Assembly (NCBI GenBank): GCA_016184225.1
Contig: JACPDA010000004.1
Location: forward strand, 6,800 to 70,799
Direction of reading: 5' to 3'
Origin: Candidatus Daviesbacteria bacterium
GTDB lineage: Bacteria > Patescibacteriota > Microgenomatia > Daviesbacterales > UBA10151
DNA length: 64,000 nucleotides
Both the position numbers and the translations under genes were made by a program. How positions within the stretch are numbered: the first letter of the stretch is position 1; the number at the start of each line of letters is the position of its first letter. The notes under the pieces are model-generated. The model did not search any database, was not told the DNA's origin, and saw nothing but the letters and a program-made list of their open reading frames with translations. Of this stretch, positions 1 to 64,000 are shown piece by piece.

Positions 1-272
1 CTGATGTAGATGGTATCTATACCAGTGATCCAAAAACAGATCAGACAGCCAAATTGATTCCGGAAATCAGTAACAAGAATTTTAATAAAGTTATAAAAGG
101 CCTAACTCCTACAAAAAGACACGATGTCACAGGAGAAATGCAAGGTAAGATTATTTCGCTTCAGCGTGGTCTAAAGGATGTACCTGTAGCGATTGTGAAT
201 GGGCTAAAAGCAAAGACCTTGCAGCAGGTGTTGATGCAAGCTTCAACCGGAACAAAGCTTCTTCTAAACTAA
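1..272 (+). CDS. isopentenyl phosphate kinase-like (amino-acid kinase family), C-terminal part; 5' end lies outside the window
   Basis: The translation ends ...DVTGEMQGKIISL...GTKLLLN; a DVTGG-type motif and a GT-x-I/L C-terminus are typical of the IPK/FomA kinase family. Context next to idi supports an isoprenoid role. Confidence 0.55.
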   Translation, partial: DVDGIYTSDPKTDQTAKLIPEISNKNFNKVIKGLTPTKRHDVTGEMQGKIISLQRGLKDVPVAIVNGLKAKTLQQVLMQASTGTKLLLN

Positions 273-834
273 TACCACTCTCGATCATATCAAACAGTTT
301 ATCTGGTATATAATCCTGTAAATCACCATACCTGTATACCTGCGGCGTATAACCAGCAGGATTTATTTTGTACGACAGATGGGCTTGAATCACTTTTCTT
401 GTGCCTGGCCTAATACCCAAATCTCCTACAGGAGCATTCAACACATCCTCAAATCTAGTCCACCCCAAGTCTGCAACTTCTTGCGACTCTGAACCGATTA
501 TTACATCTACATCCGGGGAAACTTCTAGCACTGATGCATGAAGAATCACTCCAGATCTTAATTCACATAAACAAAGTCTCGTAACTGCTCTAGGATCATA
601 CCTGAAGTTTTTAATCTGGATTTCCTCTCTTGTCAGTCTCTCAAAAGTCTGTGCATACTCTTCTCCGGGTTTAACCGTCTCCATGGGCAGAGTTAACATT
701 CCAGCTACTTTATGTGTAGATCTTTTACTCGTCAACTCTCTTAGCGTCAAAAATCCCCGACCAGGATCCTCAGGAACAACAATTAATGCACCCACACCTG
801 CGACTCTTCCCTCTAGCCCTTCTGTTCTGATCAT
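151..834 (-). CDS. hypothetical protein with a weak dUTPase/dCTP-deaminase-like segment (LRSGVILHASVLEV...DVDVIIG); the C-terminus overlaps the convergent kinase gene
   Basis: Long ORF whose start overlaps the idi stop (ATGA-type overlap). I recognise no firm motif, so the real start and the C-terminal extent are uncertain. Confidence 0.35.
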   Translation of the reverse strand: MIRTEGLEGRVAGVGALIVVPEDPGRGFLTLRELTSKRSTHKVAGMLTLPMETVKPGEEYAQTFERLTREEIQIKNFRYDPRAVTRLCLCELRSGVILHASVLEVSPDVDVIIGSESQEVADLGWTRFEDVLNAPVGDLGIRPGTRKVIQAHLSYKINPAGYTPQVYRYGDLQDYIPDKLFDMIESGISLEEALFRLKLASTPAARSLLLAHSQSLQVHPLDHAEAK

Positions 835-1370
835 GCTTTAAAGAACCTTTCTTTTTTTAACAGTTCAACTGATTTGATTGCCCAAGGAGAATAATTTTTA
901 GGATGAGCTTCAATATCTTTCAAAAATTCCTGCATATCCACCCATTTGTAGCCATAACCTACCGCCAGGTTTAACTTAAACTGGCCGTTATACTCCCCGA
1001 TCAAAAGATAGCAATGCTCGTTCTCGCAAAGCCCATCGTATTTAGCAAAGTAATTAAATGCTCCCAGATTTTTTAATGTAATATTATCTATATCATACTC
1101 TACTTTAAGGCATCGTTGTGTTGCTTCTTCTAAAGTTTCATCAGTATTATTTCCCCTGTGCAGCGGATGAGTAGCTCCTGTCACATCCCAAATATTATCA
1201 AAAACCTGGTGTTTCCTTTTTTGCAGTAAAACTTGTCCTTTGTAGTTGTAAAGCAGCACAGCAATGGCCAGATGCCGCCTACCTTTTCCGGTATGACCTA
1301 CTTTTTTGGGAATATACTTACCACTAAATACACCTGCCCCATTGCAGGCTAAAATTAACTGATCGTCCAT
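831..1370 (-). CDS. idi: isopentenyl-diphosphate delta-isomerase type 1 (Nudix-fold IDI)
   Basis: HLAIAVLLYN...LLQKRKHQVFDNIWDVTGATHP and a Cys/Glu-containing core resemble type-1 IPP isomerase. The size of about 180 aa also fits. Confidence 0.6.
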   Translation of the reverse strand: MDDQLILACNGAGVFSGKYIPKKVGHTGKGRRHLAIAVLLYNYKGQVLLQKRKHQVFDNIWDVTGATHPLHRGNNTDETLEEATQRCLKVEYDIDNITLKNLGAFNYFAKYDGLCENEHCYLLIGEYNGQFKLNLAVGYGYKWVDMQEFLKDIEAHPKNYSPWAIKSVELLKKERFFKA

Positions 1371-1423
1371 ATCTACCTGTATATAATTAGTCGGGAGAAA
1401 CCCTAAAACCCCACGAAGTTTTT

Positions 1424-1673
1424 AAGAAATAACCTTAAGCTCTCTTCCAACTTTAGCAAAAGCCGCAATACCAAGATCCAAATCTTTTTTATCGTGGGCT
1501 GCAGAAGGTATCACACGAACTCTATCTTTTCCTTTGGCAACCATGGGGAAAACAATCGGTGTGGCAAAAACATCCAGCTCAAAAAGTTTAGCGCTAAACT
1601 CCCTGGCTAAATTCTCATCACCTAACACCACCGGAGTAATTGGAGTCTGAGAATGACCAGTATCAAATCCCAA
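1424..1673 (-). pseudogene. truncated duplicate of the kbl 3' end (about 250 bp, roughly 90 percent identical to 5384-5633)
   Basis: The ORF 1422..1673 translates to [14 protein letters not shown]...[14 protein letters not shown], nearly identical to the last 83 aa of the Kbl-like protein at 5382..6581. The nucleotide alignment is visible by eye. No upstream part of the gene is present here. Confidence 0.8.
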
Positions 1674-1782
1674 TTTCTGAAACTAAGGATGTCGGAAAAG
1701 TGAAAGTAAAGCTTAAAGCATTAGACTTCGTCAAGGACATCATTGTAAATATTCCCGGAGAAGGTGCTAGGCTCTCACAAAA

Positions 1783-2067
1783 TCACCTTTTTGAAGTTTC
1801 CGAGTGAAGACAAGTAGAAGCTGGTTCCTTGCATTTAGAACAGGTTTTCTCGCTCTCACCTGTTCTTGCAGGACCACTAAAATAAATTGTGCCTACGGGT
1901 AATTTTTCTTTTTTGAGTAATTCTTTAATACTTTCAACGACCAACACTCTTCCAGAAGTCTGCGGCCTGCAAGGAGCGCAAGAACCGGCAAAAGGACAAC
2001 CTTCACACCCGCTTCTTGCCCGCATAGCCTTAACAGAACCTCTTTTCAGTATTTCAACTGCCGCCAT
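1783..2067 (-). CDS. small Cys-rich Fe-S-cluster-domain protein (RnfB N-terminal-like; motif CEGCPFAGSCAPC followed by SGRVLVVESIKELL)
   Basis: A C-x2-C-x5-C-x2-C motif, followed by a segment resembling the GGEAVMLKIAELL region of RnfB N-termini. It is transcribed divergently from pflB. Confidence 0.45.
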   Translation of the reverse strand: MAAVEILKRGSVKAMRARSGCEGCPFAGSCAPCRPQTSGRVLVVESIKELLKKEKLPVGTIYFSGPARTGESEKTCSKCKEPASTCLHSETSKR

Positions 2068-2135
2068 AAACTGATATTATAACTCATCTCCAAAAATAGT
2101 GCCCCTATTTGAGCTAAAGATGATATACTCAGCAA

Positions 2136-4361
2136 ATGAACAAAGTTTTCCAAAAGGGTGAATGGGAAAAGGTAATCGATGTCAGAGATTTTTTATACCA
2201 CAACTTAATCCCCTACAGCGGAGGCGCAGAATTCTTAAAAGGCCCCTCAGAAAAAACCAAAAAGCTTTGGGATATTTGTAAAAATCTGCTTAAAAAAGAA
2301 GCTGCAGCAGGCGGAGTTTTAGATATTGACACCAAAACAATTGCAACTGCTGTCAGCCACAAACCAGGCTATATTAAAAAAGATCTTGAGCTTATTGTTG
2401 GTTTACAGACAAATGAGCCATTAAAAAGAGCTATAAAGCCCTACGGAGGCATCCAGGTGGTTGAGCAAGCCTGTGAGGACTACGGCAAAAAACTTGACCC
2501 AAAGGTAAAAAAGCTTTTTACTACATACCTAAAAAGCCACAATCAGGCTATATTTGATGCTTACACAGAAGAAATCAGAAAATACCGCTCAAGCGGCGTA
2601 ATTACAGGCTTGCCCGATAACTACGCCAGGGGCAGAATTATCGGTGACTACCGCCGGGTAACTTTATACGGCATAGACCGTTTAATTGAAGAAAAGAAAA
2701 AAGACCATGCCGGAAAAACAGGTTCCATGACAGATACGGAAATCAGGGAGCGCGAAGAAATTGGCGAAGAAATTCATGCCCTGGATTTAATTAAGGAGAT
2801 GGCTGCCTCATATGGCTTTGATTTAAGCAAACCGGCTCAAAATGCCAAGGAAGCAATCCAGTGGACTTATTTTGCCTACCTGGCAGCCTTAAAGGAGCAA
2901 GACGGCGCAGCTATCAGTCTAGGCTCTGTCAGCGGGTTTTTTGATATTTATATTGAAAAAGATATTGCCGAAGGAAACTTAACGCAGGAACAGGCCCAAG
3001 AGCTTATTGACCAGTTTATTATTAAACTGCGCCTGGTCAGACAGCTACGTATGAAAGAATATGACCAAATCTATGCCGGCGACCCAACCTGGTTGACTGA
3101 AAGCTTAGCCGGGATGTTTTTGGACGGCCGCCATAAGGTTACCAAAACCTCTTACAGGTTTCTGCAGTCGCTGTATAACCTTGGCGCCGCTCCCGAACCA
3201 AACATCACAGTGCTTTGGTCTGAAAAACTGTCGCAGAAGTTTAAGGAATTTTGCGCCAAGGTCTCTATAGATACATCTTCAATCCAATATGAAAATGACG
3301 ACTTAATGAGGGAAATTGCCAATTTTGATGATTACGGCATTTCCTGCTGCGTATCCCAACAAAAAATGGGATCGCAAATGCAGTATTTTGGCGCCCGGTC
3401 CAACCTCCCTAAAGTTTTGCTTTTGGCTCTAAACCAGGGCAAAGATGAAAATGCAGCTGTAGTTTTGGTACCGGGGATCAGTCCCCAACCAGAAAGAGCT
3501 TTGGATTTTAACAAGGTCATGGCAGAGTACAAAAAAACTCTTAGCTATGTAGTAAAAGTGTATGTAAATGCCATGAATATTATTCACTACATGCATGACA
3601 AGTATTATTTCGAACGGGTACAAATGGCTTTGCTGGACACTGACTTAGACAGATTAATGGCCTTTGGTATTGCCGGCTTATCAGTTGTGGCAGATTCCCT
3701 GTCTGCCATTAAATACGCCAAAGTAACACCTATCCGGGATGAAGATGGAATCACGAAAGACTTTGTTATAGAGGGGGATTTTCCAAAATACGGCAATGAC
3801 GATGACAGAGTTGATAACATTGCAAAAGAATTGGTTGACAGTTTCAATGAAGAACTAAAAAAACACCAAATCTACCGGGGCGCCAAGCCAACTTTGTCTG
3901 TACTGACAATTACCTCAAACGTGATGTACGGCAAAAAAACCGGCGCCACTCCTGATGGCAGAGCCAGCGGCGAACCTTTTGCCCCTGGTGCTAACCCCAT
4001 GCATGGCCGCGACAGCCGGGGCGCCATTGCCTCCTTAAATTCCGTAGCCAAAATTGATTATAAAAGTGCCAGGGATGGTGTTTCCAATACCTTTTCCATT
4101 GTTCCCCGGGCATTAGGCGCTACTAAAGAGGAACAAACCGATAACCTAGTGGCTTTAATTGATGGTTATTTTCATAAAAAGGCTCAACATCTAAATGTTA
4201 ATGTCCTAAACCGGGAAACCTTGCTTCGGGCTATGGCCCATCCTGAAGAATACCCCCAACTCACCATCAGAGTCTCAGGATATGCTGTTAATTTTGTTAA
4301 ACTCTCCCGCGAACACCAACAGGAAGTTCTGGCCAGAACCTTCTTTGAGTCAATGAAGTGA
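2136..4361 (+). CDS. pflB: pyruvate formate-lyase (formate C-acetyltransferase), glycyl-radical enzyme
   Basis: Collinear with E. coli PflB along the whole length. The glycyl radical motif RVSGYAVNF lies near the C-terminus and the active-site CCVS-type cysteines (ISCCVSQ) are present. Confidence 0.95.
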
Positions 4362-4365
4362 CGTT

Positions 4366-4445
4366 TTACGTCATCCTGAACTTGATTCAGGATCCATACA
4401 ATTATTTATATAGCTCCCCCGATTAAATCGGGGGATGACAAAGAA
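4366..4445 (+). promoter_or_regulatory. two stable stem-loops in the pflB-pflA intercistronic spacer
   Basis: gtcatcctgaacttgattcaggatcc and tcccccgattaaatcgggggat are both perfect hairpins. No T-tract follows them, so this is more likely an mRNA processing or stability element than a terminator. Confidence 0.4.
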
Positions 4446-4450
4446 AAATT

Positions 4451-5176
4451 ATGCTGCAAGTTCACTCCATTGAAACATTCGGCACCCACGAGGGACCGGG
4501 CATCAGGCTGGTTATCTTCATGCAGGGGTGCAATTTCCGCTGCCTGTATTGTCATAACCCCGATACCCGTTCTTTAAAAGGCGGCACAAAAATGAGTTCC
4601 GAAGAAATCATTGAGCTTTTAAAAAAGCAAAAGCCTTATTTTAAAGATACAGGGGGTCTGACTGTTTCCGGCGGAGAATCCCTGCTGCAAAGGAAAGCTT
4701 TACTTGATCTTTTTACCAAAGCCAAAAAGCTAGGTTTCAATACTACCCTGGACACCAATGGTTCTATTCTTGATGATGATACCAAAAAACTTCTAGAAGT
4801 AACTGATTTGGTATTACTGGATGTTAAACACATCGACCCGGTCTGGCATCAGACAGTTACCAGCGCTTCTAATGAACCAACGCTTAGGTTTGCCAAATAT
4901 CTGAAAGAAATCAATAAGTCAATGTGGCTACGCTATGTTTTAGTCCCCGGCTACACTAACCAAAAAGAATTCTTAGAAAAATGGGGTGCCCATTTTAAGG
5001 ATTATAAAAACATTGACAGGGTAGAAATTCTACCCTTCCATACCTATGGATTTTACAAATACAAAGAACTAGGCATTGAAAACCCGCTGTCAGATTGTCC
5101 TGTTCCTACTGAAAAAGAAATTCAGGAAGCTCTGACTATTTTCGAGAAATACTTCAAATCAGTATATGTCAGATAA
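4451..5176 (+). CDS. pflA: pyruvate formate-lyase activating enzyme (radical SAM)
   Basis: CNFRCLYCHNPDT radical-SAM cluster motif. The 241-aa size and the position immediately after pflB match. Confidence 0.93.
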   Translation: MLQVHSIETFGTHEGPGIRLVIFMQGCNFRCLYCHNPDTRSLKGGTKMSSEEIIELLKKQKPYFKDTGGLTVSGGESLLQRKALLDLFTKAKKLGFNTTLDTNGSILDDDTKKLLEVTDLVLLDVKHIDPVWHQTVTSASNEPTLRFAKYLKEINKSMWLRYVLVPGYTNQKEFLEKWGAHFKDYKNIDRVEILPFHTYGFYKYKELGIENPLSDCPVPTEKEIQEALTIFEKYFKSVYVR

Positions 5177-5381
5177 ACCCCACGGCCCTAACCCGTATGA
5201 TACAATATAGTCATGGAAAATATGGATAATGGCCCAGTTGCCATAATTAAAAAGATTGCTAATCCATTCCGTAGGAATGGTGAAAGATCGAAAATCCCTT
5301 CCACCCCCGATCTTTCAGACCATCAGCCGACTCTACAAGAGCCGGGGATTTTAGGTGACTTTCTCAAAAGCGAATATCCAC

Positions 5382-6581
5382 CTAAGAAATAACCTTAAGC
5401 TCTCTTCCAACTTTAGCAAAAGCTGCAATGCCAAGATCCAAATCTTTTTTATCATGGGCTGCAGAGGGTATCACACGAACTCTATCTTTTCCCTTGGGAA
5501 CCATGGGGAAAACAATCGGTGTGGCAAAAACATCCAATTCAAAAAGCTTGGCGCTAAACTGCCTGGCTAAATTCTCATCAGGTAGCATCACCGGAGTAAT
5601 TGGTGTCTGGGAGTGGCCGGTATCAAATCCTAACTTTTTAAACTCTTCCCGTAGGTAATTAGTATTATCCCACAGCTTCTTAACCAGCTCATCTGATTCT
5701 TCCAGAATTTTAACTCCTTCCAAAACTGCGGCTGTATCCGCAATTGTTAAAGCATTTGAAAATAAAAATTGCCTGGCTTTTTGCTTGTAAAAATTAATCA
5801 AGGTGGCTTTCCCGGTGATAAAGCCACCCATCACAGAAAAAGCTTTGGACAGTGTCCCCATTTCAATATCCACCTGCCCATGAAGATTAAAATGATCAAC
5901 AATACCCCGGCCGCCTTTACCCAATACCCCTTCCCCATGTGCATCATCAACCATAGTTAAAACCCCATACTTTTTAGCCAGTTCCACAATTTGCGGCAGC
6001 GGCGCTAAATCTCCATCCATAGAAAAAACACCATCTGTCACAATTAAAATTACAGGCTCCTCTCCATTCTCTTTTGGGGTCTTTTGCAACTCCACCGCCT
6101 CTTTAAGCCGCTCTTCCAGCTCACCCATATCCAAATGTTTGTAGATAAACTTATTTTTAACCTGGGACAGCCGGATCGCATCAATAATAGAAGCATGGTT
6201 TAGCTCATCGGAGATCACAATATCTTCTTTGCCAATAATGGTAGCAATGGCCGCGCAATTGGCCATGTAGCCGCCGGTTAAGACAATAGCCGCCTCAGCT
6301 CCCTTAAACCGGGCTAGAGCTTCTTCCAGTTGAACATGCAAGGTATGAGTACCTGCCAGAGTCCGGTAACCTGTGCCGATACCGTATTTATCCACTGCCT
6401 CTTTGACAGCTTCTTTTAGTCTATCATCTACAGCCAACCCTAAATAATGGCTGGAGCAAAAATTCAGTTTTTTCTTCCCATTAATGGTAAGGTACGCCCC
6501 TTCCCCTGATTCAATCACATAAGGAATTTTGCCACTTTTCACTGCTTCTGCAAGATTGCGATAGAAGTCCGTAGTATTCAT
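5382..6581 (-). CDS. kbl: 2-amino-3-ketobutyrate CoA ligase (glycine C-acetyltransferase), PLP-dependent family
   Basis: The fold-type I aminotransferase class II signature (AONS/Kbl family) is present. It sits in an operon with a threonine dehydrogenase. Confidence 0.85.
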
Positions 6582-7600
6582 GGCTCCAGAATTATTTTAC
6601 CGCATTGCCTGCTTTTCATCACCGCCATGGCTTTATCAAAATCTTTTAAGCGAAATTTATGGGTAATGATTTTAGATAAATCAACTTTACCTGATTTCAA
6701 AAGGTCTGTGGTCTGGTGCCAAGTTTTCCAAAGCTGCCTGCCAAACACCGAACGGATAATCAGCTCTTTATTTATTAAGTATTTGCCCCAATCGATAGAA
6801 ATATTCTCCTTAGGTATACCAAAGGCTATAATCGTACCGGCGATCCTGACTGCATCAAAAGCTACCTCTATCCCTAACCTATTACCGCTCATCTCCAAAA
6901 CGGTGTCAAAACTGTTATGTTCTTTAATATCCAACACATCCACTACCCTATCAAACCAGCCGGTTTTCATGGCTAATTTCCGTCTGTAAGGCTCATCATT
7001 TACCCCCACCACTTCTTTGGCGCCGGTGGCCCGGGCCACTCCTCCCGCACAAAGTCCGGTTGGCCCCAGCCCCATAATTAAGACTTTTTTACCTTTGACT
7101 TTGGCTTTACCCACTGCATTGACAGCATTACCCAAAGGTTCCTGAACACTCATCGCCTCAATCGAGATGGCAGGATCATTCTTCCAGGTAGTTCGCAAAG
7201 GAATGGTGGCATACTCGGCATAAGCCCCATCCCGACCGATGCCAAAAAGCTGGATATTTTCGCAGACATGGTAATTTTTAATCTTGCATTGGAAACAGTT
7301 TAGGCAGAAGATGTGAGTTTCAGAAGAAACCAAATCCCCGACTTTTATATCGGTTTTTTGTTTTGTATTAACTTTTAAAACTTTTCCTACCATCTCGTGA
7401 CCGATGATTGTTGGTGGTTTAATATGAGCGGCTGCCCAGGGAATCCAGTCATAAATGCCGATGTCCGTGCCGCAAATTGAAGCGTAAATTACTTTGACCA
7501 AAACCTCATCTTTACCTGGTTTTGGAATGGGGACTTTTTTTATTACAACACCGGGAGCAGCACTAACTTTAACAACCGCCAGCATTAAATTTTTCTGCAT
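6578..7600 (-). CDS. tdh: L-threonine 3-dehydrogenase (zinc-dependent MDR family)
   Basis: Zn-ADH motifs are present (CGTD...GHE, structural-zinc Cys cluster). It overlaps the kbl start, the classic tdh-kbl pair. Confidence 0.85.
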
Positions 7601-7732
7601 AAATAATCTTGGGCTATAAGATTACCATGATAGCATTGAAAAGCTCGTTACACAAGAGGATAGGCTGTTATTCCTGCAGCTGCCCAGGGGGTATATCTTT
7701 TGGGAAAACCGCTAAAATAATTTGGCTATCAC

Positions 7733-8500
7733 TCATACACGGCCTTCCAGAACAGAAATGACCAGATATACCACTACTACTCCCAAAAGGAGCATTATAG
7801 TTTCCCAAAAGGCCACTTTCTGATTATCCCGGTTATGTATTTCCGGGATCAGATTTGCTAAAGCAATATAGATAAAAAAGCCGGAGGTAAGAGCCAAAAT
7901 AATAGGCAAGAATTTCTCAATACTGCCTTGATACAAATAAATCAAGATAGCTCCTGCTAAAGCTGAAAGAGCGCTAAAAAGATTGATCAAAAGCACCTTT
8001 TTTCTTTCTAAGCCCTTGTTAAGCATCAGCCCAAAGTCCCCTATCTCTTGTGGGATCTCATGAGCTGCCACTGCCAAAGAAGTCACAATCCCTAAAGGAA
8101 TGCTGATTAAAAAAGTAGCAGCAATGGCCATGCCATCGGTAAAATTATGCAGCGTATCTCCGATCACCACCAAAGGGATGATTGATTTTTTTTCTTCTTT
8201 AAGGACACTGGTGTGATCGTGATGATGGTGGATAAACCGCTCAAGTAAGAAAAAGATCAGGATGCCTAAAAGAATCCAAAGCGGCAAATTTATATCCAGT
8301 CCTCCTTCTTCCATATATCCCGTAGCCTCCGGCAGCAGATCAAAAAAGGCAGCAGAAAGCAGCGCTCCGGCTGCAAATGAAGATAAATAATGGGAAATAG
8401 AAAGAGCAAACTTTTGTTTAACTAGCAGCAGTATTCCGCCAATTAAAGACACCACACTGCCTATTAAAGTAAAGATGATGATGTATGCTAAAATCCCCAT
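7733..8500 (-). CDS. zupT: ZIP family zinc/iron transporter
   Basis: Multiple TM segments, an HHHHDH loop, and the HNFTDGMAIA and HEIPQEIGDF metal-binding helices typical of ZupT/ZIP. Confidence 0.8.
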   Translation of the reverse strand: MGILAYIIIFTLIGSVVSLIGGILLLVKQKFALSISHYLSSFAAGALLSAAFFDLLPEATGYMEEGGLDINLPLWILLGILIFFLLERFIHHHHDHTSVLKEEKKSIIPLVVIGDTLHNFTDGMAIAATFLISIPLGIVTSLAVAAHEIPQEIGDFGLMLNKGLERKKVLLINLFSALSALAGAILIYLYQGSIEKFLPIILALTSGFFIYIALANLIPEIHNRDNQKVAFWETIMLLLGVVVVYLVISVLEGRV

Positions 8501-8502
8501 TT

Positions 8503-9249
8503 TTAAAGCAGCGGATCTATGACGGCCTGGAAGGCAGAATATGGTTGGGCGCCGACTATAATCGTACCGGTAATAGTGCCTGAGGGATCTGATTTTCCCA
8601 CAAAGAAACTCGGTGTGCCGGAAACTCCGGCCGCACTGCCATCAGCCACATCTTTTTTAATCTCTTCCGCATACTTTTCCGAATCAGCACAAGATTTCAA
8701 ATTTGCCTTGTTTAACCCCAAATCAGCAGCGAATTGGTAGACCTCGTCTTTTGTTAACCCGTTGCCGTTAGATTTGGTTTTGGTAAATATGCTGTTGTGG
8801 AATTTAAAGTAAGCGCTATCTCCCCCTTGTTCCTTAGCACAGTTGGCAGCCCCAGCTTCAAAGGTGGCCATGGGATCATGGAAAGGCAGAGGATAATCGC
8901 GAAAAACCATCTTCACTTTACCCGTATCTATGTAATCTTTTTTTAAAGAAGGGTAGACTTGGTCGAAGTGTCTTTTACAAAAAGGGCATTCATAATCAGA
9001 AAATTCTATCAAGGTTACTTTGGCATCTTTACTGCCCAAAACCGGATCATCATCTAAAGACACTTTGACTGAAGTTGGTTGCTGGGGAGCTTGTGGGACT
9101 TGCGGAGAAGCTACCGGGGCAGTGATTTTCGTACCGGCTGTCTTAGGGGCAATTTTAATAATTCCCCCGTGAATTAAGATAGCGATTGAAATAAGTACTG
9201 ATCCTAACAGAATAGACATCGGGATCGTTAAAAAGGAGTTGCGTTCCAT
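8503..9249 (-). CDS. membrane-anchored DsbA-like thiol:disulfide oxidoreductase
   Basis: N-terminal TM helix, Pro/Gln-rich linker, a CPFC active site and a DsbA-like fold region. Confidence 0.75.
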   Translation of the reverse strand: MERNSFLTIPMSILLGSVLISIAILIHGGIIKIAPKTAGTKITAPVASPQVPQAPQQPTSVKVSLDDDPVLGSKDAKVTLIEFSDYECPFCKRHFDQVYPSLKKDYIDTGKVKMVFRDYPLPFHDPMATFEAGAANCAKEQGGDSAYFKFHNSIFTKTKSNGNGLTKDEVYQFAADLGLNKANLKSCADSEKYAEEIKKDVADGSAAGVSGTPSFFVGKSDPSGTITGTIIVGAQPYSAFQAVIDPLL

Positions 9250-9284
9250 TGTCCTTTAGTCTAAAGAGAAAAATGATCACTGTC

Positions 9285-9450
9285 AAGAATGGAAACTTTT
9301 AGAAGCAGCGAAATCACAAGTAAACAAAAAATGTTGAGGATTTTGTGCTAACTGCCCCCATGCCATCAGATTAATGGTATCCACAAAATACTCACAAGCG
9401 AGCAAGTCTCTACTGTGCGAGCGATTTTTTGTACTGTGACGAGCTGCTTA
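9285..9450. repeat. intergenic repeat module of about 150 bp, copy 1 (related to 35915-36062; partial copy at 10812-10850)
   Basis: Shared blocks aaaaaatgttgaggattttgtgc ... ccacaaaat.ctcacaag.gagcaagt ... gtgcgagcgattttttg ... gacgagctgc. The module contains a conserved 12-bp stem (gaggattttgtg / cacaaaat.ctc). Confidence 0.6.
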
Positions 9451-9451
9451 C

Positions 9452-10027
9452 CTAATTATACTGATTTTGGGCTTTTTCTAAACCCTTTTCCAAAAGCAAA
9501 TTAAGCGCTTTGATTGCTTGTTTCATTATATGCTTAACCTGATGCTTTTCTGATTGCACAAAAGGCTCCAACACAAACTTTTCCACCACTCCTGTGGCCG
9601 GGCCAATTCCCAATCTCACTCTTATAAATTGGTCTGTCCCTAAGGCTGCAATAATAGATTCCACTCCATGATGCCCGGCTGCTGCCCCACCCATCCTGAT
9701 TTTAATTTTACCTAAAGGAAGGTCTAAATCGTCATGGACCACAATAAGGTCAGTAGTTGGTAGCTTGTAGTAAGTAGTCAGGAGTTTAATAGCCATACCA
9801 GAATTATTCATATAAGTTTGGGGTTTAGCCAGAATAAGTGACAAGTGATTAGTGCTAAGTGATAAGTCAAGGCGCAGAATTTCAGATTTAAACTTTTCTT
9901 TGTACTCCCACTTTGCACTTTGCACTTTGCACTTTGCACTTAACTCCTCCACCACCATAAAGCCTAAATTATGCCTGACACCAGCATATTTTTCTCCCGG
10001 GTTTCCCAGTCCCACTATTAGTTTCAC
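9452..10027 (-). CDS. pth: peptidyl-tRNA hydrolase carrying an in-frame repeat-derived insertion (KCKVQSAKW...)
   Basis: MKLIVGLGNPG...RHN start and an HDDLDL motif. The extra segment, relative to canonical Pth, is encoded by the TTTGCAC/TAAGTGC tandem repeats at 9844-9940. Confidence 0.9.
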   Translation of the reverse strand: MKLIVGLGNPGEKYAGVRHNLGFMVVEELSAKCKVQSAKWEYKEKFKSEILRLDLSLSTNHLSLILAKPQTYMNNSGMAIKLLTTYYKLPTTDLIVVHDDLDLPLGKIKIRMGGAAAGHHGVESIIAALGTDQFIRVRLGIGPATGVVEKFVLEPFVQSEKHQVKHIMKQAIKALNLLLEKGLEKAQNQYN

Positions 10028-10806
10028 TTCTTAAGTGCCTCCAGGATTTGCTCATGTATCAAACCATTTGAAGCTACAATATTTAATCTCTCCTTAGTCC
10101 AATCCGGCTCATTACCTGCAAAATCACTCACTTTCCCACCGGCTTCTCTGACAATTACCGCTCCTGCCGCAAAATCCCATTGCCATCCTTGAGCCACATA
10201 CCCGTCTAAAGCCCCTGTGCCAACTAGCGCCAAGATTCCTGCCGCCGGTCCGAACGAATAAGGATATCCCGCCTTCAAGGCCAATAGGTTAACATAACTT
10301 TCTATTTTTTGTTTCCGTCTAGCCTTATGGCCAAAATCCAGATCAATAACTGCCCCGTCAAGGTTTTTCTCCCGACTGACTCGAATAGTTTTGCCATTAA
10401 GATATGCCCCCAGACCTTCCTGGGCAAAATATAAATCCTGCGAGTAAACATCATTGATAACGCCTAGAATAGGCTTATTACTCTTTAACAGGCCGATTGA
10501 TACCGCAAAGAATGGGAGGCCATGCGCATAAGAGATAGTGCCATCCAAAGGATCAACAACCCAAGTATATTCGGATCCTTTATTTATTTTATTTTTTTCT
10601 TCTGCAATAATGTTATGTGTCGGAAAGTTTTTGGATAAGATCTCAACAATTTTTTCTTCTGATTCAAGATCTGCATATGTAGCAAAATCGCTTTTATCTT
10701 CATTTTTTAAGCTTAAGCTTAAACTCCTGCCGGAATATTTTTGTATTATTTTTCCAGCCTCTATAGCTGCCTGTTTGGCTACTTTTAAAAAATTATCTTC
10801 ACTCAT
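10024..10806 (-). CDS. inositol monophosphatase family protein (SuhB/ImpA-like)
   Basis: WVVDPLDGT metal-binding motif and the overall IMPase pattern. Confidence 0.8.
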   Translation of the reverse strand: MSEDNFLKVAKQAAIEAGKIIQKYSGRSLSLSLKNEDKSDFATYADLESEEKIVEILSKNFPTHNIIAEEKNKINKGSEYTWVVDPLDGTISYAHGLPFFAVSIGLLKSNKPILGVINDVYSQDLYFAQEGLGAYLNGKTIRVSREKNLDGAVIDLDFGHKARRKQKIESYVNLLALKAGYPYSFGPAAGILALVGTGALDGYVAQGWQWDFAAGAVIVREAGGKVSDFAGNEPDWTKERLNIVASNGLIHEQILEALKK

Positions 10807-10829
10807 AGATGTGGTCGCGCAAGCGGTTT

Positions 10830-11465
10830 TTACTGCCGTGACGAGCTAGCTTCTAATAAGTATATCACCTCTTTATCTGTCACAGGCTCAAATTGATGAT
10901 AAAACTGACCCACAGCCTGGAAATATTCAGGCGCCTCCAGTACTACACTCTGATCAACTTGCCCTTCCACCTTTCTTAGGGCATCTTGACTTGCAACAGG
11001 TACAGCCAATACTATCCTTGCTCCGTGTCTTTTTAGATATTTGATGGCTGAAAGAACTGTAGCTCCGGTGGCTATTCCATCATCTATCAAGATGGCCGTT
11101 TTGCCATTTACATCCAAGAGGGATCTACCGTTTCGATATAAATCTTCCCTTCTTTTAAGTTCTTTCCACTGATCGAGAACCTCTAGTTTCAGATCGTCAA
11201 TCTTAAGTCCTAAATCACTTAAAAGCCTATCTTCCCAGACCACTTCCCCGTCAGGATCAACTGCACCTAAAGCTAACTCCTCCTGACCAGGAGCACCAAT
11301 TTTGCGGGTGACTACAATATCCAAGGGCAAATTTAAATCTTTGGCAATTTCAGCAGCCACCACCACCCCGCCTCTGGGAATACCTAAAACAAGATCAGCT
11401 TTGATATCTTTCAATCTATTTGCCAGCAACTGCCCGGCAGATTGTCGATCCTTAAAGATCTTCAT
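10830..11465 (-). CDS. type I phosphoribosyltransferase-domain protein
   Basis: PRPP-binding loop ILIDDGIATGATV and N-terminal GIPRGG motif. Confidence 0.7.
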   Translation of the reverse strand: MKIFKDRQSAGQLLANRLKDIKADLVLGIPRGGVVVAAEIAKDLNLPLDIVVTRKIGAPGQEELALGAVDPDGEVVWEDRLLSDLGLKIDDLKLEVLDQWKELKRREDLYRNGRSLLDVNGKTAILIDDGIATGATVLSAIKYLKRHGARIVLAVPVASQDALRKVEGQVDQSVVLEAPEYFQAVGQFYHQFEPVTDKEVIYLLEASSSRQ

Positions 11466-11548
11466 AAATAGCTTTCAGTCATCAGCTATCAGCTTTCAGA
11501 CTTAAAATTGCAATAGTCTGACGACTGAAGACTGAAAGCTGACGACTA
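11466..11548. repeat. imperfect inverted repeat built from tcagct/ttcag units (related copy in frame inside the GT4 gene at 35241-35320)
   Basis: tcagtcatcagctatcagctttcagact...agtctgacgactgaagactgaaagctgacgac forms a long hairpin between two minus-strand genes. Confidence 0.6.
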
Positions 11549-11552
11549 TTTC

Positions 11553-12896
11553 CTAATCAAACAACCCCAACTGGGGAGCCTCCTCTGCTTCTTTGGCAAT
11601 CTCCTTCCCATGATCCCAAATCTTCACTATTCCATACACCCCATCATATCCCGGATCAATCACCAAATCTCCTTTTCTCACCTTTTCCACCCCTTCTGCC
11701 ACTTTATGTCCTGAAACTTTAGCAATTTCATCTGTTTTTATCTTGGTCAAAATTTTCATCTCATTCCCTAAGAAAGTTGTTAACTTTTTATACTCGTTTA
11801 GAACCTTTTGGGTTGTTGGGGCAGTTTCAAAAGCCTCAGCAATTATTTGTAAAAGCGGCACTAACATTCTATATCCAGCCCTTTCTGGAAACGCTCTACT
11901 TTTTATTAACCCTTGGACATTTTCAATTTTCAATTCTACATTCGATCGCGAAGCCATCGCTTCTACTCTTTCCATTACTCCCACGGTTAATCCCCTGCCA
12001 CAAACCGGGCACTTCTCCCCTTTTAGCTTAGTATCCTCCGGCGAATACTTCACATTACAACTGCGGTGTCCTGTGTAATGATATTTCCCCTCCTCCGGAT
12101 AAAATTCAATAGTACCTACTATTCCGTCATTGCGAGGAAGTTTACCCTGAGCTTGTCGAAGGGTGGCAATCTTGTTTGAAATAGCTTTCCATAAACCTTC
12201 GTATCTGTCTTCCAGATTACCCCCAAAAACCGTTGCCTCCCTGCCTAAATTAGGCAAAGAATGGGCATCAGAACAAGATATAATTGAGCGGTTGTCTAAC
12301 TCTTTAATCCGCCAGTTCATGGCCGGATCGCTGGACAACCCGGTTTCTATGGCATGAATATACTCTGTTAAATCTTCGAAGCAATCTTGCAAGGAGTTAT
12401 ACCCGGACTGCGAACCAAAAATGCCAAACCAGGGAGTCCAGGCATGGGCCGGCATAAAAATGACGTTTTGATCTATTTCCAAACACATCCTGAGCAATTC
12501 TTTAGAGGGAATTCCCACAATCGGCCGGCCGTCGGAGGAAAGGTTGGCTTTTTTTACCAGTAGGGCTTTTTGCAACTTCTCCACTGATTCAAACGAAGGC
12601 AGCATAATTACATTATGAATCCGGCGGACTGCGCCTTGGTGGGAATAAATCGAGGCCACTTCCACTGTTAAAACAAACTTAACTGCCGGATCTTTTTCAA
12701 AGCTTAAAAATCCCGAACCGTCATCTGTTAGCTGGCTTTTAAGCTCGGCAAACCAAAGGGGATGCAGACAGTCTCCTGTCCCCAAAACATCAATCCCTTT
12801 CAGCTTCCCCCATTCCACCAAATTAGGAACATTTAATGCTGGAGAACAGGCCCGGGAGTACCTGGAGTGAATATGCAAATCAGCTACATAGCCCAT
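11553..12896 (-). CDS. PHP-domain protein with a CPVCG zinc ribbon; EndoQ-like / TIGR00375-type
   Basis: N-terminal DLHIHS PHP metal-binding motif, a later CPVCGRG zinc finger, and about 447 aa. This matches my memory of the EndoQ family, but I have not verified it. Confidence 0.5.
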   Translation of the reverse strand: MGYVADLHIHSRYSRACSPALNVPNLVEWGKLKGIDVLGTGDCLHPLWFAELKSQLTDDGSGFLSFEKDPAVKFVLTVEVASIYSHQGAVRRIHNVIMLPSFESVEKLQKALLVKKANLSSDGRPIVGIPSKELLRMCLEIDQNVIFMPAHAWTPWFGIFGSQSGYNSLQDCFEDLTEYIHAIETGLSSDPAMNWRIKELDNRSIISCSDAHSLPNLGREATVFGGNLEDRYEGLWKAISNKIATLRQAQGKLPRNDGIVGTIEFYPEEGKYHYTGHRSCNVKYSPEDTKLKGEKCPVCGRGLTVGVMERVEAMASRSNVELKIENVQGLIKSRAFPERAGYRMLVPLLQIIAEAFETAPTTQKVLNEYKKLTTFLGNEMKILTKIKTDEIAKVSGHKVAEGVEKVRKGDLVIDPGYDGVYGIVKIWDHGKEIAKEAEEAPQLGLFD

Positions 12897-12932
12897 GCCC
12901 GCATTCTACCATATTAAATAACCAAGTACCTC

Positions 12933-13283
12933 TTGACTTATAGATTATACACCTGCTATAAATGGTTCATGATTGAGCGGGTCGGAGGTGTAATCAAAAA
13001 AGCAATAGAGCCACTTGTTAGGGTTGAAACCCAAACCTATGAAACTGCTGTTGCAAATCGCCTTGGCAGAATCGAACAGACAGAGACAAGGCGAGAATCT
13101 CTTATAGAAGAAAGTGTAAAAGGACAACCGAGAACAAGTGCTTATACCGAAGTTAGCGACGCCGCACTAGATTGGCTACACGCAACAAGCAGTGGTCTTG
13201 TGGCCGAAAGAAAAGCCATCTTATTAGGTCGCTTCGTCCTCAATTTACCATCTTACACATACTCGTGGCGTAACGCTAATTAA
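12933..13283 (+). CDS. hypothetical ORF in a 400-bp spacer; coding status doubtful
   Basis: Only the ORF track supports it; I recognise no motif. The region could equally be noncoding regulatory DNA or RNA. Confidence 0.2.
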   Translation: MTYRLYTCYKWFMIERVGGVIKKAIEPLVRVETQTYETAVANRLGRIEQTETRRESLIEESVKGQPRTSAYTEVSDAALDWLHATSSGLVAERKAILLGRFVLNLPSYTYSWRNAN

Positions 13284-13297
13284 ACTATTAATACTAT

Positions 13298-13819
13298 CTA
13301 TTCTTTCTTCTTTGCCATCCTTCTCTTAAAAAGATTCTCTCTAAACCCGCCTTCATTAACAAATTTTTCTTCTAACCATCTTAACTTTTGATCTAATAAA
13401 CGGTTGGTTTGGTTAATTAGGCAAATCATCGCATTTGCTGCGCTTTCTGCATTTTCAATATAATCTTTATAATTTTTATAATTATTATAATCGTTATATA
13501 CAAAGCCCCTGACTCTCCTGGCTTCCATAGAATCTTTCTCCCAAAATCCTAACCCATGCTGGCGCAAAAAATCCTGATAATCATTTAGGAGCTCTTCCAA
13601 GCTACCCCTTGCCACTCCTAAAAGTTTAATCCTTCCTTCTAGGCTCTTCTGTAAATACCCCTCAGCAATATTCTGTTTTCCGGATCTGGCAGCCTGCTCC
13701 ATCTGGTCTTTGGTTCTGGATTTGTAGTCAATATATTTTTGAACAAACTCAACAGTAAAATCATAAATAATTTCAGTTTGTTTAAAGAAAGGTAAATCTT
13801 TGTAGCCGCCGCTTGCCAT
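13298..13819 (-). CDS. four-helix-bundle protein (23S rRNA intervening-sequence protein family, PF05635-like)
   Basis: The QMEQAARSGKQNIAEGY segment matches the RRAA..NIAEG signature of this family. The gene contains an in-frame copy of a 33-bp AT-rich repeat that also occurs just upstream. Confidence 0.7.
   Translation of the reverse strand: MASGGYKDLPFFKQTEIIYDFTVEFVQKYIDYKSRTKDQMEQAARSGKQNIAEGYLQKSLEGRIKLLGVARGSLEELLNDYQDFLRQHGLGFWEKDSMEARRVRGFVYNDYNNYKNYKDYIENAESAANAMICLINQTNRLLDQKLRWLEEKFVNEGGFRENLFKRRMAKKKE
13464..13500. repeat. 33-bp repeat ttataatttttataaYtattataaYcgttatat, copy inside the CDS (encodes YNDYNNYKNYKDY)
   Basis: A second, near-identical copy lies at 13836-13871, in the gap between the ligase stop and this gene's start. 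Confidence 0.7.
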
Positions 13820-13870
13820 TTTGTTTTTATATAAATTTTATAATTTTTATAACTATTATAACCGTTATAT

Positions 13871-15619
13871 CTATTTCTTAAATTGAAGCTTATACATCTC
13901 AACCAACTCTTTAACAGTTGTAGCGTCTTCAGCGTGTTTATCAGAACCACGGAACTTGACCAACCTGGGAAATCTGAGGGCGTAACCGGGCTCTGAGCCC
14001 TTTTTTCCGGCAGTATGAACCGGGCTTCTTGTGATCTCATCTGCCAACACCTCAATCACTATCTTTGGTTCCACCCAAACACTCGGTGTAATGAGCGAGC
14101 TCACTCTGGCTGGTTTACTTTGCACTTTGAACTTTGCACTTTTCACTTTTATCTCCCTCCATTCTTCATCAGTTAAACCGGTGCCGATTTTAGAAACCGT
14201 CACGAATTCGTCTTTTCCCTTATCGTAAACACCCACCAACAAAGAACCAGCTCCGAACCCTGCCCGTTTCCCCCGGCCGAAGATATAGCCTAAAATTACG
14301 CAATCAATTGTGTCTTTGAGCTCTCCTGCCGAGTGTCTTTTTAGCTTGACCCAATTGAAATTTCTGGCTCCTGCCTCATATTTTGAATCAGGCCTTTTAC
14401 AAACAAGCCCTTCCAATCCCTTGGTAATTGCATCATCAAATAATTCAATAATCCGTTTTACTGACTTGGTAAACTCCCCGGGCTGCGCAAGTAAAACCGT
14501 ATCAGGGGTGATGACTTTTTTCAATTTTTCCATCCGGGCTCGGAGGGATAAGTCAATTAAGGATTTCCCATTTAAATACATAATGTCAAACACAAAAGCT
14601 TTTAAAGGTAAGCTTTTTGCCATCTCCTCAATGTTATATTTACGCCGTCTTTTAGTGGTTTCCTGGAAAGGCAAAAATTCCTCTGACTCCGGGTTAAAAG
14701 CTACTGCTTCCGAGTCCAAAATAATGCTGTCTGCTTTAACTTGTTTCAAAATCCCCTGGATAATCTCGGGAAACATGGGTGTAGTTTCCTCTAAATTCCG
14801 GGAAAACAGCCTGACTTTTTGACCTTGTTTGTGTATTTCAATCCTGAAACCATCATATTTATACTGAACATGTGCTTCGCCGCCAAATTTTTCTAAAATG
14901 GTATTGGCATCAGGCAAACGTTCTGCCAGCTGCGACCTGATGGGTCGACCCACTGTCACATCCAAGCTCCGCACTCCCTGAATTCCCTGACTCCATAATG
15001 TTTCCGCAATCACTCCTAAATCAGAAGTTTTATTGTAAGCTTCTTCCAGCTCTTTGCGCCTTTTCCGGTCCCCCAGCTTAGCCAGGGCAAAGCCGTCTAA
15101 CACCGTCGGATCCCCTATTCCCAACCTGGAAACACCCAGAGGAATCCTGACCAGATGTTTTGCCGAAACCGGATCCATCTGCTTTAGCAGACCGGAAAGA
15201 AGTTCCAATTTTTTCTCAACTGTCCCCTTCCCGGCAGTCCCGGCAATCTCTGTCAAAGTCTTAAATACATCTGTAATTGTCATTCTGGCTTGTCCAGAAT
15301 CGATTCTGGATGCGCTTTGCTTACCAGAATGACGTTGTGCCACAACCCCTAAGTCTCCTACCTGTCCATATTCTCTCAACACCTCTTCCCGCTCTACTCC
15401 ATAAGCTCTGGCAATAGATTGAGCCACCAACTTCTCGCTCATACCGATCTCAATCGGTTCATAAAAAGGCGCCACCCGGCCCTGGATTAAATAAACCACT
15501 TTGGCAATTTCCGCAGGTTTAACTTTGGAAAAAAGCTCTGCCAAAATATCAATTAAAGAGAGTCTGGAAGAAGTCTGTTCCAATTTTTCAAAATACTCTG
15601 TAAGTTTAGAAAATTTCAT
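13871..15619 (-). CDS. lig: ATP-dependent DNA ligase (LigI/LigB family)
   Basis: KYDGFRIEIHK (KxDG adenylation motif) and the downstream ligase motifs. The true start is probably MKFSKLTEYF near 15619. The 71-codon 5' extension in the ORF track runs through a MITE-like repeat and is likely not translated. Confidence 0.85.
   Translation of the reverse strand: MKFSKLTEYFEKLEQTSSRLSLIDILAELFSKVKPAEIAKVVYLIQGRVAPFYEPIEIGMSEKLVAQSIARAYGVEREEVLREYGQVGDLGVVAQRHSGKQSASRIDSGQARMTITDVFKTLTEIAGTAGKGTVEKKLELLSGLLKQMDPVSAKHLVRIPLGVSRLGIGDPTVLDGFALAKLGDRKRRKELEEAYNKTSDLGVIAETLWSQGIQGVRSLDVTVGRPIRSQLAERLPDANTILEKFGGEAHVQYKYDGFRIEIHKQGQKVRLFSRNLEETTPMFPEIIQGILKQVKADSIILDSEAVAFNPESEEFLPFQETTKRRRKYNIEEMAKSLPLKAFVFDIMYLNGKSLIDLSLRARMEKLKKVITPDTVLLAQPGEFTKSVKRIIELFDDAITKGLEGLVCKRPDSKYEAGARNFNWVKLKRHSAGELKDTIDCVILGYIFGRGKRAGFGAGSLLVGVYDKGKDEFVTVSKIGTGLTDEEWREIKVKSAKFKVQSKPARVSSLITPSVWVEPKIVIEVLADEITRSPVHTAGKKGSEPGYALRFPRLVKFRGSDKHAEDATTVKELVEMYKLQFKK
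15278..15333. repeat. MITE-like hairpin element (ends TGTCATTCTGG...CCAGAATGAC), in frame inside the ligase gene
   Basis: Terminal inverted repeats with an internal gattctgga block. It encodes RHSGKQSASRIDSGQARMT within the ligase. Confidence 0.75.
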
Positions 15620-15627
15620 TTTGTTTC

Positions 15628-15725
15628 TGTCATTGCGAGGATCCCGTACCGATTCTGGTGCGGGAGACGTAACAATCTTGATTGAGTTAAGATTCTGACG
15701 CTTACTTCGTTCGCTCAGAATGACA
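15628..15725. repeat. MITE-like element, long variant (TGTCATTGCGAGG...CTCAGAATGACA)
   Basis: Same terminal motif family. It lies at the ligase 5' end and upstream of the GGDEF gene. Confidence 0.7.
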
Positions 15726-15772
15726 ATAGTAGGATTGTAATAGATTCCAAAGCTATTGTAAAATACGCATCT

Positions 15773-16618
15773 ATGGTTTATTCTGAAGGTTATATGCTTG
15801 AAACACACGGTGCATCCAAAGAGACTACGCAACAGGAGGATCCTCGGGTAACAGAACTAGCAGCTGAATTACACAGCAGATTGATAGCTGTTTTGCCAAA
15901 TCTGCCCGATGATAACAAAACCTCAGCTGATCTACTCAATTTAGCACACCAATTGGCAAAGGAACAAGTAGCTTTAAAGGAGGAAAATACAAGACTACAA
16001 CAACTGATTGATAGAGATCCTTACAATGATGAAATATATTCTGCTATTGGATGGAATAGGGTTATGAAAGATAAATTGGCGAAGTTAAGAAGAGATAAAC
16101 AAGGCGCAGTACTGATAGCATTCGATCTCGACCATTTTGGGGACTACAATGATATACAGAAGAGCCATATTGAAGGTGATATGGCTCTGGGATTAGCTGG
16201 GCAACTTGCCAAAAGCGTATTAAGGCCAACAGATTTGATAGCTAGACTACATGGAGATGAATTTGAAGTATTGGTAGATACGGATCTCGAAACCGCAATT
16301 CTTATAGCTGAAAGAATGAGGAAAGCTATATCCGGAATGTCTGTTTTACTAAAAACATCCATACCGCTTAGTGCAAGTTTTGGAATCGTAAGATTAGATA
16401 GAAGCATTATAGAAACGCAATATAGATCAGACGAAGAGCGTTCGAATGCCTTGGATCAAGCATATAAATTAGCAGACCATGTTCAATATGTAGGGGCAAA
16501 GGAGGTAGGTAGAAACAGTATTGGCGTTATGTTAGATAGTGGTAAAATTCAAACAGCAATCGTAAATGTAATAGGAGTCGCCGATCCACACCCGACAATT
16601 AGTTACAGGGAGCCTTAA
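15773..16618 (+). CDS. GGDEF-domain protein (diguanylate cyclase-like) with an N-terminal coiled-coil region; the motif is the variant RLHGDEF
   Basis: AFDLDHFGDYND...RLHGDEFEVLV fits the GGDEF domain architecture. The first Gly of the motif is replaced by His. The start codon is uncertain, as the first part overlaps the repeat. Confidence 0.7.
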   Translation: MVYSEGYMLETHGASKETTQQEDPRVTELAAELHSRLIAVLPNLPDDNKTSADLLNLAHQLAKEQVALKEENTRLQQLIDRDPYNDEIYSAIGWNRVMKDKLAKLRRDKQGAVLIAFDLDHFGDYNDIQKSHIEGDMALGLAGQLAKSVLRPTDLIARLHGDEFEVLVDTDLETAILIAERMRKAISGMSVLLKTSIPLSASFGIVRLDRSIIETQYRSDEERSNALDQAYKLADHVQYVGAKEVGRNSIGVMLDSGKIQTAIVNVIGVADPHPTISYREP

Positions 16619-16624
16619 AAGCTA

Positions 16625-17701
16625 CTATTTTAATACATAAACCGCTTTTTTGGTGCCGCCGGATTTTTTCACCAGGCCTTTTTGGCGGAGGAATTTAAGT
16701 TCCCGTAAAACCGTATCATCAGAATGATCCGGAAAAATCTTACGGAACTCTTTATTGGATAATCCCTTGTGCCGGTGAATATATTCCATAATCAACATTT
16801 GCCGCTCGTTTAACTGGAGCTGCTGTCCCAGCTTATCTTTGATCCTGGCATCAACTGAAATTCTTTGCACTTTTTCTTTAACGCGATTTAGTTCAATTGC
16901 CACTCCCTCGACGAAATACTCCAGCCACGGTGTTAGATCACGCTCATGAGTATCCAGAACGAGCTGGTTTGATACAGCTTGCAAGGTTAAGTAATACTTC
17001 ATGGGATCCTCATCAAAATATTCTTCAAAAGAGAAAAACTTTCTGATGTCATAGCCATCCAGGAATAAAATTAAAGTGGCCACGGCCCTGGCTACCCTAC
17101 CATTACCGTCTACAAAAGGGTGGATTCTCGCCAGTTCATAGTGGATAATCCCGGCTTTGATAATCGGATGAAGCTCTTTTCCTTCATCAGAGTTAATCCA
17201 AGTTACAAGATCTTCCACCAAATACGGTACTTCCACTGCCGGTGGAGGGGTATAGGAAACCTGTCCGGTTTTGGTATTTTTGATCACCACCTGCCTAATC
17301 CGAAATTGCCCCGAGGTTTCGGGGGACAAAATCTTCTCCGTAGTCAACTTGTGCATCTCCAGAATGGTTTCCAAGGTAAAACTGTAACTGCCGGAGGAGC
17401 CAATTTGGACAAAAATACCTTCAATAAACTTTAAGACATTACGGTAATTGATAATCTCCTGGACATCCCGATCCCGGGCAATTACTTCCTGGCCTTCCAG
17501 AACATCTCTTACCTCTTCCGGAGACAAAGGATTACCTTCCAAATGAGTGCCATGGTGAATTGTCCGCTCAATCGCTTCTTTGCGAAACTTTGCTTCCCAA
17601 GCCGGCACCAAAGGAGCATTCATAATCACTTCTCTGGCCGCTTCCACAATCCCAATATCTTTGAGGATCTTGTTTGTAATTGAGTGTTTCGGAATGAACA
17701 T
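16625..17701 (-). CDS. Fic family protein (AMPylase-type) with a C-terminal winged-helix domain
   Basis: Canonical Fic motif HPFVDGNGRVAR. Confidence 0.85.
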   Translation of the reverse strand: MFIPKHSITNKILKDIGIVEAAREVIMNAPLVPAWEAKFRKEAIERTIHHGTHLEGNPLSPEEVRDVLEGQEVIARDRDVQEIINYRNVLKFIEGIFVQIGSSGSYSFTLETILEMHKLTTEKILSPETSGQFRIRQVVIKNTKTGQVSYTPPPAVEVPYLVEDLVTWINSDEGKELHPIIKAGIIHYELARIHPFVDGNGRVARAVATLILFLDGYDIRKFFSFEEYFDEDPMKYYLTLQAVSNQLVLDTHERDLTPWLEYFVEGVAIELNRVKEKVQRISVDARIKDKLGQQLQLNERQMLIMEYIHRHKGLSNKEFRKIFPDHSDDTVLRELKFLRQKGLVKKSGGTKKAVYVLK

Positions 17702-17761
17702 TTTCGCTAGGGTTTAGGGGTTAGCGACTAGGGTATAGTAGAAAAAAATTTTGCTTTTTGA

Positions 17762-17817
17762 CTATACCCTATACCCTATACCCTATACCCTATACCCTAT
17801 ACCCTATACCCTATCTT
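17762..17817. repeat. tandem heptamer array (CCTATAC) x8
   Basis: Perfect 8-copy array in the spacer between fic and the PaaX-like gene. Confidence 0.9.
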
Positions 17818-17879
17818 CCCACATTTCCCGCAAAAAATCTAATTTGAATCTTGATGTACCAATTGCTTGTACGATCGCA

Positions 17880-18383
17880 TCACGAAATGGTATGACTAGT
17901 CAAACGATTGACTTCCATTACTATCACCCACTTTTCTATCCCCAGATCCTTAATATATGATTCCAGTTTATCAAAAACATTTCTTCTGCTAATCCAGACG
18001 GATTTTTGCAGATGTTTAAAACCCCATTTTTTTAAATTCCTTCTAAAAAGATTTCTGATAATCCGCTTCTCCTCCGGTATATCAAAAATTACTATCCTCC
18101 ATTTCCCATCCCAATTTTTCTCTTCAAACGGATCACTAATTAAATCCCTTCCTGCTTCTGTTAATTTTATAATGACATCATTTTTAAGCTTGACTTGCTC
18201 AATTAAACCACCTTCTCGGAGTCTTCTTAATGCTTGGGATAGTGCAGATTTTTTAAGTTCAGGAATGTCGTAGTGATAGCGGTAATGGTGATAAGTAAAA
18301 TCCTCAAATCTGACATAGCCATCGACTGCTTTTTCCAAAATATGCAAAATCGCATTAGCCAAACTTTTTTTGTAAACCCCCAT
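17880..18383 (-). CDS. PaaX-like regulator (N-terminal wHTH, C-terminal Cas2-fold PaaX_C-like domain)
   Basis: WDGKWRIVIFDIPEEKR...LKKWGFKHLQKSVWIS resembles the PaaX C-terminal domain. The gene is flanked by GTACGATCGCA palindromic motifs. Confidence 0.5.
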   Translation of the reverse strand: MGVYKKSLANAILHILEKAVDGYVRFEDFTYHHYRYHYDIPELKKSALSQALRRLREGGLIEQVKLKNDVIIKLTEAGRDLISDPFEEKNWDGKWRIVIFDIPEEKRIIRNLFRRNLKKWGFKHLQKSVWISRRNVFDKLESYIKDLGIEKWVIVMEVNRLTSHTIS

Positions 18384-18480
18384 ATCAATTTATTGTACGA
18401 TCGCACACTAAATTGTCAATATGCAATTGATTTCGTGGCTGGAATTTTCAGTTGTAATACATGATGGTATACTGGATTGA

Positions 18481-19341
18481 ATGAAACAAAAAGGTTTACC
18501 CGTCCGCCAGACGGGCTTAGTTCCAGTTGTAATTGTTATTTTGATAACTCTGACTTTAGGCGTATACTTATTATATAGCAAACAAACTAAACTTTCCAAC
18601 GCACTCTTACCTACTCCAACTTCCAGTTTTGAATCATCTACTGCTGCCGAAACTGATGATAAGAAAGAATTTTCAAAACGACAAATTAATCTAAATGCAA
18701 AGTTTTTCGCCGATATTGATTATCCGAGCACAATAACAAGTATTCCTGAAACAGATCTGGTTGGTTTAAGCTGTACAAGTTACTATGTATTCACCAGATA
18801 TTCGGGTTCAAAGAAATACTATGAAGTGTTACATTATGATAAAATTGGAAAAGAAAATTTTTCTATTGATCAAAATAAAAACCACTCTACAATATACTCT
18901 TCGCTTCTTCAAGTATTGAATAGGGAATCTTTAACTCAGATTACAATATGTGATACTGAAGATAATAGAACATTTGTAGAATACGGCATTCCATCCAAAA
19001 ATACCTCCTCAAATGTATTCCCTATCAAAACAGCCTATGCCGGCGGCGGCGGAAGTGATGTCTACTTCGGGGAATTTAACTTTGCTAACAAGTCATTCAA
19101 ACAGATTGTCTATATTCCTTATGAAAAATCCGCCTATTGGGGATGCACACAACCTTTACAGATGACAAAATCAAATATTTTCTACTTACTGTGTGCCGGG
19201 GGCGAAGGAGGAGGATTTATAGGTAATTATCGTGCCTCTATTTACGCTATCAATGTTTCCAGCAACACCTACAAGCGGATCATATTATGTACATACGTTG
19301 AAGGCTCAAAACCAGACGAAGCTATACCTTCTTGCCAATAG
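18481..19341 (+). CDS. hypothetical membrane-anchored/secreted protein with Gly-rich segments
   Basis: N-terminal TM helix; GGGGSDVYFGE and GGEGGGF segments. I recognise no domain. Confidence 0.45.
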   Translation: MKQKGLPVRQTGLVPVVIVILITLTLGVYLLYSKQTKLSNALLPTPTSSFESSTAAETDDKKEFSKRQINLNAKFFADIDYPSTITSIPETDLVGLSCTSYYVFTRYSGSKKYYEVLHYDKIGKENFSIDQNKNHSTIYSSLLQVLNRESLTQITICDTEDNRTFVEYGIPSKNTSSNVFPIKTAYAGGGGSDVYFGEFNFANKSFKQIVYIPYEKSAYWGCTQPLQMTKSNIFYLLCAGGEGGGFIGNYRASIYAINVSSNTYKRIILCTYVEGSKPDEAIPSCQ

Positions 19342-19364
19342 CATTTATGTAGAATATTAACTAG

Positions 19365-22300
19365 TTATTGGGAAACATATTCATCCCAACTCTTGATTTT
19401 TAAATCCTCCATTTTCTTATTAGTTAATGCTGAAATTAAAAGTTCTGCTGCCTGTAAATTAGTTATCAGGGGTATTCCTAAATCAACACAAGTCCTCCTG
19501 ATAATAAACCCATCGGTTTCACCTTTTTTCGAACGGGGTTTGGAAATGTTTATCACTAAATCAATACCGTCTTGTTTTAACAGGTCCAAAACTGACGGGT
19601 GCTTTCTTTCCGAAATTTTAGAGACTCTGGTACTTTGAATATCATTCTTACTTAAAAACTCATGGGTCTGCGGTGTCGCATATATCTTAAAACCTAAGTA
19701 GAATAAATCCCTTGCAGACGAGAGCAAATCCAGTTTATTTTCTTCTCCGCCAATAGTTAATAAAACTGATTTTTGGGGCATCTTAAAACCGGTGGCCAGT
19801 ATGGCTTTAAGATAAGCTTCCTGCAGGTCATCACCAAAACAGGCCACCTCCCCAGTTGAAGACATCTCCACCCGAAGCCTTGGATCAGCTCCCTTAATCC
19901 GGCTAAAGGAAAACTGAGGAGCTTTTACCCCGACATAATCTAAGTCTAAGGTATTAAAGTCTCCCGATATCTTCTCCCCCAGCATCACCTGAGTTGACAT
20001 TTCCACAAAGTTATAGCCGGTTACTTTAGAAACAAACGGGAAAGAGCGGGAAGCGCGCAGGTTTAATTCAATCACCAAAACCTGATTATCTTTGGCTAAA
20101 AACTGGATATTAAAAGGACCGTTTATATTCAATGCCTGGAGAATCTTTCTGGTAGCATCCTTAACTTTTCTCACAGTTTCCAAATACAACCGCTGCGGCG
20201 GCAAAACTATGGTGGCATCCCCGGAGTGCACCCCGGCATTTTCCACATGCTCGGAGATGGCGTAAATTAGAAGCTGGCCATCCTGTCCCACCCCATCCAC
20301 CTCAATCTCTTTGGCTCCTTCCACAAATTTAGAGACAACCACCGGATGCTCTGCCGATATATCGGCTGCGCTTTTTAGCGCTCTTTTCAAATCAGTGCCG
20401 GAATATGCCACGTTCATGGCAGAACCTGATAAAACATACGAGGGCCTGATCAAAACTGGATAGCCTATTTTTCTGGCAAACTTAAGTGCCTCATCAGCAG
20501 TTTTCAAGCTCTGCCAATCCGGCTGCAGAATTCCCAGTTGATCCAGCAGTTTAGAAAACTTATCCCTATCCTCTGCCCGGTCAATGCTTTCCGGGGAAGT
20601 CCCCAGTATTTTATAACCGGCCCGGAAACAGTCCATTGCCAAATTATTGGGAACTTGCCCGCCAAAACCTAAGACAAGTGCTGAGTGCTTAGTGTTTAGT
20701 GTTGAGTTTTTCCAACTTTGCACTTTGAACTTTGCACTTTGCACTTCTATTTCATAGATATCACTCACCCGCTCAAAGGTCAGTTGCTCAAAGTACAACT
20801 TATCTGCCGAGTCGAAGTCAGTAGAAACAGTTTCCGGATTACAATTTATGATAATTGTTTCCAAGCCCCTACTTCTAAGTGTTTGCGCAGCTGTCACCGA
20901 GCACCAGTCAAACTCCACTGAGGAACCAATCCGATAAGGCCCGGAACCCAAGACGATTGCCTTTTGCTTCTTTTTGTCATCCTGGCTTGTCCAGGATCCT
21001 TGCTTTTTTGATTCTGGACGCACTTCGTTTGCCAGAATGACATTCTCTTTCTCCGTTTCATCTCCATGATATGTCAAATATAAATAATTCGTCTTGGCCG
21101 GATATTCTGCTGCCAGGGTATCAATATGTTTGACCTTCGGCACTATGCCATTCTTTTTCCTAAACTCCCTTACTTCTTCCTCCGTTTTTTTAAGCCCTTT
21201 AGCCAATATCTTATCTGAAAACCCCAACTTCTTAGCTTCTCTAACAATTTCTGACTGCAACCTGTTGCCTGTAACCTGTAACCTACCTTCAAACTTCACT
21301 ATTTCCTGAATCTGATACAAAAACCAAGGATCAATGCCGGTTGCCTTATAGACAGCCTCTACAGATTCGCCCTTGCCGAATCTTTTGGCAATCACAAATA
21401 GCCGCTCTGTTGTAGGTAAAAGTTTCGTGTCGTCAATACTGTTTTGCAGTAACCCATCTTGACCTGTTTCCAGCATCCTGATGGCTTTTTGCAGCACTTC
21501 CGGAAAACTTCGTCCGACAGCCATCACCTCTCCCACGCTTTTCATCTCCGAACCAATCGCCTCTTTTGCCCCCACAAATTTTTGCAAATCCCAGCGCGGG
21601 ATCTTAACCACTATATAGTCTAACGCCGGCTCAAAAAATGCCGAAGTTGACAGAGTCACGCTATTTTTTAACTCCGGCAGGTTATAACCTAAGGCAAGTT
21701 TGGCGGCAATGTAGGCCAAGGGGTACCCGGTAGCTTTTGAGGCCAAAGCAGAAGACCGGGACAACCTGGCATTTACTTCAATCACCCGGTAGTCATTATT
21801 TTTAGGATTTAAGGCAAACTGGATATTACATTCACCGACAATCCCTAAATGTTCAATCACCGCAAGAGAGATTCTGCGTAAAAAATGATACTGGTAATTA
21901 TTAAGAGTTTGGGAAGGAGCCACTACAATACTCTCTCCGGTATGGATGCCTAAAGGATCCATATTTTCCATATTACAAACAGTAATTTTGTTGCCTAAAT
22001 TGTCCCGGACTACTTCATACTCAACCTCTTTCCAGTGCTTTAAATACTCTTCTACAGCTATCTGGGGGGCCTGCTTCAAAGCTAAAGTCACCATCTGGAT
22101 AAGCTCTTTTTCATTTTCTATAACTCCGGACCCCAATCCTCCCAAGGAAAAACCGCTTCTTATGAGTAAAGGGTATCCTAACGTTTCTGCAATTTTTAGG
22201 GCCTGATCTAGTGAGCGGGCAAACCCGCCTTTGGGAACCTTAACACCTATCTTGGCCAGCTCCTTAGCAAACAGTTCCCTGTCTTCTGTAATCCGAATAC

Positions 22301-22646
22301 TTTTAACCGGAGACCCTAACACTCTTACTTTCTCACGCTTAAATACCCCTTGATCCTCAAGTGCCAGGCCACAATTTAGGGCTGTTTGTCCTCCAAAGCT
22401 TAAAAAAATTCCATCCGGCTTTTCCTTCTCAATTACTTTTTGGACAAAATATGGAGTCACCGGTAAAAAATAAATCTTTTTGGCCAAACCTTCCGAGGTT
22501 TGAATGGTGGCGATATTAGGATTTATTAAAACCGCCTCAATACCTTCTTCTTTCAAAGCTTTCAACGCTTGTGAGCCGGAATAATCAAACTCTCCAGCTT
22601 CACCGATTTTTAATGCTCCTGAACCCAAAACTAGGACCTTTTTCAT
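19365..22646 (-). CDS. carB: carbamoyl-phosphate synthase large subunit, carrying three in-frame repeat insertions
   Basis: Duplicated ATP-grasp halves and an MGS-like C-terminus. The insertions ESKKQGSWTSQDDKKKQKA (MITE-like), QSAKFKVQSWKNS (heptamer repeats) and LQVTGNRLQ (GTTACAG repeats) sit in linker regions. Confidence 0.93.
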   Translation of the reverse strand: MKKVLVLGSGALKIGEAGEFDYSGSQALKALKEEGIEAVLINPNIATIQTSEGLAKKIYFLPVTPYFVQKVIEKEKPDGIFLSFGGQTALNCGLALEDQGVFKREKVRVLGSPVKSIRITEDRELFAKELAKIGVKVPKGGFARSLDQALKIAETLGYPLLIRSGFSLGGLGSGVIENEKELIQMVTLALKQAPQIAVEEYLKHWKEVEYEVVRDNLGNKITVCNMENMDPLGIHTGESIVVAPSQTLNNYQYHFLRRISLAVIEHLGIVGECNIQFALNPKNNDYRVIEVNARLSRSSALASKATGYPLAYIAAKLALGYNLPELKNSVTLSTSAFFEPALDYIVVKIPRWDLQKFVGAKEAIGSEMKSVGEVMAVGRSFPEVLQKAIRMLETGQDGLLQNSIDDTKLLPTTERLFVIAKRFGKGESVEAVYKATGIDPWFLYQIQEIVKFEGRLQVTGNRLQSEIVREAKKLGFSDKILAKGLKKTEEEVREFRKKNGIVPKVKHIDTLAAEYPAKTNYLYLTYHGDETEKENVILANEVRPESKKQGSWTSQDDKKKQKAIVLGSGPYRIGSSVEFDWCSVTAAQTLRSRGLETIIINCNPETVSTDFDSADKLYFEQLTFERVSDIYEIEVQSAKFKVQSWKNSTLNTKHSALVLGFGGQVPNNLAMDCFRAGYKILGTSPESIDRAEDRDKFSKLLDQLGILQPDWQSLKTADEALKFARKIGYPVLIRPSYVLSGSAMNVAYSGTDLKRALKSAADISAEHPVVVSKFVEGAKEIEVDGVGQDGQLLIYAISEHVENAGVHSGDATIVLPPQRLYLETVRKVKDATRKILQALNINGPFNIQFLAKDNQVLVIELNLRASRSFPFVSKVTGYNFVEMSTQVMLGEKISGDFNTLDLDYVGVKAPQFSFSRIKGADPRLRVEMSSTGEVACFGDDLQEAYLKAILATGFKMPQKSVLLTIGGEENKLDLLSSARDLFYLGFKIYATPQTHEFLSKNDIQSTRVSKISERKHPSVLDLLKQDGIDLVINISKPRSKKGETDGFIIRRTCVDLGIPLITNLQAAELLISALTNKKMEDLKIKSWDEYVSQ
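20975..21042. repeat. MITE-like element (GTCATCCTGG...CCAGAATGACA), in frame in the carB inter-domain linker
   Basis: Same TIR family as 15278, 24801, 33999 and 40945. Confidence 0.75.
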
Positions 22647-22726
22647 GTTTTTTGATTCCTATCAAAAAAGACAAGGTTCTGCGAGCGCGTTGTAAAATAT
22701 TTCATACAACAGTGCGAAGCAGGTCC

Positions 22727-23845
22727 TTATATTAAATCCAAAAATTCATCAAATAAATAACCGCCCTCTGTCGGACCCGGGTTGGCTTCCGGGTGAAATT
22801 GTACTGCTATAAAAGACTTTTTATTGTGCCTAATCCCCTCATTTGTGCCGTCATTTAAATTAACAAACCACTCTAGCCACTCTTTTCCTAAAGATTTCAT
22901 ATCCACCGCGAAACCATGATTTTGACTGGTTATGATAGCTTTCTTGTTATTTTGATCTAGTACAGGCTGATTTTGGCTTCTATGACCGAACTTTAGTTTG
23001 TAAGTTTCTCCTCCAGCTGCCAAAGATAAAATCTGGCTGCCTAAACAAATACCAAAAGTGGGGACACCTGCATCAAGCAACTGCTTAACAGTTTCTATAG
23101 TGGCTTTAGCCTGTTTTGGATCTCCCGGGCCGTTGGAAATTAGAACTCCGTCAAATCCGCCAGCTGGCGGACTAGCTATCGGATTAAAATCCCAGGGCAC
23201 CCTGGTTACCCTGACTCCTCTTTTAACTAAACTCCTGATAATATTTTCCTTGGCTCCGCAATCAATTAAGACTATATTTTTCTTGTTCATCCTGAGCGAA
23301 GTCGAAGGACCATACACCTCCACCTTTTTACAACTAACATAAGGCAAGATATTCTCTTTATTCGGATCATAAATAGAGTCGCTAGTCGCTAGAGTCGAGA
23401 GTCTAGACTGTTGATTCCTAGACTCTAGATTCTTGACTCTAGACTCTACTTCTATTCGACCAAGCATCACTCCATGCTTCCGAAGCTTAGTAGTCAACTC
23501 CCTGGTATCAATCCCCTGCAAAGCAGGTATCCCTTCATCTTTCAGCCACTCCCCCAAAGTTTTCTGGCTTTCAAAATGTGACGGGTGGTCAATATAGTTT
23601 TGCACAATTAACCCCTTAACCTGAATTTTTTTTGATTCCCAAAACTTTTTTCCCGGCACCCCGTAATTTCCCTGCAAGGGATAAGTCAAAACTAGGATTT
23701 GGCCAAAATAAGATGGGTCTGTCAAGGATTCCGGGTATCCCACCATACCGGTATTAAAAACCACCTCGCCTGAGGTAGCTACCTCTTTCCCAAAGCTTTC
23801 TCCTAAAAAAACTGTCCCATCGGACAGAATCAGTCTCCCTTGCAT
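22727..23845 (-). CDS. carA: carbamoyl-phosphate synthase small subunit (glutamine amidotransferase)
   Basis: Class I GATase triad region (GICLGSQ...HPE). It contains an in-frame PPAGG palindrome and the SRLSTLATS repeat module. Confidence 0.9.
   Translation of the reverse strand: MQGRLILSDGTVFLGESFGKEVATSGEVVFNTGMVGYPESLTDPSYFGQILVLTYPLQGNYGVPGKKFWESKKIQVKGLIVQNYIDHPSHFESQKTLGEWLKDEGIPALQGIDTRELTTKLRKHGVMLGRIEVESRVKNLESRNQQSRLSTLATSDSIYDPNKENILPYVSCKKVEVYGPSTSLRMNKKNIVLIDCGAKENIIRSLVKRGVRVTRVPWDFNPIASPPAGGFDGVLISNGPGDPKQAKATIETVKQLLDAGVPTFGICLGSQILSLAAGGETYKLKFGHRSQNQPVLDQNNKKAIITSQNHGFAVDMKSLGKEWLEWFVNLNDGTNEGIRHNKKSFIAVQFHPEANPGPTEGGYLFDEFLDLI
23381..23460. repeat. 80-bp repeat module (gtcgctagtcgctagagtcgagagtctagac...) shared with the fpg gene at 29805-29885
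   Basis: Near-identical blocks encode ...SRLSTLATS... in frame in both CarA and Fpg. Confidence 0.8.
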
Positions 23846-23860
23846 AAATTTACTCTCCTT

Positions 23861-24799
23861 TTATCGAGAATTAATTCTTCCTAAGACTAAAGCCAACAAC
23901 GCTTCTCTAATATATAAACCATTCCTGGCTTGAGCAAAATAAATGGCATTTTTATGACTATCTAGCGCCGGATCAATCTCATTTACTCTAGGCAAAGGAT
24001 GCATCAATTTTATTCCCCGATCCAGGTACTTCTTAAAAGAAGAGTCTAAAATAAATTTATCTTTAATCCTTTCGTATTCCTTTAAATCTTTAAATCTCTC
24101 TTTCTGCACTCTGGTTTGGTAAAGAAAGTTTGCCTCTAAGTTTTCCGGCAAACGTTCATATTCTTCATAAGTCACTTTCCTGCTTTTTAAAATCTTTAAA
24201 AATTCATCAGGCATCGCAAGATTAGGGTGTGAAATAAAAATCTGTTTAACTCTAAAAAGGCTTAAAGCAAGAGAAAGCGCATGAACGGTTCTGCCATATT
24301 TTAAATCCCCCATCAAGGCTACTGTAATCCCATCTAACTTCCCGGCCTCCTTCATCATCGTATAAAGATCAAGCATTGTTTGAGTTGGATGCTGATTAGG
24401 CCCGTCTCCTGCGTTTATAACCGGAATTTGGGCAACTTCTGCTGCCTTTTTTGCTGATAAAGCCTCCGGGTGCCTCATAATTAAAACATCAGCATATGAG
24501 TCCATAATTCTGATAGTATCTGAAAAAGTTTCACCTTTGTGAATGGAGGTGGCCTCCGGATCATTAAAACCAATTATCCCCATGCCTATTTTTTGGGCTG
24601 CAGAACGGAAGGATTGTTCTGTCCGAGTAGAAGGTTCAAAAAAAAGCAAAGCAACAATTTTACCTTGGGCAATAGTGTAATTTGACCTGTCGCTTTTAAC
24701 AAAAGCCGGATCAAATCTTTTAGCAGTTTTTAAGATATATAGCAGCTCTTCTTTGGAAAAATCATTTATGTCTATAATATCTCTGCCTTTAAATTTCAT
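23861..24799 (-). CDS. pyrB: aspartate carbamoyltransferase catalytic subunit
   Basis: STRTR and HPTQ motifs. Confidence 0.9.
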   Translation of the reverse strand: MKFKGRDIIDINDFSKEELLYILKTAKRFDPAFVKSDRSNYTIAQGKIVALLFFEPSTRTEQSFRSAAQKIGMGIIGFNDPEATSIHKGETFSDTIRIMDSYADVLIMRHPEALSAKKAAEVAQIPVINAGDGPNQHPTQTMLDLYTMMKEAGKLDGITVALMGDLKYGRTVHALSLALSLFRVKQIFISHPNLAMPDEFLKILKSRKVTYEEYERLPENLEANFLYQTRVQKERFKDLKEYERIKDKFILDSSFKKYLDRGIKLMHPLPRVNEIDPALDSHKNAIYFAQARNGLYIREALLALVLGRINSR

Positions 24800-24800
24800 A

Positions 24801-24824
24801 TGTCATTCTGGCTTGTCCAGAATC
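24801..24824. repeat. MITE-like half element (TGTCATTCTGGCTTGTCCAGAATC) immediately upstream of pyrB
   Basis: Same terminal motif as the other family members; here it is a short palindromic core only. Confidence 0.7.
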
Positions 24825-24828
24825 TCTC

Positions 24829-24854
24829 CAAAAAAAATCCGCCCATTGGCGGAT
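24829..24854 (-). terminator. likely rho-independent terminator (hairpin tccgcccattggcgga followed by a U-tract on the minus strand)
   Basis: A GC-rich hairpin plus eight T residues in minus-strand sense, downstream of ORF 24956..25216. Confidence 0.55.
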
Positions 24855-24955
24855 CAATAAACTATTAAATCTAATTCAAAAATACATTTCTTATGCATAG
24901 CCTTGAGATAGTTTAATGCTAGATGTTTTTCCTGTCAACCCCTGAAAATCGAAAC

Positions 24956-25216
24956 CTACTTTGCAAGTCTTGTCCTCTTGAATTCTAAATATTCAACAAT
25001 CCGCGGATCATCTATCGGTATTGGACTATTTTTTTGACCAAGTGCCACACATAGACCTCCAAGATATGTTCCAATTCCTTCTGGCGGTATTCCCAGCTGC
25101 GCAACCAAACTTTCTACTAAAGGATATCCCTGGCCTGCGTCTCTCTCAGTCTGACCCATTTCTATTTTTTCTACCATAATATTTTCTCCATTTAAAAAAC
25201 CCTTGTAAATCTCCAA
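24956..25216 (-). CDS. hypothetical small protein between pyrC and pyrB
   Basis: The ORF sits in an operon-like position; I recognise no motif. Confidence 0.35.
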   Translation of the reverse strand: MEIYKGFLNGENIMVEKIEMGQTERDAGQGYPLVESLVAQLGIPPEGIGTYLGGLCVALGQKNSPIPIDDPRIVEYLEFKRTRLAK

Positions 25217-25486
25217 TCATTAGATCAGAAACTTACAAGGGCCTTTTATGGCGGTGCCACCTTGCTTAAATTTTTTTACAAAAATTTATCTCTTTCAGCG
25301 CTCCGTTCCGCCAGCTGGCGGACGACACGCTTATTGTATTTGCACAGTTCAATTTCTGTCATACTCTATCCTTCGACTTCGCTCAGGACTGATGTATGCT
25401 GCTTGTCCGCTGCGGCGGACTTATCGTTGCTTACGCAAACAAACGCATTATGAATACAGTATACCATAAAAACTTAAGTTGTCAAA

Positions 25487-26545
25487 TCACCCTTTCAGAA
25501 TTTGTCCATATGGACCAAAAATGTTTTGGCCATCATAAACCATCTTCCCTCTTAAAACCACTTTTTTAACTCTCCCTGTTACCTTCATTCCAACAAAGGG
25601 GGTCCAACCACATTTGGTAAACAAGTTGTTAGGGTTTAGGGTGTAGGGTATAGTTTCTACTTCTACAAAAGTTTCTGGTTGTTGGAGAATACCAAAAATT
25701 CTTTTGGGATTGGTGCTTGTCAACTCGATCAATCTCTCCAGAGTCAATCGCCCATCATTTACAGCTGTCAGTAGCAGTGGTAGCGTAGTTTCCAACCCCG
25801 GCACACCGTATGGCGGCTTTTCCCCTTCTTTTTCTGCTCTGGTGTGCGGAGCATGATCAGAGGCAATCATATCAATGGTCCCCTCAACCACGGCTTGCCA
25901 TAGGGCATCTTGATCTTCTTTGCTGGAAAGAGGTGGCTTCATCAGTCCATATGCACCCAACCTTTTTGCGTCTTCATTAGTTAAAAACAGATGGTGACAG
26001 GTTACCTCACTGCTTATTTGCAGGCCATTCCTTTTGGCAGCTTTAATTAGTTCAATCTCTTTTCGCAAAGAAACATGACAGACATGCAACTGATTACCAA
26101 ATTTTTTGGCCAAGAAAATGGCTTTTTGCAACGTATCACCTTCTGCATGAACTAAAACAGGCAGGTTTTTTGGCCAGGTGGAAAAAACAGCCTCCAAAGT
26201 TTGATCATCCTCCATCAATAAATCCCCGGTGGTCTGATTCATATAAACTTTCAACCCAAACACCTTACCGGAAATTTCATTGAAATACTGAATGCTTTTA
26301 CTGCTGGCCCCAAAATGAAACCCCACATCAGCATAAATTCTTCCCCTGGCCAGATCTATTTTTTCCTGCAAAGCCTGCGGTGAAATAGTGGGAATAGGAT
26401 TATTCGGCATATCCAAAACTAAAGTATACCCACCGGCAATGGCAGCTTTGGTGCCTGTTTCAAAGTCCTCTTTTTGGGTGGCACCCGGTTCCCGAAGGTG
26501 CACATGAGGATCAATTAACCCGGGGAGTTTAATCTTATTTTGCAT
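25487..26545 (-). CDS. pyrC: dihydroorotase-like cyclic amidohydrolase
   Basis: GLIDPHVHLREPG metal-binding motif and the pyrimidine gene neighbourhood. Confidence 0.8.
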   Translation of the reverse strand: MQNKIKLPGLIDPHVHLREPGATQKEDFETGTKAAIAGGYTLVLDMPNNPIPTISPQALQEKIDLARGRIYADVGFHFGASSKSIQYFNEISGKVFGLKVYMNQTTGDLLMEDDQTLEAVFSTWPKNLPVLVHAEGDTLQKAIFLAKKFGNQLHVCHVSLRKEIELIKAAKRNGLQISSEVTCHHLFLTNEDAKRLGAYGLMKPPLSSKEDQDALWQAVVEGTIDMIASDHAPHTRAEKEGEKPPYGVPGLETTLPLLLTAVNDGRLTLERLIELTSTNPKRIFGILQQPETFVEVETIPYTLNPNNLFTKCGWTPFVGMKVTGRVKKVVLRGKMVYDGQNIFGPYGQILKG

Positions 26546-26594
26546 TTACCATTACATTCTAACAAACAAGTGTTATTTTTGTTAGAATTATTAT

Positions 26595-26852
26595 ATGGCG
26601 AAAAAGGATCAGGTATTCCACAAAGAGCTAATTAGGCAACTTCTTACCCTATCAACATCAGCTTTTGGTCTGGCTGCAGCATTGGCTTGGAATGAAACCA
26701 TCCAGCAAACAGTCAAGGAATTTATTGAACCCTCCCTACCGGGTTCAGGAGTCTTATCAAGATTTATCTACGCTATCTTGGTCACGCTTTTTGCTGTGCT
26801 GATAACCTTCCAACTTTCCCGCCTGGCCCAAAAATGGAGGCTTAAAAGTTAA
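26595..26852 (+). CDS. small two-TM membrane protein, hypothetical
   Basis: Two hydrophobic segments; no known motif. Confidence 0.4.
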   Translation: MAKKDQVFHKELIRQLLTLSTSAFGLAAALAWNETIQQTVKEFIEPSLPGSGVLSRFIYAILVTLFAVLITFQLSRLAQKWRLKS

Positions 26853-27903
26853 TCTGCCCGTCCTCAACCCTTAAGATCCTAGCAGAATCTAAAAATTCCT
26901 GGGGGATATTCTCCAGCTCTACTGTAGCAATAATGGTTTGTTGCTTACCGACCACCTCTACCACATGAGCCCGGTGAGGAACATCCAGCTCGGAAAAAAC
27001 ATCATCCAGCAAAAGCAACGGCCGCTTCCCCAAAATTTTAGCCATATACTCAAGTTGAGCCAGCTTAAAAGCCAAAGTGGCTGTCCGCTGCTCCCCACGG
27101 GAACCGAAATGAGCTATATTCCGCCCTTCCAATAAAATCCCAAAATCATCCCTGTGCGGACCGATTAACGTGGCAGCTGCTGCCACCTCCCTACCGTTTG
27201 TTTCAGCCAACTTCTCAGCATTGATCTCACTGGGCTCATACTCAAATCTAAATTCCCCTAACGGTCCGCCAGCTGGCGGATTATTAATAAATTCAAAAAA
27301 TCTTTTTCTCTTATCAGTTATCAACCCTCCCCGACTTACCAAACCCTCTGTCCAATAATCTAGCTCATCTTTCTTACCATACCCCTCCCTGATCCGCTTT
27401 AACACTCTATTCCTGGCTGTTAAGAATTGTTCATAAGCAGTTAAGGCTTTTTTGTATTCCTGGTCAATCTGGGCTAAACCTAAATCCAGATGCCACCTAC
27501 GCAGGCTGGGTGAACCGGTTACCATATTAATATCAGACGGATAAAAAATAATTGCCGGCAAATTACCAATAAAATCCACTACCCTCCTAGAAATTCCATT
27601 AACCAAAACTTTCTTTCTAAAAAGCACTTCTTTACTGGGTCTGTTTAAAATTATAAGCAACTCTGTTTCTCCCCTGTCCTCCAAAAAGCCTTCTACTTTA
27701 GCAAATTCTTCCCCTTCTTTTATCAGCTCATCTTCTGTCTCCACCCGCAGCGACTTACTGGTAGAAAGAAGGTAAATCGCCTCCAAAAGATTAGATTTGC
27801 CGGCCGCATTATTACCAACCAGAACGGTCGGCCGCTGATCGAAGCTTAACTCGAGAGATGAATAATTCCTGAAATTAGTTAAATTTAACTTTCTTAAAAA
27901 CAT
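26842..27903 (-). CDS. recF: DNA replication and repair protein RecF
   Basis: Walker A GNNAAGKSNLLEAI and SMC-like signature LLLDDVFSELD. It contains an in-frame PPAGG palindrome. Confidence 0.88.
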   Translation of the reverse strand: MFLRKLNLTNFRNYSSLELSFDQRPTVLVGNNAAGKSNLLEAIYLLSTSKSLRVETEDELIKEGEEFAKVEGFLEDRGETELLIILNRPSKEVLFRKKVLVNGISRRVVDFIGNLPAIIFYPSDINMVTGSPSLRRWHLDLGLAQIDQEYKKALTAYEQFLTARNRVLKRIREGYGKKDELDYWTEGLVSRGGLITDKRKRFFEFINNPPAGGPLGEFRFEYEPSEINAEKLAETNGREVAAAATLIGPHRDDFGILLEGRNIAHFGSRGEQRTATLAFKLAQLEYMAKILGKRPLLLLDDVFSELDVPHRAHVVEVVGKQQTIIATVELENIPQEFLDSARILRVEDGQINF

Positions 27904-29313
27904 CTACTTCCCTTCCCAATGCCCCAACCCTAAAAACTCCCTCACCCGATAAGATAATTCATGTTTTCTAAAAAATAAACTAGGATTAAGCCCAAAGAGC
28001 CCCACCATAATTACCAAAAACCCTAGTCCGATAAAAATAGGGGTGGTGCCGAAAATATCAGCCAAAATACCTACCAGAAAAATCGGGATTAAAGAGAGCG
28101 CAGACATGGCCACCCCTAAGACAGAAAAAACTTTCCCCCGGTTGCTTTCCGGGGTATTTTGCTGCAGTACTGTTTGTGAAGGAATCAGGATGGAAACTAT
28201 AGCCATTCCTATTAAAAACGACCCCACTACCAAAACTTTAGAAAGCGGCAACTGGTAAAAAAAGGGCACGGGCCGCGGATGCTTAAAATAATTAACAGCA
28301 GGAGACACAAGCGGGGCAATCCCTACCAAAAAAAGCAATAACCCCACAAAAAGAATAGCTCTGGAAACTAATTTCCTCTTGACTAAACTGCTCCCAAATT
28401 TGCCCAGGATCATTCCTCCAGTGATAATCCCCAACCCCAAGGGGATAATCAACACATAAGTTGCATCCGTTGCTTTAATTTGCAATGACCTTTCCAAGAA
28501 ACCAGGGGCTAAAACTGCCATAATGCCTATGCCCATCTGGACTCCTGCCAGGATCAGGATAGAAGATAGCACCGGCAATTTTCCCTTAATAATCCTCATT
28601 GTTTCTGAAATTTCAAACATGCCGATCTCTTTGATCTCGGAATATTTTCTTTTGGCCAGAGCCCAGATAAGCCTTTTACCTTGTGCATCCGGCGTAGATT
28701 GAATGGAAGGAAACAAAAGTGACAATATAAATGCCCCGGCCAAAATTACTCCACCCAATCCAAATACCACATTAATGCCTAAATGGGTAATCAAAGGCCC
28801 GGCCAAACCAAACCCCACCAAAAAGGCCGAGTACAATGTAGCCGAGAAGAGCGAGTTGGCAGTCAACAGTTGATTCTTTTTCACCACCAAAGGGATGGCA
28901 GAGGCTTCAGCCGGGGAATAAAATTGACCTAAAGCATTAATTAAAAAAGTTATCGCTAAAATTGCCGGAAAGCTTCCCTTAAAAAAAATCAGGCTGAAAA
29001 AGAGGATACTTAAGAAAAAATCAATCACCATAATGATCTTTTTCCGGTCAGTAATGTCAACCAGTACACCAGAAAATAACCCTAAAATTACTGCCGGCAG
29101 GTAAATTGAAAAAAGCAGGGCCGACACAGCAGTGTTGGAATCAGTCAGTTTAAAAACCCAAATAATCAGGGCAAAGTTTAGGGCATTAAAAGATAATTGA
29201 ACTAAAATTTGGTTAACCCACAGGTTTAGAAAACCCTTGTTTTTTAACACCCCGGAAAAGGAGACTTTTTCAGCCATAGGGTAGATTATACGGCTTTCTG
29301 GCAATGAGGGCAA
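27904..29313 (-). CDS. MFS transporter
   Basis: Twelve or more predicted TM helices and MFS-like loops. Confidence 0.7.
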   Translation of the reverse strand: MPSLPESRIIYPMAEKVSFSGVLKNKGFLNLWVNQILVQLSFNALNFALIIWVFKLTDSNTAVSALLFSIYLPAVILGLFSGVLVDITDRKKIIMVIDFFLSILFFSLIFFKGSFPAILAITFLINALGQFYSPAEASAIPLVVKKNQLLTANSLFSATLYSAFLVGFGLAGPLITHLGINVVFGLGGVILAGAFILSLLFPSIQSTPDAQGKRLIWALAKRKYSEIKEIGMFEISETMRIIKGKLPVLSSILILAGVQMGIGIMAVLAPGFLERSLQIKATDATYVLIIPLGLGIITGGMILGKFGSSLVKRKLVSRAILFVGLLLFLVGIAPLVSPAVNYFKHPRPVPFFYQLPLSKVLVVGSFLIGMAIVSILIPSQTVLQQNTPESNRGKVFSVLGVAMSALSLIPIFLVGILADIFGTTPIFIGLGFLVIMVGLFGLNPSLFFRKHELSYRVREFLGLGHWEGK

Positions 29314-30293
29314 AGGTAGGTGCCGCGGCCGCCGAGTGAGATTTTTTTAATCTCTGTCCCGCAAACTTTACAAGGGTGTTTATCGCGCCAGTAGACAAAG
29401 GCATAATCTAAAAAATAACCTTTGTGTCCTTCCGCATCTACAAAATGTGCCCTGGTTGAACCTCCGTGCTTTATTCCTTCCCTTAAAGCCCTGACTACCC
29501 CACGGTGTAGAGCTTGGAATTTCCTATCAGTCAATGTAACCACTTTAGTCCGAGGATCTATTCCAGCCATAAAACAGGCCTCATTAGAGTAGATATTTCC
29601 CACTCCTGATACCACGCTTTGGTCCATAATAGCCACCTTAACTGGCATTTTCTTATGTTTCAATAAATTCTGCTTAAGAACCTGCCATGTAAACCCTTTT
29701 TCTAAGGGCTCCGGTCCAAGATTCTTGATTGAACTGTCCACTGTAACCTGTTGCCTGTCCACTACCTTCACCCATCCAAACTTCCTCTGGTCATTAAAAT
29801 ATAAGTGGCTAGTCGCTAGAGTCGAGAGTCTAGACTTTTCATATTTTTTTCCTAGACTCTTACCACTTGACTCTAGACTCTGAAGTGTAAATATCACCCT
29901 GGTATGAGAGTTTGGCATCTTACCTAACATATCCTCAGTCGGATGTCCGCCAATAAATTTATTGTCACCTGTCGCCTGTTGCCTACCGCCTTCCCATATC
30001 AGTTGGCCTGACATCTTCATATGAAAAAGAAGAGTTATCAGGTTAGAGGTTACAGGTTTCAGTTTTGAAACTTTTTTAACTGTCCCCTGTCCACTGTACC
30101 CTGTACCCTCTGCGAGGTCTATACCGAGCAGCTTCGCTCTTCTCCAAACTTTGAGTACTTTTTGTCCCTGGGCCAAATTAGGGTTTCCAATAAAAGATTT
30201 AGGAGATAAAATCTGGATCTTTTGGATCTTCAGTCCAATAATTTTATTTTGTAGACCCAGTCTAATGACCTCAACTTCGGGAAGTTCTGGCAT
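29286..30293 (-). CDS. mutM: formamidopyrimidine-DNA glycosylase (Fpg/MutM) with repeat-derived in-frame insertions
   Basis: N-terminal MPELPEVE and a C-terminal zinc finger C..C...CPHCQ. The protein is about 335 aa versus about 270 canonical; the extra segments are encoded by GTTACAG repeats and the SRLSTLATS module. Confidence 0.85.
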   Translation of the reverse strand: MPELPEVEVIRLGLQNKIIGLKIQKIQILSPKSFIGNPNLAQGQKVLKVWRRAKLLGIDLAEGTGYSGQGTVKKVSKLKPVTSNLITLLFHMKMSGQLIWEGGRQQATGDNKFIGGHPTEDMLGKMPNSHTRVIFTLQSLESSGKSLGKKYEKSRLSTLATSHLYFNDQRKFGWVKVVDRQQVTVDSSIKNLGPEPLEKGFTWQVLKQNLLKHKKMPVKVAIMDQSVVSGVGNIYSNEACFMAGIDPRTKVVTLTDRKFQALHRGVVRALREGIKHGGSTRAHFVDAEGHKGYFLDYAFVYWRDKHPCKVCGTEIKKISLGGRGTYLCPHCQKAV

Positions 30294-30321
30294 AAGGATA
30301 TTGTACTACAGAAGAATCAGT

Positions 30322-30573
30322 CTACAGTTGTCGGATGAAAGCACCTAGGGCATGTAGGCCTGATGACAATTTTTTTGGTAACCAAGGCTTTGACATGGAT
30401 GATAAAAACTTGTTTCTCTCTCTAATAGTGGGCGCTACTATTATTTCTAACTCTTCCGGACTAAAATCTGGAGCATCTACACTACCTCCCTGTATAAGAG
30501 CTTCCCTTGCTTTGCTTACCTCACTCCATCTTACCGGAGAACCTAATCTGTCCACCTCAACTTGGATAGCCAT
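30322..30573 (-). CDS. hypothetical small protein (doubtful)
   Basis: ORF only. Confidence 0.2.
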   Translation of the reverse strand: MAIQVEVDRLGSPVRWSEVSKAREALIQGGSVDAPDFSPEELEIIVAPTIRERNKFLSSMSKPWLPKKLSSGLHALGAFIRQL

Positions 30574-30603
30574 ATCTTCAGTCTAACCCATCTGAAAAAT
30601 CTG

Positions 30604-30855
30604 TCAAGACCTTTTTCCCAGTTTGAATTTGATCAGTAAAAAAAGAGTAAAACCTAACAGGGAAACATAAATTGGGAAGCCGCTGTGGGCAAAATCCCAC
30701 TGCTTAATAGTAAACAATGTAATGACTGCACCTAAGCCATTAAACAAGTACACCTGATAATTTTCAGTTTCCGGAACCTTATATGACTTAACTATAGTAT
30801 GTAAAATCACCAAAGAAAATAAGAATAGCAGCCACAAATACAAATTTCTCATCAA
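30604..30855 (-). CDS. small membrane protein, hypothetical
   Basis: Two or three hydrophobic helices. Confidence 0.4.
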   Translation of the reverse strand: MMRNLYLWLLFLFSLVILHTIVKSYKVPETENYQVYLFNGLGAVITLFTIKQWDFAHSGFPIYVSLLGFTLFLLIKFKLGKRS

Positions 30856-30866
30856 TCATAAAGGGT

Positions 30867-31718
30867 TTAAATTAATTTAACTAACCTGCCGCTTCTTAAG
30901 GATTTCTTAAACACCAGAGTGAAAAAGATCAGCGAGGCAACCATATAAATTATGTTCAATAAAACCGCTGTCCAGAAGGAACCATAATCAAACTGGCCAA
31001 ACTTTAAAGTATATCTCATACCCTCAAATACATGGGAAATAGGCAAGAAAAAAGCGATCTTTTGAAATATGGGTGGCAAGACAGAGATCGGATAAAAAAC
31101 AGCGGCAAAGGGTTGGACAAAAAACGGCAAAATCCAAGTTAAGGGTCCGATTGAATGGCCATATTTTAAAATTAAGGAAATATTAAAAATGCCGAAAGAG
31201 ATGGCAAAGATAAATAAATTTATCCAAAGCAGGGCCAAACCAAACCCCAGGCTGGTAATTTGAAAATTATAAAAAATCCCGGCCATCAGCCACATAGAAG
31301 TTAAGGCAATCATGATTTTAATAAAACTAATTGTTAAAAGCCCTGTTAAAAATTCTAAAAATGTAATTGGTGAAGCCAAAAGGTTGATAATATTGCGGTC
31401 CCAAATTTCAAACATAAAATTTACCCCGATATCAGTACTGACTTTTTCAAAAATCACCCACAAAATCATCCCCCCAAGCAAAAATGATGCTAGCTGGGAA
31501 GACTGGATATTTTGCACATATTTTGACAAAAATCCCCACAGAATTAAAACCAACACCGGAGAAATAATCACATCAAAAAACCTCTCCAGCTGATGCATGG
31601 TGGTAAAAATATGCCTTAAGACTATCGCAAAGATTCTGTTAAGATTCATATTTACTCCTTGATAGGTGGATGAATACATCCCTAAGGTTTGGCTCATCCC
31701 CTTCCAGCTTAAGCACAC
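30867..31718 (-). CDS. ABC-2 type transporter permease
   Basis: Six TM helices; lies downstream of the ABC ATPase. The real start is probably an internal Met. Confidence 0.7.
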   Translation of the reverse strand: MCLSWKGMSQTLGMYSSTYQGVNMNLNRIFAIVLRHIFTTMHQLERFFDVIISPVLVLILWGFLSKYVQNIQSSQLASFLLGGMILWVIFEKVSTDIGVNFMFEIWDRNIINLLASPITFLEFLTGLLTISFIKIMIALTSMWLMAGIFYNFQITSLGFGLALLWINLFIFAISFGIFNISLILKYGHSIGPLTWILPFFVQPFAAVFYPISVLPPIFQKIAFFLPISHVFEGMRYTLKFGQFDYGSFWTAVLLNIIYMVASLIFFTLVFKKSLRSGRLVKLI

Positions 31719-32424
31719 TCTGAGTCAACTCAAGCGGGGTACCGGAAGCCACAATTTTTCCGTGGTTTAAGAAAATCACATTATTGGCAATCTCTTCTAT
31801 TTCCCACATGTTGTGGGAAGTATAAAGAATGGTAATTTTTTCCTCTTTTTGGATTTGTTTGAGCAAATTAATCCCTTTATCCACCACATCAGGATCCATG
31901 GAAACCATCGGCTCATCTAAAAGCAGTAGTCTTGGTTTATTAAGCAAGGCCTTACACAGGTTAGCCCTAGCCCGTAGCCCTGTTGATAAATCCCGGGTAG
32001 CAGTGTTGCGGAAATCAATCATTTCAAAAAGCTGGAGCAGTTCCGTGATTCTTTTTTTGGCCTCCGGCACTTCATAAAGCTTGGCATAAACCAATAAGTT
32101 CTCCCAAATAGTTAAATTCCAAGGCAAATTAAAATCAGCCGAAGCATAATTTACTTCTTTAAAAATTTCACTCCTGTCTTTGGAAATATCCTTGCCAAAA
32201 ATACGGATATTACCCTCATCCGGAACAATCAAACCTAAAATGCAATAAATAGTGGTAGATTTGCCTGCCCCATTTGGTCCTAAAAATCCCAAAATCTCCC
32301 CTTCTTTCAAAGAAAAAGAAATATTATCAATAGCAGTAAATCCGCCGGCTGGCGGACCAAAGTTTTTCCTTAAATTTTTCACTTCCAAAATCACCCTTTT
32401 ATCCATAATTTTCCCTTCTGTCAT
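31639..32424 (-). CDS. ABC transporter ATP-binding protein
   Basis: Walker A GPNGAGKST, ABC signature and Walker B LLLLDEP. It contains an in-frame PPAGG. Confidence 0.88.
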   Translation of the reverse strand: MTEGKIMDKRVILEVKNLRKNFGPPAGGFTAIDNISFSLKEGEILGFLGPNGAGKSTTIYCILGLIVPDEGNIRIFGKDISKDRSEIFKEVNYASADFNLPWNLTIWENLLVYAKLYEVPEAKKRITELLQLFEMIDFRNTATRDLSTGLRARANLCKALLNKPRLLLLDEPMVSMDPDVVDKGINLLKQIQKEEKITILYTSHNMWEIEEIANNVIFLNHGKIVASGTPLELTQSVLKLEGDEPNLRDVFIHLSRSKYES

Positions 32425-32503
32425 TGCGAGCGATTAGCGTGGCAATCTAATTAAGGATTTACCCACCCAAGATTGCTTCGTCACTACGTTCCTCGCAATG
32501 ACA
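32419..32503. repeat. MITE-like element, long hairpin variant (TGTCATTGCGAG...CTCGCAATGACA)
   Basis: 11-bp terminal inverted repeats enclosing about 60 nt; intergenic. Confidence 0.7.
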
Positions 32504-32592
32504 ATTGTATTGTATTTATTGTAGTTTAGATTGAGGCTAATTACCAGAGATCAAGCAGGTTTTGCGGAACGGGTTACAACCCTGAGCGAGCG

Positions 32593-33579
32593 TTAGCGAG
32601 TCGAACGGGCCTCAGAGACTTTTTGGGCTCTTTCTAAAAAGCTTTTTTGGGCAGCCTGTACATTTTCTTCCTTCCCGACCCAGACGGTTAAGGCCTCATC
32701 CTGCAAAGCCCGGCCATATGAGAAAGACAACTGCCAGGGACCACCAATTTTGGTGATAGCAGCCAAATTCTCAGTGGCCTGATCTGGAGTCTGGCCTCCT
32801 GACAAAAACACAATCCCGGGAACCTCTTTTGGTATTACTTCCAGGAAAGTTTGTACCGTAGCTTCGGCAATTTCTTGACTGCTGGCCTGAATAGAACTTT
32901 CCTTCCCGGAAATAACCATATTAGGCTTTAACACCATCCCTTCTAATACTATTTTGTGGGCTTTTAACCGGTTAAAAACCGCTTTCAAGGTTTTAGCAGT
33001 TACTTCCCAGCATTTTGCCAAATCATGGCTGCCGTCCATCAGCACTTCCGGCTCCACGATCGGCACTATCCCCTGCTCCTGACAAAGTTTGGCATATTCA
33101 GCCAGCCTTTCAGCGTTTTGCTGAATACAATTATCCGTCGGTATTCCCTCTCCGATGGTAATAACAGCCCGCCATTTGGCAAATTTCGCACCTAATTGCT
33201 TGTATTCAGATAACCGCTCTTTTAATCCCTCTAAACCTTCCGTGACTTTCTCACCTGCAGAATTTGGTAAATCTACCAAACCCTGATCCACTTTTATTCC
33301 CGGTAAAATCCCTTTACTTTCCAGGTATTTTGGAACAGACACCCCATTAATAGACTGCCTGATTGTTTCATCATAAAGGATGACACCTGATAAAAACTGT
33401 TCAATTCCTGGAGTAGTAAAAAGCATTTTGCGGTAAGCTAAATTAGTTTCCGGGCTGGACTGCAAACCGATTTTTTCAAATCTTCTTTGAATGGTTTTAG
33501 TAGATTCATCAGCAGCCAGGATCCCTTTTCCCGACGCCATTAGAGCTTGAGCAGTTTGTTTTAGTATAGATATATCCAT
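32593..33579 (-). CDS. fructose-bisphosphate aldolase, class I
   Basis: The GILAADESTKT motif and overall pattern fit class I FBA. Confidence 0.8.
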   Translation of the reverse strand: MDISILKQTAQALMASGKGILAADESTKTIQRRFEKIGLQSSPETNLAYRKMLFTTPGIEQFLSGVILYDETIRQSINGVSVPKYLESKGILPGIKVDQGLVDLPNSAGEKVTEGLEGLKERLSEYKQLGAKFAKWRAVITIGEGIPTDNCIQQNAERLAEYAKLCQEQGIVPIVEPEVLMDGSHDLAKCWEVTAKTLKAVFNRLKAHKIVLEGMVLKPNMVISGKESSIQASSQEIAEATVQTFLEVIPKEVPGIVFLSGGQTPDQATENLAAITKIGGPWQLSFSYGRALQDEALTVWVGKEENVQAAQKSFLERAQKVSEARSTR

Positions 33580-33589
33580 ATCCTCCTCT

Positions 33590-33673
33590 TGTCATTCCGA
33601 GGAGCGAAGCGACGTGGGAATCTTTATTTTTTAATCAAGATTGCCACAGCCACTTCGTGGCTTCGCAATGACA
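33590..33673. repeat. MITE-like element, long hairpin variant (TGTCATTCCGAGGAGCGAAGC...GCTTCGCAATGACA)
   Basis: Same terminal family; intergenic between fba and glpX. Confidence 0.7.
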
Positions 33674-33674
33674 C

Positions 33675-34730
33675 TTAACGGTGTAACCGTTTTTCTATCT
33701 TGGCACCTCTTTTAGATACTGTCAAGGTTGTCACTTCATGTCCGCCGTCTTTTTCTACTACTCCGGATAAATCAAACCATTTATTATCACCGGTTATGGC
33801 AGAAATGGAGACCGAGCAATCCTCCTTTTTACCGGAAACCAACTCATCTATTTTCCAAGCCTTTTTGTATTTTTGGGCAATTTCCGTATCAGGCGACCAA
33901 CCCCTACCTTCCCCTACCGCCCCCAAAGCTTTGGCTGCCACTGCCGCGAGTACCCCCTCTTCAAATCCTCCAATCCCCATCACCAGATGTATTCCTTTTG
34001 TCATTCTGGCACCGACTCTGTCGAGTGTCCTCGATTCCATCGGGACTTGTCCAGAATCTTTTTTAGGATCCATACAAGATAAGATAGACGGCAGAAAGTC
34101 TCCGGCGGGAATCTTAATGAGATTAACCCCGAATTTTTGGCAGGCATTAATCAAATGGCTATTCCTGTCCCGATCCATCATCACCACATTAATCTCAGCA
34201 GGTTTGACTCTAAATATATCCACCACTTCTGCTAAATTTTCCTCTACTCTCTTATCAATGGAAATCTTACCTAGTAGCTCGGGTGGGCCAAATAATTTAT
34301 CCATATAATCTATATCCGGCGGAGTTGGCATCAAGCCTTTGTGGGAACCTACTGCGATCACAGAAACAGCCCCGGGAGAATTTAACTTGGCAGCTTTACT
34401 GCCTTCCACCACATCGTTAACCATGTCCAATTTCAAGTCACTTCCGCCAGCTGGCGAACCAAAAGTTCCCTCCAAAGTTGGCAGCGCTTCCCCGTATTGA
34501 TGGATATGTTTTCTGCCCTCAGAGCCAACTACTTCCAAAACAAACGGGATATCGGTTAAAGCAGCATACATAGCATCCACCCCGGCCTGGTCAATCAATT
34601 TCTCCCGGGCCTTGGATTCTTCTTCTGTCAAAAGATCTTGCGGGCTAAAGCCTTTTTCCTGAATTAGCCTCCAAACTGATAAAGCAGTTAGCTCGGTGGC
34701 ACGAATAATATAATCTCTAACTTTAGGCAT
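33675..34730 (-). CDS. glpX: fructose-1,6-bisphosphatase class II (GlpX-like)
   Basis: Alignable by eye to GlpX (VIAVGSHKG, IPAGDF..ILSCM, MGIGGFEEGVLAAVAAKALGA). It contains an in-frame PPAGG-type palindrome and a MITE-like insertion. Confidence 0.75.
   Translation of the reverse strand: MPKVRDYIIRATELTALSVWRLIQEKGFSPQDLLTEEESKAREKLIDQAGVDAMYAALTDIPFVLEVVGSEGRKHIHQYGEALPTLEGTFGSPAGGSDLKLDMVNDVVEGSKAAKLNSPGAVSVIAVGSHKGLMPTPPDIDYMDKLFGPPELLGKISIDKRVEENLAEVVDIFRVKPAEINVVMMDRDRNSHLINACQKFGVNLIKIPAGDFLPSILSCMDPKKDSGQVPMESRTLDRVGARMTKGIHLVMGIGGFEEGVLAAVAAKALGAVGEGRGWSPDTEIAQKYKKAWKIDELVSGKKEDCSVSISAITGDNKWFDLSGVVEKDGGHEVTTLTVSKRGAKIEKRLHR
33999..34058. repeat. MITE-like element, in frame in glpX
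   Basis: TGTCATTCTGGCACCGACTCTGTCGAGTGTCC...GGACTTGTCCAGAATC encodes ...DPKKDSGQVPMESRTLDRVGARMT... Confidence 0.7.
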
Positions 34731-35892
34731 CTTTTTTAAGATTCTTCTCTATTAATTCCAAAATTTCTTTTTTAAATCGCTCCTTAGAAAACCTTTCGGC
34801 ATTTTTCCTTAAATTTTCAGCTTTGAAATTATCTTCCCTGAACTCCCGCAGTACACCGATCAAACTCTCTACTGTCACCATTCCCGGGCCACCGTATAGT
34901 AATCCTGTTGCCTGGTCCACCACTGTTTCCAAAAACCCGCCGCTTCTCGGAGCTATCACCGGAGTTCCGGCTGCTTGGGCCTCAACTCCGGTAATGCCAA
35001 AATCCTCATCTTCGGAGGCCAAAATCAGAGCTTTAGCGTTTTGCAAGAGTTTGATTCTTTCTTCGTCAGAAACCCAACCAAGAAAGGCATCAGGTTTCAG
35101 GTTACAGGTTACAGCAAGATTCTTTAAATTGTCCAGTTCAGGGCCGGTTCCGGCTACTTTTAGCGGCAACCCTAATTTTCCGCAAGCCTCCACCACTATA
35201 TCCACTCCCTTTCCCCTTACTAATCGACTTAAAACCAGGAAATAGCTATCAGCTTTCAGCTTTCGGCTTTCAGACTGTCTAACGACTGCGGGCCCCCGAA
35301 GGGGAGGACGACTGAAAGCTTTAATATCTACCGGCGGGTATATCACCACACTATCCCTTCTATAAAACTTCTTGATTCTCTCTTGGATATTTTTGGAATT
35401 AGCCACCAATATATCCGGCCGCTGGGAAACTTCAAAATCATAAATCCGTAAGAAATGATTTGCTAATTCTCCTAAAATCCGGGTGACAGGATTCTTCTTA
35501 TAATTAAATGAGGTGGTGTAGCCATATAAAAAACGCGGGGGGGTGTGAATATAGCTTAAATGCAAAGCTTCAGGTTTAGTGATTGCCGCCTTAGCTGAAT
35601 AAGTAGCAGCGGAGGTAATTACCAAATCATAGGCCGAGAAATCAAAGCTTTCAAACATCATCGGGGCAAATAATCTAAAAGGAGACAATAACTTATTGGC
35701 AAAAGGAAATTTCTGAAACCAAGAAGTCCGAATATCCCAACTTTTAAACCTTTTGCCGTTTTCTCCCATTGAACTAAGGTTTACATAAGCAGTATACAAA
35801 GGAGCCTCCGGAAAAATTTCATGCAAAGCTTCCAGCACCCGCTCAGCACCACCATATTCCCTTAAATAATCATGCGCCAAGGCTACTTTCAT
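34723..35892 (-). CDS. glycosyltransferase family 4
   Basis: EX7E-type motif (EDFGITGVEAQAAGTPVIA). It contains in-frame GTTACAG and tcagct repeat blocks. Confidence 0.8.
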   Translation of the reverse strand: MKVALAHDYLREYGGAERVLEALHEIFPEAPLYTAYVNLSSMGENGKRFKSWDIRTSWFQKFPFANKLLSPFRLFAPMMFESFDFSAYDLVITSAATYSAKAAITKPEALHLSYIHTPPRFLYGYTTSFNYKKNPVTRILGELANHFLRIYDFEVSQRPDILVANSKNIQERIKKFYRRDSVVIYPPVDIKAFSRPPLRGPAVVRQSESRKLKADSYFLVLSRLVRGKGVDIVVEACGKLGLPLKVAGTGPELDNLKNLAVTCNLKPDAFLGWVSDEERIKLLQNAKALILASEDEDFGITGVEAQAAGTPVIAPRSGGFLETVVDQATGLLYGGPGMVTVESLIGVLREFREDNFKAENLRKNAERFSKERFKKEILELIEKNLKKDA

Positions 35893-35914
35893 CTTTAAGT
35901 ATTATACCTTCTAA

Positions 35915-36062
35915 AAGGCAACGAAGTCTAAGCCAGTCAAAAAATGTTGAGGATTTTGTGCGAATTGTCTCAATGATAAAAGACCAAAATCCTCCACAAA
36001 ATTCTCACAAGTGAGCAAGTTCCAACCGTGCGAGCGATTTTTTGCGGCCAGACGAGCTGCTT
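35915..36062. repeat. intergenic repeat module of about 150 bp, copy 2 (see 9285-9450)
   Basis: Same conserved blocks and the same 12-bp stem, with one compensatory-looking difference. Confidence 0.6.
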
Positions 36063-36883
36063 TATACACTCTTTGCTGCCTCTATCAACTCCTCAAAGCT
36101 TAATTTAGTGGGTTTGGAATCCGGAGCAGAGGAAGAGCCGCAAATTACCATATGATGGCTTTGGTGCAGAAACCAGGTAGCCCCCGGATCTAAGGCTTTA
36201 ACTTTTTCATAAATTGGCTTTAAATCAATCTCAAAAGAAGGGGTAAAAAATTGGACCGAGTGGTATTTGGGATTATACATCAAAAAAAGATTTCCCCCCT
36301 GCTGCCGGCAAAACTCCCGGTCTACTGTTTCAGAAATAACGGCAAAGCTCTTCCCAAATTTAGTTTGAAATTCTATTCTTTTTTCCCAATCCTTTATACT
36401 TTGCTCTCTTCTTTTTAAGACCTTCAAGATCCTCTCCAGTATTTCCATTCCCAGCTCAACTGACTTGCCGGAAGTTTGTGAAGAATTATCCCGGCTCCTG
36501 ATAAAAGCCTGGACAGAAAACTCATCAAACTGGCTATCCGGGGCTTTGCCGGTATCTACTAATAGGTTCCACTGAGTCAGCTTGTCTAAAGCTTTCCGGG
36601 TAATTTCATCTGCCGGAATATAGTTTTTTTCTTTTAAATACTCATAAACTAAAGTGCCGGCACAAGTATCCAAGCCTTCTTTATGTTCATCAAACCTACC
36701 TCCGCCTGTGCCTACAAAAACTTTATCCTTCGACTCGCTTTGTTCGCTCAGGACTCCCGCTTCGCGGGAGGCTGAAATAAACTCCAACTTGGCATCTTTA
36801 AAATCCGGATGGAACTTTTTAAACAGCCAAATACAGGCAATATCATCTAAGTGCGGGTTGATGTGAGTGACTAAAATTTTCAT
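36062..36883 (-). CDS. UPF0160/MYG1-like metal-dependent hydrolase (tentative)
   Basis: N-terminal THINPHLDDIACIWLF and GTGGGRFDEHKEG resemble the MYG1 family His/Asp motifs. Confidence 0.45.
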   Translation of the reverse strand: MKILVTHINPHLDDIACIWLFKKFHPDFKDAKLEFISASREAGVLSEQSESKDKVFVGTGGGRFDEHKEGLDTCAGTLVYEYLKEKNYIPADEITRKALDKLTQWNLLVDTGKAPDSQFDEFSVQAFIRSRDNSSQTSGKSVELGMEILERILKVLKRREQSIKDWEKRIEFQTKFGKSFAVISETVDREFCRQQGGNLFLMYNPKYHSVQFFTPSFEIDLKPIYEKVKALDPGATWFLHQSHHMVICGSSSAPDSKPTKLSFEELIEAAKSV

Positions 36884-36903
36884 GTTATGATGGAAAGTAT
36901 ACC

Positions 36904-37698
36904 ATGGCTATAGCCAAAAAACTTATTCTTGCCCCTTTATTTCTAATTGTTTTTGCTTTGCTTGTCTCTCAACTGAGCCCTTTTTTAAAATCCTATGATT
37001 TTATTTTTTCACTGTCGATCAACACCTTGATAACACTATTAGTTTTGTCTTTTTATGTCTTGATCTCATGCTTTCTGTTTGTACTATTTGCCACACTGGC
37101 TCAGAACTTCAAAATAATCTTGCCAATAGCTTTTTTATCTGCTTTAATACCTCTGCTTTTTCTGGAATCAGCCTTAGCCTTAGTACTAGCTGTCGCCATA
37201 TTTGTCAGTTTTTTGCTCACTTTTTTATCCCTGGCCAATTCTTTAAAAAGTTATTTGACTTTTAAACCAGAAGCTCTACTCGGTCCTGCTATCAGGAGTC
37301 TGGCTGGCTTCTTGATTGCAGCAGTCTGTCTGGTCTACTTTTTATCTGCCAATAAAATTGTGGCTGAAAAAGGCTTTCAAATTCCCGATTCTTTAATTGA
37401 TACTGCACTGCAGTTGAGCACATCTTCGCTACCTAGCGTCCAACCAGAACAAGCCAGTTTATCCCAAGATCTTATCAAGCAAACTGTCAAAGACCAAATA
37501 CAAACTTTTATTAAGCCCTATATCAACTTCATCCCCGCCGGCCTGGCTCTACTGCTATTTCTAACTCTCCAGTCTCTAACTTCCATCCTCAATCTTCTAA
37601 TCTATCCCCTGCTTTGGATCACTTTCGCTATTTTGGAAAGAACAGGATTTGTGAAGTTTGAGGTCGAACAAAGACCGGTCAAAAAACTTGTTGTTTAG
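36904..37698 (+). CDS. polytopic membrane protein, hypothetical
   Basis: Six or more TM helices. Its last 75 bp are duplicated at 38253-38328. Confidence 0.55.
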   Translation: MAIAKKLILAPLFLIVFALLVSQLSPFLKSYDFIFSLSINTLITLLVLSFYVLISCFLFVLFATLAQNFKIILPIAFLSALIPLLFLESALALVLAVAIFVSFLLTFLSLANSLKSYLTFKPEALLGPAIRSLAGFLIAAVCLVYFLSANKIVAEKGFQIPDSLIDTALQLSTSSLPSVQPEQASLSQDLIKQTVKDQIQTFIKPYINFIPAGLALLLFLTLQSLTSILNLLIYPLLWITFAILERTGFVKFEVEQRPVKKLVV

Positions 37699-37700
37699 AT
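37625..37700. repeat. direct repeat A (3' end of the membrane-protein gene)
   Basis: ttggaaagaacaggattt.t.a.gtttgaggtcgaacaaagaccggt.aa.aaact.gt.gtttagat recurs at 38253-38328. The two copies flank the DUF4258/zinc-finger TA pair. Confidence 0.8.
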
Positions 37701-37703
37701 CAA

Positions 37704-37940
37704 CTATTGCCAGTTGAAGACAGGAACTTCAAGAATCTGTCTGGGTTTTTGATCTTTAGAAGTCTTTTTAACTAAATTATCAAGCCTCTTTGAAACTTCA
37801 GCTGAATAATATCTCTCACCACATTGAGTACATACTTCAACCGGCACATTTTTGACAACATATAACTTATCGCCCCACCTAAAGTCGACATCGATATTTT
37901 TTATTCTGGTAGCTCCTTTACAAAAATAGCATTTATTCAC
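37704..37940 (-). CDS. YgiT/MqsA-type zinc-finger antitoxin-like protein
   Basis: CYFC...CTQCGE zinc ribbon (TIGR03831-like), about 78 aa. It overlaps the upstream DUF4258-like gene. Confidence 0.65.
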   Translation of the reverse strand: MNKCYFCKGATRIKNIDVDFRWGDKLYVVKNVPVEVCTQCGERYYSAEVSKRLDNLVKKTSKDQKPRQILEVPVFNWQ

Positions 37941-38241
37941 GATTTTTTAACTCCTTTGCTCTTGTTTTCCAATTGACCCAAGCTGGCAGTTTTGGTCTGT
38001 AAACTGTCACAACCAGCAATCTCTCCCCTCTAAATCCACAAACAACATGCAATGTTTTACTTACTACTAAACAGCTTGAACCTCTTGGATCTTTTGGATA
38101 CTTTTCTATTATACTACCTTTTAAAATAGTTTTCTCTATTTCCTCAATAATAATTTGTTCATCCTGGCGCTCAGAATGAGCATGAGCTGAAAGATCATAT
38201 TCCTGTGATCTAATTTTCCGCCTGATGAGTTTAATATCCAT
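37933..38241 (-). CDS. DUF4258-like toxin component (tentative)
   Basis: About 100 aa, with its stop overlapping the zinc-finger partner's start. The pairing of these two families is a known TA architecture. Confidence 0.55.
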   Translation of the reverse strand: MDIKLIRRKIRSQEYDLSAHAHSERQDEQIIIEEIEKTILKGSIIEKYPKDPRGSSCLVVSKTLHVVCGFRGERLLVVTVYRPKLPAWVNWKTRAKELKNRE

Positions 38242-38252
38242 CTACATCTAGT

Positions 38253-38328
38253 TTAGCATTATTGGAAAGAACAGGATTTATTAGGTTTGAGGTCGAACAA
38301 AGACCGGTTAAGAAACTGGTGGTTTAGA
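38253..38328. repeat. direct repeat B (duplicate of the 37625-37700 segment)
   Basis: See repeat A. Confidence 0.8.
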
Positions 38329-39078
38329 TTCAACAGCTAAACCAACTAAACTCTGTAGGTCGATTCTACGAGAAAACGATCCTGCAGTAAACTCATAATA
38401 TTGTTTGAAAAAAAATGCTACATGCTCACCTCTGACTAAAAAAGATAAAGGATACCATCCTTGTTCGTCCAGGTTCAATTGAACAAATGCAGCTTTTGTT
38501 TCGGGAGAAGAATCAGACTCAACCATAATCATTTCATAACGAGGCCTTTCTCGACAGGTATAGGCACGAACAAGACTTGATCCTTTAGCTTCAACTATCC
38601 TCCTTACTGCATCCATCGTCTTAGGTGATGTTTGATCTGGTTCTACAAACAAACTTATCCCGAAATCTTCCTTTTTCTTGCCTTCTATGATTTTCAAAAC
38701 CGGCTTTGTGGCCATAATCTGAACCATTGTGTCGCCCACAACTAAAACACTCTGTTGCGCTTGTTCCAGTAATTCGCCAATCTTCTGTGGGTGTCGAGGA
38801 GGGGCACAAAACTCCATATCCGGATTTAAACCTAGTTGAAGAAGCCCAACGCTAAGTGCCTTCAGTGTTATCTTGCTTCTATGCGCCTCCTCGCGTAGTA
38901 GTTTATGTATAGAAGATGGAACACCAATCGTCATTACTACGGGTATATCCCACCCTCCTGTTTGTGTTTCTGTCATTGGCCGTAAATATATCACAAAGGA
39001 AGTTAAATGTGAAGCGGCTTCATTTCTCCCCAGTTGGCTAAGTATCAAATTGGTACTACCCAAAAAGCAACACCACAA
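38308..39078 (-). CDS. hypothetical protein with an N-terminal ribbon-helix-helix-like segment fused to an unknown 190-aa domain
   Basis: MTIGVPSSIHKLLREEAHRSKITLKALSVGLLQLG looks like an RHH DNA-binding motif. The remainder is unrecognised. Confidence 0.45.
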   Translation of the reverse strand: MWCCFLGSTNLILSQLGRNEAASHLTSFVIYLRPMTETQTGGWDIPVVMTIGVPSSIHKLLREEAHRSKITLKALSVGLLQLGLNPDMEFCAPPRHPQKIGELLEQAQQSVLVVGDTMVQIMATKPVLKIIEGKKKEDFGISLFVEPDQTSPKTMDAVRRIVEAKGSSLVRAYTCRERPRYEMIMVESDSSPETKAAFVQLNLDEQGWYPLSFLVRGEHVAFFFKQYYEFTAGSFSRRIDLQSLVGLAVESKPPVS

Positions 39079-39641
39079 AACTTATTGGGCTTATTATAAC
39101 TCCAGTCAGAGACGCTCGGACCCTTACCAGCAACAAAACGACCGACCGTGGCAAAACGGGTACGTGGGTTATTTGTTGGAGTGCATGTTATTATAGTAGG
39201 AAGCTCACCATCAGACTGATCCTTATAATCTTCACCAAGCAAGCGGATTTTTTCTTGATCAAAATACCAAAACAGCACCCCTGTAGCTTCTGAGGCCTGA
39301 GGCCTCCGAATAGTTACCCCCTCCAAACCCGGTCTCCTTCTTAGTTTTTCTGCTTCCTGTTCAATCAATATATCCTGTTCATCTCTAGTTTTATTAAAAG
39401 AATTAGGAATAAAAAATTTGTTTGAAGCAGGGTAAAAGGCCACCTCAACCAGTCTTGACCTAAAGCCACCCAATATACATCCTGCATTAGCTGTATACTC
39501 GACACGTTTCCCTGCCTCCATCTGGTCTTTTATCGTCTGCCCTTCGGGAAGATGTGTTACAGCCCCAGCATTCCTTAAAATATCCCTCTGCCGATCGTTG
39601 AAGGTTTTTACTAAAGCTAAATCGGATCCTACCTCAATCAT
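39045..39641 (-). CDS. hypothetical protein; upstream partner of the RHH-fusion gene (overlapping by 34 nt)
   Basis: ORF with plausible coding composition and FR...S...EQE spacing reminiscent of small ADP-ribosyltransferase toxins, but this is unproven. Confidence 0.45.
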   Translation of the reverse strand: MIEVGSDLALVKTFNDRQRDILRNAGAVTHLPEGQTIKDQMEAGKRVEYTANAGCILGGFRSRLVEVAFYPASNKFFIPNSFNKTRDEQDILIEQEAEKLRRRPGLEGVTIRRPQASEATGVLFWYFDQEKIRLLGEDYKDQSDGELPTIITCTPTNNPRTRFATVGRFVAGKGPSVSDWSYNKPNKFCGVAFWVVPI

Positions 39642-39675
39642 ATTGCTGGCATTTTATCATCCTATAGGCCATATG

Positions 39676-41889
39676 TCAAGGATTTAATAGTTTCATTTCT
39701 CCCCAGTTCTTACCAACTTTGAGGTCAACTATGACAGGCACTGAAAGTTTGAGAGCATTTTCCATTTTTTCTTTCACCATTTTCCCCACTTCGCGAACGC
39801 TTCGCGGGGTGCATTCAAACAAAAGCTCATCATGAACCTGGAGAATAAGTGAACAGTGCTGAGTGCTAAGTGCTAAGTCCTTTTTCCCACTTTGCACTTT
39901 TCCCTTTGCACTTAACACTTTCCCAATCTCCACCATGGCCTTTTTAATCATATCAGCCGCCGTGCCTTGGACCGGATGGTTGACTGCAGCTCGCTCCCCG
40001 GCTGCCCTGATCATCCGATTCCCCACTTTTAACTCCGGAATATACCTTTTCCTGCCCCAAATGGTCTCCACAAAACCGTTCTCATAGCCAAATGCCAAAG
40101 TATCTTCCGTCCATTTCCTGACTTTGGGAAATTCGGCAAAATACTCATCAATATACTGGCGGGCCAACTCATATGGCACTTCCAGTTGGCGGGAGAGCGC
40201 ATGCGGCCCCTGGCCATAAAGGGTGGCAAAATTCATGGTTTTACCCACCATCCGCTGCTCTCTTGTCACCTTTTCCAAAGAGACATTAAAGATTTTTGAA
40301 GCAGTTAAGGCATGAATATCTACTCCTTCCTTAAAAGCTTTTTTCAAACCCGGGTCATCTGCCAAATGGGCCATAATCCGCAGTTCAATCTGTGAGTAAT
40401 CAGCTGTTAGCAACACCTTACCTTTGGGGGCCACAAATGCTTTCCGAATTTCTCCTCCGGCCTCGCCTTTAATGGGAATATTTTGTAAATTAGGGTCTTT
40501 GGAAGAAAGCCTGCCGGTAGCAGCCCCTTCTACATTAAAAGTGGAATGGATCCTACCGGTGCTATCTACAAATTTAGGCAGGGCATCAATATAGGTGGAA
40601 ACCAGCTTAAATAATTGCCGGTATTCCAGCATCAGTGGCACTGCCGGATGGGTTAGCGCTAACTCACGCAGGGTGGCTTCATCAGTGGAACGGCCGGTTT
40701 TGGTTTTTCTCACCACCGGCAGCTTTAGCTCATCAAACAGCACTTCTGACAACTGCTTTGGGCTGTTCAGATTGAACTGATGTCCTACTTTTGAGTAAAT
40801 CTCCTTTTCAATCTTGGCTAATCTGGCTTTTAGCTGTTTGCCAAACCTGCTTAAAAACTTCAGGTCAATTAATACCCCGGCCTCTGACATTCTTTTAAGA
40901 ACAGGCTCTACCTGATGATCCAAATCTGCTGTTTGCTGGTTTTGTGTCATTCTGGCTTGTCCAGAATCCTCTTCTTTAGATTCTGGAGTCCTCACTGCGT
41001 TCGTCCCCAGAATGACATTTTGGGAACCGGAAACCCTGGCTATCAAACTTTTGAATTCGAGTTCTTCAAACAACTTAACCACTTTTTCTTTATCAAAATC
41101 GTGCACTATACATTCTTTCAAATTAAGCTTAATTGGTGCTTTTAAATCCAAAGTAGCCAGTCTTTTGCTCATCACGGCAGATTCTGCCCCCTCGGAAAGC
41201 AGTGTTTGCATCCTCTCCGGCAAGGTTTTCAGATTTTCAGATTTGTAAATATTTTCAACTGAACCAAACTGGTGAATCAATTTAGTGGCTGTGACATCAC
41301 CAATTCCCGGCACCCCGGGAATATTATCCGAGGCATCCCCGGAGAGCCCTTTATAATCAGTTAATTGTTTTGGGAAAAAGCCATATTTGGCCACAAACTC
41401 CTCCAGTCCATATAATCCTACATCTGCCAGGGTTTTTTTGGGCATAAACACCTTAACTTTCTTATCAATCAGCTGCATGATATCCCGATCCCCGGTCACA
41501 ATAATAGTTTCCAAATCCGTTTCTTTCTCTGTTTGCTTTGCCAAGGTTCCGATTAAATCATCTGCCTCATAACCTGCCAGCTTAAACTCCGGAATATTAA
41601 AAGCTTTAGTTATCTCATGCACCCTTTTGTATTGACCGGATAAACCCTCATCAGTGGCAGTCCGGGTGGCTTTATACTGGGTATAAGCTTGATGCCGGAA
41701 AGTCGGACCCTTTTCATCCCAGGCAATAGCCAAATACCGCGGGTGCAGCTCCGAAATCACCCTTAAAACCATGGAGGAAAAGCCGTATACGGCATTGACC
41801 AACTCACCCGAGGAGGTAGTAAAAGGCGGTGTGGCATGATAGGCTCGGTGCAACAGGGCATTCCCATCCACTAATACTAAACGTTTCAT
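39676..41889 (-). CDS. polA: DNA polymerase I (5'-3' exonuclease plus polymerase domains; short, 737 aa)
   Basis: 5' nuclease motifs at the N-terminus and polymerase motifs A, B and C at the C-terminus. A MITE-like element and a heptamer-repeat block are inserted in frame in the inter-domain region. Confidence 0.9.
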   Translation of the reverse strand: MKRLVLVDGNALLHRAYHATPPFTTSSGELVNAVYGFSSMVLRVISELHPRYLAIAWDEKGPTFRHQAYTQYKATRTATDEGLSGQYKRVHEITKAFNIPEFKLAGYEADDLIGTLAKQTEKETDLETIIVTGDRDIMQLIDKKVKVFMPKKTLADVGLYGLEEFVAKYGFFPKQLTDYKGLSGDASDNIPGVPGIGDVTATKLIHQFGSVENIYKSENLKTLPERMQTLLSEGAESAVMSKRLATLDLKAPIKLNLKECIVHDFDKEKVVKLFEELEFKSLIARVSGSQNVILGTNAVRTPESKEEDSGQARMTQNQQTADLDHQVEPVLKRMSEAGVLIDLKFLSRFGKQLKARLAKIEKEIYSKVGHQFNLNSPKQLSEVLFDELKLPVVRKTKTGRSTDEATLRELALTHPAVPLMLEYRQLFKLVSTYIDALPKFVDSTGRIHSTFNVEGAATGRLSSKDPNLQNIPIKGEAGGEIRKAFVAPKGKVLLTADYSQIELRIMAHLADDPGLKKAFKEGVDIHALTASKIFNVSLEKVTREQRMVGKTMNFATLYGQGPHALSRQLEVPYELARQYIDEYFAEFPKVRKWTEDTLAFGYENGFVETIWGRKRYIPELKVGNRMIRAAGERAAVNHPVQGTAADMIKKAMVEIGKVLSAKGKVQSGKKDLALSTQHCSLILQVHDELLFECTPRSVREVGKMVKEKMENALKLSVPVIVDLKVGKNWGEMKLLNP
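40945..41017. repeat. MITE-like element, in frame in the polA linker
   Basis: TGTCATTCTGGCTTGTCCAGAATC...CCCCAGAATGACA encodes ...TPESKEEDSGQARMTQNQQ... Confidence 0.75.
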
Positions 41890-41966
41890 GCGTAGATTGT
41901 AGCATTATCCAATCTTTGTGTCACTTGAAGTCTTGACACCCATTATCAAACTGTTATAATTATAAT

Positions 41967-42221
41967 ATGAATACTATACTTCAGGTCCCTATTAGTAAAC
42001 AGTTGCGTGACCAGGCTGCATCTTCCGCCCACAAAATGGGTTTTTCTTCCCTGCAGGAAACAGTCAGGGTTTTTCTGAGGCAGTTGGCAGAAGAAGAAAT
42101 CAAGGTTCGCTTCGAAGAAACAGTCAAACTCTCTCCTAAGGCAATCAAGCGTTATAACAAGATGATTGATGAAATAGAACAAGGCAAGGTTAAAATGAAG
42201 TCGTTTTCTGATGTTAAATGA
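41967..42221 (+). CDS. small RHH/antitoxin-like protein without an obvious partner
   Basis: The VPISKQLRDQAASSAHKMGFSSLQETVRVFLRQ pattern resembles RelB/DinJ-type antitoxins. Confidence 0.35.
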   Translation: MNTILQVPISKQLRDQAASSAHKMGFSSLQETVRVFLRQLAEEEIKVRFEETVKLSPKAIKRYNKMIDEIEQGKVKMKSFSDVK

Positions 42222-42373
42222 AGTTATCTTTTTTGATATCGGATCCCACAATCAAGTATATTAAACAGTCAGATAATTACATATAATTACATACATTTAG
42301 ACGATCGTATCAATGTGCGTTCAAACCAATTTGGTGTGCGATCGCATCATGAATTGGTACGATGGATTGTAGC

Positions 42374-43372
42374 TTACTTAAACAAACCCCTGGCAAACTC
42401 TAAATACTCCGGATGACCATTTGCTGCCATAAAGTACCACCACTCTACTCCCCAAAGATAGGCTTTATCAAAGCCGGTTTTTTGAGCAAAAGTTGTGTAA
42501 TTTTTTAAGTCTTGAGTTGTAAAAACCTTGGCTTGCTCCTTAGCTGATATAAAATTACCATCTGCCAACCAAGGTTCAGCCTGAAGTTCCGCAATAACAG
42601 TCTTCTGGTTGTTTTTGGCGAAAAAGTACCGCACTAAATTTGACTTAATACCATAAAAGAACGGCGGGACAGGATAAGTCACATACCCCAACCACTTGTC
42701 ATAAACCTGCCTATAGACAGTGGTACCAAATATATCTGACATTTGCATGGAAGTAACCCATAAACCCAATTCTCCTGAATCTGTCATAATAACAGGCTTA
42801 TTACTAATACTCCTGACCAATTCAACCTCTCTCTTGAGAAATTGCTTATCAAGAAGATTGCAGTCCTCGCCAAAGCCTTTTAACAATGGTTCATTCTCCA
42901 CCTGCCAAGCCCAAACCGCCCCCTCATCCTTGTACCTTTCTATCACCTTCTCTACCAACTTCAATGCTGTTTTTTGTCTCTGCTCGACCGGCAAACCCTT
43001 GGCCCAAGCCGGGATATGGCATTCCGGCCAGCGGGGCTGCCTGACCCCTACCACTAAAATTACCTTGGCGCTCCTCTTGCCTGCTTCAGCGAGCAGATAA
43101 TCCGTCTGTGTAAAATCATATTGCCCCCTTTCAGATTCCACGATATCCCAATAACTGAGAAGTCTTAAGTTTCTAACTTGCAAATTATCCAGTATTTGGG
43201 TATAAACTTCCTGCCAGTCTAGTTTCAAATACCTGGCATATTTGGGAGAAAAAGTCACTCCATATTTAACCGGATAAGTAGCGCTCTGGGGGAAAATCAG
43301 ACTGACAAAAACCACCAGAACTGCCGCTATACCAAATAAGATGATGACAGTTTTTCTGGACAGTTTCTTCAT
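42374..43372 (-). CDS. membrane-anchored TIM-barrel glycoside hydrolase-like protein (GH5-like NEP motif)
   Basis: N-terminal TM helix and a WQVENEPL catalytic-acid motif. Confidence 0.55.
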   Translation of the reverse strand: MKKLSRKTVIILFGIAAVLVVFVSLIFPQSATYPVKYGVTFSPKYARYLKLDWQEVYTQILDNLQVRNLRLLSYWDIVESERGQYDFTQTDYLLAEAGKRSAKVILVVGVRQPRWPECHIPAWAKGLPVEQRQKTALKLVEKVIERYKDEGAVWAWQVENEPLLKGFGEDCNLLDKQFLKREVELVRSISNKPVIMTDSGELGLWVTSMQMSDIFGTTVYRQVYDKWLGYVTYPVPPFFYGIKSNLVRYFFAKNNQKTVIAELQAEPWLADGNFISAKEQAKVFTTQDLKNYTTFAQKTGFDKAYLWGVEWWYFMAANGHPEYLEFARGLFK

Positions 43373-43375
43373 ATT

Positions 43376-44149
43376 TTAAGGGCGTTTCCTGGGCTGGTCT
43401 GCTGCCGTAAAATGACCAAATTCATACTTAAGTGGGATATCCTTATAGCCTTTTCGCACGATACGGAAAAACGACCAGATACTTTTTAGAGTAAGCTTAA
43501 TTCGACCTTCTTTCTCAAACCGTCTGGGTGAGGTATGAATTTTAGGGTCGCTGATTATTGAAAATTTACCTCCTGCTTTGACCAGACGATAAACTATCTC
43601 AAAATCCTCCCCCACGGTAATATTCTCATCAAAACCCCCTATCCTCTCAAAGGTTTGTCTTTTGATGTACATGTTGATACCGGTGGCCAGTGGCCAAATC
43701 GGCTTAAGGATTTTAAAAAGTAAATCCATGGCAGTAAAAAATACTTTATCCTTCCAGTAATTGGTGGTCGGATTATTGGTTACTACTGCCAAGTCCGGAT
43801 TTGTCTTTTTGATTTGTTCAAAGTACCGTTTTAAGACATTTGCTCCCCGCAGCTCTGTATCCGCATCCAAAAATAGTAGGTGCCGGGCGCTGGTGTGTTG
43901 GGCACCGAAGTTTCGCTGGCGGGAAACAGTAAATTTCGGGATTTGAAAAAGCTTAAGTTGGGGCAGCAGACTTTGTCTTAACTTAACTTGCTCTACTGTT
44001 TGATCCTGTGAGTAAACATCAACTACTACTATTTCCTTGGGCCAAACAGCTTGTTTGATAATCGAATCCAACAAATACCCCACAAAATGCTCTTCATTTA
44101 AAGTCGGGATCACAATCGCTAAATCAATTCTCTCTTGGTGCTTATGCAT
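43376..44149 (-). CDS. glycosyltransferase family 2
   Basis: IVIPTLNEE and a DAD (DxD) motif. Confidence 0.8.
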   Translation of the reverse strand: MHKHQERIDLAIVIPTLNEEHFVGYLLDSIIKQAVWPKEIVVVDVYSQDQTVEQVKLRQSLLPQLKLFQIPKFTVSRQRNFGAQHTSARHLLFLDADTELRGANVLKRYFEQIKKTNPDLAVVTNNPTTNYWKDKVFFTAMDLLFKILKPIWPLATGINMYIKRQTFERIGGFDENITVGEDFEIVYRLVKAGGKFSIISDPKIHTSPRRFEKEGRIKLTLKSIWSFFRIVRKGYKDIPLKYEFGHFTAADQPRKRP

Positions 44150-44180
44150 AAATCCATTTTATCAGATATAATCACTTAAT

Positions 44181-45344
44181 ATGAAAATTGCATACTTCAC
44201 AGATACCTTCCTACCCCAGCTAAATGGGGTGGCAACAGCTTTGGCAAACCAAGCCTCTGAACTAGGAGCAAGAGGTCATAGCATTTTAATTTTTACTCCT
44301 AAAGTAGACCATATCAAGAGAAAAAAATTTAAAGCTGAAAATGTCCAACTAGTGTACTTACCTGCAGTTTCCGCCCTACTTTACCCTGAATTCAAACTAG
44401 GAATATTTGGCCTACCTAAAGTTATTAAGCATCTAGTCAGGTTTAAACCAGATATTATCCATCTTCATTCCCCTTTAACAGTAGGGGCAGATGCAATCAT
44501 GGCAGCAAAAATTTTCAATAAACCTTTGGTAGGGACCATTCACGTATATATTCCTGAGTCGGCATATCTTAGATGGTTAAAATATGGGCTAGCAGTAAAG
44601 ATTGTAGATAGCGTGGTAGAACGTTATATGAACTTTATGTTCGCCCAATGCGACCTTGTATTGGCTCCTTCAAAGATGTTAATTGAAGAATTGGGTAAAA
44701 ACGGCTTTAAAAAACCAATTTCCTATTTACCAAACGGTGTTAGTTTAACAAAACTTGAGCCTTTATCAGATAAAACCACCAATGCTTTAAAGAAAAAATA
44801 CGGCCTTAAAGAAAAAGTGGTGCTGCATTTTGGCAGATTGTCACACGAAAAGAATGTTGACATACTGATTAAGTCTTTTTATCTCCTTGCTAAAAAACAT
44901 TCAAATGTCAGCTTACTGATTATCGGTGACGGGCCAGCCAAAAAAAAGCTCATCCAATTGACCAAAAAATTAAGGATAGAAAAAGCCGTGGTCTTCACCG
45001 GATTCATGGAACATCAGACCCTTATTTCTTCCGGCATCTTAAGTTTAGGTGATATTTTTGCAACAGCCAGCACTATGGAAAATAATCCAATGGTCGTACT
45101 CGAGGCCATGATGTTTGGCTTACCTATTGTTGGGGTAAAACAGGCAGGCCTGATAGAGCTAATCTCCTCTAACGGTTTCCTGGTTAAACCCGGAGATATC
45201 AAAGAAATGGCGGAAAAGATGGAAAAGATATTATTCGATGAAAAATTATCTAGCCGGATGAAAGAAAAATCGCTACAGCTTATAAAACCATATTCCGTTG
45301 ATAAAGCTGTTGATAAACTTTTAGGATTATATCGCACCCTCTAA
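44181..45344 (+). CDS. glycosyltransferase family 4
   Basis: GT4 C-terminal motif ENNPMVVLEAMMFGLPIV. Confidence 0.85.
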   Translation: MKIAYFTDTFLPQLNGVATALANQASELGARGHSILIFTPKVDHIKRKKFKAENVQLVYLPAVSALLYPEFKLGIFGLPKVIKHLVRFKPDIIHLHSPLTVGADAIMAAKIFNKPLVGTIHVYIPESAYLRWLKYGLAVKIVDSVVERYMNFMFAQCDLVLAPSKMLIEELGKNGFKKPISYLPNGVSLTKLEPLSDKTTNALKKKYGLKEKVVLHFGRLSHEKNVDILIKSFYLLAKKHSNVSLLIIGDGPAKKKLIQLTKKLRIEKAVVFTGFMEHQTLISSGILSLGDIFATASTMENNPMVVLEAMMFGLPIVGVKQAGLIELISSNGFLVKPGDIKEMAEKMEKILFDEKLSSRMKEKSLQLIKPYSVDKAVDKLLGLYRTL

Positions 45345-45971
45345 GCATGTCTTGGCCCGATCGGCCAGTACTTTCCTTTCCACCTCATTTAAAGCCGAAG
45401 AGCTGGCCTCCTTGGACAAAAAACTACACCCGGAGAGTTTCGAATTAATAACCTGTTCTGATAAGGCCGGTTGAGGCTCTGGGAGTAAACTAAATCTATC
45501 AATCAGCTCCTGTTCCCATTCTGACAACCTATAAATAGCAGCCCTGAGGGACCTTTTTGCTTTTGGATCTGACGCTTCCTCAAATGCTCCTAACAAATCA
45601 TTCATCTGCAGTACTACTGCCCGGCTGACTCGCCCTGCCATATCCTTATTATTTAAGTCTAAAATACCCCTTAACTGTCCTAAGGAAGACCAATATTTTT
45701 CCAGCGTGGGTTGTATCAGATATTCCTCCGGGGTTTTAACCAGGCTGTTAACTTCCCTAATTCTCCGATTGGCGAATTCTAACTTATATAAGGCCTTAAC
45801 ATGTGTGCTTCCGGCAAATTTGATCTCCAAAATTTCCCGGATTGATTTCAAAAAATACAAAGGTGAAGCCGCGTTAATCCGAGCCAGACCAATATCAGGA
45901 GATTGGGCATAAGCCGGAGCAATGTAAAATGTCAAAAGCCACAGAATTAACCCAATTGTAAATTTCTTCAC
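45327..45971 (-). CDS. secreted hypothetical protein (signal peptide)
   Basis: N-terminal signal sequence MKKFTIGLILWLLTFYIAPAYA. Confidence 0.5.
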   Translation of the reverse strand: MKKFTIGLILWLLTFYIAPAYAQSPDIGLARINAASPLYFLKSIREILEIKFAGSTHVKALYKLEFANRRIREVNSLVKTPEEYLIQPTLEKYWSSLGQLRGILDLNNKDMAGRVSRAVVLQMNDLLGAFEEASDPKAKRSLRAAIYRLSEWEQELIDRFSLLPEPQPALSEQVINSKLSGCSFLSKEASSSALNEVERKVLADRAKTCLEGAI

Positions 45972-45975
45972 TTCC

Positions 45976-47100
45976 CTATTTTACCACTTCAGCTTGCCGG
46001 GTAAAATATTGCTCTCTGACTGATGAAGGAAAAGCTTCCTCGTACGCTTCATCAAAAACCGCGACAAAATTTAAAGGAATCACCGAACTTTTTCTGGTTC
46101 TATGAATTAAATTTATAAATGCCTCTTTAACAGTCACATGATCATCGTTTGCTTGACTGTAACTAGTAAGTTCTGTCAAACTGTCCAGATCCACAATCCG
46201 GCCGTCCAGGGTAATGTTATGGGAGTTGAGGTAACGATGATACCAACCATTTTTATGCATCAAGCCAACACTCTGCCCTAAAACCTTACCAAACCATTTC
46301 AGATAATCCTCTTCCGAAAGAGTCTCCAAGGCTAACTCCTGGCCGACAATTCGTCTGGCATCATCAAGAGGAACCTGAAGAGGAATCCGGCGCTGTTTGA
46401 GATAAGAACCTGTGATATCCGTAATCCTGGCTCTGGTGGCAAAAGCCCGAACTTCCACGGCCGGCTTAAAATCACCATCTATAATCCCCGCTCTTCTGGC
46501 TTCCTTTAAAGATAACTTTTCCCCTTGAGCGATTATTTCTTCAAGGCCGATGACTGCCATCACCCGGCAGGTTCTGATGCCGGCATTTAAGAACTCTTCT
46601 GTTAATTGATAATCTGCCAGTGCGATATCCACATCGAGCAAACCGAGCCTGGTTTTATCATCATCTCCTACCAGACCAGGCTGCCAAACCTTAAGCGCTT
46701 TCCTACCAGGAGGAGTATTAATAAATCCCATCCCCTTAAGGTCAATATCCCGGTATAACCGGCCCTGTCGGTCTTTAAAAATTACCCTGCCCAAAATAGC
46801 CGAGCGGCCATGCTTTGGCCAGGCCTCCAGAATTCTGCTGCCTTTGGGAAGTTCGGGAAGAACCCATTGTGGGGGATTCCGAAGAGCAGTGTCGGCAAAT
46901 AAACCTAAGGGGCAAGGTTGGCCTTTTTCCAATTTGAATGGCATTTCAATTTCCGAATTGACTGTCAAAACTGTATTTTTAACCTGGGAAAAAAGTATCA
47001 GATGTTCCTGCCATCTTTTGCGGGTTAACTCATGCAGTGTTTTGGCCTCACCAGTGGGGAAATTGGGTTTTACTTCCATCGCAGACTCGCCATCAGACAT
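45976..47100 (-). CDS. protein-kinase-like fold protein with an atypical catalytic loop (HRYLNSHN...DLD)
   Basis: The catalytic-loop-like and DFG-like segments resemble APH/Kdo-kinase/ePK families, but the catalytic Asp is replaced by Tyr. Confidence 0.4.
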   Translation of the reverse strand: MSDGESAMEVKPNFPTGEAKTLHELTRKRWQEHLILFSQVKNTVLTVNSEIEMPFKLEKGQPCPLGLFADTALRNPPQWVLPELPKGSRILEAWPKHGRSAILGRVIFKDRQGRLYRDIDLKGMGFINTPPGRKALKVWQPGLVGDDDKTRLGLLDVDIALADYQLTEEFLNAGIRTCRVMAVIGLEEIIAQGEKLSLKEARRAGIIDGDFKPAVEVRAFATRARITDITGSYLKQRRIPLQVPLDDARRIVGQELALETLSEEDYLKWFGKVLGQSVGLMHKNGWYHRYLNSHNITLDGRIVDLDSLTELTSYSQANDDHVTVKEAFINLIHRTRKSSVIPLNFVAVFDEAYEEAFPSSVREQYFTRQAEVVK

Positions 47101-47159
47101 ACTTTAAATTCTACCATAGCTAGCCCGAAGTTTTCTTCTTCCCGACTATTTTCTCAAGC

Positions 47160-47546
47160 TCATCCGGTTCTAAATTCCTTAGCCAACTTTAAGTCAAAAG
47201 TTCTAAACGATTTTACATTCTGCTCCCTTGCAAAAGTAAGATTATAACAATCTTCTAAGCTTAAGTTCGCTTCGGCAAATAAATGGACGCTACTAACTAA
47301 CAATTGATGTTTATCAAATTCAATATTCAATTTTAGCAATTTGTCCAAAATTTCTACCAATGTTTGTTTATCTTTTCCATAAGTTGAGCGCAACACCCAA
47401 AAGACTTCGAAAAACACCACTGTTGAGCTTATAAGTTCTTCCTCTCCTTTTCCAGCCAGCAGGAAAAGATTTTTTGCTTCTTGGTATTGACTCCCAATAT
47501 CCTTTAGGAGAAATCGCAAAAAATAGTTGGTGTCAACGAAAATCAT
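47160..47546 (-). CDS. vapC: PIN-domain toxin VapC
   Basis: MIFVDTNYFLRFL start and conserved acidic residues of the PIN fold. Confidence 0.8.
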   Translation of the reverse strand: MIFVDTNYFLRFLLKDIGSQYQEAKNLFLLAGKGEEELISSTVVFFEVFWVLRSTYGKDKQTLVEILDKLLKLNIEFDKHQLLVSSVHLFAEANLSLEDCYNLTFAREQNVKSFRTFDLKLAKEFRTG

Positions 47547-47803
47547 TTCAGTCGGTATTTTTCTTTAAAATATTCATCTTTGGCTTGCTCCACAATCCGG
47601 TCAATGCTTGCGCCTTTCCACCTTTTTGGCATAGGCACAGACCCTGCCAACTCCTCCACTAATCTCTCGGCGGGAGTGAGTACTAATCTGCCATTTTCTT
47701 CGGAAACAATGACCTTTTGGCCTATTCTTAAACCCGCTTTGCGAAAAAGCTCAGCTGGCAAAGTAAGTTGTTTCTTGCTGGTAATAGTGGCTAACTGATT
47801 CAT
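47543..47803 (-). CDS. vapB: AbrB/MazE-type antitoxin VapB
   Basis: SpoVT/AbrB-like looped-hinge-helix N-terminus. It overlaps the vapC start. Confidence 0.7.
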   Translation of the reverse strand: MNQLATITSKKQLTLPAELFRKAGLRIGQKVIVSEENGRLVLTPAERLVEELAGSVPMPKRWKGASIDRIVEQAKDEYFKEKYRLK

Positions 47804-47856
47804 ACAAGGATATTATACCATATGCAAGGAAGATTTGCAAAAACAAGGAAGAGTTT

Positions 47857-49701
47857 CTAATTTTTCTTCTTCCCCACAATTTTTTCAAACTCATCTGATT
47901 CCAGAGTTTCTTTTTCGAGAAGCTCTTTAGCCACAGCATCCAGCTTGACTTTATGCTTTCTTAATAAATCCTGGGCGTTTTTATAGCAGGAATCCATTAT
48001 TTTCTTCATTTCCGCATCCACCGCATCGTGCATCTTGGGTGAAAGTTCAGATCCTTCATCCATCCCCCGCCAAATTCCAAACATCGACCTGGGATTAACA
48101 CTGATCGGTCCCAAGCTTGACATACCATATTGAGTCACCATGGCCCTGGCAATACTCATGGCCACCTCAATATCAGATGCTGCCCCAGTGGAAATATCTT
48201 TGAAAATTAAATCCTCTGATGCCTGGCCGCCTAAAGCTGCTGTGATTTGGTCAACTAAACGCGACCTGCTCTCGTTTGACCGGTCTTCTGTAGGTGGAAA
48301 CAAGGTGTGGCCGCCGGACATACCTCTGGAAACAATGGAAATACGATGTACCGGATCAACATTTTTTAAGAAATGCCCGACTATTGCATGGCCTGCCTCA
48401 TGATATGCGGCCAATTTACGATCTTGTTCAGACTGCATCCTTTTCCTTTGCGGCCCTAACTTCTCTTTAGTGGCTGCCTCTTCCAGATCTTTACTATCTA
48501 TAGCCTTCTTCCCTTCGCGAGCGGCGAGGATAGCCGCTTCGTTTAACATATTGGCCAAATCCGCTCCGGAGAATCCAACAGTCCGCCGGGCCAGTTTTTC
48601 TGTTGAAACATCTTTGGTGAAGGGCTTGCCTTTCATATGCAATTCAATAATGGCTTTTCGCTCTGTCAAATCAGGCAGGCTTAAAACCACTCTTCTATCA
48701 AAACGGCCGGGCCTGATTAAGGCAGCATCCAATAAATCAGGTCTGTTGGTCGCTGCCAGAATTATTACCCGTTCATTAGGGGTAAAACCATCCATCTCCA
48801 CCAAAATTTGATTTAAGGTTTGTTCACGCTCGTCATGTCCGCCGGAAATACCCATGCCGCGCTGCCGACCGATTGATTCAATCTCGTCTACGAAAATAAT
48901 GGCCGGAGCAGCTTTCTTGGCTTGAGCAAACATATCCCTGACTCTGGCTGCACCCACTCCCACTAACATTTCCATAAATTCCGACCCAGCAATGGAAAAA
49001 AACGGCACTCCGGCTTCCCCGGCCACTGCTCTTGAAATTAAAGTTTTCCCTGTTCCGGCAGGCCCTACCAATAACACTCCTTTAGGAATTCTTGCCCCTA
49101 ATGCCTTAAATTTATCCGGGGTTTTAAGAAATTCCACTATTTCGGACAGCTCGCGCTTAGCTTCCTCTGCGCCTGCTACATCAGTAAATTTAATCTGCGG
49201 AGAATCTTTGGTAAAAAGCCGGGCTCGGGATTGAGCAAAAGAGAAAATTCCCTGGCCTGCCTCCCGGGCATTGCGGAAAAGAAAGATCATAAGACCGACC
49301 AAAATTAAAATAGGTAAAACTGCAGATAATATTCCTATCCAAGCTTGCTGCAATGACAAATCCTTAACTTCAATAGTCACGGATTTGGGGTCAACCCCGG
49401 AAGATTCCAGAATCTTATAGATAGACTCACCGGCTTCTTTATGAGAGGTGAGTTTCTGATCAGAATCTTTTACCTCGGCGGTTATTTTATCTCCTTCAAG
49501 GGAGATTTTTTCAATTTTTCCGTCTTTGGTATCAGTGATAATTTGCGAGATCGGCACCTCACTGCCAGAAGTAGTAGGCCCGCCGGAGACTTGATAGAAG
49601 AAAATCAACGCAGCCAAAGCAATTAAAATATAGATGACCAAACCCCTGACAACAGCCCAAACTTTCTTATTTACATTAATCTTCCTTTTACCATTTGCCA
49701 T
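47857..49701 (-). CDS. ftsH: ATP-dependent zinc metalloprotease FtsH
   Basis: Walker A GPAGTGKT, second region of homology, and the HEAGHA zinc motif. Confidence 0.93.
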
Positions 49702-49741
49702 ACCGGCAATTCTAGCACACTTAGCCTGAAATTGCTAGGTT

Positions 49742-50734
49742 TTAAAAGTAATCCAATTTCATTGCCTTTTTCACTTCTGCCAATGTCTTCTGGGCTTCAA
49801 TTCTTACTTTCTCTGTCCCCTCTTTTAAGATCCGCTCCACCAAACCTGGCTCTTTTTCTAACTTATCTCGCCTTTGGCGGATCGGATCCAGGAAATTATT
49901 CAAAACCTGGGCCAGGTACTTTTTCACCTCAATATCTCCCACTTGGCCTTTTGTATATTCTTCTTTTAGACTTTGCACTTTACCCTTATCGCTTTGCACT
50001 GAAAATGCATCTAGGTAAGTAAATACCGGATTTCCTTCTACTGTTCCAGGATCTGTAGAATGAATCCTTTTAGGGTCTGTATACATACTCATTACTTTTT
50101 TCTCTACTTCTCCGGGAGAATCTGTCAAAAAGATGGCGTTCCCTAAAGATTTGCCCATTTTAGCCTGGCCATCTGTACCTGGCAAAGTCGGCACCTCTCC
50201 TATCAAAGGCTCAGGAATAGGAAAAACTTCGCCGTAAAGGTTATTAAACTTAAGGGCAATATCCCTGGCAAATTCCACATGAGATTTTTGATCCTTCCCT
50301 ACCGGCACCAGATTTGCCCTAGGGGCCAAAATATCTGCTGCCATGAGGATTGGATAATAAAACAACCCCACTGTATCCTGTTCTCTGGCATCAAGTTTTT
50401 CTTTTAAAGCCGGCTGCCTGGCGATCAGCGGACGGGAAGTCAAAACACTTAAATAATAGGCAAGCTCGGTTATCTCCGGAACTTTGGATTGCAGGAAAAA
50501 AAAGACCTTTTTAGGATCCAACCCCACAGATAAATAACCCAACATTAACCCTTTGATATTTTTTTCCAACTCGGCAGTTTTATCAAAATGGGTGGTTAAA
50601 GCATGTAGATCTGCGATGAAAACATGTGTCTCATACTCATCCTGCAACTTCACTCTATTTTTAAGCGAGCCAATATAATTTCCCAAATGGAAACTGTCAT
50701 AAGTCGGCCTATCCCCTGTTAATATTCTTTTCAT
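49742..50734 (-). CDS. trpS: tryptophanyl-tRNA synthetase
   Basis: HIGH-like FHLGNYIG and KMGKS (KMGKSLGN) motifs. It contains an in-frame heptamer repeat block. Confidence 0.9.
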   Translation of the reverse strand: MKRILTGDRPTYDSFHLGNYIGSLKNRVKLQDEYETHVFIADLHALTTHFDKTAELEKNIKGLMLGYLSVGLDPKKVFFFLQSKVPEITELAYYLSVLTSRPLIARQPALKEKLDAREQDTVGLFYYPILMAADILAPRANLVPVGKDQKSHVEFARDIALKFNNLYGEVFPIPEPLIGEVPTLPGTDGQAKMGKSLGNAIFLTDSPGEVEKKVMSMYTDPKRIHSTDPGTVEGNPVFTYLDAFSVQSDKGKVQSLKEEYTKGQVGDIEVKKYLAQVLNNFLDPIRQRRDKLEKEPGLVERILKEGTEKVRIEAQKTLAEVKKAMKLDYF

Positions 50735-50756
50735 AATTTATTATTATACCCCATCA

Positions 50757-51479
50757 ACCTTCCCATGATAATGTCTTTCCAGCAAAGCTCTGGCTAGAAT
50801 CTCCAGGCAGTCAAATACCGGAATGTCAAATCTCTTGGGAAAGATCAGAGGCAATTCTGTGCAACCCAAAATAATACCCTGAGCGCCTTTTTTCTTCAAA
50901 GACTGAGCCATCTCAACCAGCTTAAGTTTATCTTGTTTTCCAGTCTCCCCAGAGATTACCCTCCTAATTATTTCCTCTAAAATCTGCTGATTCTTTATTG
51001 ACGGTTTAATAATAAACCCACCTTTCTGGCCAAACTGACCTTTCCGGCCTGAAAGCCTTTTGGAATAGGCCTGACTTAAAAGTGGTGGGCGAAGCTAAGA
51101 GTCCCACTTTATTAATTCTTTTGCTTCTTAATTGCTTAATTATTTCATCAATCATGGAAACAAATGTTGCTTTGGAGACTGATTTGAACTCATCAAGCAA
51201 AATATGGGCAGTATTGCAAGCTAGGGCAAACAAGGAAACACTCATATCTTCCATCTTTTTGATCCGCTCACAGAGCCTCTTTGCAACTATTTTGCTATTT
51301 TTCTTATTGGAAATAAAATCAGGGTGAGGGGTTGAAACAAGTATAATTTCCGGAAAATCCTGGCAATCTTTGGCACCAAATTCCTTGACAGATAAAACCA
51401 CCAAAAGTTTGACCAGATGCACTGAAGCTTGTGGTCCCATTCCGCCTAATATCCCGATAATTGGTTTTTGTTTTTTCAT
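50757..51479 (-). pseudogene. Asp/Glu racemase gene interrupted by a frameshift near 51010-51060
   Basis: The N-terminal 157-aa ORF (51006..51479) has an Asp/Glu racemase N-terminus. A different frame downstream encodes ...GIILGCTELPLIF..., the conserved C-terminal active-site region. An 18-bp tandem duplication (ggccggaaaggtcagttt / ggccagaaaggtgggttt) lies at the junction. Confidence 0.55.
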
Positions 51480-51516
51480 ATTTTTTATAACCCTGAGCGT
51501 AGTCGAAGGGCTCCAC

Positions 51517-51540
51517 TAAAAAACCGCCTTGATGGCGGTT
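51517..51540 (-). terminator. likely rho-independent terminator (hairpin ccgccttgatggcgg plus a U-tract on the minus strand)
   Basis: GC-rich hairpin followed by six T residues in minus sense, downstream of gene 51640..52398. Confidence 0.55.
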
Positions 51541-51639
51541 TATCCTAAAAAAGACACTAAAACGCCAACAAGGTTAGTTGTTTGCGTTATACCAATTAGA
51601 AACTGTTTTAGTTAATATTTTCATACCTTGACTAGTCTA

Positions 51640-52398
51640 CTATAAGGTATCGCTTTTGTCAATAACGGGCAACTCATTTATAAGACCTTCTGCTAACCTC
51701 GCTACATCGACTACCTGTTTTTCTCCAACTTGGCTGACAAAATATACACAACCTGCAACTTTGTTCAATAAACGAATCGGAAAAGATTTGTGGGGATTAT
51801 TATTAAGTTGGACTATATATTTCCCTTCCTGTGAATCTAATACTCTAATATTTGTAATACAATTAACCACCCCTGGCCTTATTTTAAGTATGCCTAAATG
51901 TCTTCTAACTAACTCCGTCAAAGGATGAATTAATCCAGTTTCAGTTCGAGGTAATACAGGTGATTGCAGCTCCACATCAACTTTTTTTATTCCATTAGCT
52001 ATGGCAATGCCGGCCATATAACTTCCATAATCCAATACTAAACCTACACCCAGTTGGTCTGGTAAAATTCTGGGGTGAGCTTGGACAGGAACTATGCATC
52101 TGCCTCCTTGAAAATTCGCAGCAGCCCTCTGGACTGCCTCTTCATCTAGATCTAGGTTCTGTCTCGTAGTTAATAAATTACCAACTGGGACTCTTTGTAC
52201 TAGTGTTCCTTGAGGAATCTCCAACTGCCCTACTAATCCCAACTGTCGAAATTGTCCATAGGGTATGACCAAGCCATCTGTATTTGCCTGAATCGATCTT
52301 CTGTTTCCTGATAAACTCGGTAAGTATTTTTCTACCATATTGTTACTCCCATAAAAAAACCGCTCCTTAGAGGGCGGTCTGAATAAGATTGCTCCCAT
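51640..52398 (-). CDS. hypothetical protein with a weak S49/ClpP-like peptidase signature (DYGSYMAGIAIA)
   Basis: I recognise no clear family; the start codon is uncertain. Confidence 0.4.
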   Translation of the reverse strand: MGAILFRPPSKERFFYGSNNMVEKYLPSLSGNRRSIQANTDGLVIPYGQFRQLGLVGQLEIPQGTLVQRVPVGNLLTTRQNLDLDEEAVQRAAANFQGGRCIVPVQAHPRILPDQLGVGLVLDYGSYMAGIAIANGIKKVDVELQSPVLPRTETGLIHPLTELVRRHLGILKIRPGVVNCITNIRVLDSQEGKYIVQLNNNPHKSFPIRLLNKVAGCVYFVSQVGEKQVVDVARLAEGLINELPVIDKSDTL

Positions 52399-52567
52399 TT
52401 CTTGGGATTATCTTCACTCAAACCACTCTCTTTTAAGAAAGTAGCATCTTTGCCAATTAATATTTTGCTTGAGTGTATACATATACTTTTAAAAAATAGA
52501 AATCCTCAAAAGGATGTTCTATCTACATAGAACCATATCTTAAATATTCTTGTCAATACCTATTCTA

Positions 52568-52993
52568 CTATAGGGTGAGAAGAAAAGCAAATCTACTTGG
52601 TGTAACAATTTTAATTCTCTTATAGTGTTTAAGTTCCAGCAAATCTAGGTCCCCTGTAACAATATAATCACAATCACCCTCAATCGCTGCTTCCAGTACC
52701 CTGTTATCATCCTTATCTCTTGCAGCATCCAAGGCCATACGGGGCTTAACTATCACAAATGTTTTTTGTATTTCTTGTTCTAGAAGCAACATATCTGCTA
52801 AAGATAAGGGGAATTTTTTGGTGATAACATCTACTAATTCCGCCTGCAGAACCGGAGAAATAACAACTTGGATTTTCTTCTCTAAAGCTAGTCTCAGTAC
52901 TTTTTGGGGGATTCCCCCATATACTAATGCCGAAGTTAGTATATTAGTATCCAAAACAACTCTAACGGGATTTCCTACCGTGCCTATATTCAT
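52568..52993 (-). CDS. PIN-family toxin (TIGR00305-like)
   Basis: VVLDTNILTSAL start and conserved acidic residues. Confidence 0.75.
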   Translation of the reverse strand: MNIGTVGNPVRVVLDTNILTSALVYGGIPQKVLRLALEKKIQVVISPVLQAELVDVITKKFPLSLADMLLLEQEIQKTFVIVKPRMALDAARDKDDNRVLEAAIEGDCDYIVTGDLDLLELKHYKRIKIVTPSRFAFLLTL

Positions 52994-53213
52994 ACACTAT
53001 CCGATTAACATCCTCTTCGCTTTTTATACCCGCCTTTTTTCCCGCCTTTTTACCCGCTGCAAAGATTTTTTCCCAATTTTCCATGTCTTGTAAATATATT
53101 CTTAGCGATTCACGGATAAGTTCGCTACGGTTGCGGTACTCTTTTTTGGCCTGCTTATCTACTTTTTTGACTAATTCTTTTGGTAAAGCAATGTTAAATG
53201 TCTGTGTTTGCAT
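52962..53213 (-). CDS. CopG/RHH antitoxin
   Basis: N-terminal ribbon-helix-helix pattern (FNIALPKELVKKVDKQAKKEYRNRSELIRESL). It overlaps the toxin start. Confidence 0.7.
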   Translation of the reverse strand: MQTQTFNIALPKELVKKVDKQAKKEYRNRSELIRESLRIYLQDMENWEKIFAAGKKAGKKAGIKSEEDVNRIVYEYRHGRKSR

Positions 53214-53295
53214 ATACAGTTATTGTATGCATCTTGTATCGAATTGTCAATACTTCAGCTTTGTTCAGTATTGACCCTGAGCGTAGTCGAACGGG

Positions 53296-54675
53296 TCAAG
53301 ACTCAAGTTTATCCCTAAACTGGTCATAACTGATTTGGGTAGCTTTATAATCCTGGATCTCAAAAGATTCTTCTTTGAAAGTGATCTTTTTATTTTCTTT
53401 TAAGTCTTTCCTTAAAACTACTCCTGGACCAATAAGTGAGTTGCTCCCTACTCTGACACCGGGCATAGTGGAAGCATTCACCCCTATCCGCACCCCTTTT
53501 CCGGCAATCAAACCTAGCTTGTTTCTGCCTGTTTCAAGATGTTCCTCCCCCACAGTAACATCTTTATTGTCTAATCGCAGATTGGCCAACACAGCTCCCG
53601 AACCCATACCAAAATCCCCTTCTAATACAGAATCCCCGATATAATTGGTGTGGAACCAGGAATCTGGGCCAATATAGCTTCTGGTAATATCGGAATTAAA
53701 ACCGGTCACACAGCCGTCCTCCAGGTTTGATTCACGGACCATGGAATTGTTTCCCACGATGCAGTTTTTTCCGATGTAACAAGGGCCTTTAATCACCGCT
53801 CCTTCAAACACCTTTGCCCCATCTTCAATAACCACCTTGCCTTCAATAGTGGCCTTTTCCGACACTTTTGCCCCCGGGGAAATTTTCTGTTCAATTTTTG
53901 AGTCTTCGAGAAAATAGTCCACGTCTATCTTGGATAAAAAGTAAGCTGTAACATCCAAAATATGCCAGGGGTATTTTAAAGGAATCCAGGTTCCTTCGTA
54001 TTTTGAAAACCTAACATCCAATCCGTCTTTTATCATTTGATCTAAAGCCACTTCATAAACATCATCCCTTCGACTTCGCTCAGGGTCAGAGACTTTTTCT
54101 AGGTACTCAACTAGCTTTTTACCATCTTTAAAATAATCCACTACCAGTTTGACCAGATCAGAAGGCTCCCTACCTTCTCCTGGTTTCTCTACTATCCCCT
54201 GTACCCTGTCACCTGTAACCTTTAGATATCCTCCAGGAAAGTACTTATCCATTTTCAGTCCTGCCAGAACTACATCTGCCTGAATTCCCAAAACTCCCTG
54301 GAAAACTTTAGGGTTCAAGACATCTTCAGCATTAACTATTAACACTTCTCCCTCTATCAAATCTTTGGCAGAAAGCAGAGCATCTGCCATTCCTTTGGGC
54401 TCATTTTGAACTGCTATTTGAAAATTCAAACCCAAATCCTGGGCAACTTTTGCAACTGCTTCTTTGCTTTGGGGATTTGTTACGATGATAAAGCTACCCA
54501 GTTCACCTGGAAGGTGGGCTTTGTTCCGTAGGATGTTTTCTCCTTCCAGGTGGAGCTTGATTTTCTGCAAGTTATGATACAACAGGGGTTTGCCTAAAAA
54601 GGGAATCAGGCATTTATCAGTTTGGATCGGCCACATCCTTTTGCCCTCTCCCCCAGCCAAAACAATAATCTTCAT
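53296..54675 (-). CDS. sugar-phosphate nucleotidyltransferase with a C-terminal left-handed beta-helix (GlmU/GCD1-like)
   Basis: MKIIVLAGGEGKRM NTP-transferase motif and multiple hexapeptide repeats. It contains an in-frame GTTACAG block and an ERSRRDD repeat. Confidence 0.8.
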   Translation of the reverse strand: MKIIVLAGGEGKRMWPIQTDKCLIPFLGKPLLYHNLQKIKLHLEGENILRNKAHLPGELGSFIIVTNPQSKEAVAKVAQDLGLNFQIAVQNEPKGMADALLSAKDLIEGEVLIVNAEDVLNPKVFQGVLGIQADVVLAGLKMDKYFPGGYLKVTGDRVQGIVEKPGEGREPSDLVKLVVDYFKDGKKLVEYLEKVSDPERSRRDDVYEVALDQMIKDGLDVRFSKYEGTWIPLKYPWHILDVTAYFLSKIDVDYFLEDSKIEQKISPGAKVSEKATIEGKVVIEDGAKVFEGAVIKGPCYIGKNCIVGNNSMVRESNLEDGCVTGFNSDITRSYIGPDSWFHTNYIGDSVLEGDFGMGSGAVLANLRLDNKDVTVGEEHLETGRNKLGLIAGKGVRIGVNASTMPGVRVGSNSLIGPGVVLRKDLKENKKITFKEESFEIQDYKATQISYDQFRDKLES

Positions 54676-54703
54676 AATATTTATTCTACTCCTAACTGAT
54701 TAG

Positions 54704-54776
54704 TAGCAGGGATGAGAGTTGAACTCATGATCTCTTCGTTATGAGTGAAGCGCTTTAACCACTAAGCTACCCTGCC
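54704..54776 (-). tRNA. tRNA-Met (anticodon CAU); the CCA end is not encoded
   Basis: Manual fold: 7-bp acceptor stem with a G1-U72 wobble; D stem GCTT/AAGC; anticodon loop CTCATAA; T arm ATGAG-TTCAACT-CTCAT; discriminator A. Confidence 0.8.
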
Positions 54777-54811
54777 ATCAGTCCCTAAATTGTACCAAAG
54801 AACCGAAGTTT

Positions 54812-57067
54812 TTGCCTAAAAGTAGTATAATATTACGTTTGATGAAACAGATCCTTGTTACCATATTAATAATCGTCGCAGTTATTGCGCTAATCGTTAT
54901 CGCCTTTACTATCAACCAGGTCGGTCAAGAGGAACAAAGAATGAAGACCGATCTTCAATATCGTTCAACGCTTTTAGCCGAGAGCCTGAAAGAAACAGTT
55001 GAACCAAATTTTATTAATAAATCAGAAAATTACCTTCAAAATGTGGTAGAGAAGTTCACCGATAAAGAAAGGTTCGCGGGACTGGGAATTTATGATAATA
55101 AAACCAAAGTTATCGCCGTCTCATCTACCATTCCCGAGGCAACTTCTGCTGCGCAAGAGGTAGTTGCCAATGCTATGGATGCAGATAAAGCAAATGGGGA
55201 TTTTGCTAAATTTGGCAGTAGAAAGGTCTATCTTTTGGCAGTGCCTTTGCATGACGACAAGAGTGTGGTAGGCGCTTTGATGGTGGCACAAAACGCCGGA
55301 TATATTGATGATCGCCTAAACGAAATCTGGAAAAATAATCTGATAAGACTGCTTATCCAGGCATCTCTATTATCCTTTGCTACGATTCTCCTGATACGTT
55401 GGATTATTTATGAACCTATTCGAGGATTGGTTGAAACATTAAGATTGGCAAGAATGGGAAACGAGGGACAAAGCACCAAAGGCTTGACAAATTCTTTATT
55501 TTTCCGGCCTTTAGTTAAAGAAATTTCCAATATAAAAAGAAGCCTGATGGATGCCAGAATTTCTGCCAGTGAAGAAGCCAGGCTGAGACTGGAGAAACTA
55601 GATTCCCCATGGACAGCGGAAAGGTTAAAGGAATTCATCAAGGAAACCTTAAAAGGCAGGACTATTTTTATGGTATCCAACAGAGAGCCCTATATCCATA
55701 TTAAAAACAGAGGGAAAATTGAGTTTTATTTCCCGGCCAGTGGTCTGGCAACGGCAATTGAACCGGTGATGCGCTCTTGTGGAGGAGTCTGGATTGCCCA
55801 CGGCAGCGGTGATGCGGATCGGTTGGTGGTTGATAATAGTAATAAAATAAACGTGCCGCCGGATGAACCAAAATATACCCTCCGCCGTATCTGGTTAACC
55901 GAGGAGGAGGAAACAGGCTATTACTATGGATTTTCCAATGAAGGCTTGTGGCCTATTTGTCATATAGCTCATAACAGACCGACCTTCAGGAAAGAAGACT
56001 GGGAGAAATATGTCAGCGTCAATCAAAAGTTTGCCGATACTGTCCTTTCGGAAATAAAGAATCACGATAGGCCGATCGTTTTAATTCAAGATTTTCAGTT
56101 GGCTTTAGTCCCGAGAATGGTCAAAGCAGAGCACCCCGGGGCGGTAATTGGACTCTTTTGGCATATCCCCTGGCCCAATCCGGAGTCTTTCAGTATTTGT
56201 CCCTGGAAAAAAGAAATTTTGGAGGGGATGCTGGGCGCAGATTTAATCGGTTTCCAGACTCAACTTTACTGCAATAATTTTATAGAAACAGTCGGAAGAG
56301 AACTGGAGTCTTTGATAGACTTTGAACGGTTTGCAATCACCAAAGGTAGCCACACCTCTTATATAAAACCATTCCCAATCAGTATTGCTTTCCCCAATGG
56401 CTTCGATGAAACAGAAAACCAGGACGGAAAAGAGAAATTGTTGAAAAGTTTAGGGATCAAGACAAAATATATTGGGTTGGGAATTGACCGGCTCGATTAT
56501 ACAAAAGGGATACTGGAACGTCTCAAAGCCATAGAGATTTTCCTCAATAAATATCCCTCTTACCGCGAAAACTTCACATTTATCCAGATTGCTGCCCCGA
56601 GCCGGACCAAAATTCAAAAATATCGGGATTTTGCTATTGAAGTAGAAGAAGAAACAAACAGGATTAACTCCTTGTTGAAAACAAAAAGCTGGAAGCCAAT
56701 TGTGCTTTTGGGGAAACATCACAGCCATGAAGAAATTCAAAGGTTTTACAGATTAGCAGATTTTTGTCTGGTAACATCCTTACATGATGGAATGAACCTG
56801 GTAGCAAAAGAGTATGTTGCGTCAAGATCTGATGAAAAAGGGGTTTTAATCTTAAGCCAATATACCGGCGCCTCAAGAGAACTTAAAGATGCCCTGATTG
56901 TCAACCCATACAATGGAGAACAAACGGCAAATGCCATAAAAGAAGCACTCCAGATGACAACAAAGAAGCAAACAAAAAGGATGCATGATATGAGAGAAAT
57001 AATTAAAAATTATAATGTTTACCGCTGGTCGGCAGAACTTTTAAAAACTATAGCGGATTTAGGGTGA
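54812..57067 (+). CDS. otsA: trehalose-6-phosphate synthase (GT20) fused to an N-terminal membrane/sensor-like region of about 280 aa
   Basis: The GT20 core (ICHIAHNRPTF, IWLTEEEETGYYYGFSNEGLWP) is preceded by TM helices and a linker. Confidence 0.85.
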   Translation: MPKSSIILRLMKQILVTILIIVAVIALIVIAFTINQVGQEEQRMKTDLQYRSTLLAESLKETVEPNFINKSENYLQNVVEKFTDKERFAGLGIYDNKTKVIAVSSTIPEATSAAQEVVANAMDADKANGDFAKFGSRKVYLLAVPLHDDKSVVGALMVAQNAGYIDDRLNEIWKNNLIRLLIQASLLSFATILLIRWIIYEPIRGLVETLRLARMGNEGQSTKGLTNSLFFRPLVKEISNIKRSLMDARISASEEARLRLEKLDSPWTAERLKEFIKETLKGRTIFMVSNREPYIHIKNRGKIEFYFPASGLATAIEPVMRSCGGVWIAHGSGDADRLVVDNSNKINVPPDEPKYTLRRIWLTEEEETGYYYGFSNEGLWPICHIAHNRPTFRKEDWEKYVSVNQKFADTVLSEIKNHDRPIVLIQDFQLALVPRMVKAEHPGAVIGLFWHIPWPNPESFSICPWKKEILEGMLGADLIGFQTQLYCNNFIETVGRELESLIDFERFAITKGSHTSYIKPFPISIAFPNGFDETENQDGKEKLLKSLGIKTKYIGLGIDRLDYTKGILERLKAIEIFLNKYPSYRENFTFIQIAAPSRTKIQKYRDFAIEVEEETNRINSLLKTKSWKPIVLLGKHHSHEEIQRFYRLADFCLVTSLHDGMNLVAKEYVASRSDEKGVLILSQYTGASRELKDALIVNPYNGEQTANAIKEALQMTTKKQTKRMHDMREIIKNYNVYRWSAELLKTIADLG

Positions 57068-57070
57068 AAT

Positions 57071-57859
57071 ATGAATTTATGGAAAAATTTAGACAAAATA
57101 ACTGCCCAATTAAAAAACAGCCCTGCAAAAGTTTTAATGCTGGATTTTGATGGCACTTTAACTCCGATTGTTAAATCTCCAAAAGAAGCTAAGCTGTCTT
57201 ATGAAATGAAAAATTTATTAATAAAGCTTAGTAAAAAAGAGGGGCTTTATTTGGCAATTATCAGTGGTAGAAAACTGGCAGACTTAAAAAAGAAGGTTAA
57301 CCTGCAAAACATAATTTATGGCGGCAGTCACGGGCTAGAAGGAGAAATCTTTGGTCAAAAGCAATCCTTCCCCATCCCGAATAAAACATTAGTAATTTTA
57401 AGAAATATCCGGGAACAACTTAATAAACTAGCCGGACAAATAACAGGAGTATTTATTGAGGATAAAGGGTCGGTTTTAAGTTTTCATTACAGATTGGTAG
57501 ATAAACAACAAATACCAGAACTCAGATTGTTATTTAAGGAAATATTGCAGCCTTATGTTGAGGATGGATCCATCTCTTCAGTTGCAGGTAAGATGGTGTT
57601 TACCATCCACCCTAAAGTCAATTGGAATAAAGGTAGCTTTGCGAAGATGGTAGTTGAGAAAATACCCACAAATTCAAAAACAGTACCGACTGCTGTTTTT
57701 ATCGGCGACGACACAACCGATGAAGATGTTTTCCAAGTACTTAAAAAAAGTATTACTATAAAAGTGGGCGCAAGTAACCAATCAAGCGCCAAGTATCGTT
57801 TGAAAGACACGAAAGACGTTTTTAGTTTTCTTGAGTGGATGAATACAACTTTGGTATAG
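57071..57859 (+). CDS. otsB: trehalose-6-phosphate phosphatase (HAD family)
   Basis: HAD motif I LMLDFDGTLTP and motif III GDDTTDED. Confidence 0.85.
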   Translation: MNLWKNLDKITAQLKNSPAKVLMLDFDGTLTPIVKSPKEAKLSYEMKNLLIKLSKKEGLYLAIISGRKLADLKKKVNLQNIIYGGSHGLEGEIFGQKQSFPIPNKTLVILRNIREQLNKLAGQITGVFIEDKGSVLSFHYRLVDKQQIPELRLLFKEILQPYVEDGSISSVAGKMVFTIHPKVNWNKGSFAKMVVEKIPTNSKTVPTAVFIGDDTTDEDVFQVLKKSITIKVGASNQSSAKYRLKDTKDVFSFLEWMNTTLV

Positions 57860-57871
57860 TATTCCTAAGTT

Positions 57872-59068
57872 ATGACTGACATAAAACAGAAATGTCTTCG
57901 GATCCTTTTGAATAACCGGCGAAAAATTAAGGATTTCCAATATACGGTCCCTTCTCATGATTCTTATCCTTATCAATGGCTTTGGGATTCATGTTTCCAC
58001 GCCATAACTTTGACTCATTTTAATATCGCTGATGCCAAAAAAGAAATTCTCTCCCTTCTCTCTAAACAATTTGATAATGGTTTGATACCCCATATGATCT
58101 ATTGGGATAAAACCAGACCGACAAATTTTCCGATAATTAAGTGGGGTAAGGAAGATACCAGCAGCATCACCCAGCCGCCAATGATAGCTTACGCAGTCTG
58201 GACAATTTATCAAAAAGATCAGAATAAATCTTTTGTAAAAAAAGTATATCCAAGCCTTTACCATTTCTATAGATACTTACTGACTGAGCGCGATCCTCAT
58301 GAAAACCATCTAGTTGGTATTATGAACCCTGATGAGTCAGGTGAAGATAACTCCCCCAGGTTCGATCTGCCTTTGGATCTACCGCCGGTGCAGAATCTAA
58401 AAGAGAATACCAAAAAAAGACTCAAATTAGTTGCTCAAAATGTAGAGTGTAAATTTGACGCGCCTTTTTGCATGAGAAATTTCTTCTGGGTGAAAGATGT
58501 GCCGTTTAATGCGATTATGGTGACAAATTTAAGGCTTTTGGCAAAGCTTGCTGAAAAACTGGGCAGCGATGAAGATGCTGCTTATTTTACAAAAGAGGCA
58601 GATGCTATATCTTTTGCCATGAGGCGGTTAATGCTGGGTGGCGGCATCTTTTACTCGACTTATGGTGAGGCCTATGAAAAAATCAAAGTCAAAACCTGGG
58701 CCATATTTACCCCACTCTTTGCTAAAATTTTAAGCCAGAAAGAAGCAGAAAAGTTAGTATCAAACCATTTACTCAATAAAAACGAATTTTGGACAAAGTT
58801 CCCGGTTCCCGCCACTTCTTTGGATGAACCCTCTTTTGATCCCTCCGGCTTTTGGAGAGGACCTACCTGGATAGGGGTGAACTGGTTTATCTACAAAGGC
58901 TTACTAAATTACGGCTTTTCCGATATTGCCAAGCAGATCAAAAAATCTTCTCTTGAACTCTTGCAAAAATCCGGTTTCCGGGAATACTTTGATCCTTTTA
59001 CAGGAGAAGGTCGGGGCGCTCATAATTTTACTTGGGGCTGTTTGGTTGTAGATCTTGACGCCCCCTGA
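57872..59068 (+). CDS. six-hairpin glycosidase family protein (GH63/GH37-like; possible trehalase)
   Basis: YPYQWLWDSCFHA motif. It lies immediately after otsAB. Confidence 0.55.
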   Translation: MTDIKQKCLRILLNNRRKIKDFQYTVPSHDSYPYQWLWDSCFHAITLTHFNIADAKKEILSLLSKQFDNGLIPHMIYWDKTRPTNFPIIKWGKEDTSSITQPPMIAYAVWTIYQKDQNKSFVKKVYPSLYHFYRYLLTERDPHENHLVGIMNPDESGEDNSPRFDLPLDLPPVQNLKENTKKRLKLVAQNVECKFDAPFCMRNFFWVKDVPFNAIMVTNLRLLAKLAEKLGSDEDAAYFTKEADAISFAMRRLMLGGGIFYSTYGEAYEKIKVKTWAIFTPLFAKILSQKEAEKLVSNHLLNKNEFWTKFPVPATSLDEPSFDPSGFWRGPTWIGVNWFIYKGLLNYGFSDIAKQIKKSSLELLQKSGFREYFDPFTGEGRGAHNFTWGCLVVDLDAP

Positions 59069-59094
59069 CAAACGGTTTACTCTTAAGCTAAGTT

Positions 59095-60471
59095 ATGCTT
59101 TCTACTGATAAATTTTTAGAAAAAGTGGCTGGTGCTCCGGCAGAGGTCTTGGATAAAACCATTGATACCTCAAAAAAAATTACTAAAGTGTTTATTTCCC
59201 GAAAACAACTAGGCCAAGCTAGAGACTATTGGAAATCTTTAGGTCCGGGGCTGACCACCGGGGCGGCTGATGATGACCCCTCCGGCATTACCACTTATTC
59301 TCAAGCCGGAGCAGCTTATGGCTTTAATTTTTTATGGCTGGCCGGCTTTACTTTTCCTTTAATGTCAGTGGTGCAGGAAATGTGTGCCCGCATTGGCCTG
59401 GTGACCGGCCGAGGCCTGGCAGCCAATATCAGGCAATACTATCCTAAATGGGTTTTATACATTGCCACATTGCTTTTATTTTCTGCCAATACATTAAACA
59501 TCGGCGCAGATTTAGGCGCCATGGCCAAAGCTACCCAACTGCTCTTTCCGGATGTCCGGTTTACAACATTAATCTTAGGCTTTACCATGATTACTTTAGC
59601 TCTCCAAATATTCACCACTTATGAAAAGTATGCCAAATACTTAAAGTGGCTAGCCTTAGTACTTTTGTCATATGTTTTCTCCGCCCTAACTATTGACATA
59701 AACTGGAACGAGGTAATACAAAAAGCAGTTATACCGACTATTGTTTTTTCCAAAGACCAAATCTTTTTAATTACGGCAGTACTGGGTACCACCATCTCTC
59801 CTTACTTATTCTTCTGGCAAACCTCACAAGAGGTGGAGGAACAAATCCTAGAAGGCAAAACCACCTTAAAACTTCGCCGGGAAGAAACTACTCCAGGGGA
59901 AGTTAAAAATATGAGAATGGATGTTTGGTCAGGAATGTTTTTATCGAACTTGGTAATGTTTTTTATCATAGCTGCTGCTGCAGCTACACTTTTTGCTCAT
60001 GGCATTACCAATATCACCACAGCTGCCGAGGCTGCAGAGGCGCTGCGGCCAATTGCCGGAGAACGGGCGTACCTGCTTTTTGCATTAGGCATTATCGGAA
60101 CAGGTATGCTGGCAGTGCCTATTTTGGCAGGATCGGCTTCCTATGCCCTCTCCGAAAGTTTTGGCTGGAAATTTGGGCTGTATAGAAGACTCCGGGAAGC
60201 AAATGCTTTTTATGGAATCATCATCATTTCCACAGGCATAGGACTGGTTATTAACCTCCTAGGGTTTGATTCTATTAAAGTATTAATTTATTCTGCTGTT
60301 TTTAACGGTTTAATAGCTCCGGTGGTATTGGTGCTGATAGTTCTAATGAGCACAAATGCTAAAATTATGGGCAGATGGGTTAACGGTAAAATCACCACCT
60401 TTTTTGGGTGGTTCATTGTAGCTTTAATGACCCTGGCAGGATTGGCCACCATCATCTCTTTGGTTATGTAA
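59095..60471 (+). CDS. mntH: NRAMP family divalent metal transporter
   Basis: GPGLTTGAADDDPSGITTYSQAGA (DPGN-type motif) and 11 TM helices. Confidence 0.85.
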   Translation: MLSTDKFLEKVAGAPAEVLDKTIDTSKKITKVFISRKQLGQARDYWKSLGPGLTTGAADDDPSGITTYSQAGAAYGFNFLWLAGFTFPLMSVVQEMCARIGLVTGRGLAANIRQYYPKWVLYIATLLLFSANTLNIGADLGAMAKATQLLFPDVRFTTLILGFTMITLALQIFTTYEKYAKYLKWLALVLLSYVFSALTIDINWNEVIQKAVIPTIVFSKDQIFLITAVLGTTISPYLFFWQTSQEVEEQILEGKTTLKLRREETTPGEVKNMRMDVWSGMFLSNLVMFFIIAAAAATLFAHGITNITTAAEAAEALRPIAGERAYLLFALGIIGTGMLAVPILAGSASYALSESFGWKFGLYRRLREANAFYGIIIISTGIGLVINLLGFDSIKVLIYSAVFNGLIAPVVLVLIVLMSTNAKIMGRWVNGKITTFFGWFIVALMTLAGLATIISLVM

Positions 60472-60476
60472 CTTAA

Positions 60477-60752
60477 CTACCTTTTCCTGTAAACCTCATC
60501 ATGAGTGCCTATTTTGTAGAAAAAATATTCCTCATCAGTTTCTATGTAAATTATCCTAAAGCTTTTAGTTATGGACATACTCCAGGAATTTTTAATCTCT
60601 CTTGTTATTTTATGAAGTCTTAAGGATTTAAGTTTAGGATTTTGCTGAAACAACTCTAATTGCTTTAGTATTCTTTTATAAAGTTGATTATCCTTCTTTT
60701 GGATTTCATTTAGCTTTCTAAGAACATCTGTACTGAATTTTAGAGATTTCAC
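60477..60752 (-). CDS. RelE/ParE-family toxin-like protein
   Basis: Size, basic C-terminus and operon overlap with an upstream small partner. Confidence 0.55.
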   Translation of the reverse strand: MKSLKFSTDVLRKLNEIQKKDNQLYKRILKQLELFQQNPKLKSLRLHKITREIKNSWSMSITKSFRIIYIETDEEYFFYKIGTHDEVYRKR

Positions 60753-61012
60753 AAATTCTTTAGATATTTATCTAATTCCTCTATATTATTGAATGTGACT
60801 GCTTTGTCTTTATTCTTTAAGGCTCTTTTGTATGCTTTAATAGTAGCGTCAGAGGCTTCAAATTCCGGATATTCCATGTTTTCCACATCTCTAACAATCA
60901 GATGTCTGACATAAGTAGCAAGGGGCAGGCCAAATCTCTGGGCTCTGCTTTCCAGGAAATCTTTTAGAGCTAACGGTAAGTTTATTTTTATCTGAGATTG
61001 TTGAGTAATCAT
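60749..61012 (-). CDS. antitoxin-like partner (RHH/ParD-type)
   Basis: N-terminal NLPLALKDFLESRAQRFGLPLATYVRHLI. It overlaps the toxin start. Confidence 0.5.
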   Translation of the reverse strand: MITQQSQIKINLPLALKDFLESRAQRFGLPLATYVRHLIVRDVENMEYPEFEASDATIKAYKRALKNKDKAVTFNNIEELDKYLKNL

Positions 61013-61245
61013 AAAATGATGATATCACCAATTTCAGGACTTTTCAAGGACTAAAATAAGTGGTATTATTCAGGAATGAAAACGCAGTGCCCATCATGTA
61101 GACAATATAAAGAATCCACCAAACCCAGATTCGCAGGGAAAGAATATATGAGAAATCCGGAATCTAATACTCCACAGCTTACCACTAAAACATTTATCCT
61201 CTGTGATGATTGTGCAAAAAAGCTTGGATTGGGTCTAAAATAATT

Positions 61246-61577
61246 TGGTTGCGGGGGGGAGAGTTGAACTCCCTGCCTCAAGATTATGCTCTCCTGAAAG
61301 AGTAGACTATACCATCATCCCTTTAAACGGATGTCCAGCGTATAATTTCAGTTTAGATTCCAGAATATCTGGTACCTGAAATATAAGCAAAGCTTGATAG
61401 CTTCGCTATTAAGTCGTTACAGGGTACATTTATGTAAACTAAACGTACTTCCCACGGTATTACCATTTAATTGATCTTTTTCTAAAGGTTTCACCGTTAT
61501 GAGCTGGATTCTCTCCGATAATTACTCATCGGAGGGCCCAAATTGAGCCTTGTGTGCAGCCGTTACACTTCCCCGCA
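61246..61577 (-). ncRNA. ssrA: tmRNA (ssrA) candidate: an RNA of about 330 nt with a tRNA-like 5' acceptor and a 3' T-arm plus ACCA
   Basis: In minus-strand sense the 3' end is GGGAG-UUCAACU-CUCCC + CCCCGCA + A + CCA, which is a T-arm, an acceptor 3' strand and an encoded CCA. The complementary UGCGGGG lies exactly 332 nt upstream. A CUCAA/UUGAG helix sits in the H2a position. The region is a 590-bp ORF-poor spacer. I could not identify a tag ORF with confidence. Confidence 0.4.
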
Positions 61578-61604
61578 GGCATATTATAGCATAGAATATG
61601 TTGT

Positions 61605-61847
61605 ATGTGGTTTCTCTATATTCTCCTTTGTAAAGATGGAAGTCTTTATACTGGAATATCAAACAACGTAGAAAAAAGATTTTCCGAGCACAAAAATGGC
61701 AAAGGAGGAAGATACACCAGGTCACATAAACCTATTAGGTTAGTTTACCAAGAACAATTGCGAAACCATACAGAAGCTTTAAGAAGAGAATGTGAAATTA
61801 AAAGTTGGACCAGGGCAAAGAAGATTAAAGTTCTAGAGTTTGACTAG
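61605..61847 (+). CDS. GIY-YIG nuclease superfamily protein (UPF0213-like)
   Basis: FLYILLCKDGSLYTGISNNVEKRFSEH contains the GIY...YIG pattern, with conserved Arg and Glu downstream. Confidence 0.8.
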   Translation: MWFLYILLCKDGSLYTGISNNVEKRFSEHKNGKGGRYTRSHKPIRLVYQEQLRNHTEALRRECEIKSWTRAKKIKVLEFD

Positions 61848-61874
61848 TAAATAGAACGTGTTAAAATAACAGCC

Positions 61875-62210
61875 ATGTCTAAAGAGAAAGATGCAACGAA
61901 TAATGAACCAACGCTGGAGCAGCTTAAGTCAGCGTCCCCTGCAGATCTAATACGATCCTTAGCCATAAGACTCTTACAGCCTGAAGAGCAGCCTGGAGAG
62001 CAAATAAGAGTAATTGACCCACTAGCCAAACACGGCGATATCTCTCTTGTAGTGGAACTCGGAAAAAGAGTAGATTACTTCACTCCTCAAGATGTAGAAG
62101 CGGCTTCCGCAATACTTGCTACCATTAATTGGGAAAGCCTACCTCCCCAGGGATATCTCCCTGAAGCAGCTAGATGGTTAAACAAAGAGATTGCACTCAT
62201 CCTCACTTAA
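61875..62210 (+). CDS. hypothetical protein
   Basis: ORF only. Confidence 0.35.
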   Translation: MSKEKDATNNEPTLEQLKSASPADLIRSLAIRLLQPEEQPGEQIRVIDPLAKHGDISLVVELGKRVDYFTPQDVEAASAILATINWESLPPQGYLPEAARWLNKEIALILT

Positions 62211-62556
62211 AAAAGACCTTCCACCAACCTAGCCAGTTTGGATATCTGATTTGGGCCGGGGAGCTGGCTCCCAGAACCAGCTTTAACTTTTCCTCCGGAA
62301 TAATAACCACTGTCTCCCCTGGCTTGGCAAATCCCAACCTATTTCTGATTTCTTCTTCCAAAAACTCCGGTGATTGAATCCGGGCCAGCTTCTCCTTTAA
62401 AGACCTATTGCGAACTTCCAATTGATATACCACATCTGCGGATTGAGACAGCCTCTCTCCGGATTTAATTGCCTCAAAAATTTGCCTAATCAAATTATAG
62501 GCGATTATTAAAATCACCAAGACAATAAACCCTAAAGCGATTTTTTTAAGCATTTT
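62203..62556 (-). CDS. septum-formation-initiator-like (FtsB/FtsL/DivIC) protein
   Basis: A single TM helix followed by a coiled coil. The start is probably MLKKIALGF. Confidence 0.5.
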   Translation of the reverse strand, partial: KMLKKIALGFIVLVILIIAYNLIRQIFEAIKSGERLSQSADVVYQLEVRNRSLKEKLARIQSPEFLEEEIRNRLGFAKPGETVVIIPEEKLKLVLGASSPAQIRYPNWLGWWKVFFK

Positions 62557-62562
62557 ACCCCC

Positions 62563-63462
62563 TTGACAAATATGACCTATAACATTAAGATACACACTAT
62601 GATTACTTTACGCGATGCACACCAGCAATTTATAGGTCACCTAAAAAACAAATCCAGAGCTTCTGCTACTATCTTAGCCTATGGCAAAGACATTGAGCAA
62701 CTGGTTAATTTTCTGCGAGACCAGGGTAAAACTGACCCTATTACAGTGGAAACTGTTGATCTTTCTGCCTTCATGCAAAAACTGGCAGATGAACATTATA
62801 CCCCGAAATCAATATCGCGAAAAACCAACTCCACCAAAACCTTTTTTAAATTCTTAAAAACTTCCAATTTGATCACTAATGATTCAGCTACCGGCTTGGA
62901 CCATCCTAAATTCGAAAATAAACCACCCAGGATTTTAACCAAACTGGAATACAGAAGCTTGCGGGATGCCTCCAGAGGAGATCTCCGAATGTCTGCTGTC
63001 ATAGAAATACTCCTTCAAACCGGAATTAGGATTGGTGAATTGGCCAAGCTTCGTGTAGAAGATATCAACCTGGAAAATCTCACCCTGCATGTTCCCCTAT
63101 TTGAAGATACTAGGGAAAGAATAATCCCTTTAAATAAACCTGCAGCTGAAGCCGTTAAAAATTACCTTCCCCATCGGGCTAAAACAGCTAACCATGCCTT
63201 GTTTGTGACCAAAACCGGCCGCCCACTCCTCATTAGGAATATCAGAACTGCTATTGATAGATACTTTAGGGTAGCAGGGATTAAAGATGCCAAGTTGAAT
63301 GATTTAAGGCATACTTGGGTGGCTTTTCAGCTGCAAGCCGGAGTACCTATGACTATGGTGTCCAAGTTAGCCGGTCACAAAAGGCTTTCCACCACTGAAA
63401 AATACCTGCAATTTATCACCGGCCAAAACGGTGAAACTAAAGTCAAATTAGAAGAGCTGTAA
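62563..63462 (+). CDS. tyrosine site-specific recombinase (XerC/XerD-like)
   Basis: Core-binding N-domain and catalytic R...HxxR...Y residues (LRHTWVAFQL..., GHKRLSTTEKYL). Confidence 0.8.
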   Translation: MTNMTYNIKIHTMITLRDAHQQFIGHLKNKSRASATILAYGKDIEQLVNFLRDQGKTDPITVETVDLSAFMQKLADEHYTPKSISRKTNSTKTFFKFLKTSNLITNDSATGLDHPKFENKPPRILTKLEYRSLRDASRGDLRMSAVIEILLQTGIRIGELAKLRVEDINLENLTLHVPLFEDTRERIIPLNKPAAEAVKNYLPHRAKTANHALFVTKTGRPLLIRNIRTAIDRYFRVAGIKDAKLNDLRHTWVAFQLQAGVPMTMVSKLAGHKRLSTTEKYLQFITGQNGETKVKLEEL

Positions 63463-63463
63463 T

Positions 63464-63820
63464 ATGCCAGAAAAAGCAAGAGTTTTTGCCGCAGAAGATG
63501 ACCCAGATTACCTTGATACTATGAAGATAGAGCTAGGGATAAAAGGTCACACTTTGGCTCTAACGGCCACCACATTAGAAGAGGCTCTTAAAGCTATCGA
63601 AACTTTTCCCACAGCGGGAATACAAATTGCTGCACTTGATGGTAATCTCAAAAGGGGTGTTAAGTCTGGATCTGATGGTCGTCAAATGGTAGCTGCAATA
63701 AGAAACATTTCTCCCAGTGTAAAAATAATCGGAATGTCTGGAGAATCGATGGAGGGTGTTGATATCGACTTGGGGAAAGACAGGATTTACGAACTTGGAA
63801 AAGTAGTTACAGAATTATAA
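63464..63820 (+). CDS. receiver-domain-like protein (CheY-like, atypical)
   Basis: Acidic pocket residues AEDD near the N-terminus and a candidate phospho-acceptor Asp in IAALDGNL. Confidence 0.4.
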   Translation: MPEKARVFAAEDDPDYLDTMKIELGIKGHTLALTATTLEEALKAIETFPTAGIQIAALDGNLKRGVKSGSDGRQMVAAIRNISPSVKIIGMSGESMEGVDIDLGKDRIYELGKVVTEL

Positions 63821-63936
63821 TGATGGTGGGCGGACCAGGTTTTTGGTAGGCCCGGAAGGAAAATACACCCAATTTCTCGCATTTGCTCGAAATTGCCGAA
63901 CCCTCGTGAATTGTGTAAACACGCCCAATCAAAATT

Positions 63937-64000
63937 TGGTGGAACTGCCTGGATTCGAACCAGGAACCAAATGTGTATAAGACATTTGCTCTACCGTTGA
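63937..64000 (-). tRNA. tRNA with anticodon UAU (Ile-type); 5' part lies outside the window; CCA encoded
   Basis: Minus sense reads ...AATGT-CTTATAC-ACATT, then TGGTT, then CCTGG-TTCGAAT-CCAGG, then CAGTTCC-A-CCA. The anticodon loop carries T33-TAT-A37. Confidence 0.6.

Follow-up and report, generated by a model that had tools for sequence, protein, structure and literature searches.

We found that the pflB and pflA genes in the analyzed stretch of DNA (64 kb; hereafter the window) lie within a discrete inserted block that carries, besides these two genes, orf94 and fragments of kbl and MVD, and spans 3,769 bp between two copies of the 10-mer AAACCCCACG. The best explanation, to which we assign a probability of about two-thirds, is that a segment from a close relative, circularised or in an equivalent form, was inserted downstream of the resident kbl with a 10-bp duplication; the intact kbl would then be native and the kbl fragment imported. 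As the imported passenger fragment landed beside its resident homologue, the kbl repeat bracketing pflBA would be a by-product. This Candidate Phyla Radiation (CPR) bacterium has an ordinary gene insertion here, one without an integrase and with a scar that can be read unusually well.

The host is a Microgenomates (Daviesbacteria-type) CPR genome; under this explanation, its prior order would have been dsbA, zip, tdh, kbl, small ORF, idi179, and nudix227, and the donor would be a closely related Daviesbacteria-like genome with a kbl 3' end ~9% diverged, nearly all of it synonymously. The donor order would have been kbl; pflA and pflB on the opposite strand; orf94; and MVD on the opposite strand. 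A donor segment that reached from a point 262 nt ahead of the kbl stop to one ~107 nt ahead of the MVD stop may have closed on itself, whether by forming a circle or a tandem-duplication unit or through a template switch, and this closure would have created the head-to-head MVD'/kbl' junction. The closed unit would have been opened or crossed over in the 4-nt convergent spacer of kbl and pflA and then joined to the chromosome, the 3.76-kb block entering the spacer that separates the small ORF from idi179, 198 bp past the kbl stop, and leaving AAACCCCACG duplicated. The transfer would have run from the donor to the window lineage, and its chemistry could have been either a crossover within the microhomology or the fill-in of a staggered break. 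Against this explanation, one might expect a circle that shares 262 nt at 91% identity with kbl to recombine there and not at a 10-bp site.

Table 1. Features of the locus (window coordinates), with origins worded according to the preferred explanation
Feature	Position	Strand	Description
idi179	831..1370	-	NUDIX family (Pfam NUDIX); resident backbone, immediately left of the insertion
Left 10-bp direct repeat, AAACCCCACG	1406..1415	+	Target-site duplication or microhomology core
Donor spacer AAGTTT	1416..1421	.	Between kbl' stop and block end
kbl' (copy A)	1422..1684	-	3' fragment, presumably imported, from a second kbl allele; TAA stop; 91% identity to 5383-5644
kbl'/MVD' head-to-head junction	1685..1688	.	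Novel; both genes 5'-truncated; putative circle-closure or duplication junction
MVD'	~1689..1807	+	3' fragment, presumably imported, with roughly the final 36-40 codons of a diphosphomevalonate-decarboxylase-like gene
orf94	1783..2067	-	Small Cys-rich ORF, travels with pflB
pflB (formate C-acetyltransferase)	2136..4361	+	Pfam PFL-like 1e-195, Gly_radical 1e-39
pflA (PFL activating enzyme)	4451..5176	+	Pfam Radical_SAM, Fer4_12
Right 10-bp direct repeat, AAACCCCACG	5175..5184	+	At the pflA-side block end
Backbone segment with small ORF	5195..5392	+	Resident; ORF 5213-5392, 59 aa, convergent with kbl, overlaps kbl stop
kbl, intact, resident	5382..6581	-	Pfam Aminotran_1_2; its last 262 nt (5383-5644) form copy B
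tdh	6578..7600	-	Resident; co-oriented with kbl, overlapping; Pfam ADH_N, ADH_zinc_N

The kbl Repeat

A repeat search of the window reported a single direct-repeat family for the kbl copies, consisting of ungapped 262-nt repeats at 1423-1684 (copy A) and 5383-5644 (copy B) that are ~91% identical and spaced by 3960. In the pairwise alignment, the homology began with the T of each copy's stop codon, TAA in A versus TAG in B, and ended abruptly at 1684/5644; past the stop codons, the copies had no similarity. A preliminary description of the locus had reported a kbl 3' duplication of ~250 bp and ~90% identity (1424-1673 and 5384-5633), which the alignment bears out with the inner end extended slightly. 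Copy A is a 5'-truncated remnant comprising the last 86-87 of 399 codons, and the intact gene shows amino acid identities of 90% to L097 and 87% to L109 among the related loci.

The 25 differing positions of the two copies follow a codon-aware pattern, with 18 synonymous and 6 nonsynonymous differences (p = 1e-7), a dN/dS of 0.08, and a dS of 0.39. Of the differing residues, G, E, and A occur commonly in functional homologues, where V ranks second in frequency at its own position. Differences so predominantly synonymous indicate that the copies derive from two functional kbl alleles. The FPMVAKGK motif of kbl' is common to the kbl alleles of L093 and L096, both of which abut pflA.

Block Contents and Probable Donor Gene Order

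The preliminary description listed only a small Fe-S protein gene, pflB, and pflA between the kbl copies, and we additionally found an MVD 3' fragment and a backbone segment of ~200 nt with a small ORF. The MVD proteins of L097, L096, and L084 matched the window only at 1673-1792 (tblastn; 62-68% identity, E 1e-8 to 1e-11), and the fragment was also matched by the nucleotide sequences of L096 and L084 (blastn). The truncated kbl' and MVD' are fused within 4 nt: the kbl homology stops at 1682-1687 and the MVD homology begins between 1689 (L084) and 1698 (L096; blastn). Neither an intact MVD nor a mevalonate operon was found in the 64-kb window by tblastn, and at the corresponding backbone position, the operon is absent in the window and L099 and present in L109, L056, L105, and L106. 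To judge by these comparisons, MVD' is not native to the window backbone.

Window positions 1698-2127 aligned with L096 over the MVD 3' end, an orf94-like gene, and the pflB upstream region (blastn). The orf94 product shows 49% amino acid identity to L096 14223-14519, situated between pflB and MVD in identical orientation, and has only a subthreshold match, to WhiB, in Pfam. The closest relatives of pflB, from Daviesbacteria/Patescibacteria metagenome-assembled genomes (MAGs), are 87% identical, and pflA shows amino acid identities of 75-88% to its counterparts in L083, L084, L087, L093, and L096.

The gene order in L096 is kbl, pflA, pflB, orf94-like gene, and MVD, and kbl likewise abuts pflA in L093. 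Given the head-to-head fusion of kbl' and MVD', the block is a circular permutation of the L096 order. When the block ends are joined, the pflA TAA is followed by GTTT and then by the opposite-strand kbl stop, giving a convergent spacing of 4 nt; the same spacing is 4 nt in L096 and 3 nt in L093. The donor-type order is known only from relatives at 67-79% identity (L096 and L093), L096 being 76-77% identical to the window over the kbl 3' end and 79% in PflB. The relatives searched included no near-identical donor, and no donor genome was found with a kbl allele closer to copy A than the resident copy is; we therefore infer the donor order from these more distant relatives.

Insertion Point and Empty Site

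The 10-mer AAACCCCACG occurs exactly twice in the 64 kb, once at each block end, against an expectation of 0.09, and 0.2% of random 41-nt window pairs share a word of at least 10 nt. The left copy lies beside the donor spacer, and the right copy is overlapped by the pflA stop codon (5174-5176). With one event to judge by, the exact 10-bp repeat at both junctions fits a target-site duplication as well as a crossover within microhomology.

The empty site is represented by L099, in which 4.3 kb containing other genes separates zip from a 22-nt kbl scar that retains TAG, followed by the small ORF, one related 10-mer at the homologous point, idi179, nudix227, IPK, sigma, yjbQ, and uppS. The small ORF of L099 (6170-6370) is directly upstream of idi179, and the window splits this continuous stretch of kbl-tail scar, small ORF, 10-mer, and idi179 in two, with the 10-bp duplication exactly at the homology breakpoints and the insertion point 198 bp beyond the kbl stop. 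On the left side, idi179 shows 82% amino acid identity to L099 6439-6966, and the downstream genes nudix227, IPK, sigma, yjbQ, and uppS are alike; on the right side, the small ORF segment shows 70% nucleotide identity over 207 nt and 54% amino acid identity to L099 6170-6370, and the TAG stop of the intact kbl and ~200 nt of downstream sequence are in common with the L099 scar. Aligned with L099, the reconstructed empty site matched through the junction at 75% in 384 columns and scored 365, whereas the real contiguous sequences scored 216 and 242.

The preliminary description had anticipated relatives with kbl adjacent to idi and without pflBA. L099 agrees with this in having the kbl tail, small ORF, and idi179 contiguous, but none of the relatives was found to carry an intact kbl directly upstream of idi179; the order of intact kbl, small ORF, and idi179 was found in none, and the L099 scar is the one support for the arrangement. 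In principle, L099 could also have arisen from an ancestor resembling the window that lost the sequence between the 10-mers. The adjoining tdh shows 94% amino acid identity to L097, and the tdh-kbl pair is present in most of 80 related loci, tdh being detected beside kbl in ~60.

Proposed Integration within kbl

The preliminary description explained the repeat by integration into the kbl 3' end with a replacement 3' end, leaving the dead kbl fragment as the displaced original. In the Campbell form of this model, a circle containing the kbl 3' end, small ORF, pflA, pflB, orf94, and MVD' recombined inside the resident kbl 3' end, site-specifically or homologously, and 1422-1684 is what was displaced. 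The gross architecture, with direct kbl repeats on either side of pflBA, would be the same, 262 nt at 91% identity is a plausible RecA substrate, and the MVD'/kbl' junction is also compatible with a circle. We nevertheless consider this origin unlikely. The model predicts a donor small ORF and resident sequence after kbl', whereas L099 has the small ORF contiguous with the idi179 upstream region; it requires a donor small ORF between kbl and pflA, where L093 and L096 have 3-4 nt, as well as a recipient that lost the small ORF by a precise deletion; and it leaves unexplained a 10-bp duplication that coincides with the L099 breakpoints. The differences between copies A and B, polarised by L097, have no single switch point. 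In the intact kbl, the 3' end, the TAG stop, and the L099-like downstream sequence are all the gene's own, and the fragment appears to be an imported piece fused to MVD', a fusion that an att-site model does not predict.

The absence of an integrase gene, already pointed out in the preliminary description, also speaks against the Campbell form: all ORFs in the block (1416-5184) are accounted for as kbl', MVD', orf94, pflB, and pflA, none of them an integrase or recombinase (ORFs and Pfam). No recombinase was found among the neighbours, which have nonrecombinase Pfam domains or are backbone genes common to relatives on both sides. There is no tRNA near the block, the only one in the window being at 54.7 kb, and there were no Rfam matches. 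Like genomic islands inserting into gene 3' ends (attL/attR), the locus has a discrete metabolic-module block and flanking direct repeats that include a gene 3' end; unlike them, it lacks an integrase and a tRNA or gene-internal att site, the 3' end of the intact gene is its own, the repeat at the junctions is a 10-mer lying 198 bp farther downstream, and the long repeat is a passenger fragment fused to a second truncated gene. Of the hallmarks of integrase-type islands, identical junction repeats are present, while a recombinase, insertion into a gene 3' end, and atypical composition are absent.

Composition and Possible Intragenomic Rearrangement

The GC profile and codon usage showed no composition shift across the block. 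Against 49 window genes, the z-scores for GC3 were 1.0 (pflB) and 0.4 (pflA) and those for codon-usage distance 0.3 and 1.1, contrary to the shift by which the preliminary description proposed to recognise an acquisition. Close relatives, including the closest PflB relatives L083, L084, and L087, carry pflBA in the same general neighbourhood. Together, the lack of a composition shift and the shared neighbourhood argue for a close-relative donor and against a classical foreign genomic island; what stands of the proposed island module is a discrete inserted segment. The composition and synteny tests proposed in the preliminary description do not separate the models.

The same two observations would suit an intragenomic origin, in which a second kbl-pflA-pflB-orf94-MVD locus, past or present, provided a block that was copied or translocated, or a deletion fused two loci, and pflBA was not horizontally acquired in the lineage. 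The window shows 64 kb of a 770-kb genome, which leaves room for such a locus. We find this improbable, however, as the dS of 0.39 requires two functional kbl paralogues to be long maintained in a genome of ~0.8-1 Mb, and no second kbl, pflB, or MVD was found within the 64-kb window. A simple deletion yields neither the 10-bp duplication nor the permuted order, and the backbone slot in L099 is without these genes.

Comparison with Known Systems

A unit-length circular intermediate, insertion at a single point, and a short direct target duplication are shared by IS copy-out-paste-in circles, IS26-type translocatable units, and integron cassettes, all of which the block resembles. Unlike circle-forming mobile DNA, it has no terminal inverted repeats and ends inside ordinary donor genes, not at element boundaries; unlike an integron cassette, it holds divergent and convergent genes as well as gene fragments. 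The sequences at the two ends of the block, AAGTTTTTAAG... and ...TATGTCAGAT, do not form inverted repeats, and the repeat search found no inverted repeat pairing them. Pfam revealed no transposase domain, so that both this and the terminal inverted repeats of DDE transposons or IS elements are lacking, and neither a transposase, an IS copy, nor IntI was found in the block or among the genes annotated from ~8 kb to the left to ~17 kb to the right. It would surprise us if the locus were instead a dedicated exchange site between zip/idi and the isoprenoid genes in Daviesbacteria-type CPR genomes, in which a trans-acting recombinase or transposase encoded elsewhere in the genome cuts out blocks as circles and inserts them again, leaving a fixed 10-bp duplication. 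The promoter-containing blocks exchanged may then include tdh-kbl, pflBA, suf, and toxin-antitoxin pairs, and a G-quadruplex-like motif spanning the empty site might provide the targeting. Such a site, if real, would amount to a cassette system that resembles integrons but lacks attC and IntI.

Foreign DNA can integrate into bacterial genomes by illegitimate, microhomology-mediated recombination, and homology-facilitated and double illegitimate recombination have been described in naturally transformable bacteria. The block agrees with such integration in having no recombinase or other element-encoded machinery, junctions at very short identities, truncated donor genes that are carried along and fused, a close-relative donor, and a continuous empty site in L099. 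It differs in being a unit-length circular permutation of the donor order, flanked by a clean 10-bp duplication, and the permutation points to a circular or tandem intermediate and not to a simple linear patch. Homology-facilitated illegitimate recombination or stepwise replacement, with linear donor DNA anchored in tdh/kbl/zip, its far end joined illegitimately inside the resident kbl, and later shuffling, is highly improbable. The region is mosaic, as zip is 88-90% identical to its counterparts in L083, L099, and L109 and only 70% to that in L097, while tdh is 94% identical to L097, and these mosaic identities show frequent recombination between lineages; L099 shows another replacement, which has left a gene-end scar. 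The model nevertheless predicts kbl abutting pflA and loss of the small ORF, the reverse of what is observed, and explains neither the permuted order nor the 10-bp duplication.

The MVD'/kbl' joint is what the duplication of a kbl'..MVD' segment is expected to produce and in this resembles tandem-duplication junctions. Unlike in a tandem duplication, only one unit is present, on a different backbone that lacks MVD and has its own kbl; a transfer step would therefore also be needed.

Assembly Support

Mis-joins typically occur at repeats, and the window is from a metagenome-assembled genome, but an assembly artefact or chimeric contig, an alternative raised in the preliminary description, is hardly credible given the codon-aware differences between the kbl copies, a 10-bp duplication and L099 continuity that are not products of mis-assembly, and independent assemblies of several runs that reproduce two of the three novel junctions at 100% identity, no such support being found for the pflA-side junction (5175-5184). 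The independent Logan public assemblies L001 and L002 are 100% identical to window 1547-4769, covering the kbl'/MVD' junction, and L089-L092 cover idi179 up to 1452-1463. All independent Logan contigs break inside the kbl repeat, as expected for a genuine repeat.

Two alleles of kbl

The repeat search of the window recovered a gapless direct repeat of 262 nt at 91% identity (1423-1684 and 5383-5644, spacing 3,960 nt). In pairwise alignment both copies start exactly at the kbl stop codon, which is TAA for A and TAG for B, and the similarity ends abruptly at 1684/5644, with none past the stop codon. This bears out the repeated kbl 3' end of the preliminary description, which had placed only three genes between the copies; we found more, including MVD', a 3' fragment of the diphosphomevalonate decarboxylase gene MVD (Table).

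Over 86 codons the two copies differ by 18 synonymous and 6 non-synonymous changes (dS 0.39, dN 0.031, dN/dS 0.08; binomial p for the synonymous excess, 1e-7), and third codon positions hold 16 of the 24 differences. Among 120 functional kbl homologues, the fragment-specific residues G, E and A are common states, while V, the fourth such residue, ranks second in frequency at its site. As the differences are mostly synonymous and the residue states are common in homologues, the fragment belonged to a working kbl for nearly all its divergence, and its truncation is recent; judged from their codons, copies A and B are two functional alleles. The copies are mutually closest, the best outside relative (locus L097) reaching 86-87% to either, and none of the 120 homologues searched for a donor allele is nearer to A than B is. 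Copy A has the FPMVAKGK variant, as do the kbl alleles of related loci L093 and L096.

A mis-assembly is contradicted by the codon-aware A/B divergence and by independent contigs. Two independent Logan assemblies (L001 and L002) are 100% identical to window 1547-4769, and four more (L089-L092) cover idi179 and the left flank up to 1452-1463, all of them ending inside the repeat; together they reproduce two of the three novel junctions. The third, on the pflA side, has no independent support, since exact-protein look-ups returned no match for kbl, pflA or the 59-aa small ORF.

Table. Features of the kbl-pflBA region, proposed joints and a nearby tandem array
Feature	Coordinates	Strand	Description
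Inserted block	1416-5184		3,769 bp with one 10-mer counted; AAGTTT, kbl', MVD', orf94, pflB, pflA
kbl' (copy A)	1423-1684		5'-truncated remnant, 86-87 codons
orf94	1783-2067	-	Cys-rich, CxxC motifs
Small ORF	5213-5392	+	59 aa; convergent with kbl, overlaps kbl stop by 11 nt
Intact kbl	5382-6581	-	399 codons, Pfam Aminotran_1_2; 3' end is copy B; overlaps tdh
tdh	6578-7600		overlapped by kbl
Empty-site joint (reconstructed)			CCCTAAAACCCCACGGCCCTAACCC
Circle joint (predicted)			GTCAGATAAGTTTTTAAG, or version with 10-mer
kbl allele with copy-A substitutions (example)			CCGGTGGTGTTAGGTGATGAG
Tandem array	17762-17814		perfect 7-nt unit CTATACC, 7.6 copies (GGTATAG on minus strand)

Contents and order of the inserted block

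In tblastn searches with the MVD proteins of three related loci (L097, L096 and L084), the sole match in the window was 1673-1792 on the + strand, covering the last ~40 codons at 62-68% identity (E 1e-8 to 1e-11); no intact MVD, mevalonate kinase or suf genes were found in the 64 kb by the same method. At the DNA level, window 1698-2127 aligns to L096 14161-14625 over the MVD 3' end, an orf94-like gene and the pflB upstream region. The kbl homology stops at 1682-1687, so that MVD' and kbl', both truncated at the 5' end, meet in a head-to-head fusion within ~4 nt (1685-1688).

The block is a unit-length circular permutation of the donor-type order kbl, pflA, pflB, orf94, MVD, with the fusion of MVD' to kbl' as the closure joint. 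When its ends are joined without the 10-mer described below, pflA reads ...GTC AGA TAA, followed by GTTT and then by the kbl stop on the other strand; the pflA stop is kept intact, and the convergent spacing of 4 nt resembles those of L096 (4 nt) and L093 (3 nt). The orf94 product, earlier labelled a small Fe-S protein, shows 49% aa identity to that of the gene adjoining pflB in L096, and Pfam gave only a sub-threshold WhiB-like match (E 0.09).

The insertion point

The related locus L099 (JGI contig Ga0209541_10011008) matches the window on both flanks, with identities of 78% for dsbA and 89% for zip on one side and of 82% for idi179, 83% for IPK, 84% for sigma, 85% for yjbQ and 78% for uppS on the other. 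Between zip and idi179 it has 4.3 kb of unrelated genes (AMP-binding enzyme, hexapeptide transferase) and then a backbone stretch consisting of a kbl scar, the small-ORF region, one 10-mer CATGGGATTT and the idi179 upstream region. The scar (L099 6166-6187) comprises 22 nt of the kbl 3' end, GAGCTTAAGGTTATTTCTTAGG, with the TAG stop included; since its neighbours are unrelated genes, tdh-kbl was replaced independently in that lineage, in the same slot. A native pflBA with an inserted tdh-kbl was rejected once L099 showed this scar on the backbone.

The stretch that is continuous in L099 is split in the window. Its left part, the small-ORF region homologous to window 5195-5400 (70% nt identity; 54% aa identity of the ORF to L099 6178-6384), comes after intact kbl (5400 down to 5185), and its right-hand part precedes idi179 (1415 down to 1371). 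Each break point carries a copy of the 10-mer AAACCCCACG (+ strand), one at 1406-1415 and the other at 5175-5184. It occurs nowhere else in the 64 kb, for which 0.09 occurrences are expected, and a word of that length is common to only 0.2% of random 41-nt window pairs. When 1250-1415 is joined to 5185-5420, the resulting empty site can be aligned with L099 through the joint (384 columns, 75% identical), and its score of 365 exceeds those of the two contiguous sequences actually present, 216 and 242. Direct comparison of sequences is the basis both for the insertion with these boundaries and for regarding kbl' and MVD' as imported.

The 59-aa ORF, for which we found no Pfam match and no detectable homology to orf80 downstream of kbl in the related locus L109, may be a genuine small gene, or no more than a conserved terminator or spacer. 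On the minus strand of the empty site (1395-1415 plus 5185-5200), a G-quadruplex-type motif, GGGTTAGGGCCGTGGGGTTTTAGGG, exactly spans the insertion point and may mark a former fragile site; the motif is absent from L099, and only two other loci of this type occur in 64 kb.

Proposed mechanism and alternatives

The simplest account that we can offer has three steps. A segment of a closely related donor would have closed on itself, as a circle formed by illegitimate end joining, as one tandem-duplication unit or through a template switch. The kbl/pflA spacer would next have been the site of its opening or of a crossover, and the segment would finally have entered the recipient chromosome at a point 198 bp downstream of the resident kbl, where the 10 bp were duplicated by a crossover within microhomology or by fill-in of a staggered break. 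The intermediate was probably circular or tandem; the circular form and the recombination chemistry are what we infer. The block encodes no recombinase and has no inverted repeats at its ends, and tRNA and Rfam scans of the region found no such families near it. The comparison of GC and codon bias proposed in the preliminary description gave no shift between pflBA and the window: neither composition nor codon usage sets pflB and pflA apart, as expected with a close donor.

Less probably, the block had an intragenomic source, for which two kbl paralogues would have had to persist for long in a very small genome. We disfavour a crossover inside kbl, the model of the preliminary description, in which an element integrated into the kbl 3' end, supplied a replacement for it and brought in pflBA; the insertion point lies outside the gene, downstream of it. 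Such a crossover would place the small ORF after kbl' and not after intact kbl, would leave the 10-bp duplication unexplained and would require two further precise events, and the A-like and B-like sites, polarised with L097 as outgroup, are interleaved with no switch point. Simple deletion, in-situ tandem duplication and homology-anchored illegitimate recombination are each at odds with either the gene order or the duplication, and neither tandem duplication in situ nor deletion between two resident loci accounts both for kbl' next to idi179 and for the duplicated 10 bp.

With a gene-3'-end direct repeat around cargo, the scar resembles an att-site island but differs from one in having no integrase, no insertion in a gene 3' end and no compositional signal. 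It fits the integrase-free illegitimate insertion of a relative's DNA, beyond which its insert is circularly permuted and its 10-bp duplication clean, and is a new, well-resolved example of an already known event type. The case cautions against taking gene-3'-end repeats for att sites: the fragment here is imported cargo instead of a displaced original, and automated island callers and manual readers would err on both direction and insertion point. Under this account, a fermentation module (pyruvate formate-lyase and its activase) moved between close relatives without an element-encoded integrase. CPR/Patescibacteria combine tiny genomes with a patchy metabolism, and base-by-base reconstruction is possible for few of their transfer events; of modest general interest, the case has more use as an example of gene flux in CPR genomes. 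Our literature search returned nothing specific to PFL in Daviesbacteria and no direct precedent to draw on.

A variable slot in relatives

The related loci belong to Microgenomates MAGs whose labels are Levybacteria, Daviesbacteria or "Patescibacteria group". Many MAGs with a clear Microgenomates-type tdh-kbl (L003-L082) bear the title "uncultured Gammaproteobacteria bacterium" (binchicken co-assemblies), and one Methylomirabilota, so the taxonomy labels in those records are unreliable. A species-level genome scan with kbl found pflBA within 10 kb of kbl in 0 of 80 tdh-kbl loci; the conclusion from that scan alone, that the two never occur together in relatives, was overturned by closer PflB/kbl contexts. 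In kbl-sense order, L083 and L084 (PflB 87% aa) have dsbA, zip, an idi-like gene and then pflA and pflB on the other strand, without tdh-kbl, and L097 and L109 (kbl 90%/87%, tdh 94%/87% aa) have dsbA, zip, an idi-like gene, tdh, kbl, then MVD and a full mevalonate operon (other strand) and uppS, without pflBA. L096 (kbl 85%, PflB 79% aa) has an idi-like gene, tdh, kbl, then pflA and pflB (other strand), the orf94-like gene and MVD (other strand); in L093 (kbl 83%, PflB 79% aa) pflA directly adjoins kbl, and a HicAB pair and pflB come next.

These differing orders mark the stretch from zip/idi to the isoprenoid genes as a variable slot, holding differing combinations of tdh-kbl, pflBA, suf genes and toxin-antitoxin pairs and remodelled independently by several lineages. 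Within window 7600-9249, zip shares 88-90% identity with L083, L099 and L109 but 70% with L097, to which dsbA is 90% identical; tdh is 94% identical to L097. Read from sequence identity, this mosaic indicates frequent homologous exchange between lineages around the slot.

Window 1-1370 and L089 1-8071 carry idi179, nudix227, an isopentenyl-phosphate-kinase-like gene (AA_kinase), a sigma factor, yjbQ and uppS; at the place of the window-type idi179-uppS genes, L109, L056, L105 and L106 have a complete mevalonate operon. In L093 (GCA_016183245.1) 1-902, tdh upstream of kbl is split into ORFs 1-625 and 576-902, either a frameshifted pseudogene or a sequencing error. Elsewhere in the window, the CTATACC tandem array is intergenic, between a Fic-domain gene and the next ORF.

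Follow-up and report, generated by a model that had tools for sequence, protein, structure and literature searches.

A repeated element of about 150 nt with a conserved three-armed fold at gene ends in Candidatus Daviesbacteria

Daviesbacteria are tiny uncultured groundwater bacteria. In a 64 kb stretch of DNA from one of them, called the window, the same intergenic sequence stands behind two minus-strand genes separated by 26 kb. This raises the question of what the repeated sequence is, and whether it acts as DNA or as a folded RNA.

Two copies in the window and their family

Copy A occupies positions 9303-9449 on the minus strand, between the stop codon of pth (TAG, 9454-9452) and a DsbA-like gene, and copy B occupies 35914-36063, also on the minus strand, between the stop codon (TAA, 36064-36062) of a gene for a 273-aa protein and a glycosyltransferase gene. 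The first-pass annotation of this DNA had placed two full copies at 9285-9450 and 35915-36062, each after one minus-strand gene and before the next; the gene context holds, and the boundaries come close to the spans given here, which run from basal helix to basal helix. Two covariance models, R1 and R2, scored both copies, with 168.9 and 154.1 bits, respectively, for copy A (match at 9298-9455) and 160.9 and 147 bits for copy B (35911-36068), and neither model found a further match with an E-value below 0.1 in the rest of the 64 kb. Two diagnostic blocks, one of 33 nt and one of 23 nt, are both found exactly twice in the window, and 100 shuffles produced neither. The annotation had, however, ended the module too early: in minus sense it does not stop at ...AACAUUUUUUG but extends about 25 nt more, to include the basal-helix 3' strand (UUUACUUGUGAUUUCGCUGCUU in copy A).

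Scanning public genomes and metagenomes for sequence patterns and then applying a covariance model yielded 72 matches, 60 of them distinct, counts that are biased since the census was seeded by exact sequence patterns from the window. The possibility left open at first, that only two copies exist, is set aside by this number. All named genomes carrying the module belong to Candidatus Daviesbacteria, of the CPR, and the remaining matches are metagenome contigs. In Rfam release 15, neither window copy gave a match above noise on either strand; the best hits, to microRNA models, were at chance level (E-values 0.07 to 4). As far as the databases searched extend, the module is an interspersed, Daviesbacteria-specific structured RNA element of about 150 nt, and the family is previously undescribed.

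A three-way junction with compensatory changes in its helices

The module folds as a three-way junction of a basal duplex, P1, and two hairpins, P2 and P3. P1, roughly 22-25 bp long, pairs both ends (AAGnnGC and GCnnCUU) and closes the module; its asymmetric internal loop, UC/UUC, is invariant, and its 3' strand has conserved bulges of one nucleotide. On the minus strand of copy A, the P1a strand AAGCAGC (9443-9449) pairs with GCUGCUU (9303-9309), the near-invariant UC (9441-9442) faces UUC (9310-9312), and the 5' strand of P1b and P1c (GUCACAGUAC AAAAAAU, 9424-9440) pairs with 9313-9332, so that the 3' strands of P1c, P1b and P1a read AUUUUUUG UUUACUUGUGAU UUC GCUGCUU over 9303-9332. The corresponding 5' strands of copy B (P1a, the UC loop, P1b as GUCUGGCCGC, and P1c; 36037-36063, minus) pair with 35914-35945.

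Hairpin P2 (GCUCGCAC AGUAGAGAC UUGCUCGC in copy A, 9398-9422; 36011-36035 in copy B, both minus) contains a UC/UC loop like that of P1, set between G-C and C-G pairs, and at locus L087 an insertion is tolerated in its apical loop. Hairpin P3 lies at 9335-9394 in copy A (5' strand 9382-9394, loop 9348-9381, 3' strand 9335-9347) and at 35948-36007 in copy B (3' strand 35948-35960, 5' strand 35995-36007), again on the minus strand. Rich in A and U, it has a conserved pyrimidine mismatch; its loop, of about 27-34 nt, bears the motif AUCAUUAAG, and AAC separates the hairpin from a U-run. This is the 12-bp helix singled out in the annotation, in which GAGnAUUUUGUG pairs with CACAAAAUCCUC; copies A and B indeed share the position of the mismatch, which is U.C in the former and A.C in the latter.

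Covariation supports the fold. In a MAFFT alignment of 51 distinct copies, made without reference to structure, 92.8% of cells pair, versus 41-46% in slid controls, and compensatory changes occur in 29 of 39 pairs, values that 0 of 500 shuffles reached. The covariation suspected from the window copies thus persists once many copies are aligned, and the module is real, repeated and structured. All 12 pairs of P3 show compensatory changes across the family; P2 covaries on this alignment and also on the one built with R1, although that model left P2 unpaired; and the column pairs with the highest mutual information are pairs of P1, P2 and P3. Within P1, the P1a pairs covary (CG, UA, UG, GC; AU, GC), P1b falls into three main covarying types, with ACAGUA in copy A and UGGCCG in copy B, and P1c changes from AAAAAAU/AUUUUUU to AAAGCAC/UUGCUUU in 8 divergent copies. 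The nucleotides of the UC/UUC loop are invariant or at least 90% conserved among the 51 copies.

Wobble pairs do not indicate which strand folds: at paired positions G.U was counted 71 times and A.C 57 times (p = 0.25), and in P2 A.C outnumbers G.U, which leaves room for a single-stranded DNA or antisense role. The module strand was assigned from gene context, with which replication direction could be confounded.

Placement behind stop codons and a probable role in the message

In 36 of the 39 copies with a clear upstream ORF on the same strand, the stop codon of that ORF begins 2-20 nt before the conserved GCUCGUC, and in the other three the ORF reads into the module. Two gene-context surveys, read together, place a same-strand gene upstream in about 44 of 48 assessable copies. 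Being sense-oriented at or just after a stop codon, the module would therefore be part of the upstream gene's mRNA, as its 3' end. Downstream, the start codon lies 7-58 nt past the module, often preceded by its own -10 box; many genes start 7-20 nt beyond the module and lack a recognisable promoter, and some copies lie between convergent genes. Where -10 boxes occur, their offsets from the module vary from 3 to 50 nt, and one such box is present at a site without a module. Following copy A, a promoter-like TTGACA-17-TAGACT of the DsbA-like gene (9258-9286, minus) lies outside the module and is conserved at locus L007 of a related genome, after the divergent copy there; following copy B, a promoter-like TAGACT-18-TATAAT of the glycosyltransferase gene (35901-35930, minus) has a -35 element overlapping the conserved GACUUCG of the module 3' strand.

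Our preferred reading, with a probability of about 0.4, is a structured RNA located between cistrons or at the 3' ends of mRNAs, where it probably serves in processing, stability or protein binding. RNase III is a double-strand-specific endonuclease that processes sites between the early genes of phage T7. The folded module would mark and insulate the 3' end of the upstream message, with the P1 duplex and its internal loop serving as a substrate of RNase III type that is cut once, so that the upstream mRNA would keep a protective 3' structure and the downstream cistron would be freed with a short leader. Judging from the twin UC/U(U)C loops and the invariance of the junction nucleotides, a dedicated protein may also recognise the fold, and a repeated protein-binding site, one of the functions first proposed, is plausible at the RNA level. 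Long ago, a process resembling transposition or recombination probably spread the family, which would now be inherited mostly vertically, under selection for structure. Speaking against this reading, the conserved P2/P3 junction is more elaborate than an RNase III site requires. In its favour, by analogy with other bacterial repeats, RNase III cuts Correia-containing transcripts at their paired ends, and ERIC insertion at a gene's 3' end changes mRNA levels (PMC10969869).

The same placement, after a stop codon, often right before the next promoter and sometimes between convergent genes, is typical of an intrinsic transcription terminator. An elaborate and possibly bidirectional one, with the whole fold or P3 plus the U-run stopping RNA polymerase, would also suit the A-run and U-run that flank the upper part of most copies and the short U-rich CUUUU after the basal helix, and the SPRITE repeats of pneumococcus are terminator-like (PMC10969869). 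We nevertheless consider termination unlikely. The U-run is base-paired, and GC-containing pairs replace it in the 8 divergent copies; P3 is A/U-rich, with a large loop and the AAC between it and the U-run; and the P1 pairs 3' of the U-run covary, so that this segment must belong to the functional strand. A terminator scan returned none in copy A or copy B and no canonical terminator hairpin, whereas classic terminators of GC hairpin and U-run exist elsewhere in the window and genome. Moreover, the close downstream genes without a recognisable promoter argue for read-through. The fixed terminator-plus-promoter unit of the annotation is likewise unsupported, since the U-run is one strand of a covarying helix, the scan came back empty and the -10 boxes keep no fixed distance.

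Alternatively, many mRNAs could give rise, from their 3' UTRs, to a processed, stable small RNA that acts in trans, for instance by sponging an RNA-binding protein or serving as its cofactor. The three-way junction with its invariant nucleotides, the two similar internal loops, the conserved P3 loop motif and the pairing between the two ends, as is typical of RNAs processed to a stable form, are consistent with such a product. We judge it quite improbable, as the module has no promoter of its own, action in trans would not require exact placement at stop codons, and paralogous copies diverge strongly. An independently transcribed small RNA, as the annotation had also proposed, is unlikely too: the 5' end of the module abuts or overlaps the stop codons of unrelated upstream genes, and the family copies examined show no conserved promoter upstream of that end and none at fixed spacing.

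Remnants, movement and known repeat systems

The partial copy reported at 10812-10850 proved to be a true remnant. Spanning 10811-10853 on the minus strand, it retains only the 5' ~40 nt of a divergent subtype, matches the family from GCUCGUCAC via AAAAACCGCU to GCGCGACCAC and then breaks off where the inositol monophosphatase gene has its start codon; it is read through by the phosphoribosyltransferase ORF (...EASSSRQ-stop), and at L007 the orthologous phosphoribosyltransferase 3' end bears a complete module. Neither covariance model scores the remnant, because so little of the module is left. A different hairpin of 87 nt (11466-11552, minus), between the PHP-like and phosphoribosyltransferase genes, also escaped both models; it has UCGUCAGC...GCUGAUGAC in common with the basal stem, a full module occupies the matching junction at L008, and the hairpin may be a distant relative. 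Shortened derivatives retain the basal stem and its loop, and internally deleted mini-copies and solo arms occur. Module positions vary between related genomes, with L008 copies absent from the window and L007, and the reverse. At the pth-to-DsbA junction, the window and L007 both have a copy, of different subtypes, a pattern more suggestive of replacement or gene conversion than of simple vertical descent.

These shifting positions and the mini-copies and solo arms are what a non-autonomous mobile DNA element of MITE or REPIN type would leave, with P1 as its terminal inverted repeat, the fold as a hairpin in single-stranded DNA that a transposase from elsewhere in the genome recognises, and the place after stop codons as a tolerated insertion in a packed genome. 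The module is small, multi-copy and without an ORF, with inverted ends; some ORFs run into it, as after insertion; the wobble statistics favour neither strand; and Logan assemblies break inside it, as is usual at repeats. Even so, this reading is doubtful to us. No target-site duplication or fixed target sequence was seen at the ends, about 0.5 Mb of examined loci contained neither a partner transposase nor a long element with these ends, and no copy turned up in the IMG/VR viral contigs scanned. Copies inside one genome are only 47-82% identical, indicative of no recent mobile activity, and the nearest relative of each copy is found in another genome. The outermost and subterminal arms vary and covary, unlike a conserved transposase site, the internal hairpins covary as well, and the strong sense-orientation bias is unexpected for symmetric cut-and-paste.

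Integron attC sites, such as the Vibrio cholerae repeats, are also repeated imperfect palindromes, of 60-140 nt, that begin at the stop codons of co-oriented ORFs, and they share with the module a basal helix, an unpaired spacer and a second helix with extrahelical bases on one strand beneath a variable top. We give very little credence to a single-stranded DNA recombination site of this kind, which would allow movement of module-flanked genes. Two modules do flank single genes (pth in L007, a 591-nt ORF in L002), and the inositol monophosphatase gene of the window lies exactly at the truncated module. But no second module follows that gene, 26 kb separate copy A from copy B, the module ends are not RYYYAAC/GTTRRRY core sites, no integrase was seen in the loci examined, and what the modules flank is not a cassette array but housekeeping genes whose order is conserved.

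As a structured RNA at mRNA 3' ends, the module resembles ERIC, Correia and REPIN repeats and is a member of none. ERIC (enterobacterial repetitive intergenic consensus) and the Correia repeats of Neisseria are imperfect palindromes of 100-160 nt, present in many copies in transcribed intergenic regions and co-transcribed with flanking genes, whose inverted ends give long RNA hairpins (PMC10969869). In contrast, the module has no sequence similarity to them, resides in a CPR lineage, lacks a TA or other target-site duplication, and has as its interior a conserved three-way junction with two covarying hairpins rather than a simple rod; it sits exactly at stop codons with a strong sense bias, and its paralogues are far more diverged. 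REPINs, doublets of REP mobilised by RAYT transposases, are likewise extragenic, hairpin-forming, long-lived and mostly inherited vertically, and compensatory change maintains their stems (PMC3116915, PMC3337134). The module differs in that neither of its arms is a REP palindrome, its interior is not a short spacer but about 100 nt of conserved, structured sequence, the loci examined showed no RAYT gene, and copies of one genome are not near-identical. The phage T7 early-gene sites for RNase III are about 60 nt long, unbranched and not mobile repeats, in contrast to the module, but resemble it as intercistronic hairpins of two helical segments split by an asymmetric internal loop; there a single cut leaves a stabilising 3' hairpin on the upstream mRNA and releases the downstream cistron.

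The repeated module and its family

The first-pass annotation had described two look-alike segments of about 150 nt at 9285-9450 and 35915-36062, and both proved real, with long identical blocks common to the two. The split pattern GCGAGCGATTTTTTG-N6-GACGAGCTGCTT and a second diagnostic block, AAAAAATGTTGAGGATTTTGTGC, each occur exactly twice in the window and not once in 100 shuffles. We delimited the full copies at 9303-9449 (copy A) and 35914-36063 (copy B). The neighbouring genes lie on the minus strand on every side of both copies, as had also been noted, and the module is therefore read in the minus sense. Copy A is located between the stop codon of pth (9452..10027) and a DsbA-like gene, and copy B between the stop of a gene for an unknown 273-aa protein (36062..36883) and a glycosyltransferase gene, the two downstream assignments being Pfam matches. 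Two covariance models, run with filters off over the 64 kb, returned no full copy beyond these two.

We next consider identities already on record. ARAGORN was silent at both modules, which rejects a tRNA or tmRNA. Rfam 15 holds no counterpart of the module: at gathering thresholds the whole window gave tRNAs only, and a permissive search of both module regions returned nothing beyond microRNA and sRNA matches at chance level, so that known ribozymes, riboswitches, 6S RNA, tRNA-like RNAs and TnpB/IscB guide-RNA families were rejected. Full-text literature searches on repeats in CPR bacteria and on Daviesbacteria found no description of it either. An encoded peptide was likewise rejected: the 52-aa ORF that crosses copy B is missing from copy A, whose P2 loop contains a UAG, and no ORF is conserved. 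Elsewhere in the window, the Rfam group I intron model RF00028 matches 61276-61555 on the minus strand (40.1 bits, E = 7e-9), largely within a 323-nt non-coding gap at 61282-61604 (fold of -102 kcal/mol for 343 nt); this match is missing from the whole-window scan because its score is below the gathering score of 50.

The module is repeated well beyond the two window copies, with 60 distinct sequences among the collected loci. Scanning one genome per GTDB species with the exact 5' block pattern yielded 10 matches on 9 contigs, several genomes having 2 or 3. Seven of the nine contigs are labelled Candidatus Daviesbacteria, and the other two come from MAGs labelled 'uncultured Gammaproteobacteria'; one of the latter, L008, shares synteny both with the window and with a contig from Daviesbacteria. 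An independent 3' block, AACATTTTTTG-N8-11-GACTTCGC, recovered 79 loci from JGI metagenome contigs, about 29 of them chance matches on unrelated GC-rich contigs, and at least five pattern matches fell on one 1.02-Mb contig. A covariance model built from 11 copies and run over all collected loci (E < 0.001) gave 72 matches, the source of the 60 distinct sequences, including divergent ones of 30-80 bits that fit neither search pattern. Two pattern scans of IMG/VR viral contigs produced three chance matches, none confirmed by the model, and on this outcome viral carriage was rejected.

A conserved, covarying three-way-junction fold

In the minus sense, the module folds into a basal helix (P1, composed of P1a, P1b and P1c) and two internal hairpins (P2 and P3), which meet at a three-way junction with conserved unpaired C, UU and AAC. 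In P1a, AAGnnGC pairs with GCnnCUU over 5-7 bp, and the n-n pairs covary (CG, UA, UG and GC at one; AU and GC at the other). The P1 internal loop is asymmetric and near-invariant, with UC opposite UUC. The 5' strand of P1b is GUC followed by six variable nucleotides, which occur as three main covarying types (ACAGUA, UGGCCG and AGCGCG) and further compensated variants, and its 3' strand bears conserved single-nucleotide bulges. In P1c, CAAAAAAU pairs with AUUUUUUG; eight divergent copies have AAAGCAC paired with UUGCUUU there.

The pairs of P2 are, in order, G-C, C-G, a UC/UC internal loop, G-C, C-G and A-U, capped by an apical loop with consensus CGGUAGAGACU that tolerates a 30-nt insertion at one locus (L087). 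The first P2 fold, CUCGCA/UGUGAG, as in single-sequence minimum-energy folds, was discarded since it clashes with P3, which covaries in loci L009 and L003; the replacement is backed by covariation. P3 pairs UGAG-n-AUUUUGUG with CACAAAAU-C-CUCA around a conserved mismatch (pyrimidine or A.C), and its loop of 27-34 nt contains AUCAUUAAG. In some copies (loci L003, L009 and L081) unrelated sequence takes the place of P3 with the pairing kept. P1 and P2 have in common the local motif 5'-GCUCG opposite 5'-C(U)UCGC.

One stem had earlier appeared to covary, and on the alignments all three helices do so. Over 33 pairs in the model-fitted alignment, 93.7% of cells were paired, against 38-46% in slid controls; the corresponding values were 90.3% and 39-45% with P2 and a basal extension added, and 92.8% and 41-46% in a structure-blind MAFFT alignment of 51 distinct copies. 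Changes on both sides were found at 26 of 33, 34 of 43 and 29 of 39 pairs, respectively, counts that 0 of 500 shuffles reached in each case but that are no probabilities, since the shuffle control ignores phylogeny. The case for covariation is strong because the slid controls keep relatedness and because independent variants occur inside each P1b type. Additionally, P3 changes on both sides at all 12 of its pairs in the MAFFT alignment, and P2 covaries though it is unpaired in the model behind the fitted alignment (C-G 29 and U-A 18 at one pair; C-G 41, U-A 3, G-C 2 and A-U 1 at another). RNAalifold scored 15 of 37 pairs as compensatory in the first 11 copies. A blind mutual-information scan of all column pairs placed those of P1, P2 and P3 at the top and nothing outside them, which rejects a pseudoknot. 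Multi-helix covariation in an alignment not fitted to the structure is the mark of a structured non-coding RNA, and the module has it. At paired positions G.U and A.C were not significantly different (71 vs 57, p = 0.25) and thus give no strand signal; gene context favours the sense strand as the one that is folded and transcribed.

Placement at gene ends and occupancy between genomes

The module lies directly behind stop codons, in the sense direction, and has persisted through speciation. A clear same-strand upstream ORF accompanies 39 of the 53 distinct copies. In 36 of these, the distance from the start of the stop codon to the G of GCUCGUC is 2-20 nt (mode 6-10 nt), which places the stop at or within the 5' strand of P1; the remaining three ORFs run into the module and end at a UAG in the P2 loop. 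All three stop codons are in use (TAA 16, TAG 12, TGA 11). Among the 14 copies without a clear upstream ORF, we read five as being at contig ends and five as having a same-strand ORF that ends 24-380 nt upstream, so that roughly 44 of 48 assessable copies would lie sense to an upstream gene.

On the other side, the downstream start codon follows 7-58 nt beyond GACUUCGC. In many downstream genes a TATAAT-like or TGnTAnAAT box precedes the ATG by 6-9 nt, some have a Shine-Dalgarno sequence, others have neither this nor a -10-like box, and several copies lie between convergent genes. The earlier suggestion of a fixed terminator-plus-promoter unit does not survive these data: the offset from module to -10 box varies from 3 to 50 nt across the family, so the promoter lies outside the module, and neither copy was found to contain a terminator. 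At the ligase-to-PHP junction an extended -10 promoter is present both in L007, a related locus without the module there, and in L008 with it. We also observed a promoter-like sequence, CTTGCAT-CAGAAACAAAG-nCG-TTAAAAAT, conserved 20-50 nt downstream of modules in L009, L067, L033, L016, L044, L055 and L057, followed in L009 by a tRNA gene; this could represent a class of strong promoters serving RNA genes in these organisms.

Three loci share the order of genes around copy A but differ in which junctions carry a module. In L007 the order is PHP, phosphoribosyltransferase (PRT), module, pth, divergent module, DsbA and ZIP. In the window it is PHP, another hairpin of 87 nt, PRT, a truncated remnant, inositol monophosphatase (IMPase), pth, copy A, DsbA and ZIP, and in L008 it is module, PHP, module and PRT. 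The remnant, at 10811-10853, corresponds to the third, partial copy reported at 10812-10850, and it is genuine because it stands at the site occupied by the module after PRT in L007; the PRT ORF of the window now runs through it. The module has been gained and lost on long time scales, as its occupancy differs between species. The pth-to-DsbA junction carries a canonical copy in the window and a divergent subtype in L007, so replacement or conversion between copies also seems to occur. Copies within a genome are only 47-82% identical, while the nearest relative of each copy is in another genome (82-93%), often at the same junction, and there is no recent burst of copying.

Other inserts and repeats were seen around these genes. 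Three related genomes each have a different structured insert at the PHP-to-PRT junction: L008 carries a full module there, the window the 87-nt long hairpin at 11466-11552 (minus strand), and L007 a GC-rich element (CTCGCTCGACTATGCTCGC...) at 2673-2788. Inserts that form hairpins seem to accumulate at gene junctions in these genomes. Between the ATP-dependent DNA ligase and PHP-like genes, 12897-13819 looks like an inserted unit because the two genes are adjacent in L007 and L008; it comprises a minus-strand gene of the 23S_rRNA_IVP four-helix-bundle family (13298..13819; 33.4 bits vs a Pfam cut-off of 33.8) and about 400 nt of adjoining non-coding DNA (12897-13297) in which an Rfam search gives nothing. 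A second small GC-rich repeat, CCTTCGAC-nn-CGCTCAGG(G), unrelated to the module, occurs at 25371(+), 54068(+), 51508(-), 23307(-) and 12161(-), with a similar one at about 53280(-). The PHP-like gene has one copy in its reading frame; translated as ...TLRQAQGK..., this explains about 17 residues that the L007 orthologue lacks, a situation reminiscent of Rickettsia palindromic elements, which likewise insert into coding sequence. Tandem heptamer arrays of ACTTTGC or CACTTTG, about 4.6 copies each, are found at 9909-9941, 14117-14149 and 20715-20746 inside three different minus-strand ORFs, including pth, whose L007 orthologue has no such repeat at the corresponding position. A perfect tandem CTATACC heptamer (GGGTATA in minus sense; 7.6 copies, 17762-17814) occupies a 178-nt spacer between two minus-strand genes, and three intergenic spacers, near 17870, 18400 and 42370 (minus sense), share the short motif GATGCGATCGTACAA or GTGCGATCGTACAA.

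As the main rival to a function in RNA we consider an old mobile DNA element that forms hairpins, with a fold that would matter as single-stranded DNA, a reading that we regard as rather unlikely. Consistent with such an origin, occupancy varies between loci, internally deleted mini-copies (45-126 nt) and solo arms exist, and the wobble pairs carry no strand signal. The module is also small, non-coding and multi-copy (about 150 nt, 60 distinct copies), and its 5' and 3' 30-35 nt form terminal inverted repeats that pair as P1, as in a MITE. Yet at the ends of 43 copies there was no consistent target-site duplication, TA dinucleotide or fixed target sequence (a duplication in old copies may have decayed), and about 0.5 Mb of collected loci contained no partner element with module ends or with arms 1-2 kb apart. 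The arms covary, whereas a transposase site would be conserved, and copies in the same genome are not near-identical. A REPIN consists of two inverted REP palindromes, each with a conserved 5' tetranucleotide, and a short spacer; the arms of the module are instead not self-palindromic, and what they enclose is a conserved junction of 100 nt that includes P2 and P3. A typical MITE or REPIN was therefore rejected on the missing duplication, covarying arms, structured interior, diverged paralogues and strand bias. An integron attC-like site is highly improbable: the basal R box, built from core sites RYYYAAC (5') and GTTRRRY (3'), is absent, the module ending in AAGnnGC and GCnnCUU instead; no integrase lies near either window copy; and the flanking genes, which include pth, phosphoribosyltransferase, DsbA-like protein, glycosyltransferase and tRNA genes, are housekeeping ones in conserved synteny and not a promoterless cassette array.

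Possible function and comparison with known systems

An intrinsic terminator requires a GC-rich short-loop hairpin followed by an unpaired U-run, and a terminator scan was silent in both copies. The U-run of the module is paired and covarying, the helix continues 3' of it, and P3 is weak with its large loop, all of which rejects a classic intrinsic terminator; textbook terminators do occur elsewhere in the window, for example at 24855-24836 and 23827-23812 on the minus strand. A complex terminator is a quite unlikely reading. A small RNA, another first-pass candidate, was rejected as an independently promoted gene on the upstream-gene context, and a trans-acting RNA processed from the upstream message is improbable.

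We tentatively favour, at a probability of about 40%, a module that acts at the RNA level and would define or protect the 3' end of the upstream message, separating it from the next gene. The layout of P1 (5-7 bp, a 2x3 loop and about 18 bp with bulges) amounts to roughly two helical turns of duplex, as in RNase III sites, where an internal loop often sets the position of a single cut; P1 would be a candidate for such a site. Single-cut RNase III sites of similar design lie between the early genes of phage T7, likewise a duplex with an asymmetric internal loop. In Correia elements, RNase III cuts the P1-like paired part (PMC10969869). Because the UC/U(U)C loop motif is duplicated and the junction invariant, an additional, specific protein partner may also be involved.

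A bolder and unlikely extension is that the module represents a new class of structured-RNA punctuation for CPR mRNAs, a portable three-way junction placed after stop codons and read by a dedicated protein through the twin UC/U(U)C loops, which would make it host machinery and not a decayed transposon or terminator. The role of such a protein would be to set where mRNAs end, or to link adjacent genes and unlink them, in a genome that has hardly any intergenic space.

To our knowledge, almost nothing is known of gene-expression signals and non-coding RNAs in CPR bacteria, which have not yet been grown alone. The module adds a well-supported new RNA structure, with three covarying helices and a sharply defined genomic grammar: after a stop codon, in sense, and ahead of whichever start codon or promoter comes next. 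If its role lies in processing or insulation, it would reveal how these minimal genomes delimit their transcripts and would point to a partner protein. Were it an old mobile element, it would be, as far as we know, an unusual case in this lineage of a repeat family kept for its fold, located at gene boundaries around which the order of genes varies from genome to genome. There are practical consequences as well. The module fragments short-read assemblies of these genomes; each of the six Logan contigs (L092-L097) that carry the DsbA-like gene of the window starts inside module A, 94-195 nt upstream of that gene, as expected at a repeat. It can also lengthen or shorten annotated ORFs, as in the three that run into it and the window gene that ends inside the remnant.

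Interspersed repeats that fold and are transcribed are known in other bacteria, namely REP/REPIN, ERIC, Correia and BOX/RUP/SPRITE. The module differs from these in its unrelated sequence and in its CPR host lineage, and it shows no target-site duplication of the kind expected of a MITE. Compared with them, it is more elaborate and more RNA-like, and its placement relative to stop codons is unusually strict.

Follow-up and report, generated by a model that had tools for sequence, protein, structure and literature searches.

Tandem heptanucleotide repeats of the STRR type were reportedly described in cyanobacteria by Mazel in 1990. Simple sequence repeat (SSR) contingency loci are found in dispensable genes for surface proteins or restriction-modification, contain long tracts of perfect repeats, and vary within populations, and quasipalindrome template switching and transient misalignment (dislocation) are established replication-error mechanisms of mutagenesis. 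The over-representation of heptamer SSRs, together with a slippage hypothesis, is outlined in PMC4679880 and in PMC4692102, each of which cites Mrazek 2007; the units described include GGGAATC in Xanthomonas and GGGGAYT in Nostoc (PMC4692102) and TAACTGA in Beggiatoaceae (PMC4679880). Rickettsia palindromic elements (RPEs; Ogata et al. 2000) are presented, in the summary given in part of PMC10969869, as palindromic and in frame within unrelated Rickettsia housekeeping genes. Hairpins of the REP/REPIN type are mobilized by RAYT transposases (PMC3116915).

The DNA examined here, referred to as the window, was a stretch of 64,000 nt from the tiny genome of a groundwater Candidatus Daviesbacteria of the CPR (GCA_016184225.1, contig JACPDA010000004.1, positions 6,800-70,799, forward strand). 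A period scan of the window detected six period-7 arrays compared with 0.0 in shuffled sequence, and each of the other periods in the range of 4-12 gave zero or one array. Matches to ACTTTGCACTTTGC with ≤3 mismatches numbered 24 (8.75 ± 2.8 expected), while those to the inverted unit AGTGCTAAGTGCTA numbered 21 (4.2 expected). By TRF, the window was found to contain 22 period-7 arrays, 19 of which were within ORFs (coding fraction, 0.87), including seven arrays of the AGTGCAA family with 3.4-4.9 copies each of head-to-tail 7-nt units. Period 7 is the dominant repeat class in the window, and its arrays are not kept out of ORFs. When 560 kb of unselected CPR-like loci were examined, 10 perfect period-7 arrays of diverse units were found versus 0-1 for each other period. 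The AGTGCAA/ACTTTGC unit was hosted by the ORFs of pth, an ATP-dependent DNA ligase, carB, polA and, weakly, trpS. All five of these ORFs were intact and on the minus strand, with products of Pth, ATP-dependent DNA ligase, CarB, PolA, and TrpRS; in 90% protein clusters, the five host proteins were singletons or fell in a cluster holding just a fragment besides. The locations were as follows:

9833..9943, minus strand: pth hairpin, arms flanking a native segment; TRF period-7 arrays of the AGTGCAA family at 9834-9867 and 9909-9941
14114..14149, minus strand: ATP-dependent DNA ligase array, single arm, aa 491-502, KVKSAKFKVQSK; TRF period-7 array of the AGTGCAA family at 14117-14149
20676..20747, minus strand: carB compact hairpin insert, two arms and a loop; TRF period-7 arrays of the AGTGCAA family at 20677-20707 and 20715-20746
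39850..39921, minus strand: polA compact hairpin insert between the helix 'MVEIxK' and the motif-C strand 'C-x-L-I-L-Q-V-H-D-E'; TRF period-7 arrays of the AGTGCAA family at 39855-39878 and 39888-39921
49964..50002, minus strand: trpS array, degenerate 5 units, encoding SVQSDKGKVQSLK

An initial annotation of this DNA had described composite heptamer blocks at these five loci, inserted in frame and translated as K-C/F-K-V-Q-S-A-K-like peptides. The repeat blocks were indeed found at all five positions, and each gave an (S)AK(C/F/G)KVQS-type reading, with peptides of SAKCKVQSAK (pth), KVKSAKFKVQSK (ligase), EVQSAKFKVQS (carB), LSAKGKVQSG (polA), and SVQSDKGKVQSLK (trpS). The composite organization was borne out for three of the five loci (pth, carB, and polA), which have inverted arms and form hairpins, but not for the single-armed ligase and trpS arrays, where no hairpin forms. 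Likewise, all five arrays were in frame, but true insertion applied only to carB and polA, where empty orthologous sites were found; the ligase and trpS arrays were of constant length, and at pth two complementary arms were separated by native sequence. Relatives without the expansion, a check that the annotation had proposed, were found for carB, polA, and pth. With regard to polarity, the purine arm was 5′ at 27 loci versus 2 with the opposite order, an asymmetry that simple slippage does not predict.

The pth hairpin has arm 1 (~9906-9944; aa 29-40; LSAKCKVQSAKW) composed of (AGTGCAA)x4 and AGTGGGA, and arm 2 (~9831-9868; aa 54-65; DLSLSTNHLSLI) composed of ACTTATC, ACTTAGC, ACTAATC, ACTTGTC, and ACTTATT and merging with native S-L-I-L codons. 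Arm 1 includes a perfect tract of 4.7 units, the sole array of its kind among the five loci. Between the arms, 41 nt of native sequence form the loop and code for the conserved W..KFKSEI. RNA folding of the mRNA hairpin gave an MFE of -33.8 kcal/mol (z = -2.36). In the AF2 model of Pth, the arms mapped to two places, the loop that follows helix 1 and the tip of the beta-hairpin at residues 48-69 (pLDDT ~78). Pth orthologs of 181 aa had neither arm, while others had arms of different heptamers in both of these places; for example, pairing was by AGTG/CACT blocks in the window and by AGGG/CCCT blocks in the family of a relative (L119). When the arms were compared in an arm-versus-arm duplex matrix, own-arm pairs were at about -21 to -31 kcal/mol and armless orthologs at about -5 to -12 kcal/mol, which provides moderate support for a probable co-evolution of the pth arms. 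RNAalifold returned a consensus energy of -0.49 kcal/mol from an alignment with arms of unequal length and register, and because the arms differ in register this is not a usable consensus.

The carB and polA inserts were compact. In carB, arm 1 (AGTGCAA, AGTGCAA, AGTTCAA, AGTGCAA; EVQSAKFKVQS) was followed by the loop TTGGAAAAACTCA and by arm 2 (ACTCAAC, ACTAAAC, ACTAAGC, ACTCAGC, ACTTGT; STLNTKHSAL), which continues into native A-L-V-L codons. This insert added 18 aa relative to human CPS1, 14 aa relative to L120, and about 17-18 aa relative to L119, which reads 'IEKGSLVLG', and its hairpin folded at -23.0 kcal/mol (z = -3.49). In polA, arm 1 (AGTGTTA, AGTGCAA, AGGGAAA, AGTGCAA, AGTGGGA; KVLSAKGKVQSG), the loop AAAAAGG, and arm 2 (ACTTAGC, ACTTAGC, ACTCAGC, ACTGTTC; DLALSTQHCS), the last merging with native C-S-L-I-L codons, added 15 aa relative to Taq and 15 to 18 aa overall. 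The polA hairpin folded at -25.6 kcal/mol (z = -3.37) and had the same sequence (100% identity) in each of 6 independent Logan assemblies.

The variable segment of PolA, defined as the residues between the ADMIKxAM and LQVHDEL motifs, was compared across 121 orthologs and found to be hypervariable, at 12-48 aa. At least eight unrelated peptide families occurred at this one site, five different hairpins were confirmed in the DNA of the orthologs, and approximately 30% of the orthologs were without any insert. Where hairpin inserts were present, the segment clustered at 29-32 aa; that these inserts are near one size is as for a discrete element, counter to a local birth of the repeats. The window and P0126 had segments of equal length, a match that is unremarkable because 14 of the 121 orthologs share this length across at least seven families. 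The heptamer family at the site correlated with which residue follows the conserved Cys: the L254 array was in register with TGT-AAC-CTT, and L255 had a perfect (AATTCTC)x4 with Cys changed to Ser. The annotation had further proposed that retained copies come in multiples of three units, as needed to keep the frame. This rule failed on unit-by-unit parsing, which gave 4-5 units for every array, counting whole and partial ones. It also failed at the PolA site, where the variable segment of the 121 orthologs was without 7-aa periodicity and multiples of 7 aa were not preferred. The total insert alone must be 3n nt, as for any intact ORF (e.g., 42 nt for carB compared with L120). A related rule of multiples of 21 nt (carB, 42 nt; polA from the conserved Lys to Cys, 63 nt) was also rejected, as the PolA lengths showed no mod-7 pattern.

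The ligase and trpS arrays were found to differ from the above in adding little or no length. The ligase array (AGTGAAA, AGTGCAA, AGTTCAA, AGTGCAA, AGTAAA) had no partner arm, no hairpin (fold z = +0.5), and no added length, and had an identical 24-mer in common with carB, variant unit included. Ligase orthologs of equal length read HKRADKIKVDH (5 loci), KVKGEKLKVKS (L119), or KVKSKKLEVKN (L147). An NJ tree of the ligase, based on 211 columns only and built with regard to a possible independent, recurrent replacement at this site, did not group the three array-bearing sequences, and more distant orthologs (KEKTKGLEVDH) blur the ancestral state. The trpS array (AGTGCAA, AGCGATA, AGGGTAA, AGTGCAA, AGTCTAA) had two of five units perfect, was not called by TRF, and consisted of one arm with no hairpin (fold z = 0.0). 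Compared with the D. radiodurans TrpRS II structure, TrpRS was longer by only 2 aa, and the 15-aa segment was of equal length in 107 of 110 orthologs. Three heptamer families were detected in this segment, (AAATCTC)x5 in L252, (CAAACTA)x4.5 in L251, and the window type in L253. The window trpS array was identical in 7 independent Logan assemblies; an assembly artifact was rejected for the polA and trpS arrays on the basis of identical sequence in independent assemblies. These comparisons suggest that in ligase and trpS the native sequence was overwritten at constant length and not interrupted by an insertion, the orthologous sites being occupied by heptamer-periodic DNA of exactly native length. 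The arrays continue in register into conserved flanking codons and are capable of overwriting them. More generally, orthologous sites in other Daviesbacteria are either empty or filled with different heptamer families of similar size. The alternative of a conserved linker, also raised in the annotation, was not upheld: the peptide is not common to orthologs, and equivalent sites have other heptamer families or nothing.

Arrays of other unit families were also present in the window:

30033..30113, minus strand: fpg heptamer hairpin, GGTACAG / CTGTAAC, encoding AEGTGYSGQGTVKKVSKLKPVTSNLIT
23375..23449, minus strand: carA (CTAGACT)x8 array, in the linker of the CPSase small-chain and GATase domains, encoding VESRVKNLESRNQQSRLSTLATSDS
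11470..11547, no strand: intergenic heptamer hairpin, AGCTTTC / CTGAAGA, a non-coding counterpart with the same architecture

The fpg hairpin was not in the closest relative (L121) and accounted for an additional 22 aa in the window, while the peptide family of the carA array was also found to fill the PolA site in Daviesbacteria P0143, P0165, P0200, and P0219. The intergenic hairpin gave an RNA fold of -33.5 kcal/mol (z = -4.5) and was identical in Logan L136 and L137. A genome scan identified (ACTTTGC)n at >118 loci in dozens of phyla, and the same array was also detected in frame in IscS, UvrB, LeuRS, RuvC, RecG, TopA, and GatB of other candidate-phylum genomes. In viral contigs, (ACTTTGC)x3 had 4 matches, compared with 2, 5, and 19 for scrambled heptamers of equal composition. 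A horizontally spread, specific (ACTTTGC)n element was rejected, given that scrambled heptamers were no rarer as x3 arrays in viral contigs. For the same reason, the cross-phylum recurrence is read as convergent SSR birth and needs no mobility.

The relationship of the arrays to the reading frame was examined. Because 7 = 1 mod 3, a heptamer array translates into the same 7-aa repeat whichever frame is used; (GCAAAGT)n is stop-free in all three frames, and therefore the entry frame is immaterial and total length alone counts. In arm 2, the phase-0 units were ACT-AAT, ACT-AAG, and ACT-CAG in place of the ACT-TAG expected from the family unit, such that the in-frame TAG was mutated in all three hairpins. 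In arm 1, the phase-1 units had TTC, TTC, GGA, and GGT for TGC, with the in-frame Cys codon mutated at four of the five loci. Judged from the DNA, the arrays are apparently translated and under purifying selection.

We estimate an about even chance that the heptamer SSR arrays and hairpins arise by local birth and turnover in the coding DNA of this gene-dense CPR genome, followed by a protein-level filter. It is likewise a balanced proposition that the arrays persist only where the peptide is harmless, i.e., in surface loops, a beta-hairpin tip, and an interdomain linker. By local birth, a native heptamer such as NCA-CTT (x-Leu, at the start of a beta-strand) would be copied out of register through replication slippage or transient misalignment, resulting in an in-frame gain or in constant-length 'overwriting'. 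Fold-back (quasipalindrome) template switching would generate the complementary arm and re-match it repeatedly, and selection would purge the copies that are out of frame, have a stop, or harm the protein. In favor of local birth are the conserved native segment between the pth arms, the merging of arm 2 with native codons in pth, carB, and polA, the correlation of family with flanking residue at the PolA site, and the constant-length replacement in trpS and ligase. Among the window ORFs scanned and at the carB and polA boundaries, nothing pointed to transposons. Counter to local birth, one unit family is found at five loci in 64 kb, and 'arm-KK-arm' composite peptides recur across different genes and genomes. 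This five-locus recurrence, the common 24-mer, and the arm-KK-arm peptides have what looks like a copy-and-paste appearance, and convergent seeding with Cys avoidance may be an incomplete account of the recurrence. In addition, stepwise +7 slippage would be a lethal frameshift in an essential gene, and local birth would therefore need simultaneous or multi-unit events. A more specialized process, in which Daviesbacteria have a dedicated length-conserving templated 'overwriting' that keeps the arms complementary and cycles permissive loops through unrelated peptides, seems improbable to us; the remainder of the proteins with loop-family turnover (PolA, TrpRS) was 75-90% identical. If such a dedicated activity and not ordinary replication error were responsible, it would represent a previously undescribed mode of protein-sequence turnover, with candidate drivers including polymerase/primase behavior, a hairpin-targeting enzyme, and retroelement-derived single-stranded DNA.

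The copy-and-paste appearance could instead reflect selfish miniature mobile hairpins (MITE/REPIN/RPE-like), with families defined by the heptamer unit and copied between loci, an explanation that we regard as possible but doubtful. Copying would tentatively be attributed to a trans-acting enzyme or to short-patch gene conversion, with the in-frame copies in tolerant loops surviving. Mobility would be in agreement with one family at five window loci and the 24-mer of ligase and carB, with the occurrence of ESRVKSQ..RLSTLATS, GQGT..KK..NLKPVT, and SVVSRQSSD..LKADSERS in various window genes as well as at the PolA site of other Daviesbacteria, with the presence/absence differences between close relatives (carB; fpg, +22 aa), and with a roughly canonical insert size; RPEs offer a precedent as in-frame elements of Rickettsia housekeeping genes, according to the portion of PMC10969869 that cites Ogata 2000. 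However, mobile hairpins do not readily accommodate the 41 nt of native conserved coding sequence that separates the pth arms, the replacement without length change in ligase and trpS, the register of the arrays with conserved native codons, or the finding that scrambled x3 heptamers are equally common in viral contigs. Examination of the flanking bases revealed no target-site duplication at the carB and polA boundaries, where the arms merge with native codons. No family consensus was found beyond the arms, as the loops differ (41-nt native in pth, TTGGAAAAACTCA in carB, AAAAAGG in polA) and the termini are not conserved. Furthermore, the window has 56 ORFs of ≥100 aa, and in the 47 scanned against Pfam no transposase-like domain was detected; the other nine include the five host genes, which were identified by other means.

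Selection on the nucleic acid itself was also considered, with the hairpins or the 7-nt periodic single strands serving as an mRNA or DNA structure or binding platform and the peptide as a by-product; we find this unlikely. Translational pausing at domain boundaries and RNase processing or mRNA stability would be correspondingly unlikely roles, and there is similarly small probability for tandem sites bound by an OB-fold cold-shock-type protein at one heptamer each. The preferred heptamer of CspB contains CTTTG, a possible lead to such binding. Binding of CspB to heptamer repeats has been discussed (PMC4679880), and a selected structure would be consistent with (i) the retention of a long-range pth hairpin, at the two positions seen in the window, across lineages whose arms have four different sequences; (ii) fold z-scores of -2.4 to -3.5 (pth -2.4, carB -3.5, polA -3.4); (iii) the strong purine-arm-first polarity; and (iv) the placement of the arrays at loops and linkers. 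Yet the tolerant-loop location is equally expected from protein-level filtering, and template switching can maintain arm matching mutationally. The lack of an insert in approximately 30% of PolA and many Pth orthologs, the lack of a hairpin at the ligase and trpS arrays, and stems that are broken every 4-6 bp also weigh against a selected structure. When the window was searched with Rfam covariance models, only two tRNAs reached the gathering score and the hairpins matched no RNA family. Terminator function was rejected for the pth and carB hairpins, as a consensus scan of 9000-24000 gave no terminator-like call at either (the polA hairpin is outside this range). Least probable of all, and by our estimate very improbable, is that these are phase-variable contingency loci in which heptamer copy number switches genes or varies the protein, the analogy drawn in the annotation. 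Since a 7-nt unit is not divisible by 3, a one-unit change would shift the frame, and pth has a perfect 4.7-unit tract; moreover, all five Logan contigs end at 9912, inside this tract, which could hide variation. Breaks at 9912 are, however, the expected behavior of k-mer assemblers at a perfect repeat of ≥31 nt. Most of the arrays are short and imperfect, and they sit in loops in the middle of their genes and not toward the 5′ end of a surface-protein or restriction-modification gene. Assemblies from different runs agree fully, at the level of consensus sequence, on the polA array (6 assemblies) and the trpS array (7 assemblies), and every host gene is an essential, single-copy one with a housekeeping role (Pth, DNA ligase, CarB, PolA, TrpRS). 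The contingency-locus analogy therefore does not hold. The arrays resemble by-products of repeat-prone DNA copying that have been tolerated, and not phase-variation switches.

Local birth with protein-level filtering would mean that 'junk' repeat dynamics, which are usually intergenic, can run in essential genes where spacer DNA is nearly absent. A 7-nt repeat is unusually suited to coding DNA because it gives the same peptide in every frame. The hot spots at which loops are rewritten between close relatives are in proteins with solved homolog structures and may show, as natural maps, where insertions are tolerated:

PolA: loop before motif C
Pth: beta-hairpin
TrpRS: 15-aa segment
CarA: linker

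These dynamics may also account for many odd low-complexity CPR peptides, of which SAKCKVQSAK is an example, call for caution in CPR gene annotation, alignment trimming, and phylogenomics, and offer a testable system for slippage and template switching as builders of coding hairpins.

In comparison with known systems, REP/REPIN sequences are similar in that two inverted short repeats form a hairpin that is dispersed in many genomic copies. REPINs are extragenic, of a fixed ~20-25 nt and RAYT-linked, whereas the window copies are intragenic with arms that are 7-nt periodic arrays, and no RAYT-like domain was found among the window ORFs scanned against Pfam. SSR contingency loci (Haemophilus, Neisseria, Moraxella) share an intra-ORF tandem repeat with a unit that is not 3n; by contrast, the window hosts are essential, all arrays but pth arm 1 are short and imperfect, and no array-length variation was found across the 6 (polA) and 7 (trpS) assemblies at the consensus level, with the pth tract not spanned. 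Quasipalindrome and dislocation mutagenesis resembles the proposed process in producing multi-base, length-neutral changes that match an arm to its partner or to a neighbor 7 nt off, but differs in being known for individual mutations in model bacteria; to our knowledge, it has not been described as the builder or maintainer of coding hairpin families across a lineage.

The closest analogs appear to be the Rickettsia palindromic elements and the cyanobacterial heptamer repeats. As far as the summary of RPEs extends, the likeness includes a reduced genome, extra peptides at tolerated surface positions, several families, and varying presence/absence. The same summary gives RPEs as discrete insertions of ~100-150 bp whose family consensus and encoded peptide are conserved, while the window elements are 35-110 nt, heptamer-built, and with no conserved loop or termini, and may lie on either side of native sequence (pth) or take its place with no insertion (ligase, trpS). 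The heptanucleotide SSR/STRR repeats are similar in having tandem 7-nt units, with period 7 far above other periods and many variants per genome, occasional inverted pairs able to form stem-loops, and fast change between relatives, for which polymerase slippage is the proposed source. The published heptamer SSRs lie for the most part between genes, with under-representation in coding DNA, whereas here 19 of 22 are within ORFs and translated. TAACTGA has stop codons in one orientation, while the window arrays are apparently shaped by stop and Cys avoidance; in addition, and different from the SSR/STRR repeats, the window arrays also replace native codons at constant length.

Exact NCBI matches were found for the five host proteins, all from one 769,731-bp Candidatus Daviesbacteria contig (Microgenomates, CPR). 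The five genes are intact ORFs on the minus strand, and the identities of their products were upheld by comparison with solved structures. The sequences described in the initial annotation were present at all five loci, with the arrays read in frame as follows:
Pth, MBI2196026, minus strand: SAKCKVQSAK
ATP-dependent DNA ligase, MBI2196031, minus strand: KVKSAKFKVQSK
CarB, MBI2196036, minus strand: EVQSAKFKVQS
PolA, MBI2196058, minus strand: LSAKGKVQSG
TrpRS, MBI2196068, minus strand: SVQSDKGKVQSLK
The coding-strand unit is AGTGCAA (GCAAAGT). Because 7 = 1 modulo 3, each unit is read one frame on from the last, and a set of three encodes the seven-residue repeat AKCKVQS; none of the seven codons is a stop. 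Heptamer arrays are in this sense frame neutral, and the proposal that units are retained in multiples of three failed, as the arrays comprise 4-5 units each when partial units are counted, not 3 or 6. Across the 64-kb window, TRF detected 22 period-7 arrays. A simple period scan found six strong period-7 arrays versus none in shuffles, with other periods nearly nil, and a two-unit motif and its inverted partner occurred 3- to 5-fold above dinucleotide shuffles. Period 7 is in excess without being excluded from ORFs (19/22 arrays within ORFs, in line with the coding fraction of 0.87). The longest perfect heptamer tract of the window, (CTATACC)x7.6 at 17762-17814, is intergenic, with a Fic-domain gene (16625-17701) and an ORF with a PaaX_M/Cas2-like domain (17880-18383) as neighbors. 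The ligase gene and an unannotated 447-aa ORF flank an ORF (13298-13819) that weakly matches the 23S rRNA intervening-sequence protein family; L255, a locus from another genome, has a similar gene adjoining polA.

In pth, carB, and polA, the purine-rich array (arm 1) is followed by an inverted second array (arm 2) with coding-strand units such as ACTTAGC, ACTCAGC, and ACTAAGC. Segmented mRNA hairpins of −34, −23, and −26 kcal/mol (z −2.4, −3.5, and −3.4) are predicted for these genes, respectively, while RNA folding of ligase and trpS revealed a single arm and no hairpin. No family matched the arrays in an Rfam search of the window, and a consensus terminator scan of 9000-24000, a range outside which the polA hairpin lies, flagged neither the pth nor the carB hairpin as terminator-like. 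Hairpins belonging to other unit families were found in fpg, carA, and a GT4 glycosyltransferase gene as well as in intergenic DNA. The further arrays, of the GGTACAG/CTGTAAC, CTAGACT, and GTCAGCT families, were as follows:
29808-29885 and 30033-30113: fpg arrays/hairpins, in frame
23375-23449: carA CTAGACT array, in frame, in the interdomain linker
35245-35304 and 35091-35114: GT4 arrays, in frame
21255-21284: further carB array of another unit family, in frame
54198-54221: further heptamer array of another unit family, in frame

The codons give evidence that the arrays are translated and under selection, with stops and Cys avoided. The family unit ACTTAGC would read ACT-TAG in phase 0, where arm 2 instead has ACT-AAT (pth), ACT-AAG (carB), or ACT-CAG (polA); ACTTAGC is kept at other phases in pth and polA. 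Likewise, the phase-1 unit of arm 1 would read AAG-TGC-AAA, yet the Cys codon is replaced by TTC (ligase and carB), GGA (polA), or GGT (trpS) and kept only in pth. Selection at this position can also explain the identical 24-mer common to ligase and carB. In the AlphaFold model of Pth (pLDDT 90.6; both arms lower, ~78), arm 1 is predicted to form a loop after helix 1 and arm 2 the tip of a beta-hairpin.

Two syntenic Daviesbacteria loci (L119 and L120) and a close relative (L121, PolA 88% identical) were used for comparison. The suggestion that the arrays were inserted in frame held for carB and polA, which are longer than their relatives, and not for ligase and trpS, whose length is unchanged. 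CarB is longer by 14 aa than L120 and by ~17-18 aa than L119, exactly at the hairpin, and by 18 aa than human CPS1; PolA has 15 aa more than Taq, in the loop between the helix 'MVEIxK' and the motif-C strand. Two fpg inserts (+22 aa and +12 aa versus L121) are missing or different in that relative. The ligase array showed no length difference from orthologues: KVKSAKFKVQS corresponds to HKRADKIKVDH in five and to KVKGEKLKVKS or KVKSKKLEVKN in two others, the DNA of the latter two being likewise 7-periodic. Pth is a special case, equal in total length to the M. tuberculosis protein; among 53 Daviesbacteria orthologues (181-229 aa), neither arm occurs in the short ones, and many others have equal-length arms of different sequence. 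The arms lie on either side of the conserved W..KFKSEI segment.

The orthologous sites provided the most informative result of the analysis. The PolA site was measured as the variable segment between the ADMIKxAM and LQVHDEL motifs. In 121 Daviesbacteria-like orthologues this segment spans 12-48 aa, with a flat distribution of lengths modulo 7; it lacks an insert in ~30% of them, and at least eight unrelated peptide types occur among the others. DNA from five orthologues revealed five different heptamer-periodic hairpins (self-identity 0.59-0.72 at period 7 versus 0.16-0.41 at others), and even the closest relative (88% identity) has a wholly different hairpin. The arrays are continuous with native codons and keep their register on entering the conserved Cys-X-Leu-Ile codons: the last units of L254, ...ACCTGTA ACCTGTA ACCTTAT, span TGT-AAC-CTT-ATT, a perfect (AATTCTC)x4 in L255 converts the conserved Cys to Ser, and the family correlates with the residue following this Cys. 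Replacement at constant length also occurs, as in a 15-aa TrpRS segment (length constant in 107/110 orthologues) that is encoded by (AAATCTC)x5 in L252, (CAAACTA)x4.5 in L251, and the AGTGCAA type in L253 and the window. The complementary arms vary by lineage. In pth, the same two positions hold arms of four families, and within each family the arms complement one another, with a compensatory difference that recurs across units (AGTG/CACT blocks in the window versus AGGG/CCCT in the L119 family). Own-arm duplexes reach ~−21 to −31 kcal/mol versus −5 to −12 in armless orthologues; support for co-variation is moderate, since cross-family duplex energies are intermediate. RNAalifold yielded no usable consensus fold for the pth arms. 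Two Daviesbacteria-like PolA proteins, P0148 (1164 aa) and P0172 (1153 aa), contain intein and homing-endonuclease domains (PF14528, PF14890, PF05204). Their insertion point immediately precedes the conserved ADMIKKAM motif and is a few residues upstream from the hypervariable site.

Variation within the population was examined in Logan assemblies built independently from further sequencing runs, evidently of the same population. Contigs were 100% identical to the window across the polA hairpin (six contigs) and the trpS array (seven contigs); this invariance and the essential nature of the hosts argue against the likeness to phase-variable contingency loci drawn initially. All five contigs reaching pth (L136-L140, window 9912-12102) end at 9912, inside a perfect 33-nt (CACTTTG)x4.7 tract. 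This shared end indicates that perfect heptamer arrays break metagenome assemblies at coding positions; being expected of a k-mer assembler, it is uninformative on pth length variation. The arrays turn over between relatives and are stable within the population.

When 185,579 species genomes were scanned, (ACTTTGC)x3 occurred at more than 118 loci in many phyla; of the 118 loci listed, 27 have the purine-rich arm 5′ and 2 the reverse. Among the CPR matches listed, the array is in frame in IscS, UvrB, LeuRS, RuvC, RecG, SpoU methylase, TopA, and GatB, as SAKCKVQSAK. Many of the non-CPR arrays listed lie outside a long open frame, open-frame length being indecisive at high GC. Over a set of unrelated genomes (L068, a Parcubacteria LeuRS locus, and L031, L036, L081, L082, L084, L110, L093, L027, L063, and L080), in-frame (GCAAAGT)n encodes SAKCKVQSAK/SKFKVQS in the proteins just named (LeuRS twice), in HrpA, and in a Bacteroidales surface protein. 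In viral contigs, scrambled heptamers of the same composition gave 2, 5, and 19 x3 matches versus 4 for (ACTTTGC)x3; thus, the GCAAAGT unit is not special. In 560 kb of unselected CPR-like loci, perfect period-7 arrays exceeded all other periods, with diverse units. Recurrence across phyla is consistent with convergent birth of repeats.

A second palindromic repeat family, unrelated to the heptamer arrays, has the core GATTCTGGACAAGCCAGAATGAC and is read in frame as 'RPES..DSGQARMT', 'ESKKQGSWTSQDD', or 'DSGQVPMESRTLDRVGARMT'. Its copies are:
15251-15334: ligase
40918-41001: polA, also in L121
20955-21038: carB, not in L120
33999-34058: glpX FBPase, not in L121
~24800-24840: non-coding
PolA (39676-41889) is only 737 aa, with 5′-nuclease and polymerase domains that align to Taq; its inter-domain region (~aa 285-322), the site of the SGQARMT element, is too short for a 3′-5′ exonuclease domain.

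We infer that arrays may be created and extended when a native heptamer is copied out of register by slippage or transient misalignment, that fold-back template switching could supply the second arm and repeatedly re-match it to the first, and that the outcomes would then be filtered by selection. This model accounts poorly for several points: a few families recur at many loci, hairpins at the PolA site are of roughly canonical size, the arms are biased in polarity, and lethal +7 intermediates would have to be bypassed. A mobile-element or gene-conversion component is therefore a serious rival. Of the 56 window ORFs that reach 100 aa, 47 were scanned for domains, and none of these contained a transposase domain.

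The arrays are real and statistically solid, and of an ordinary kind, heptamer simple-sequence repeats. They are neither a phase-variation device nor a conserved linker, the latter alternative being contradicted by orthologous sites that are empty or filled with different heptamer families. What is unusual is their location and behavior: translated, hairpin-paired, and rewritten again and again at shared permissive sites in essential proteins of a CPR lineage. Heptamer repeats have already been described as over-represented in bacteria and mostly intergenic, with polymerase slippage suggested (PMC4679880, PMC4692102), and in-frame palindromic repeats are known from Rickettsia housekeeping genes (PMC10969869).
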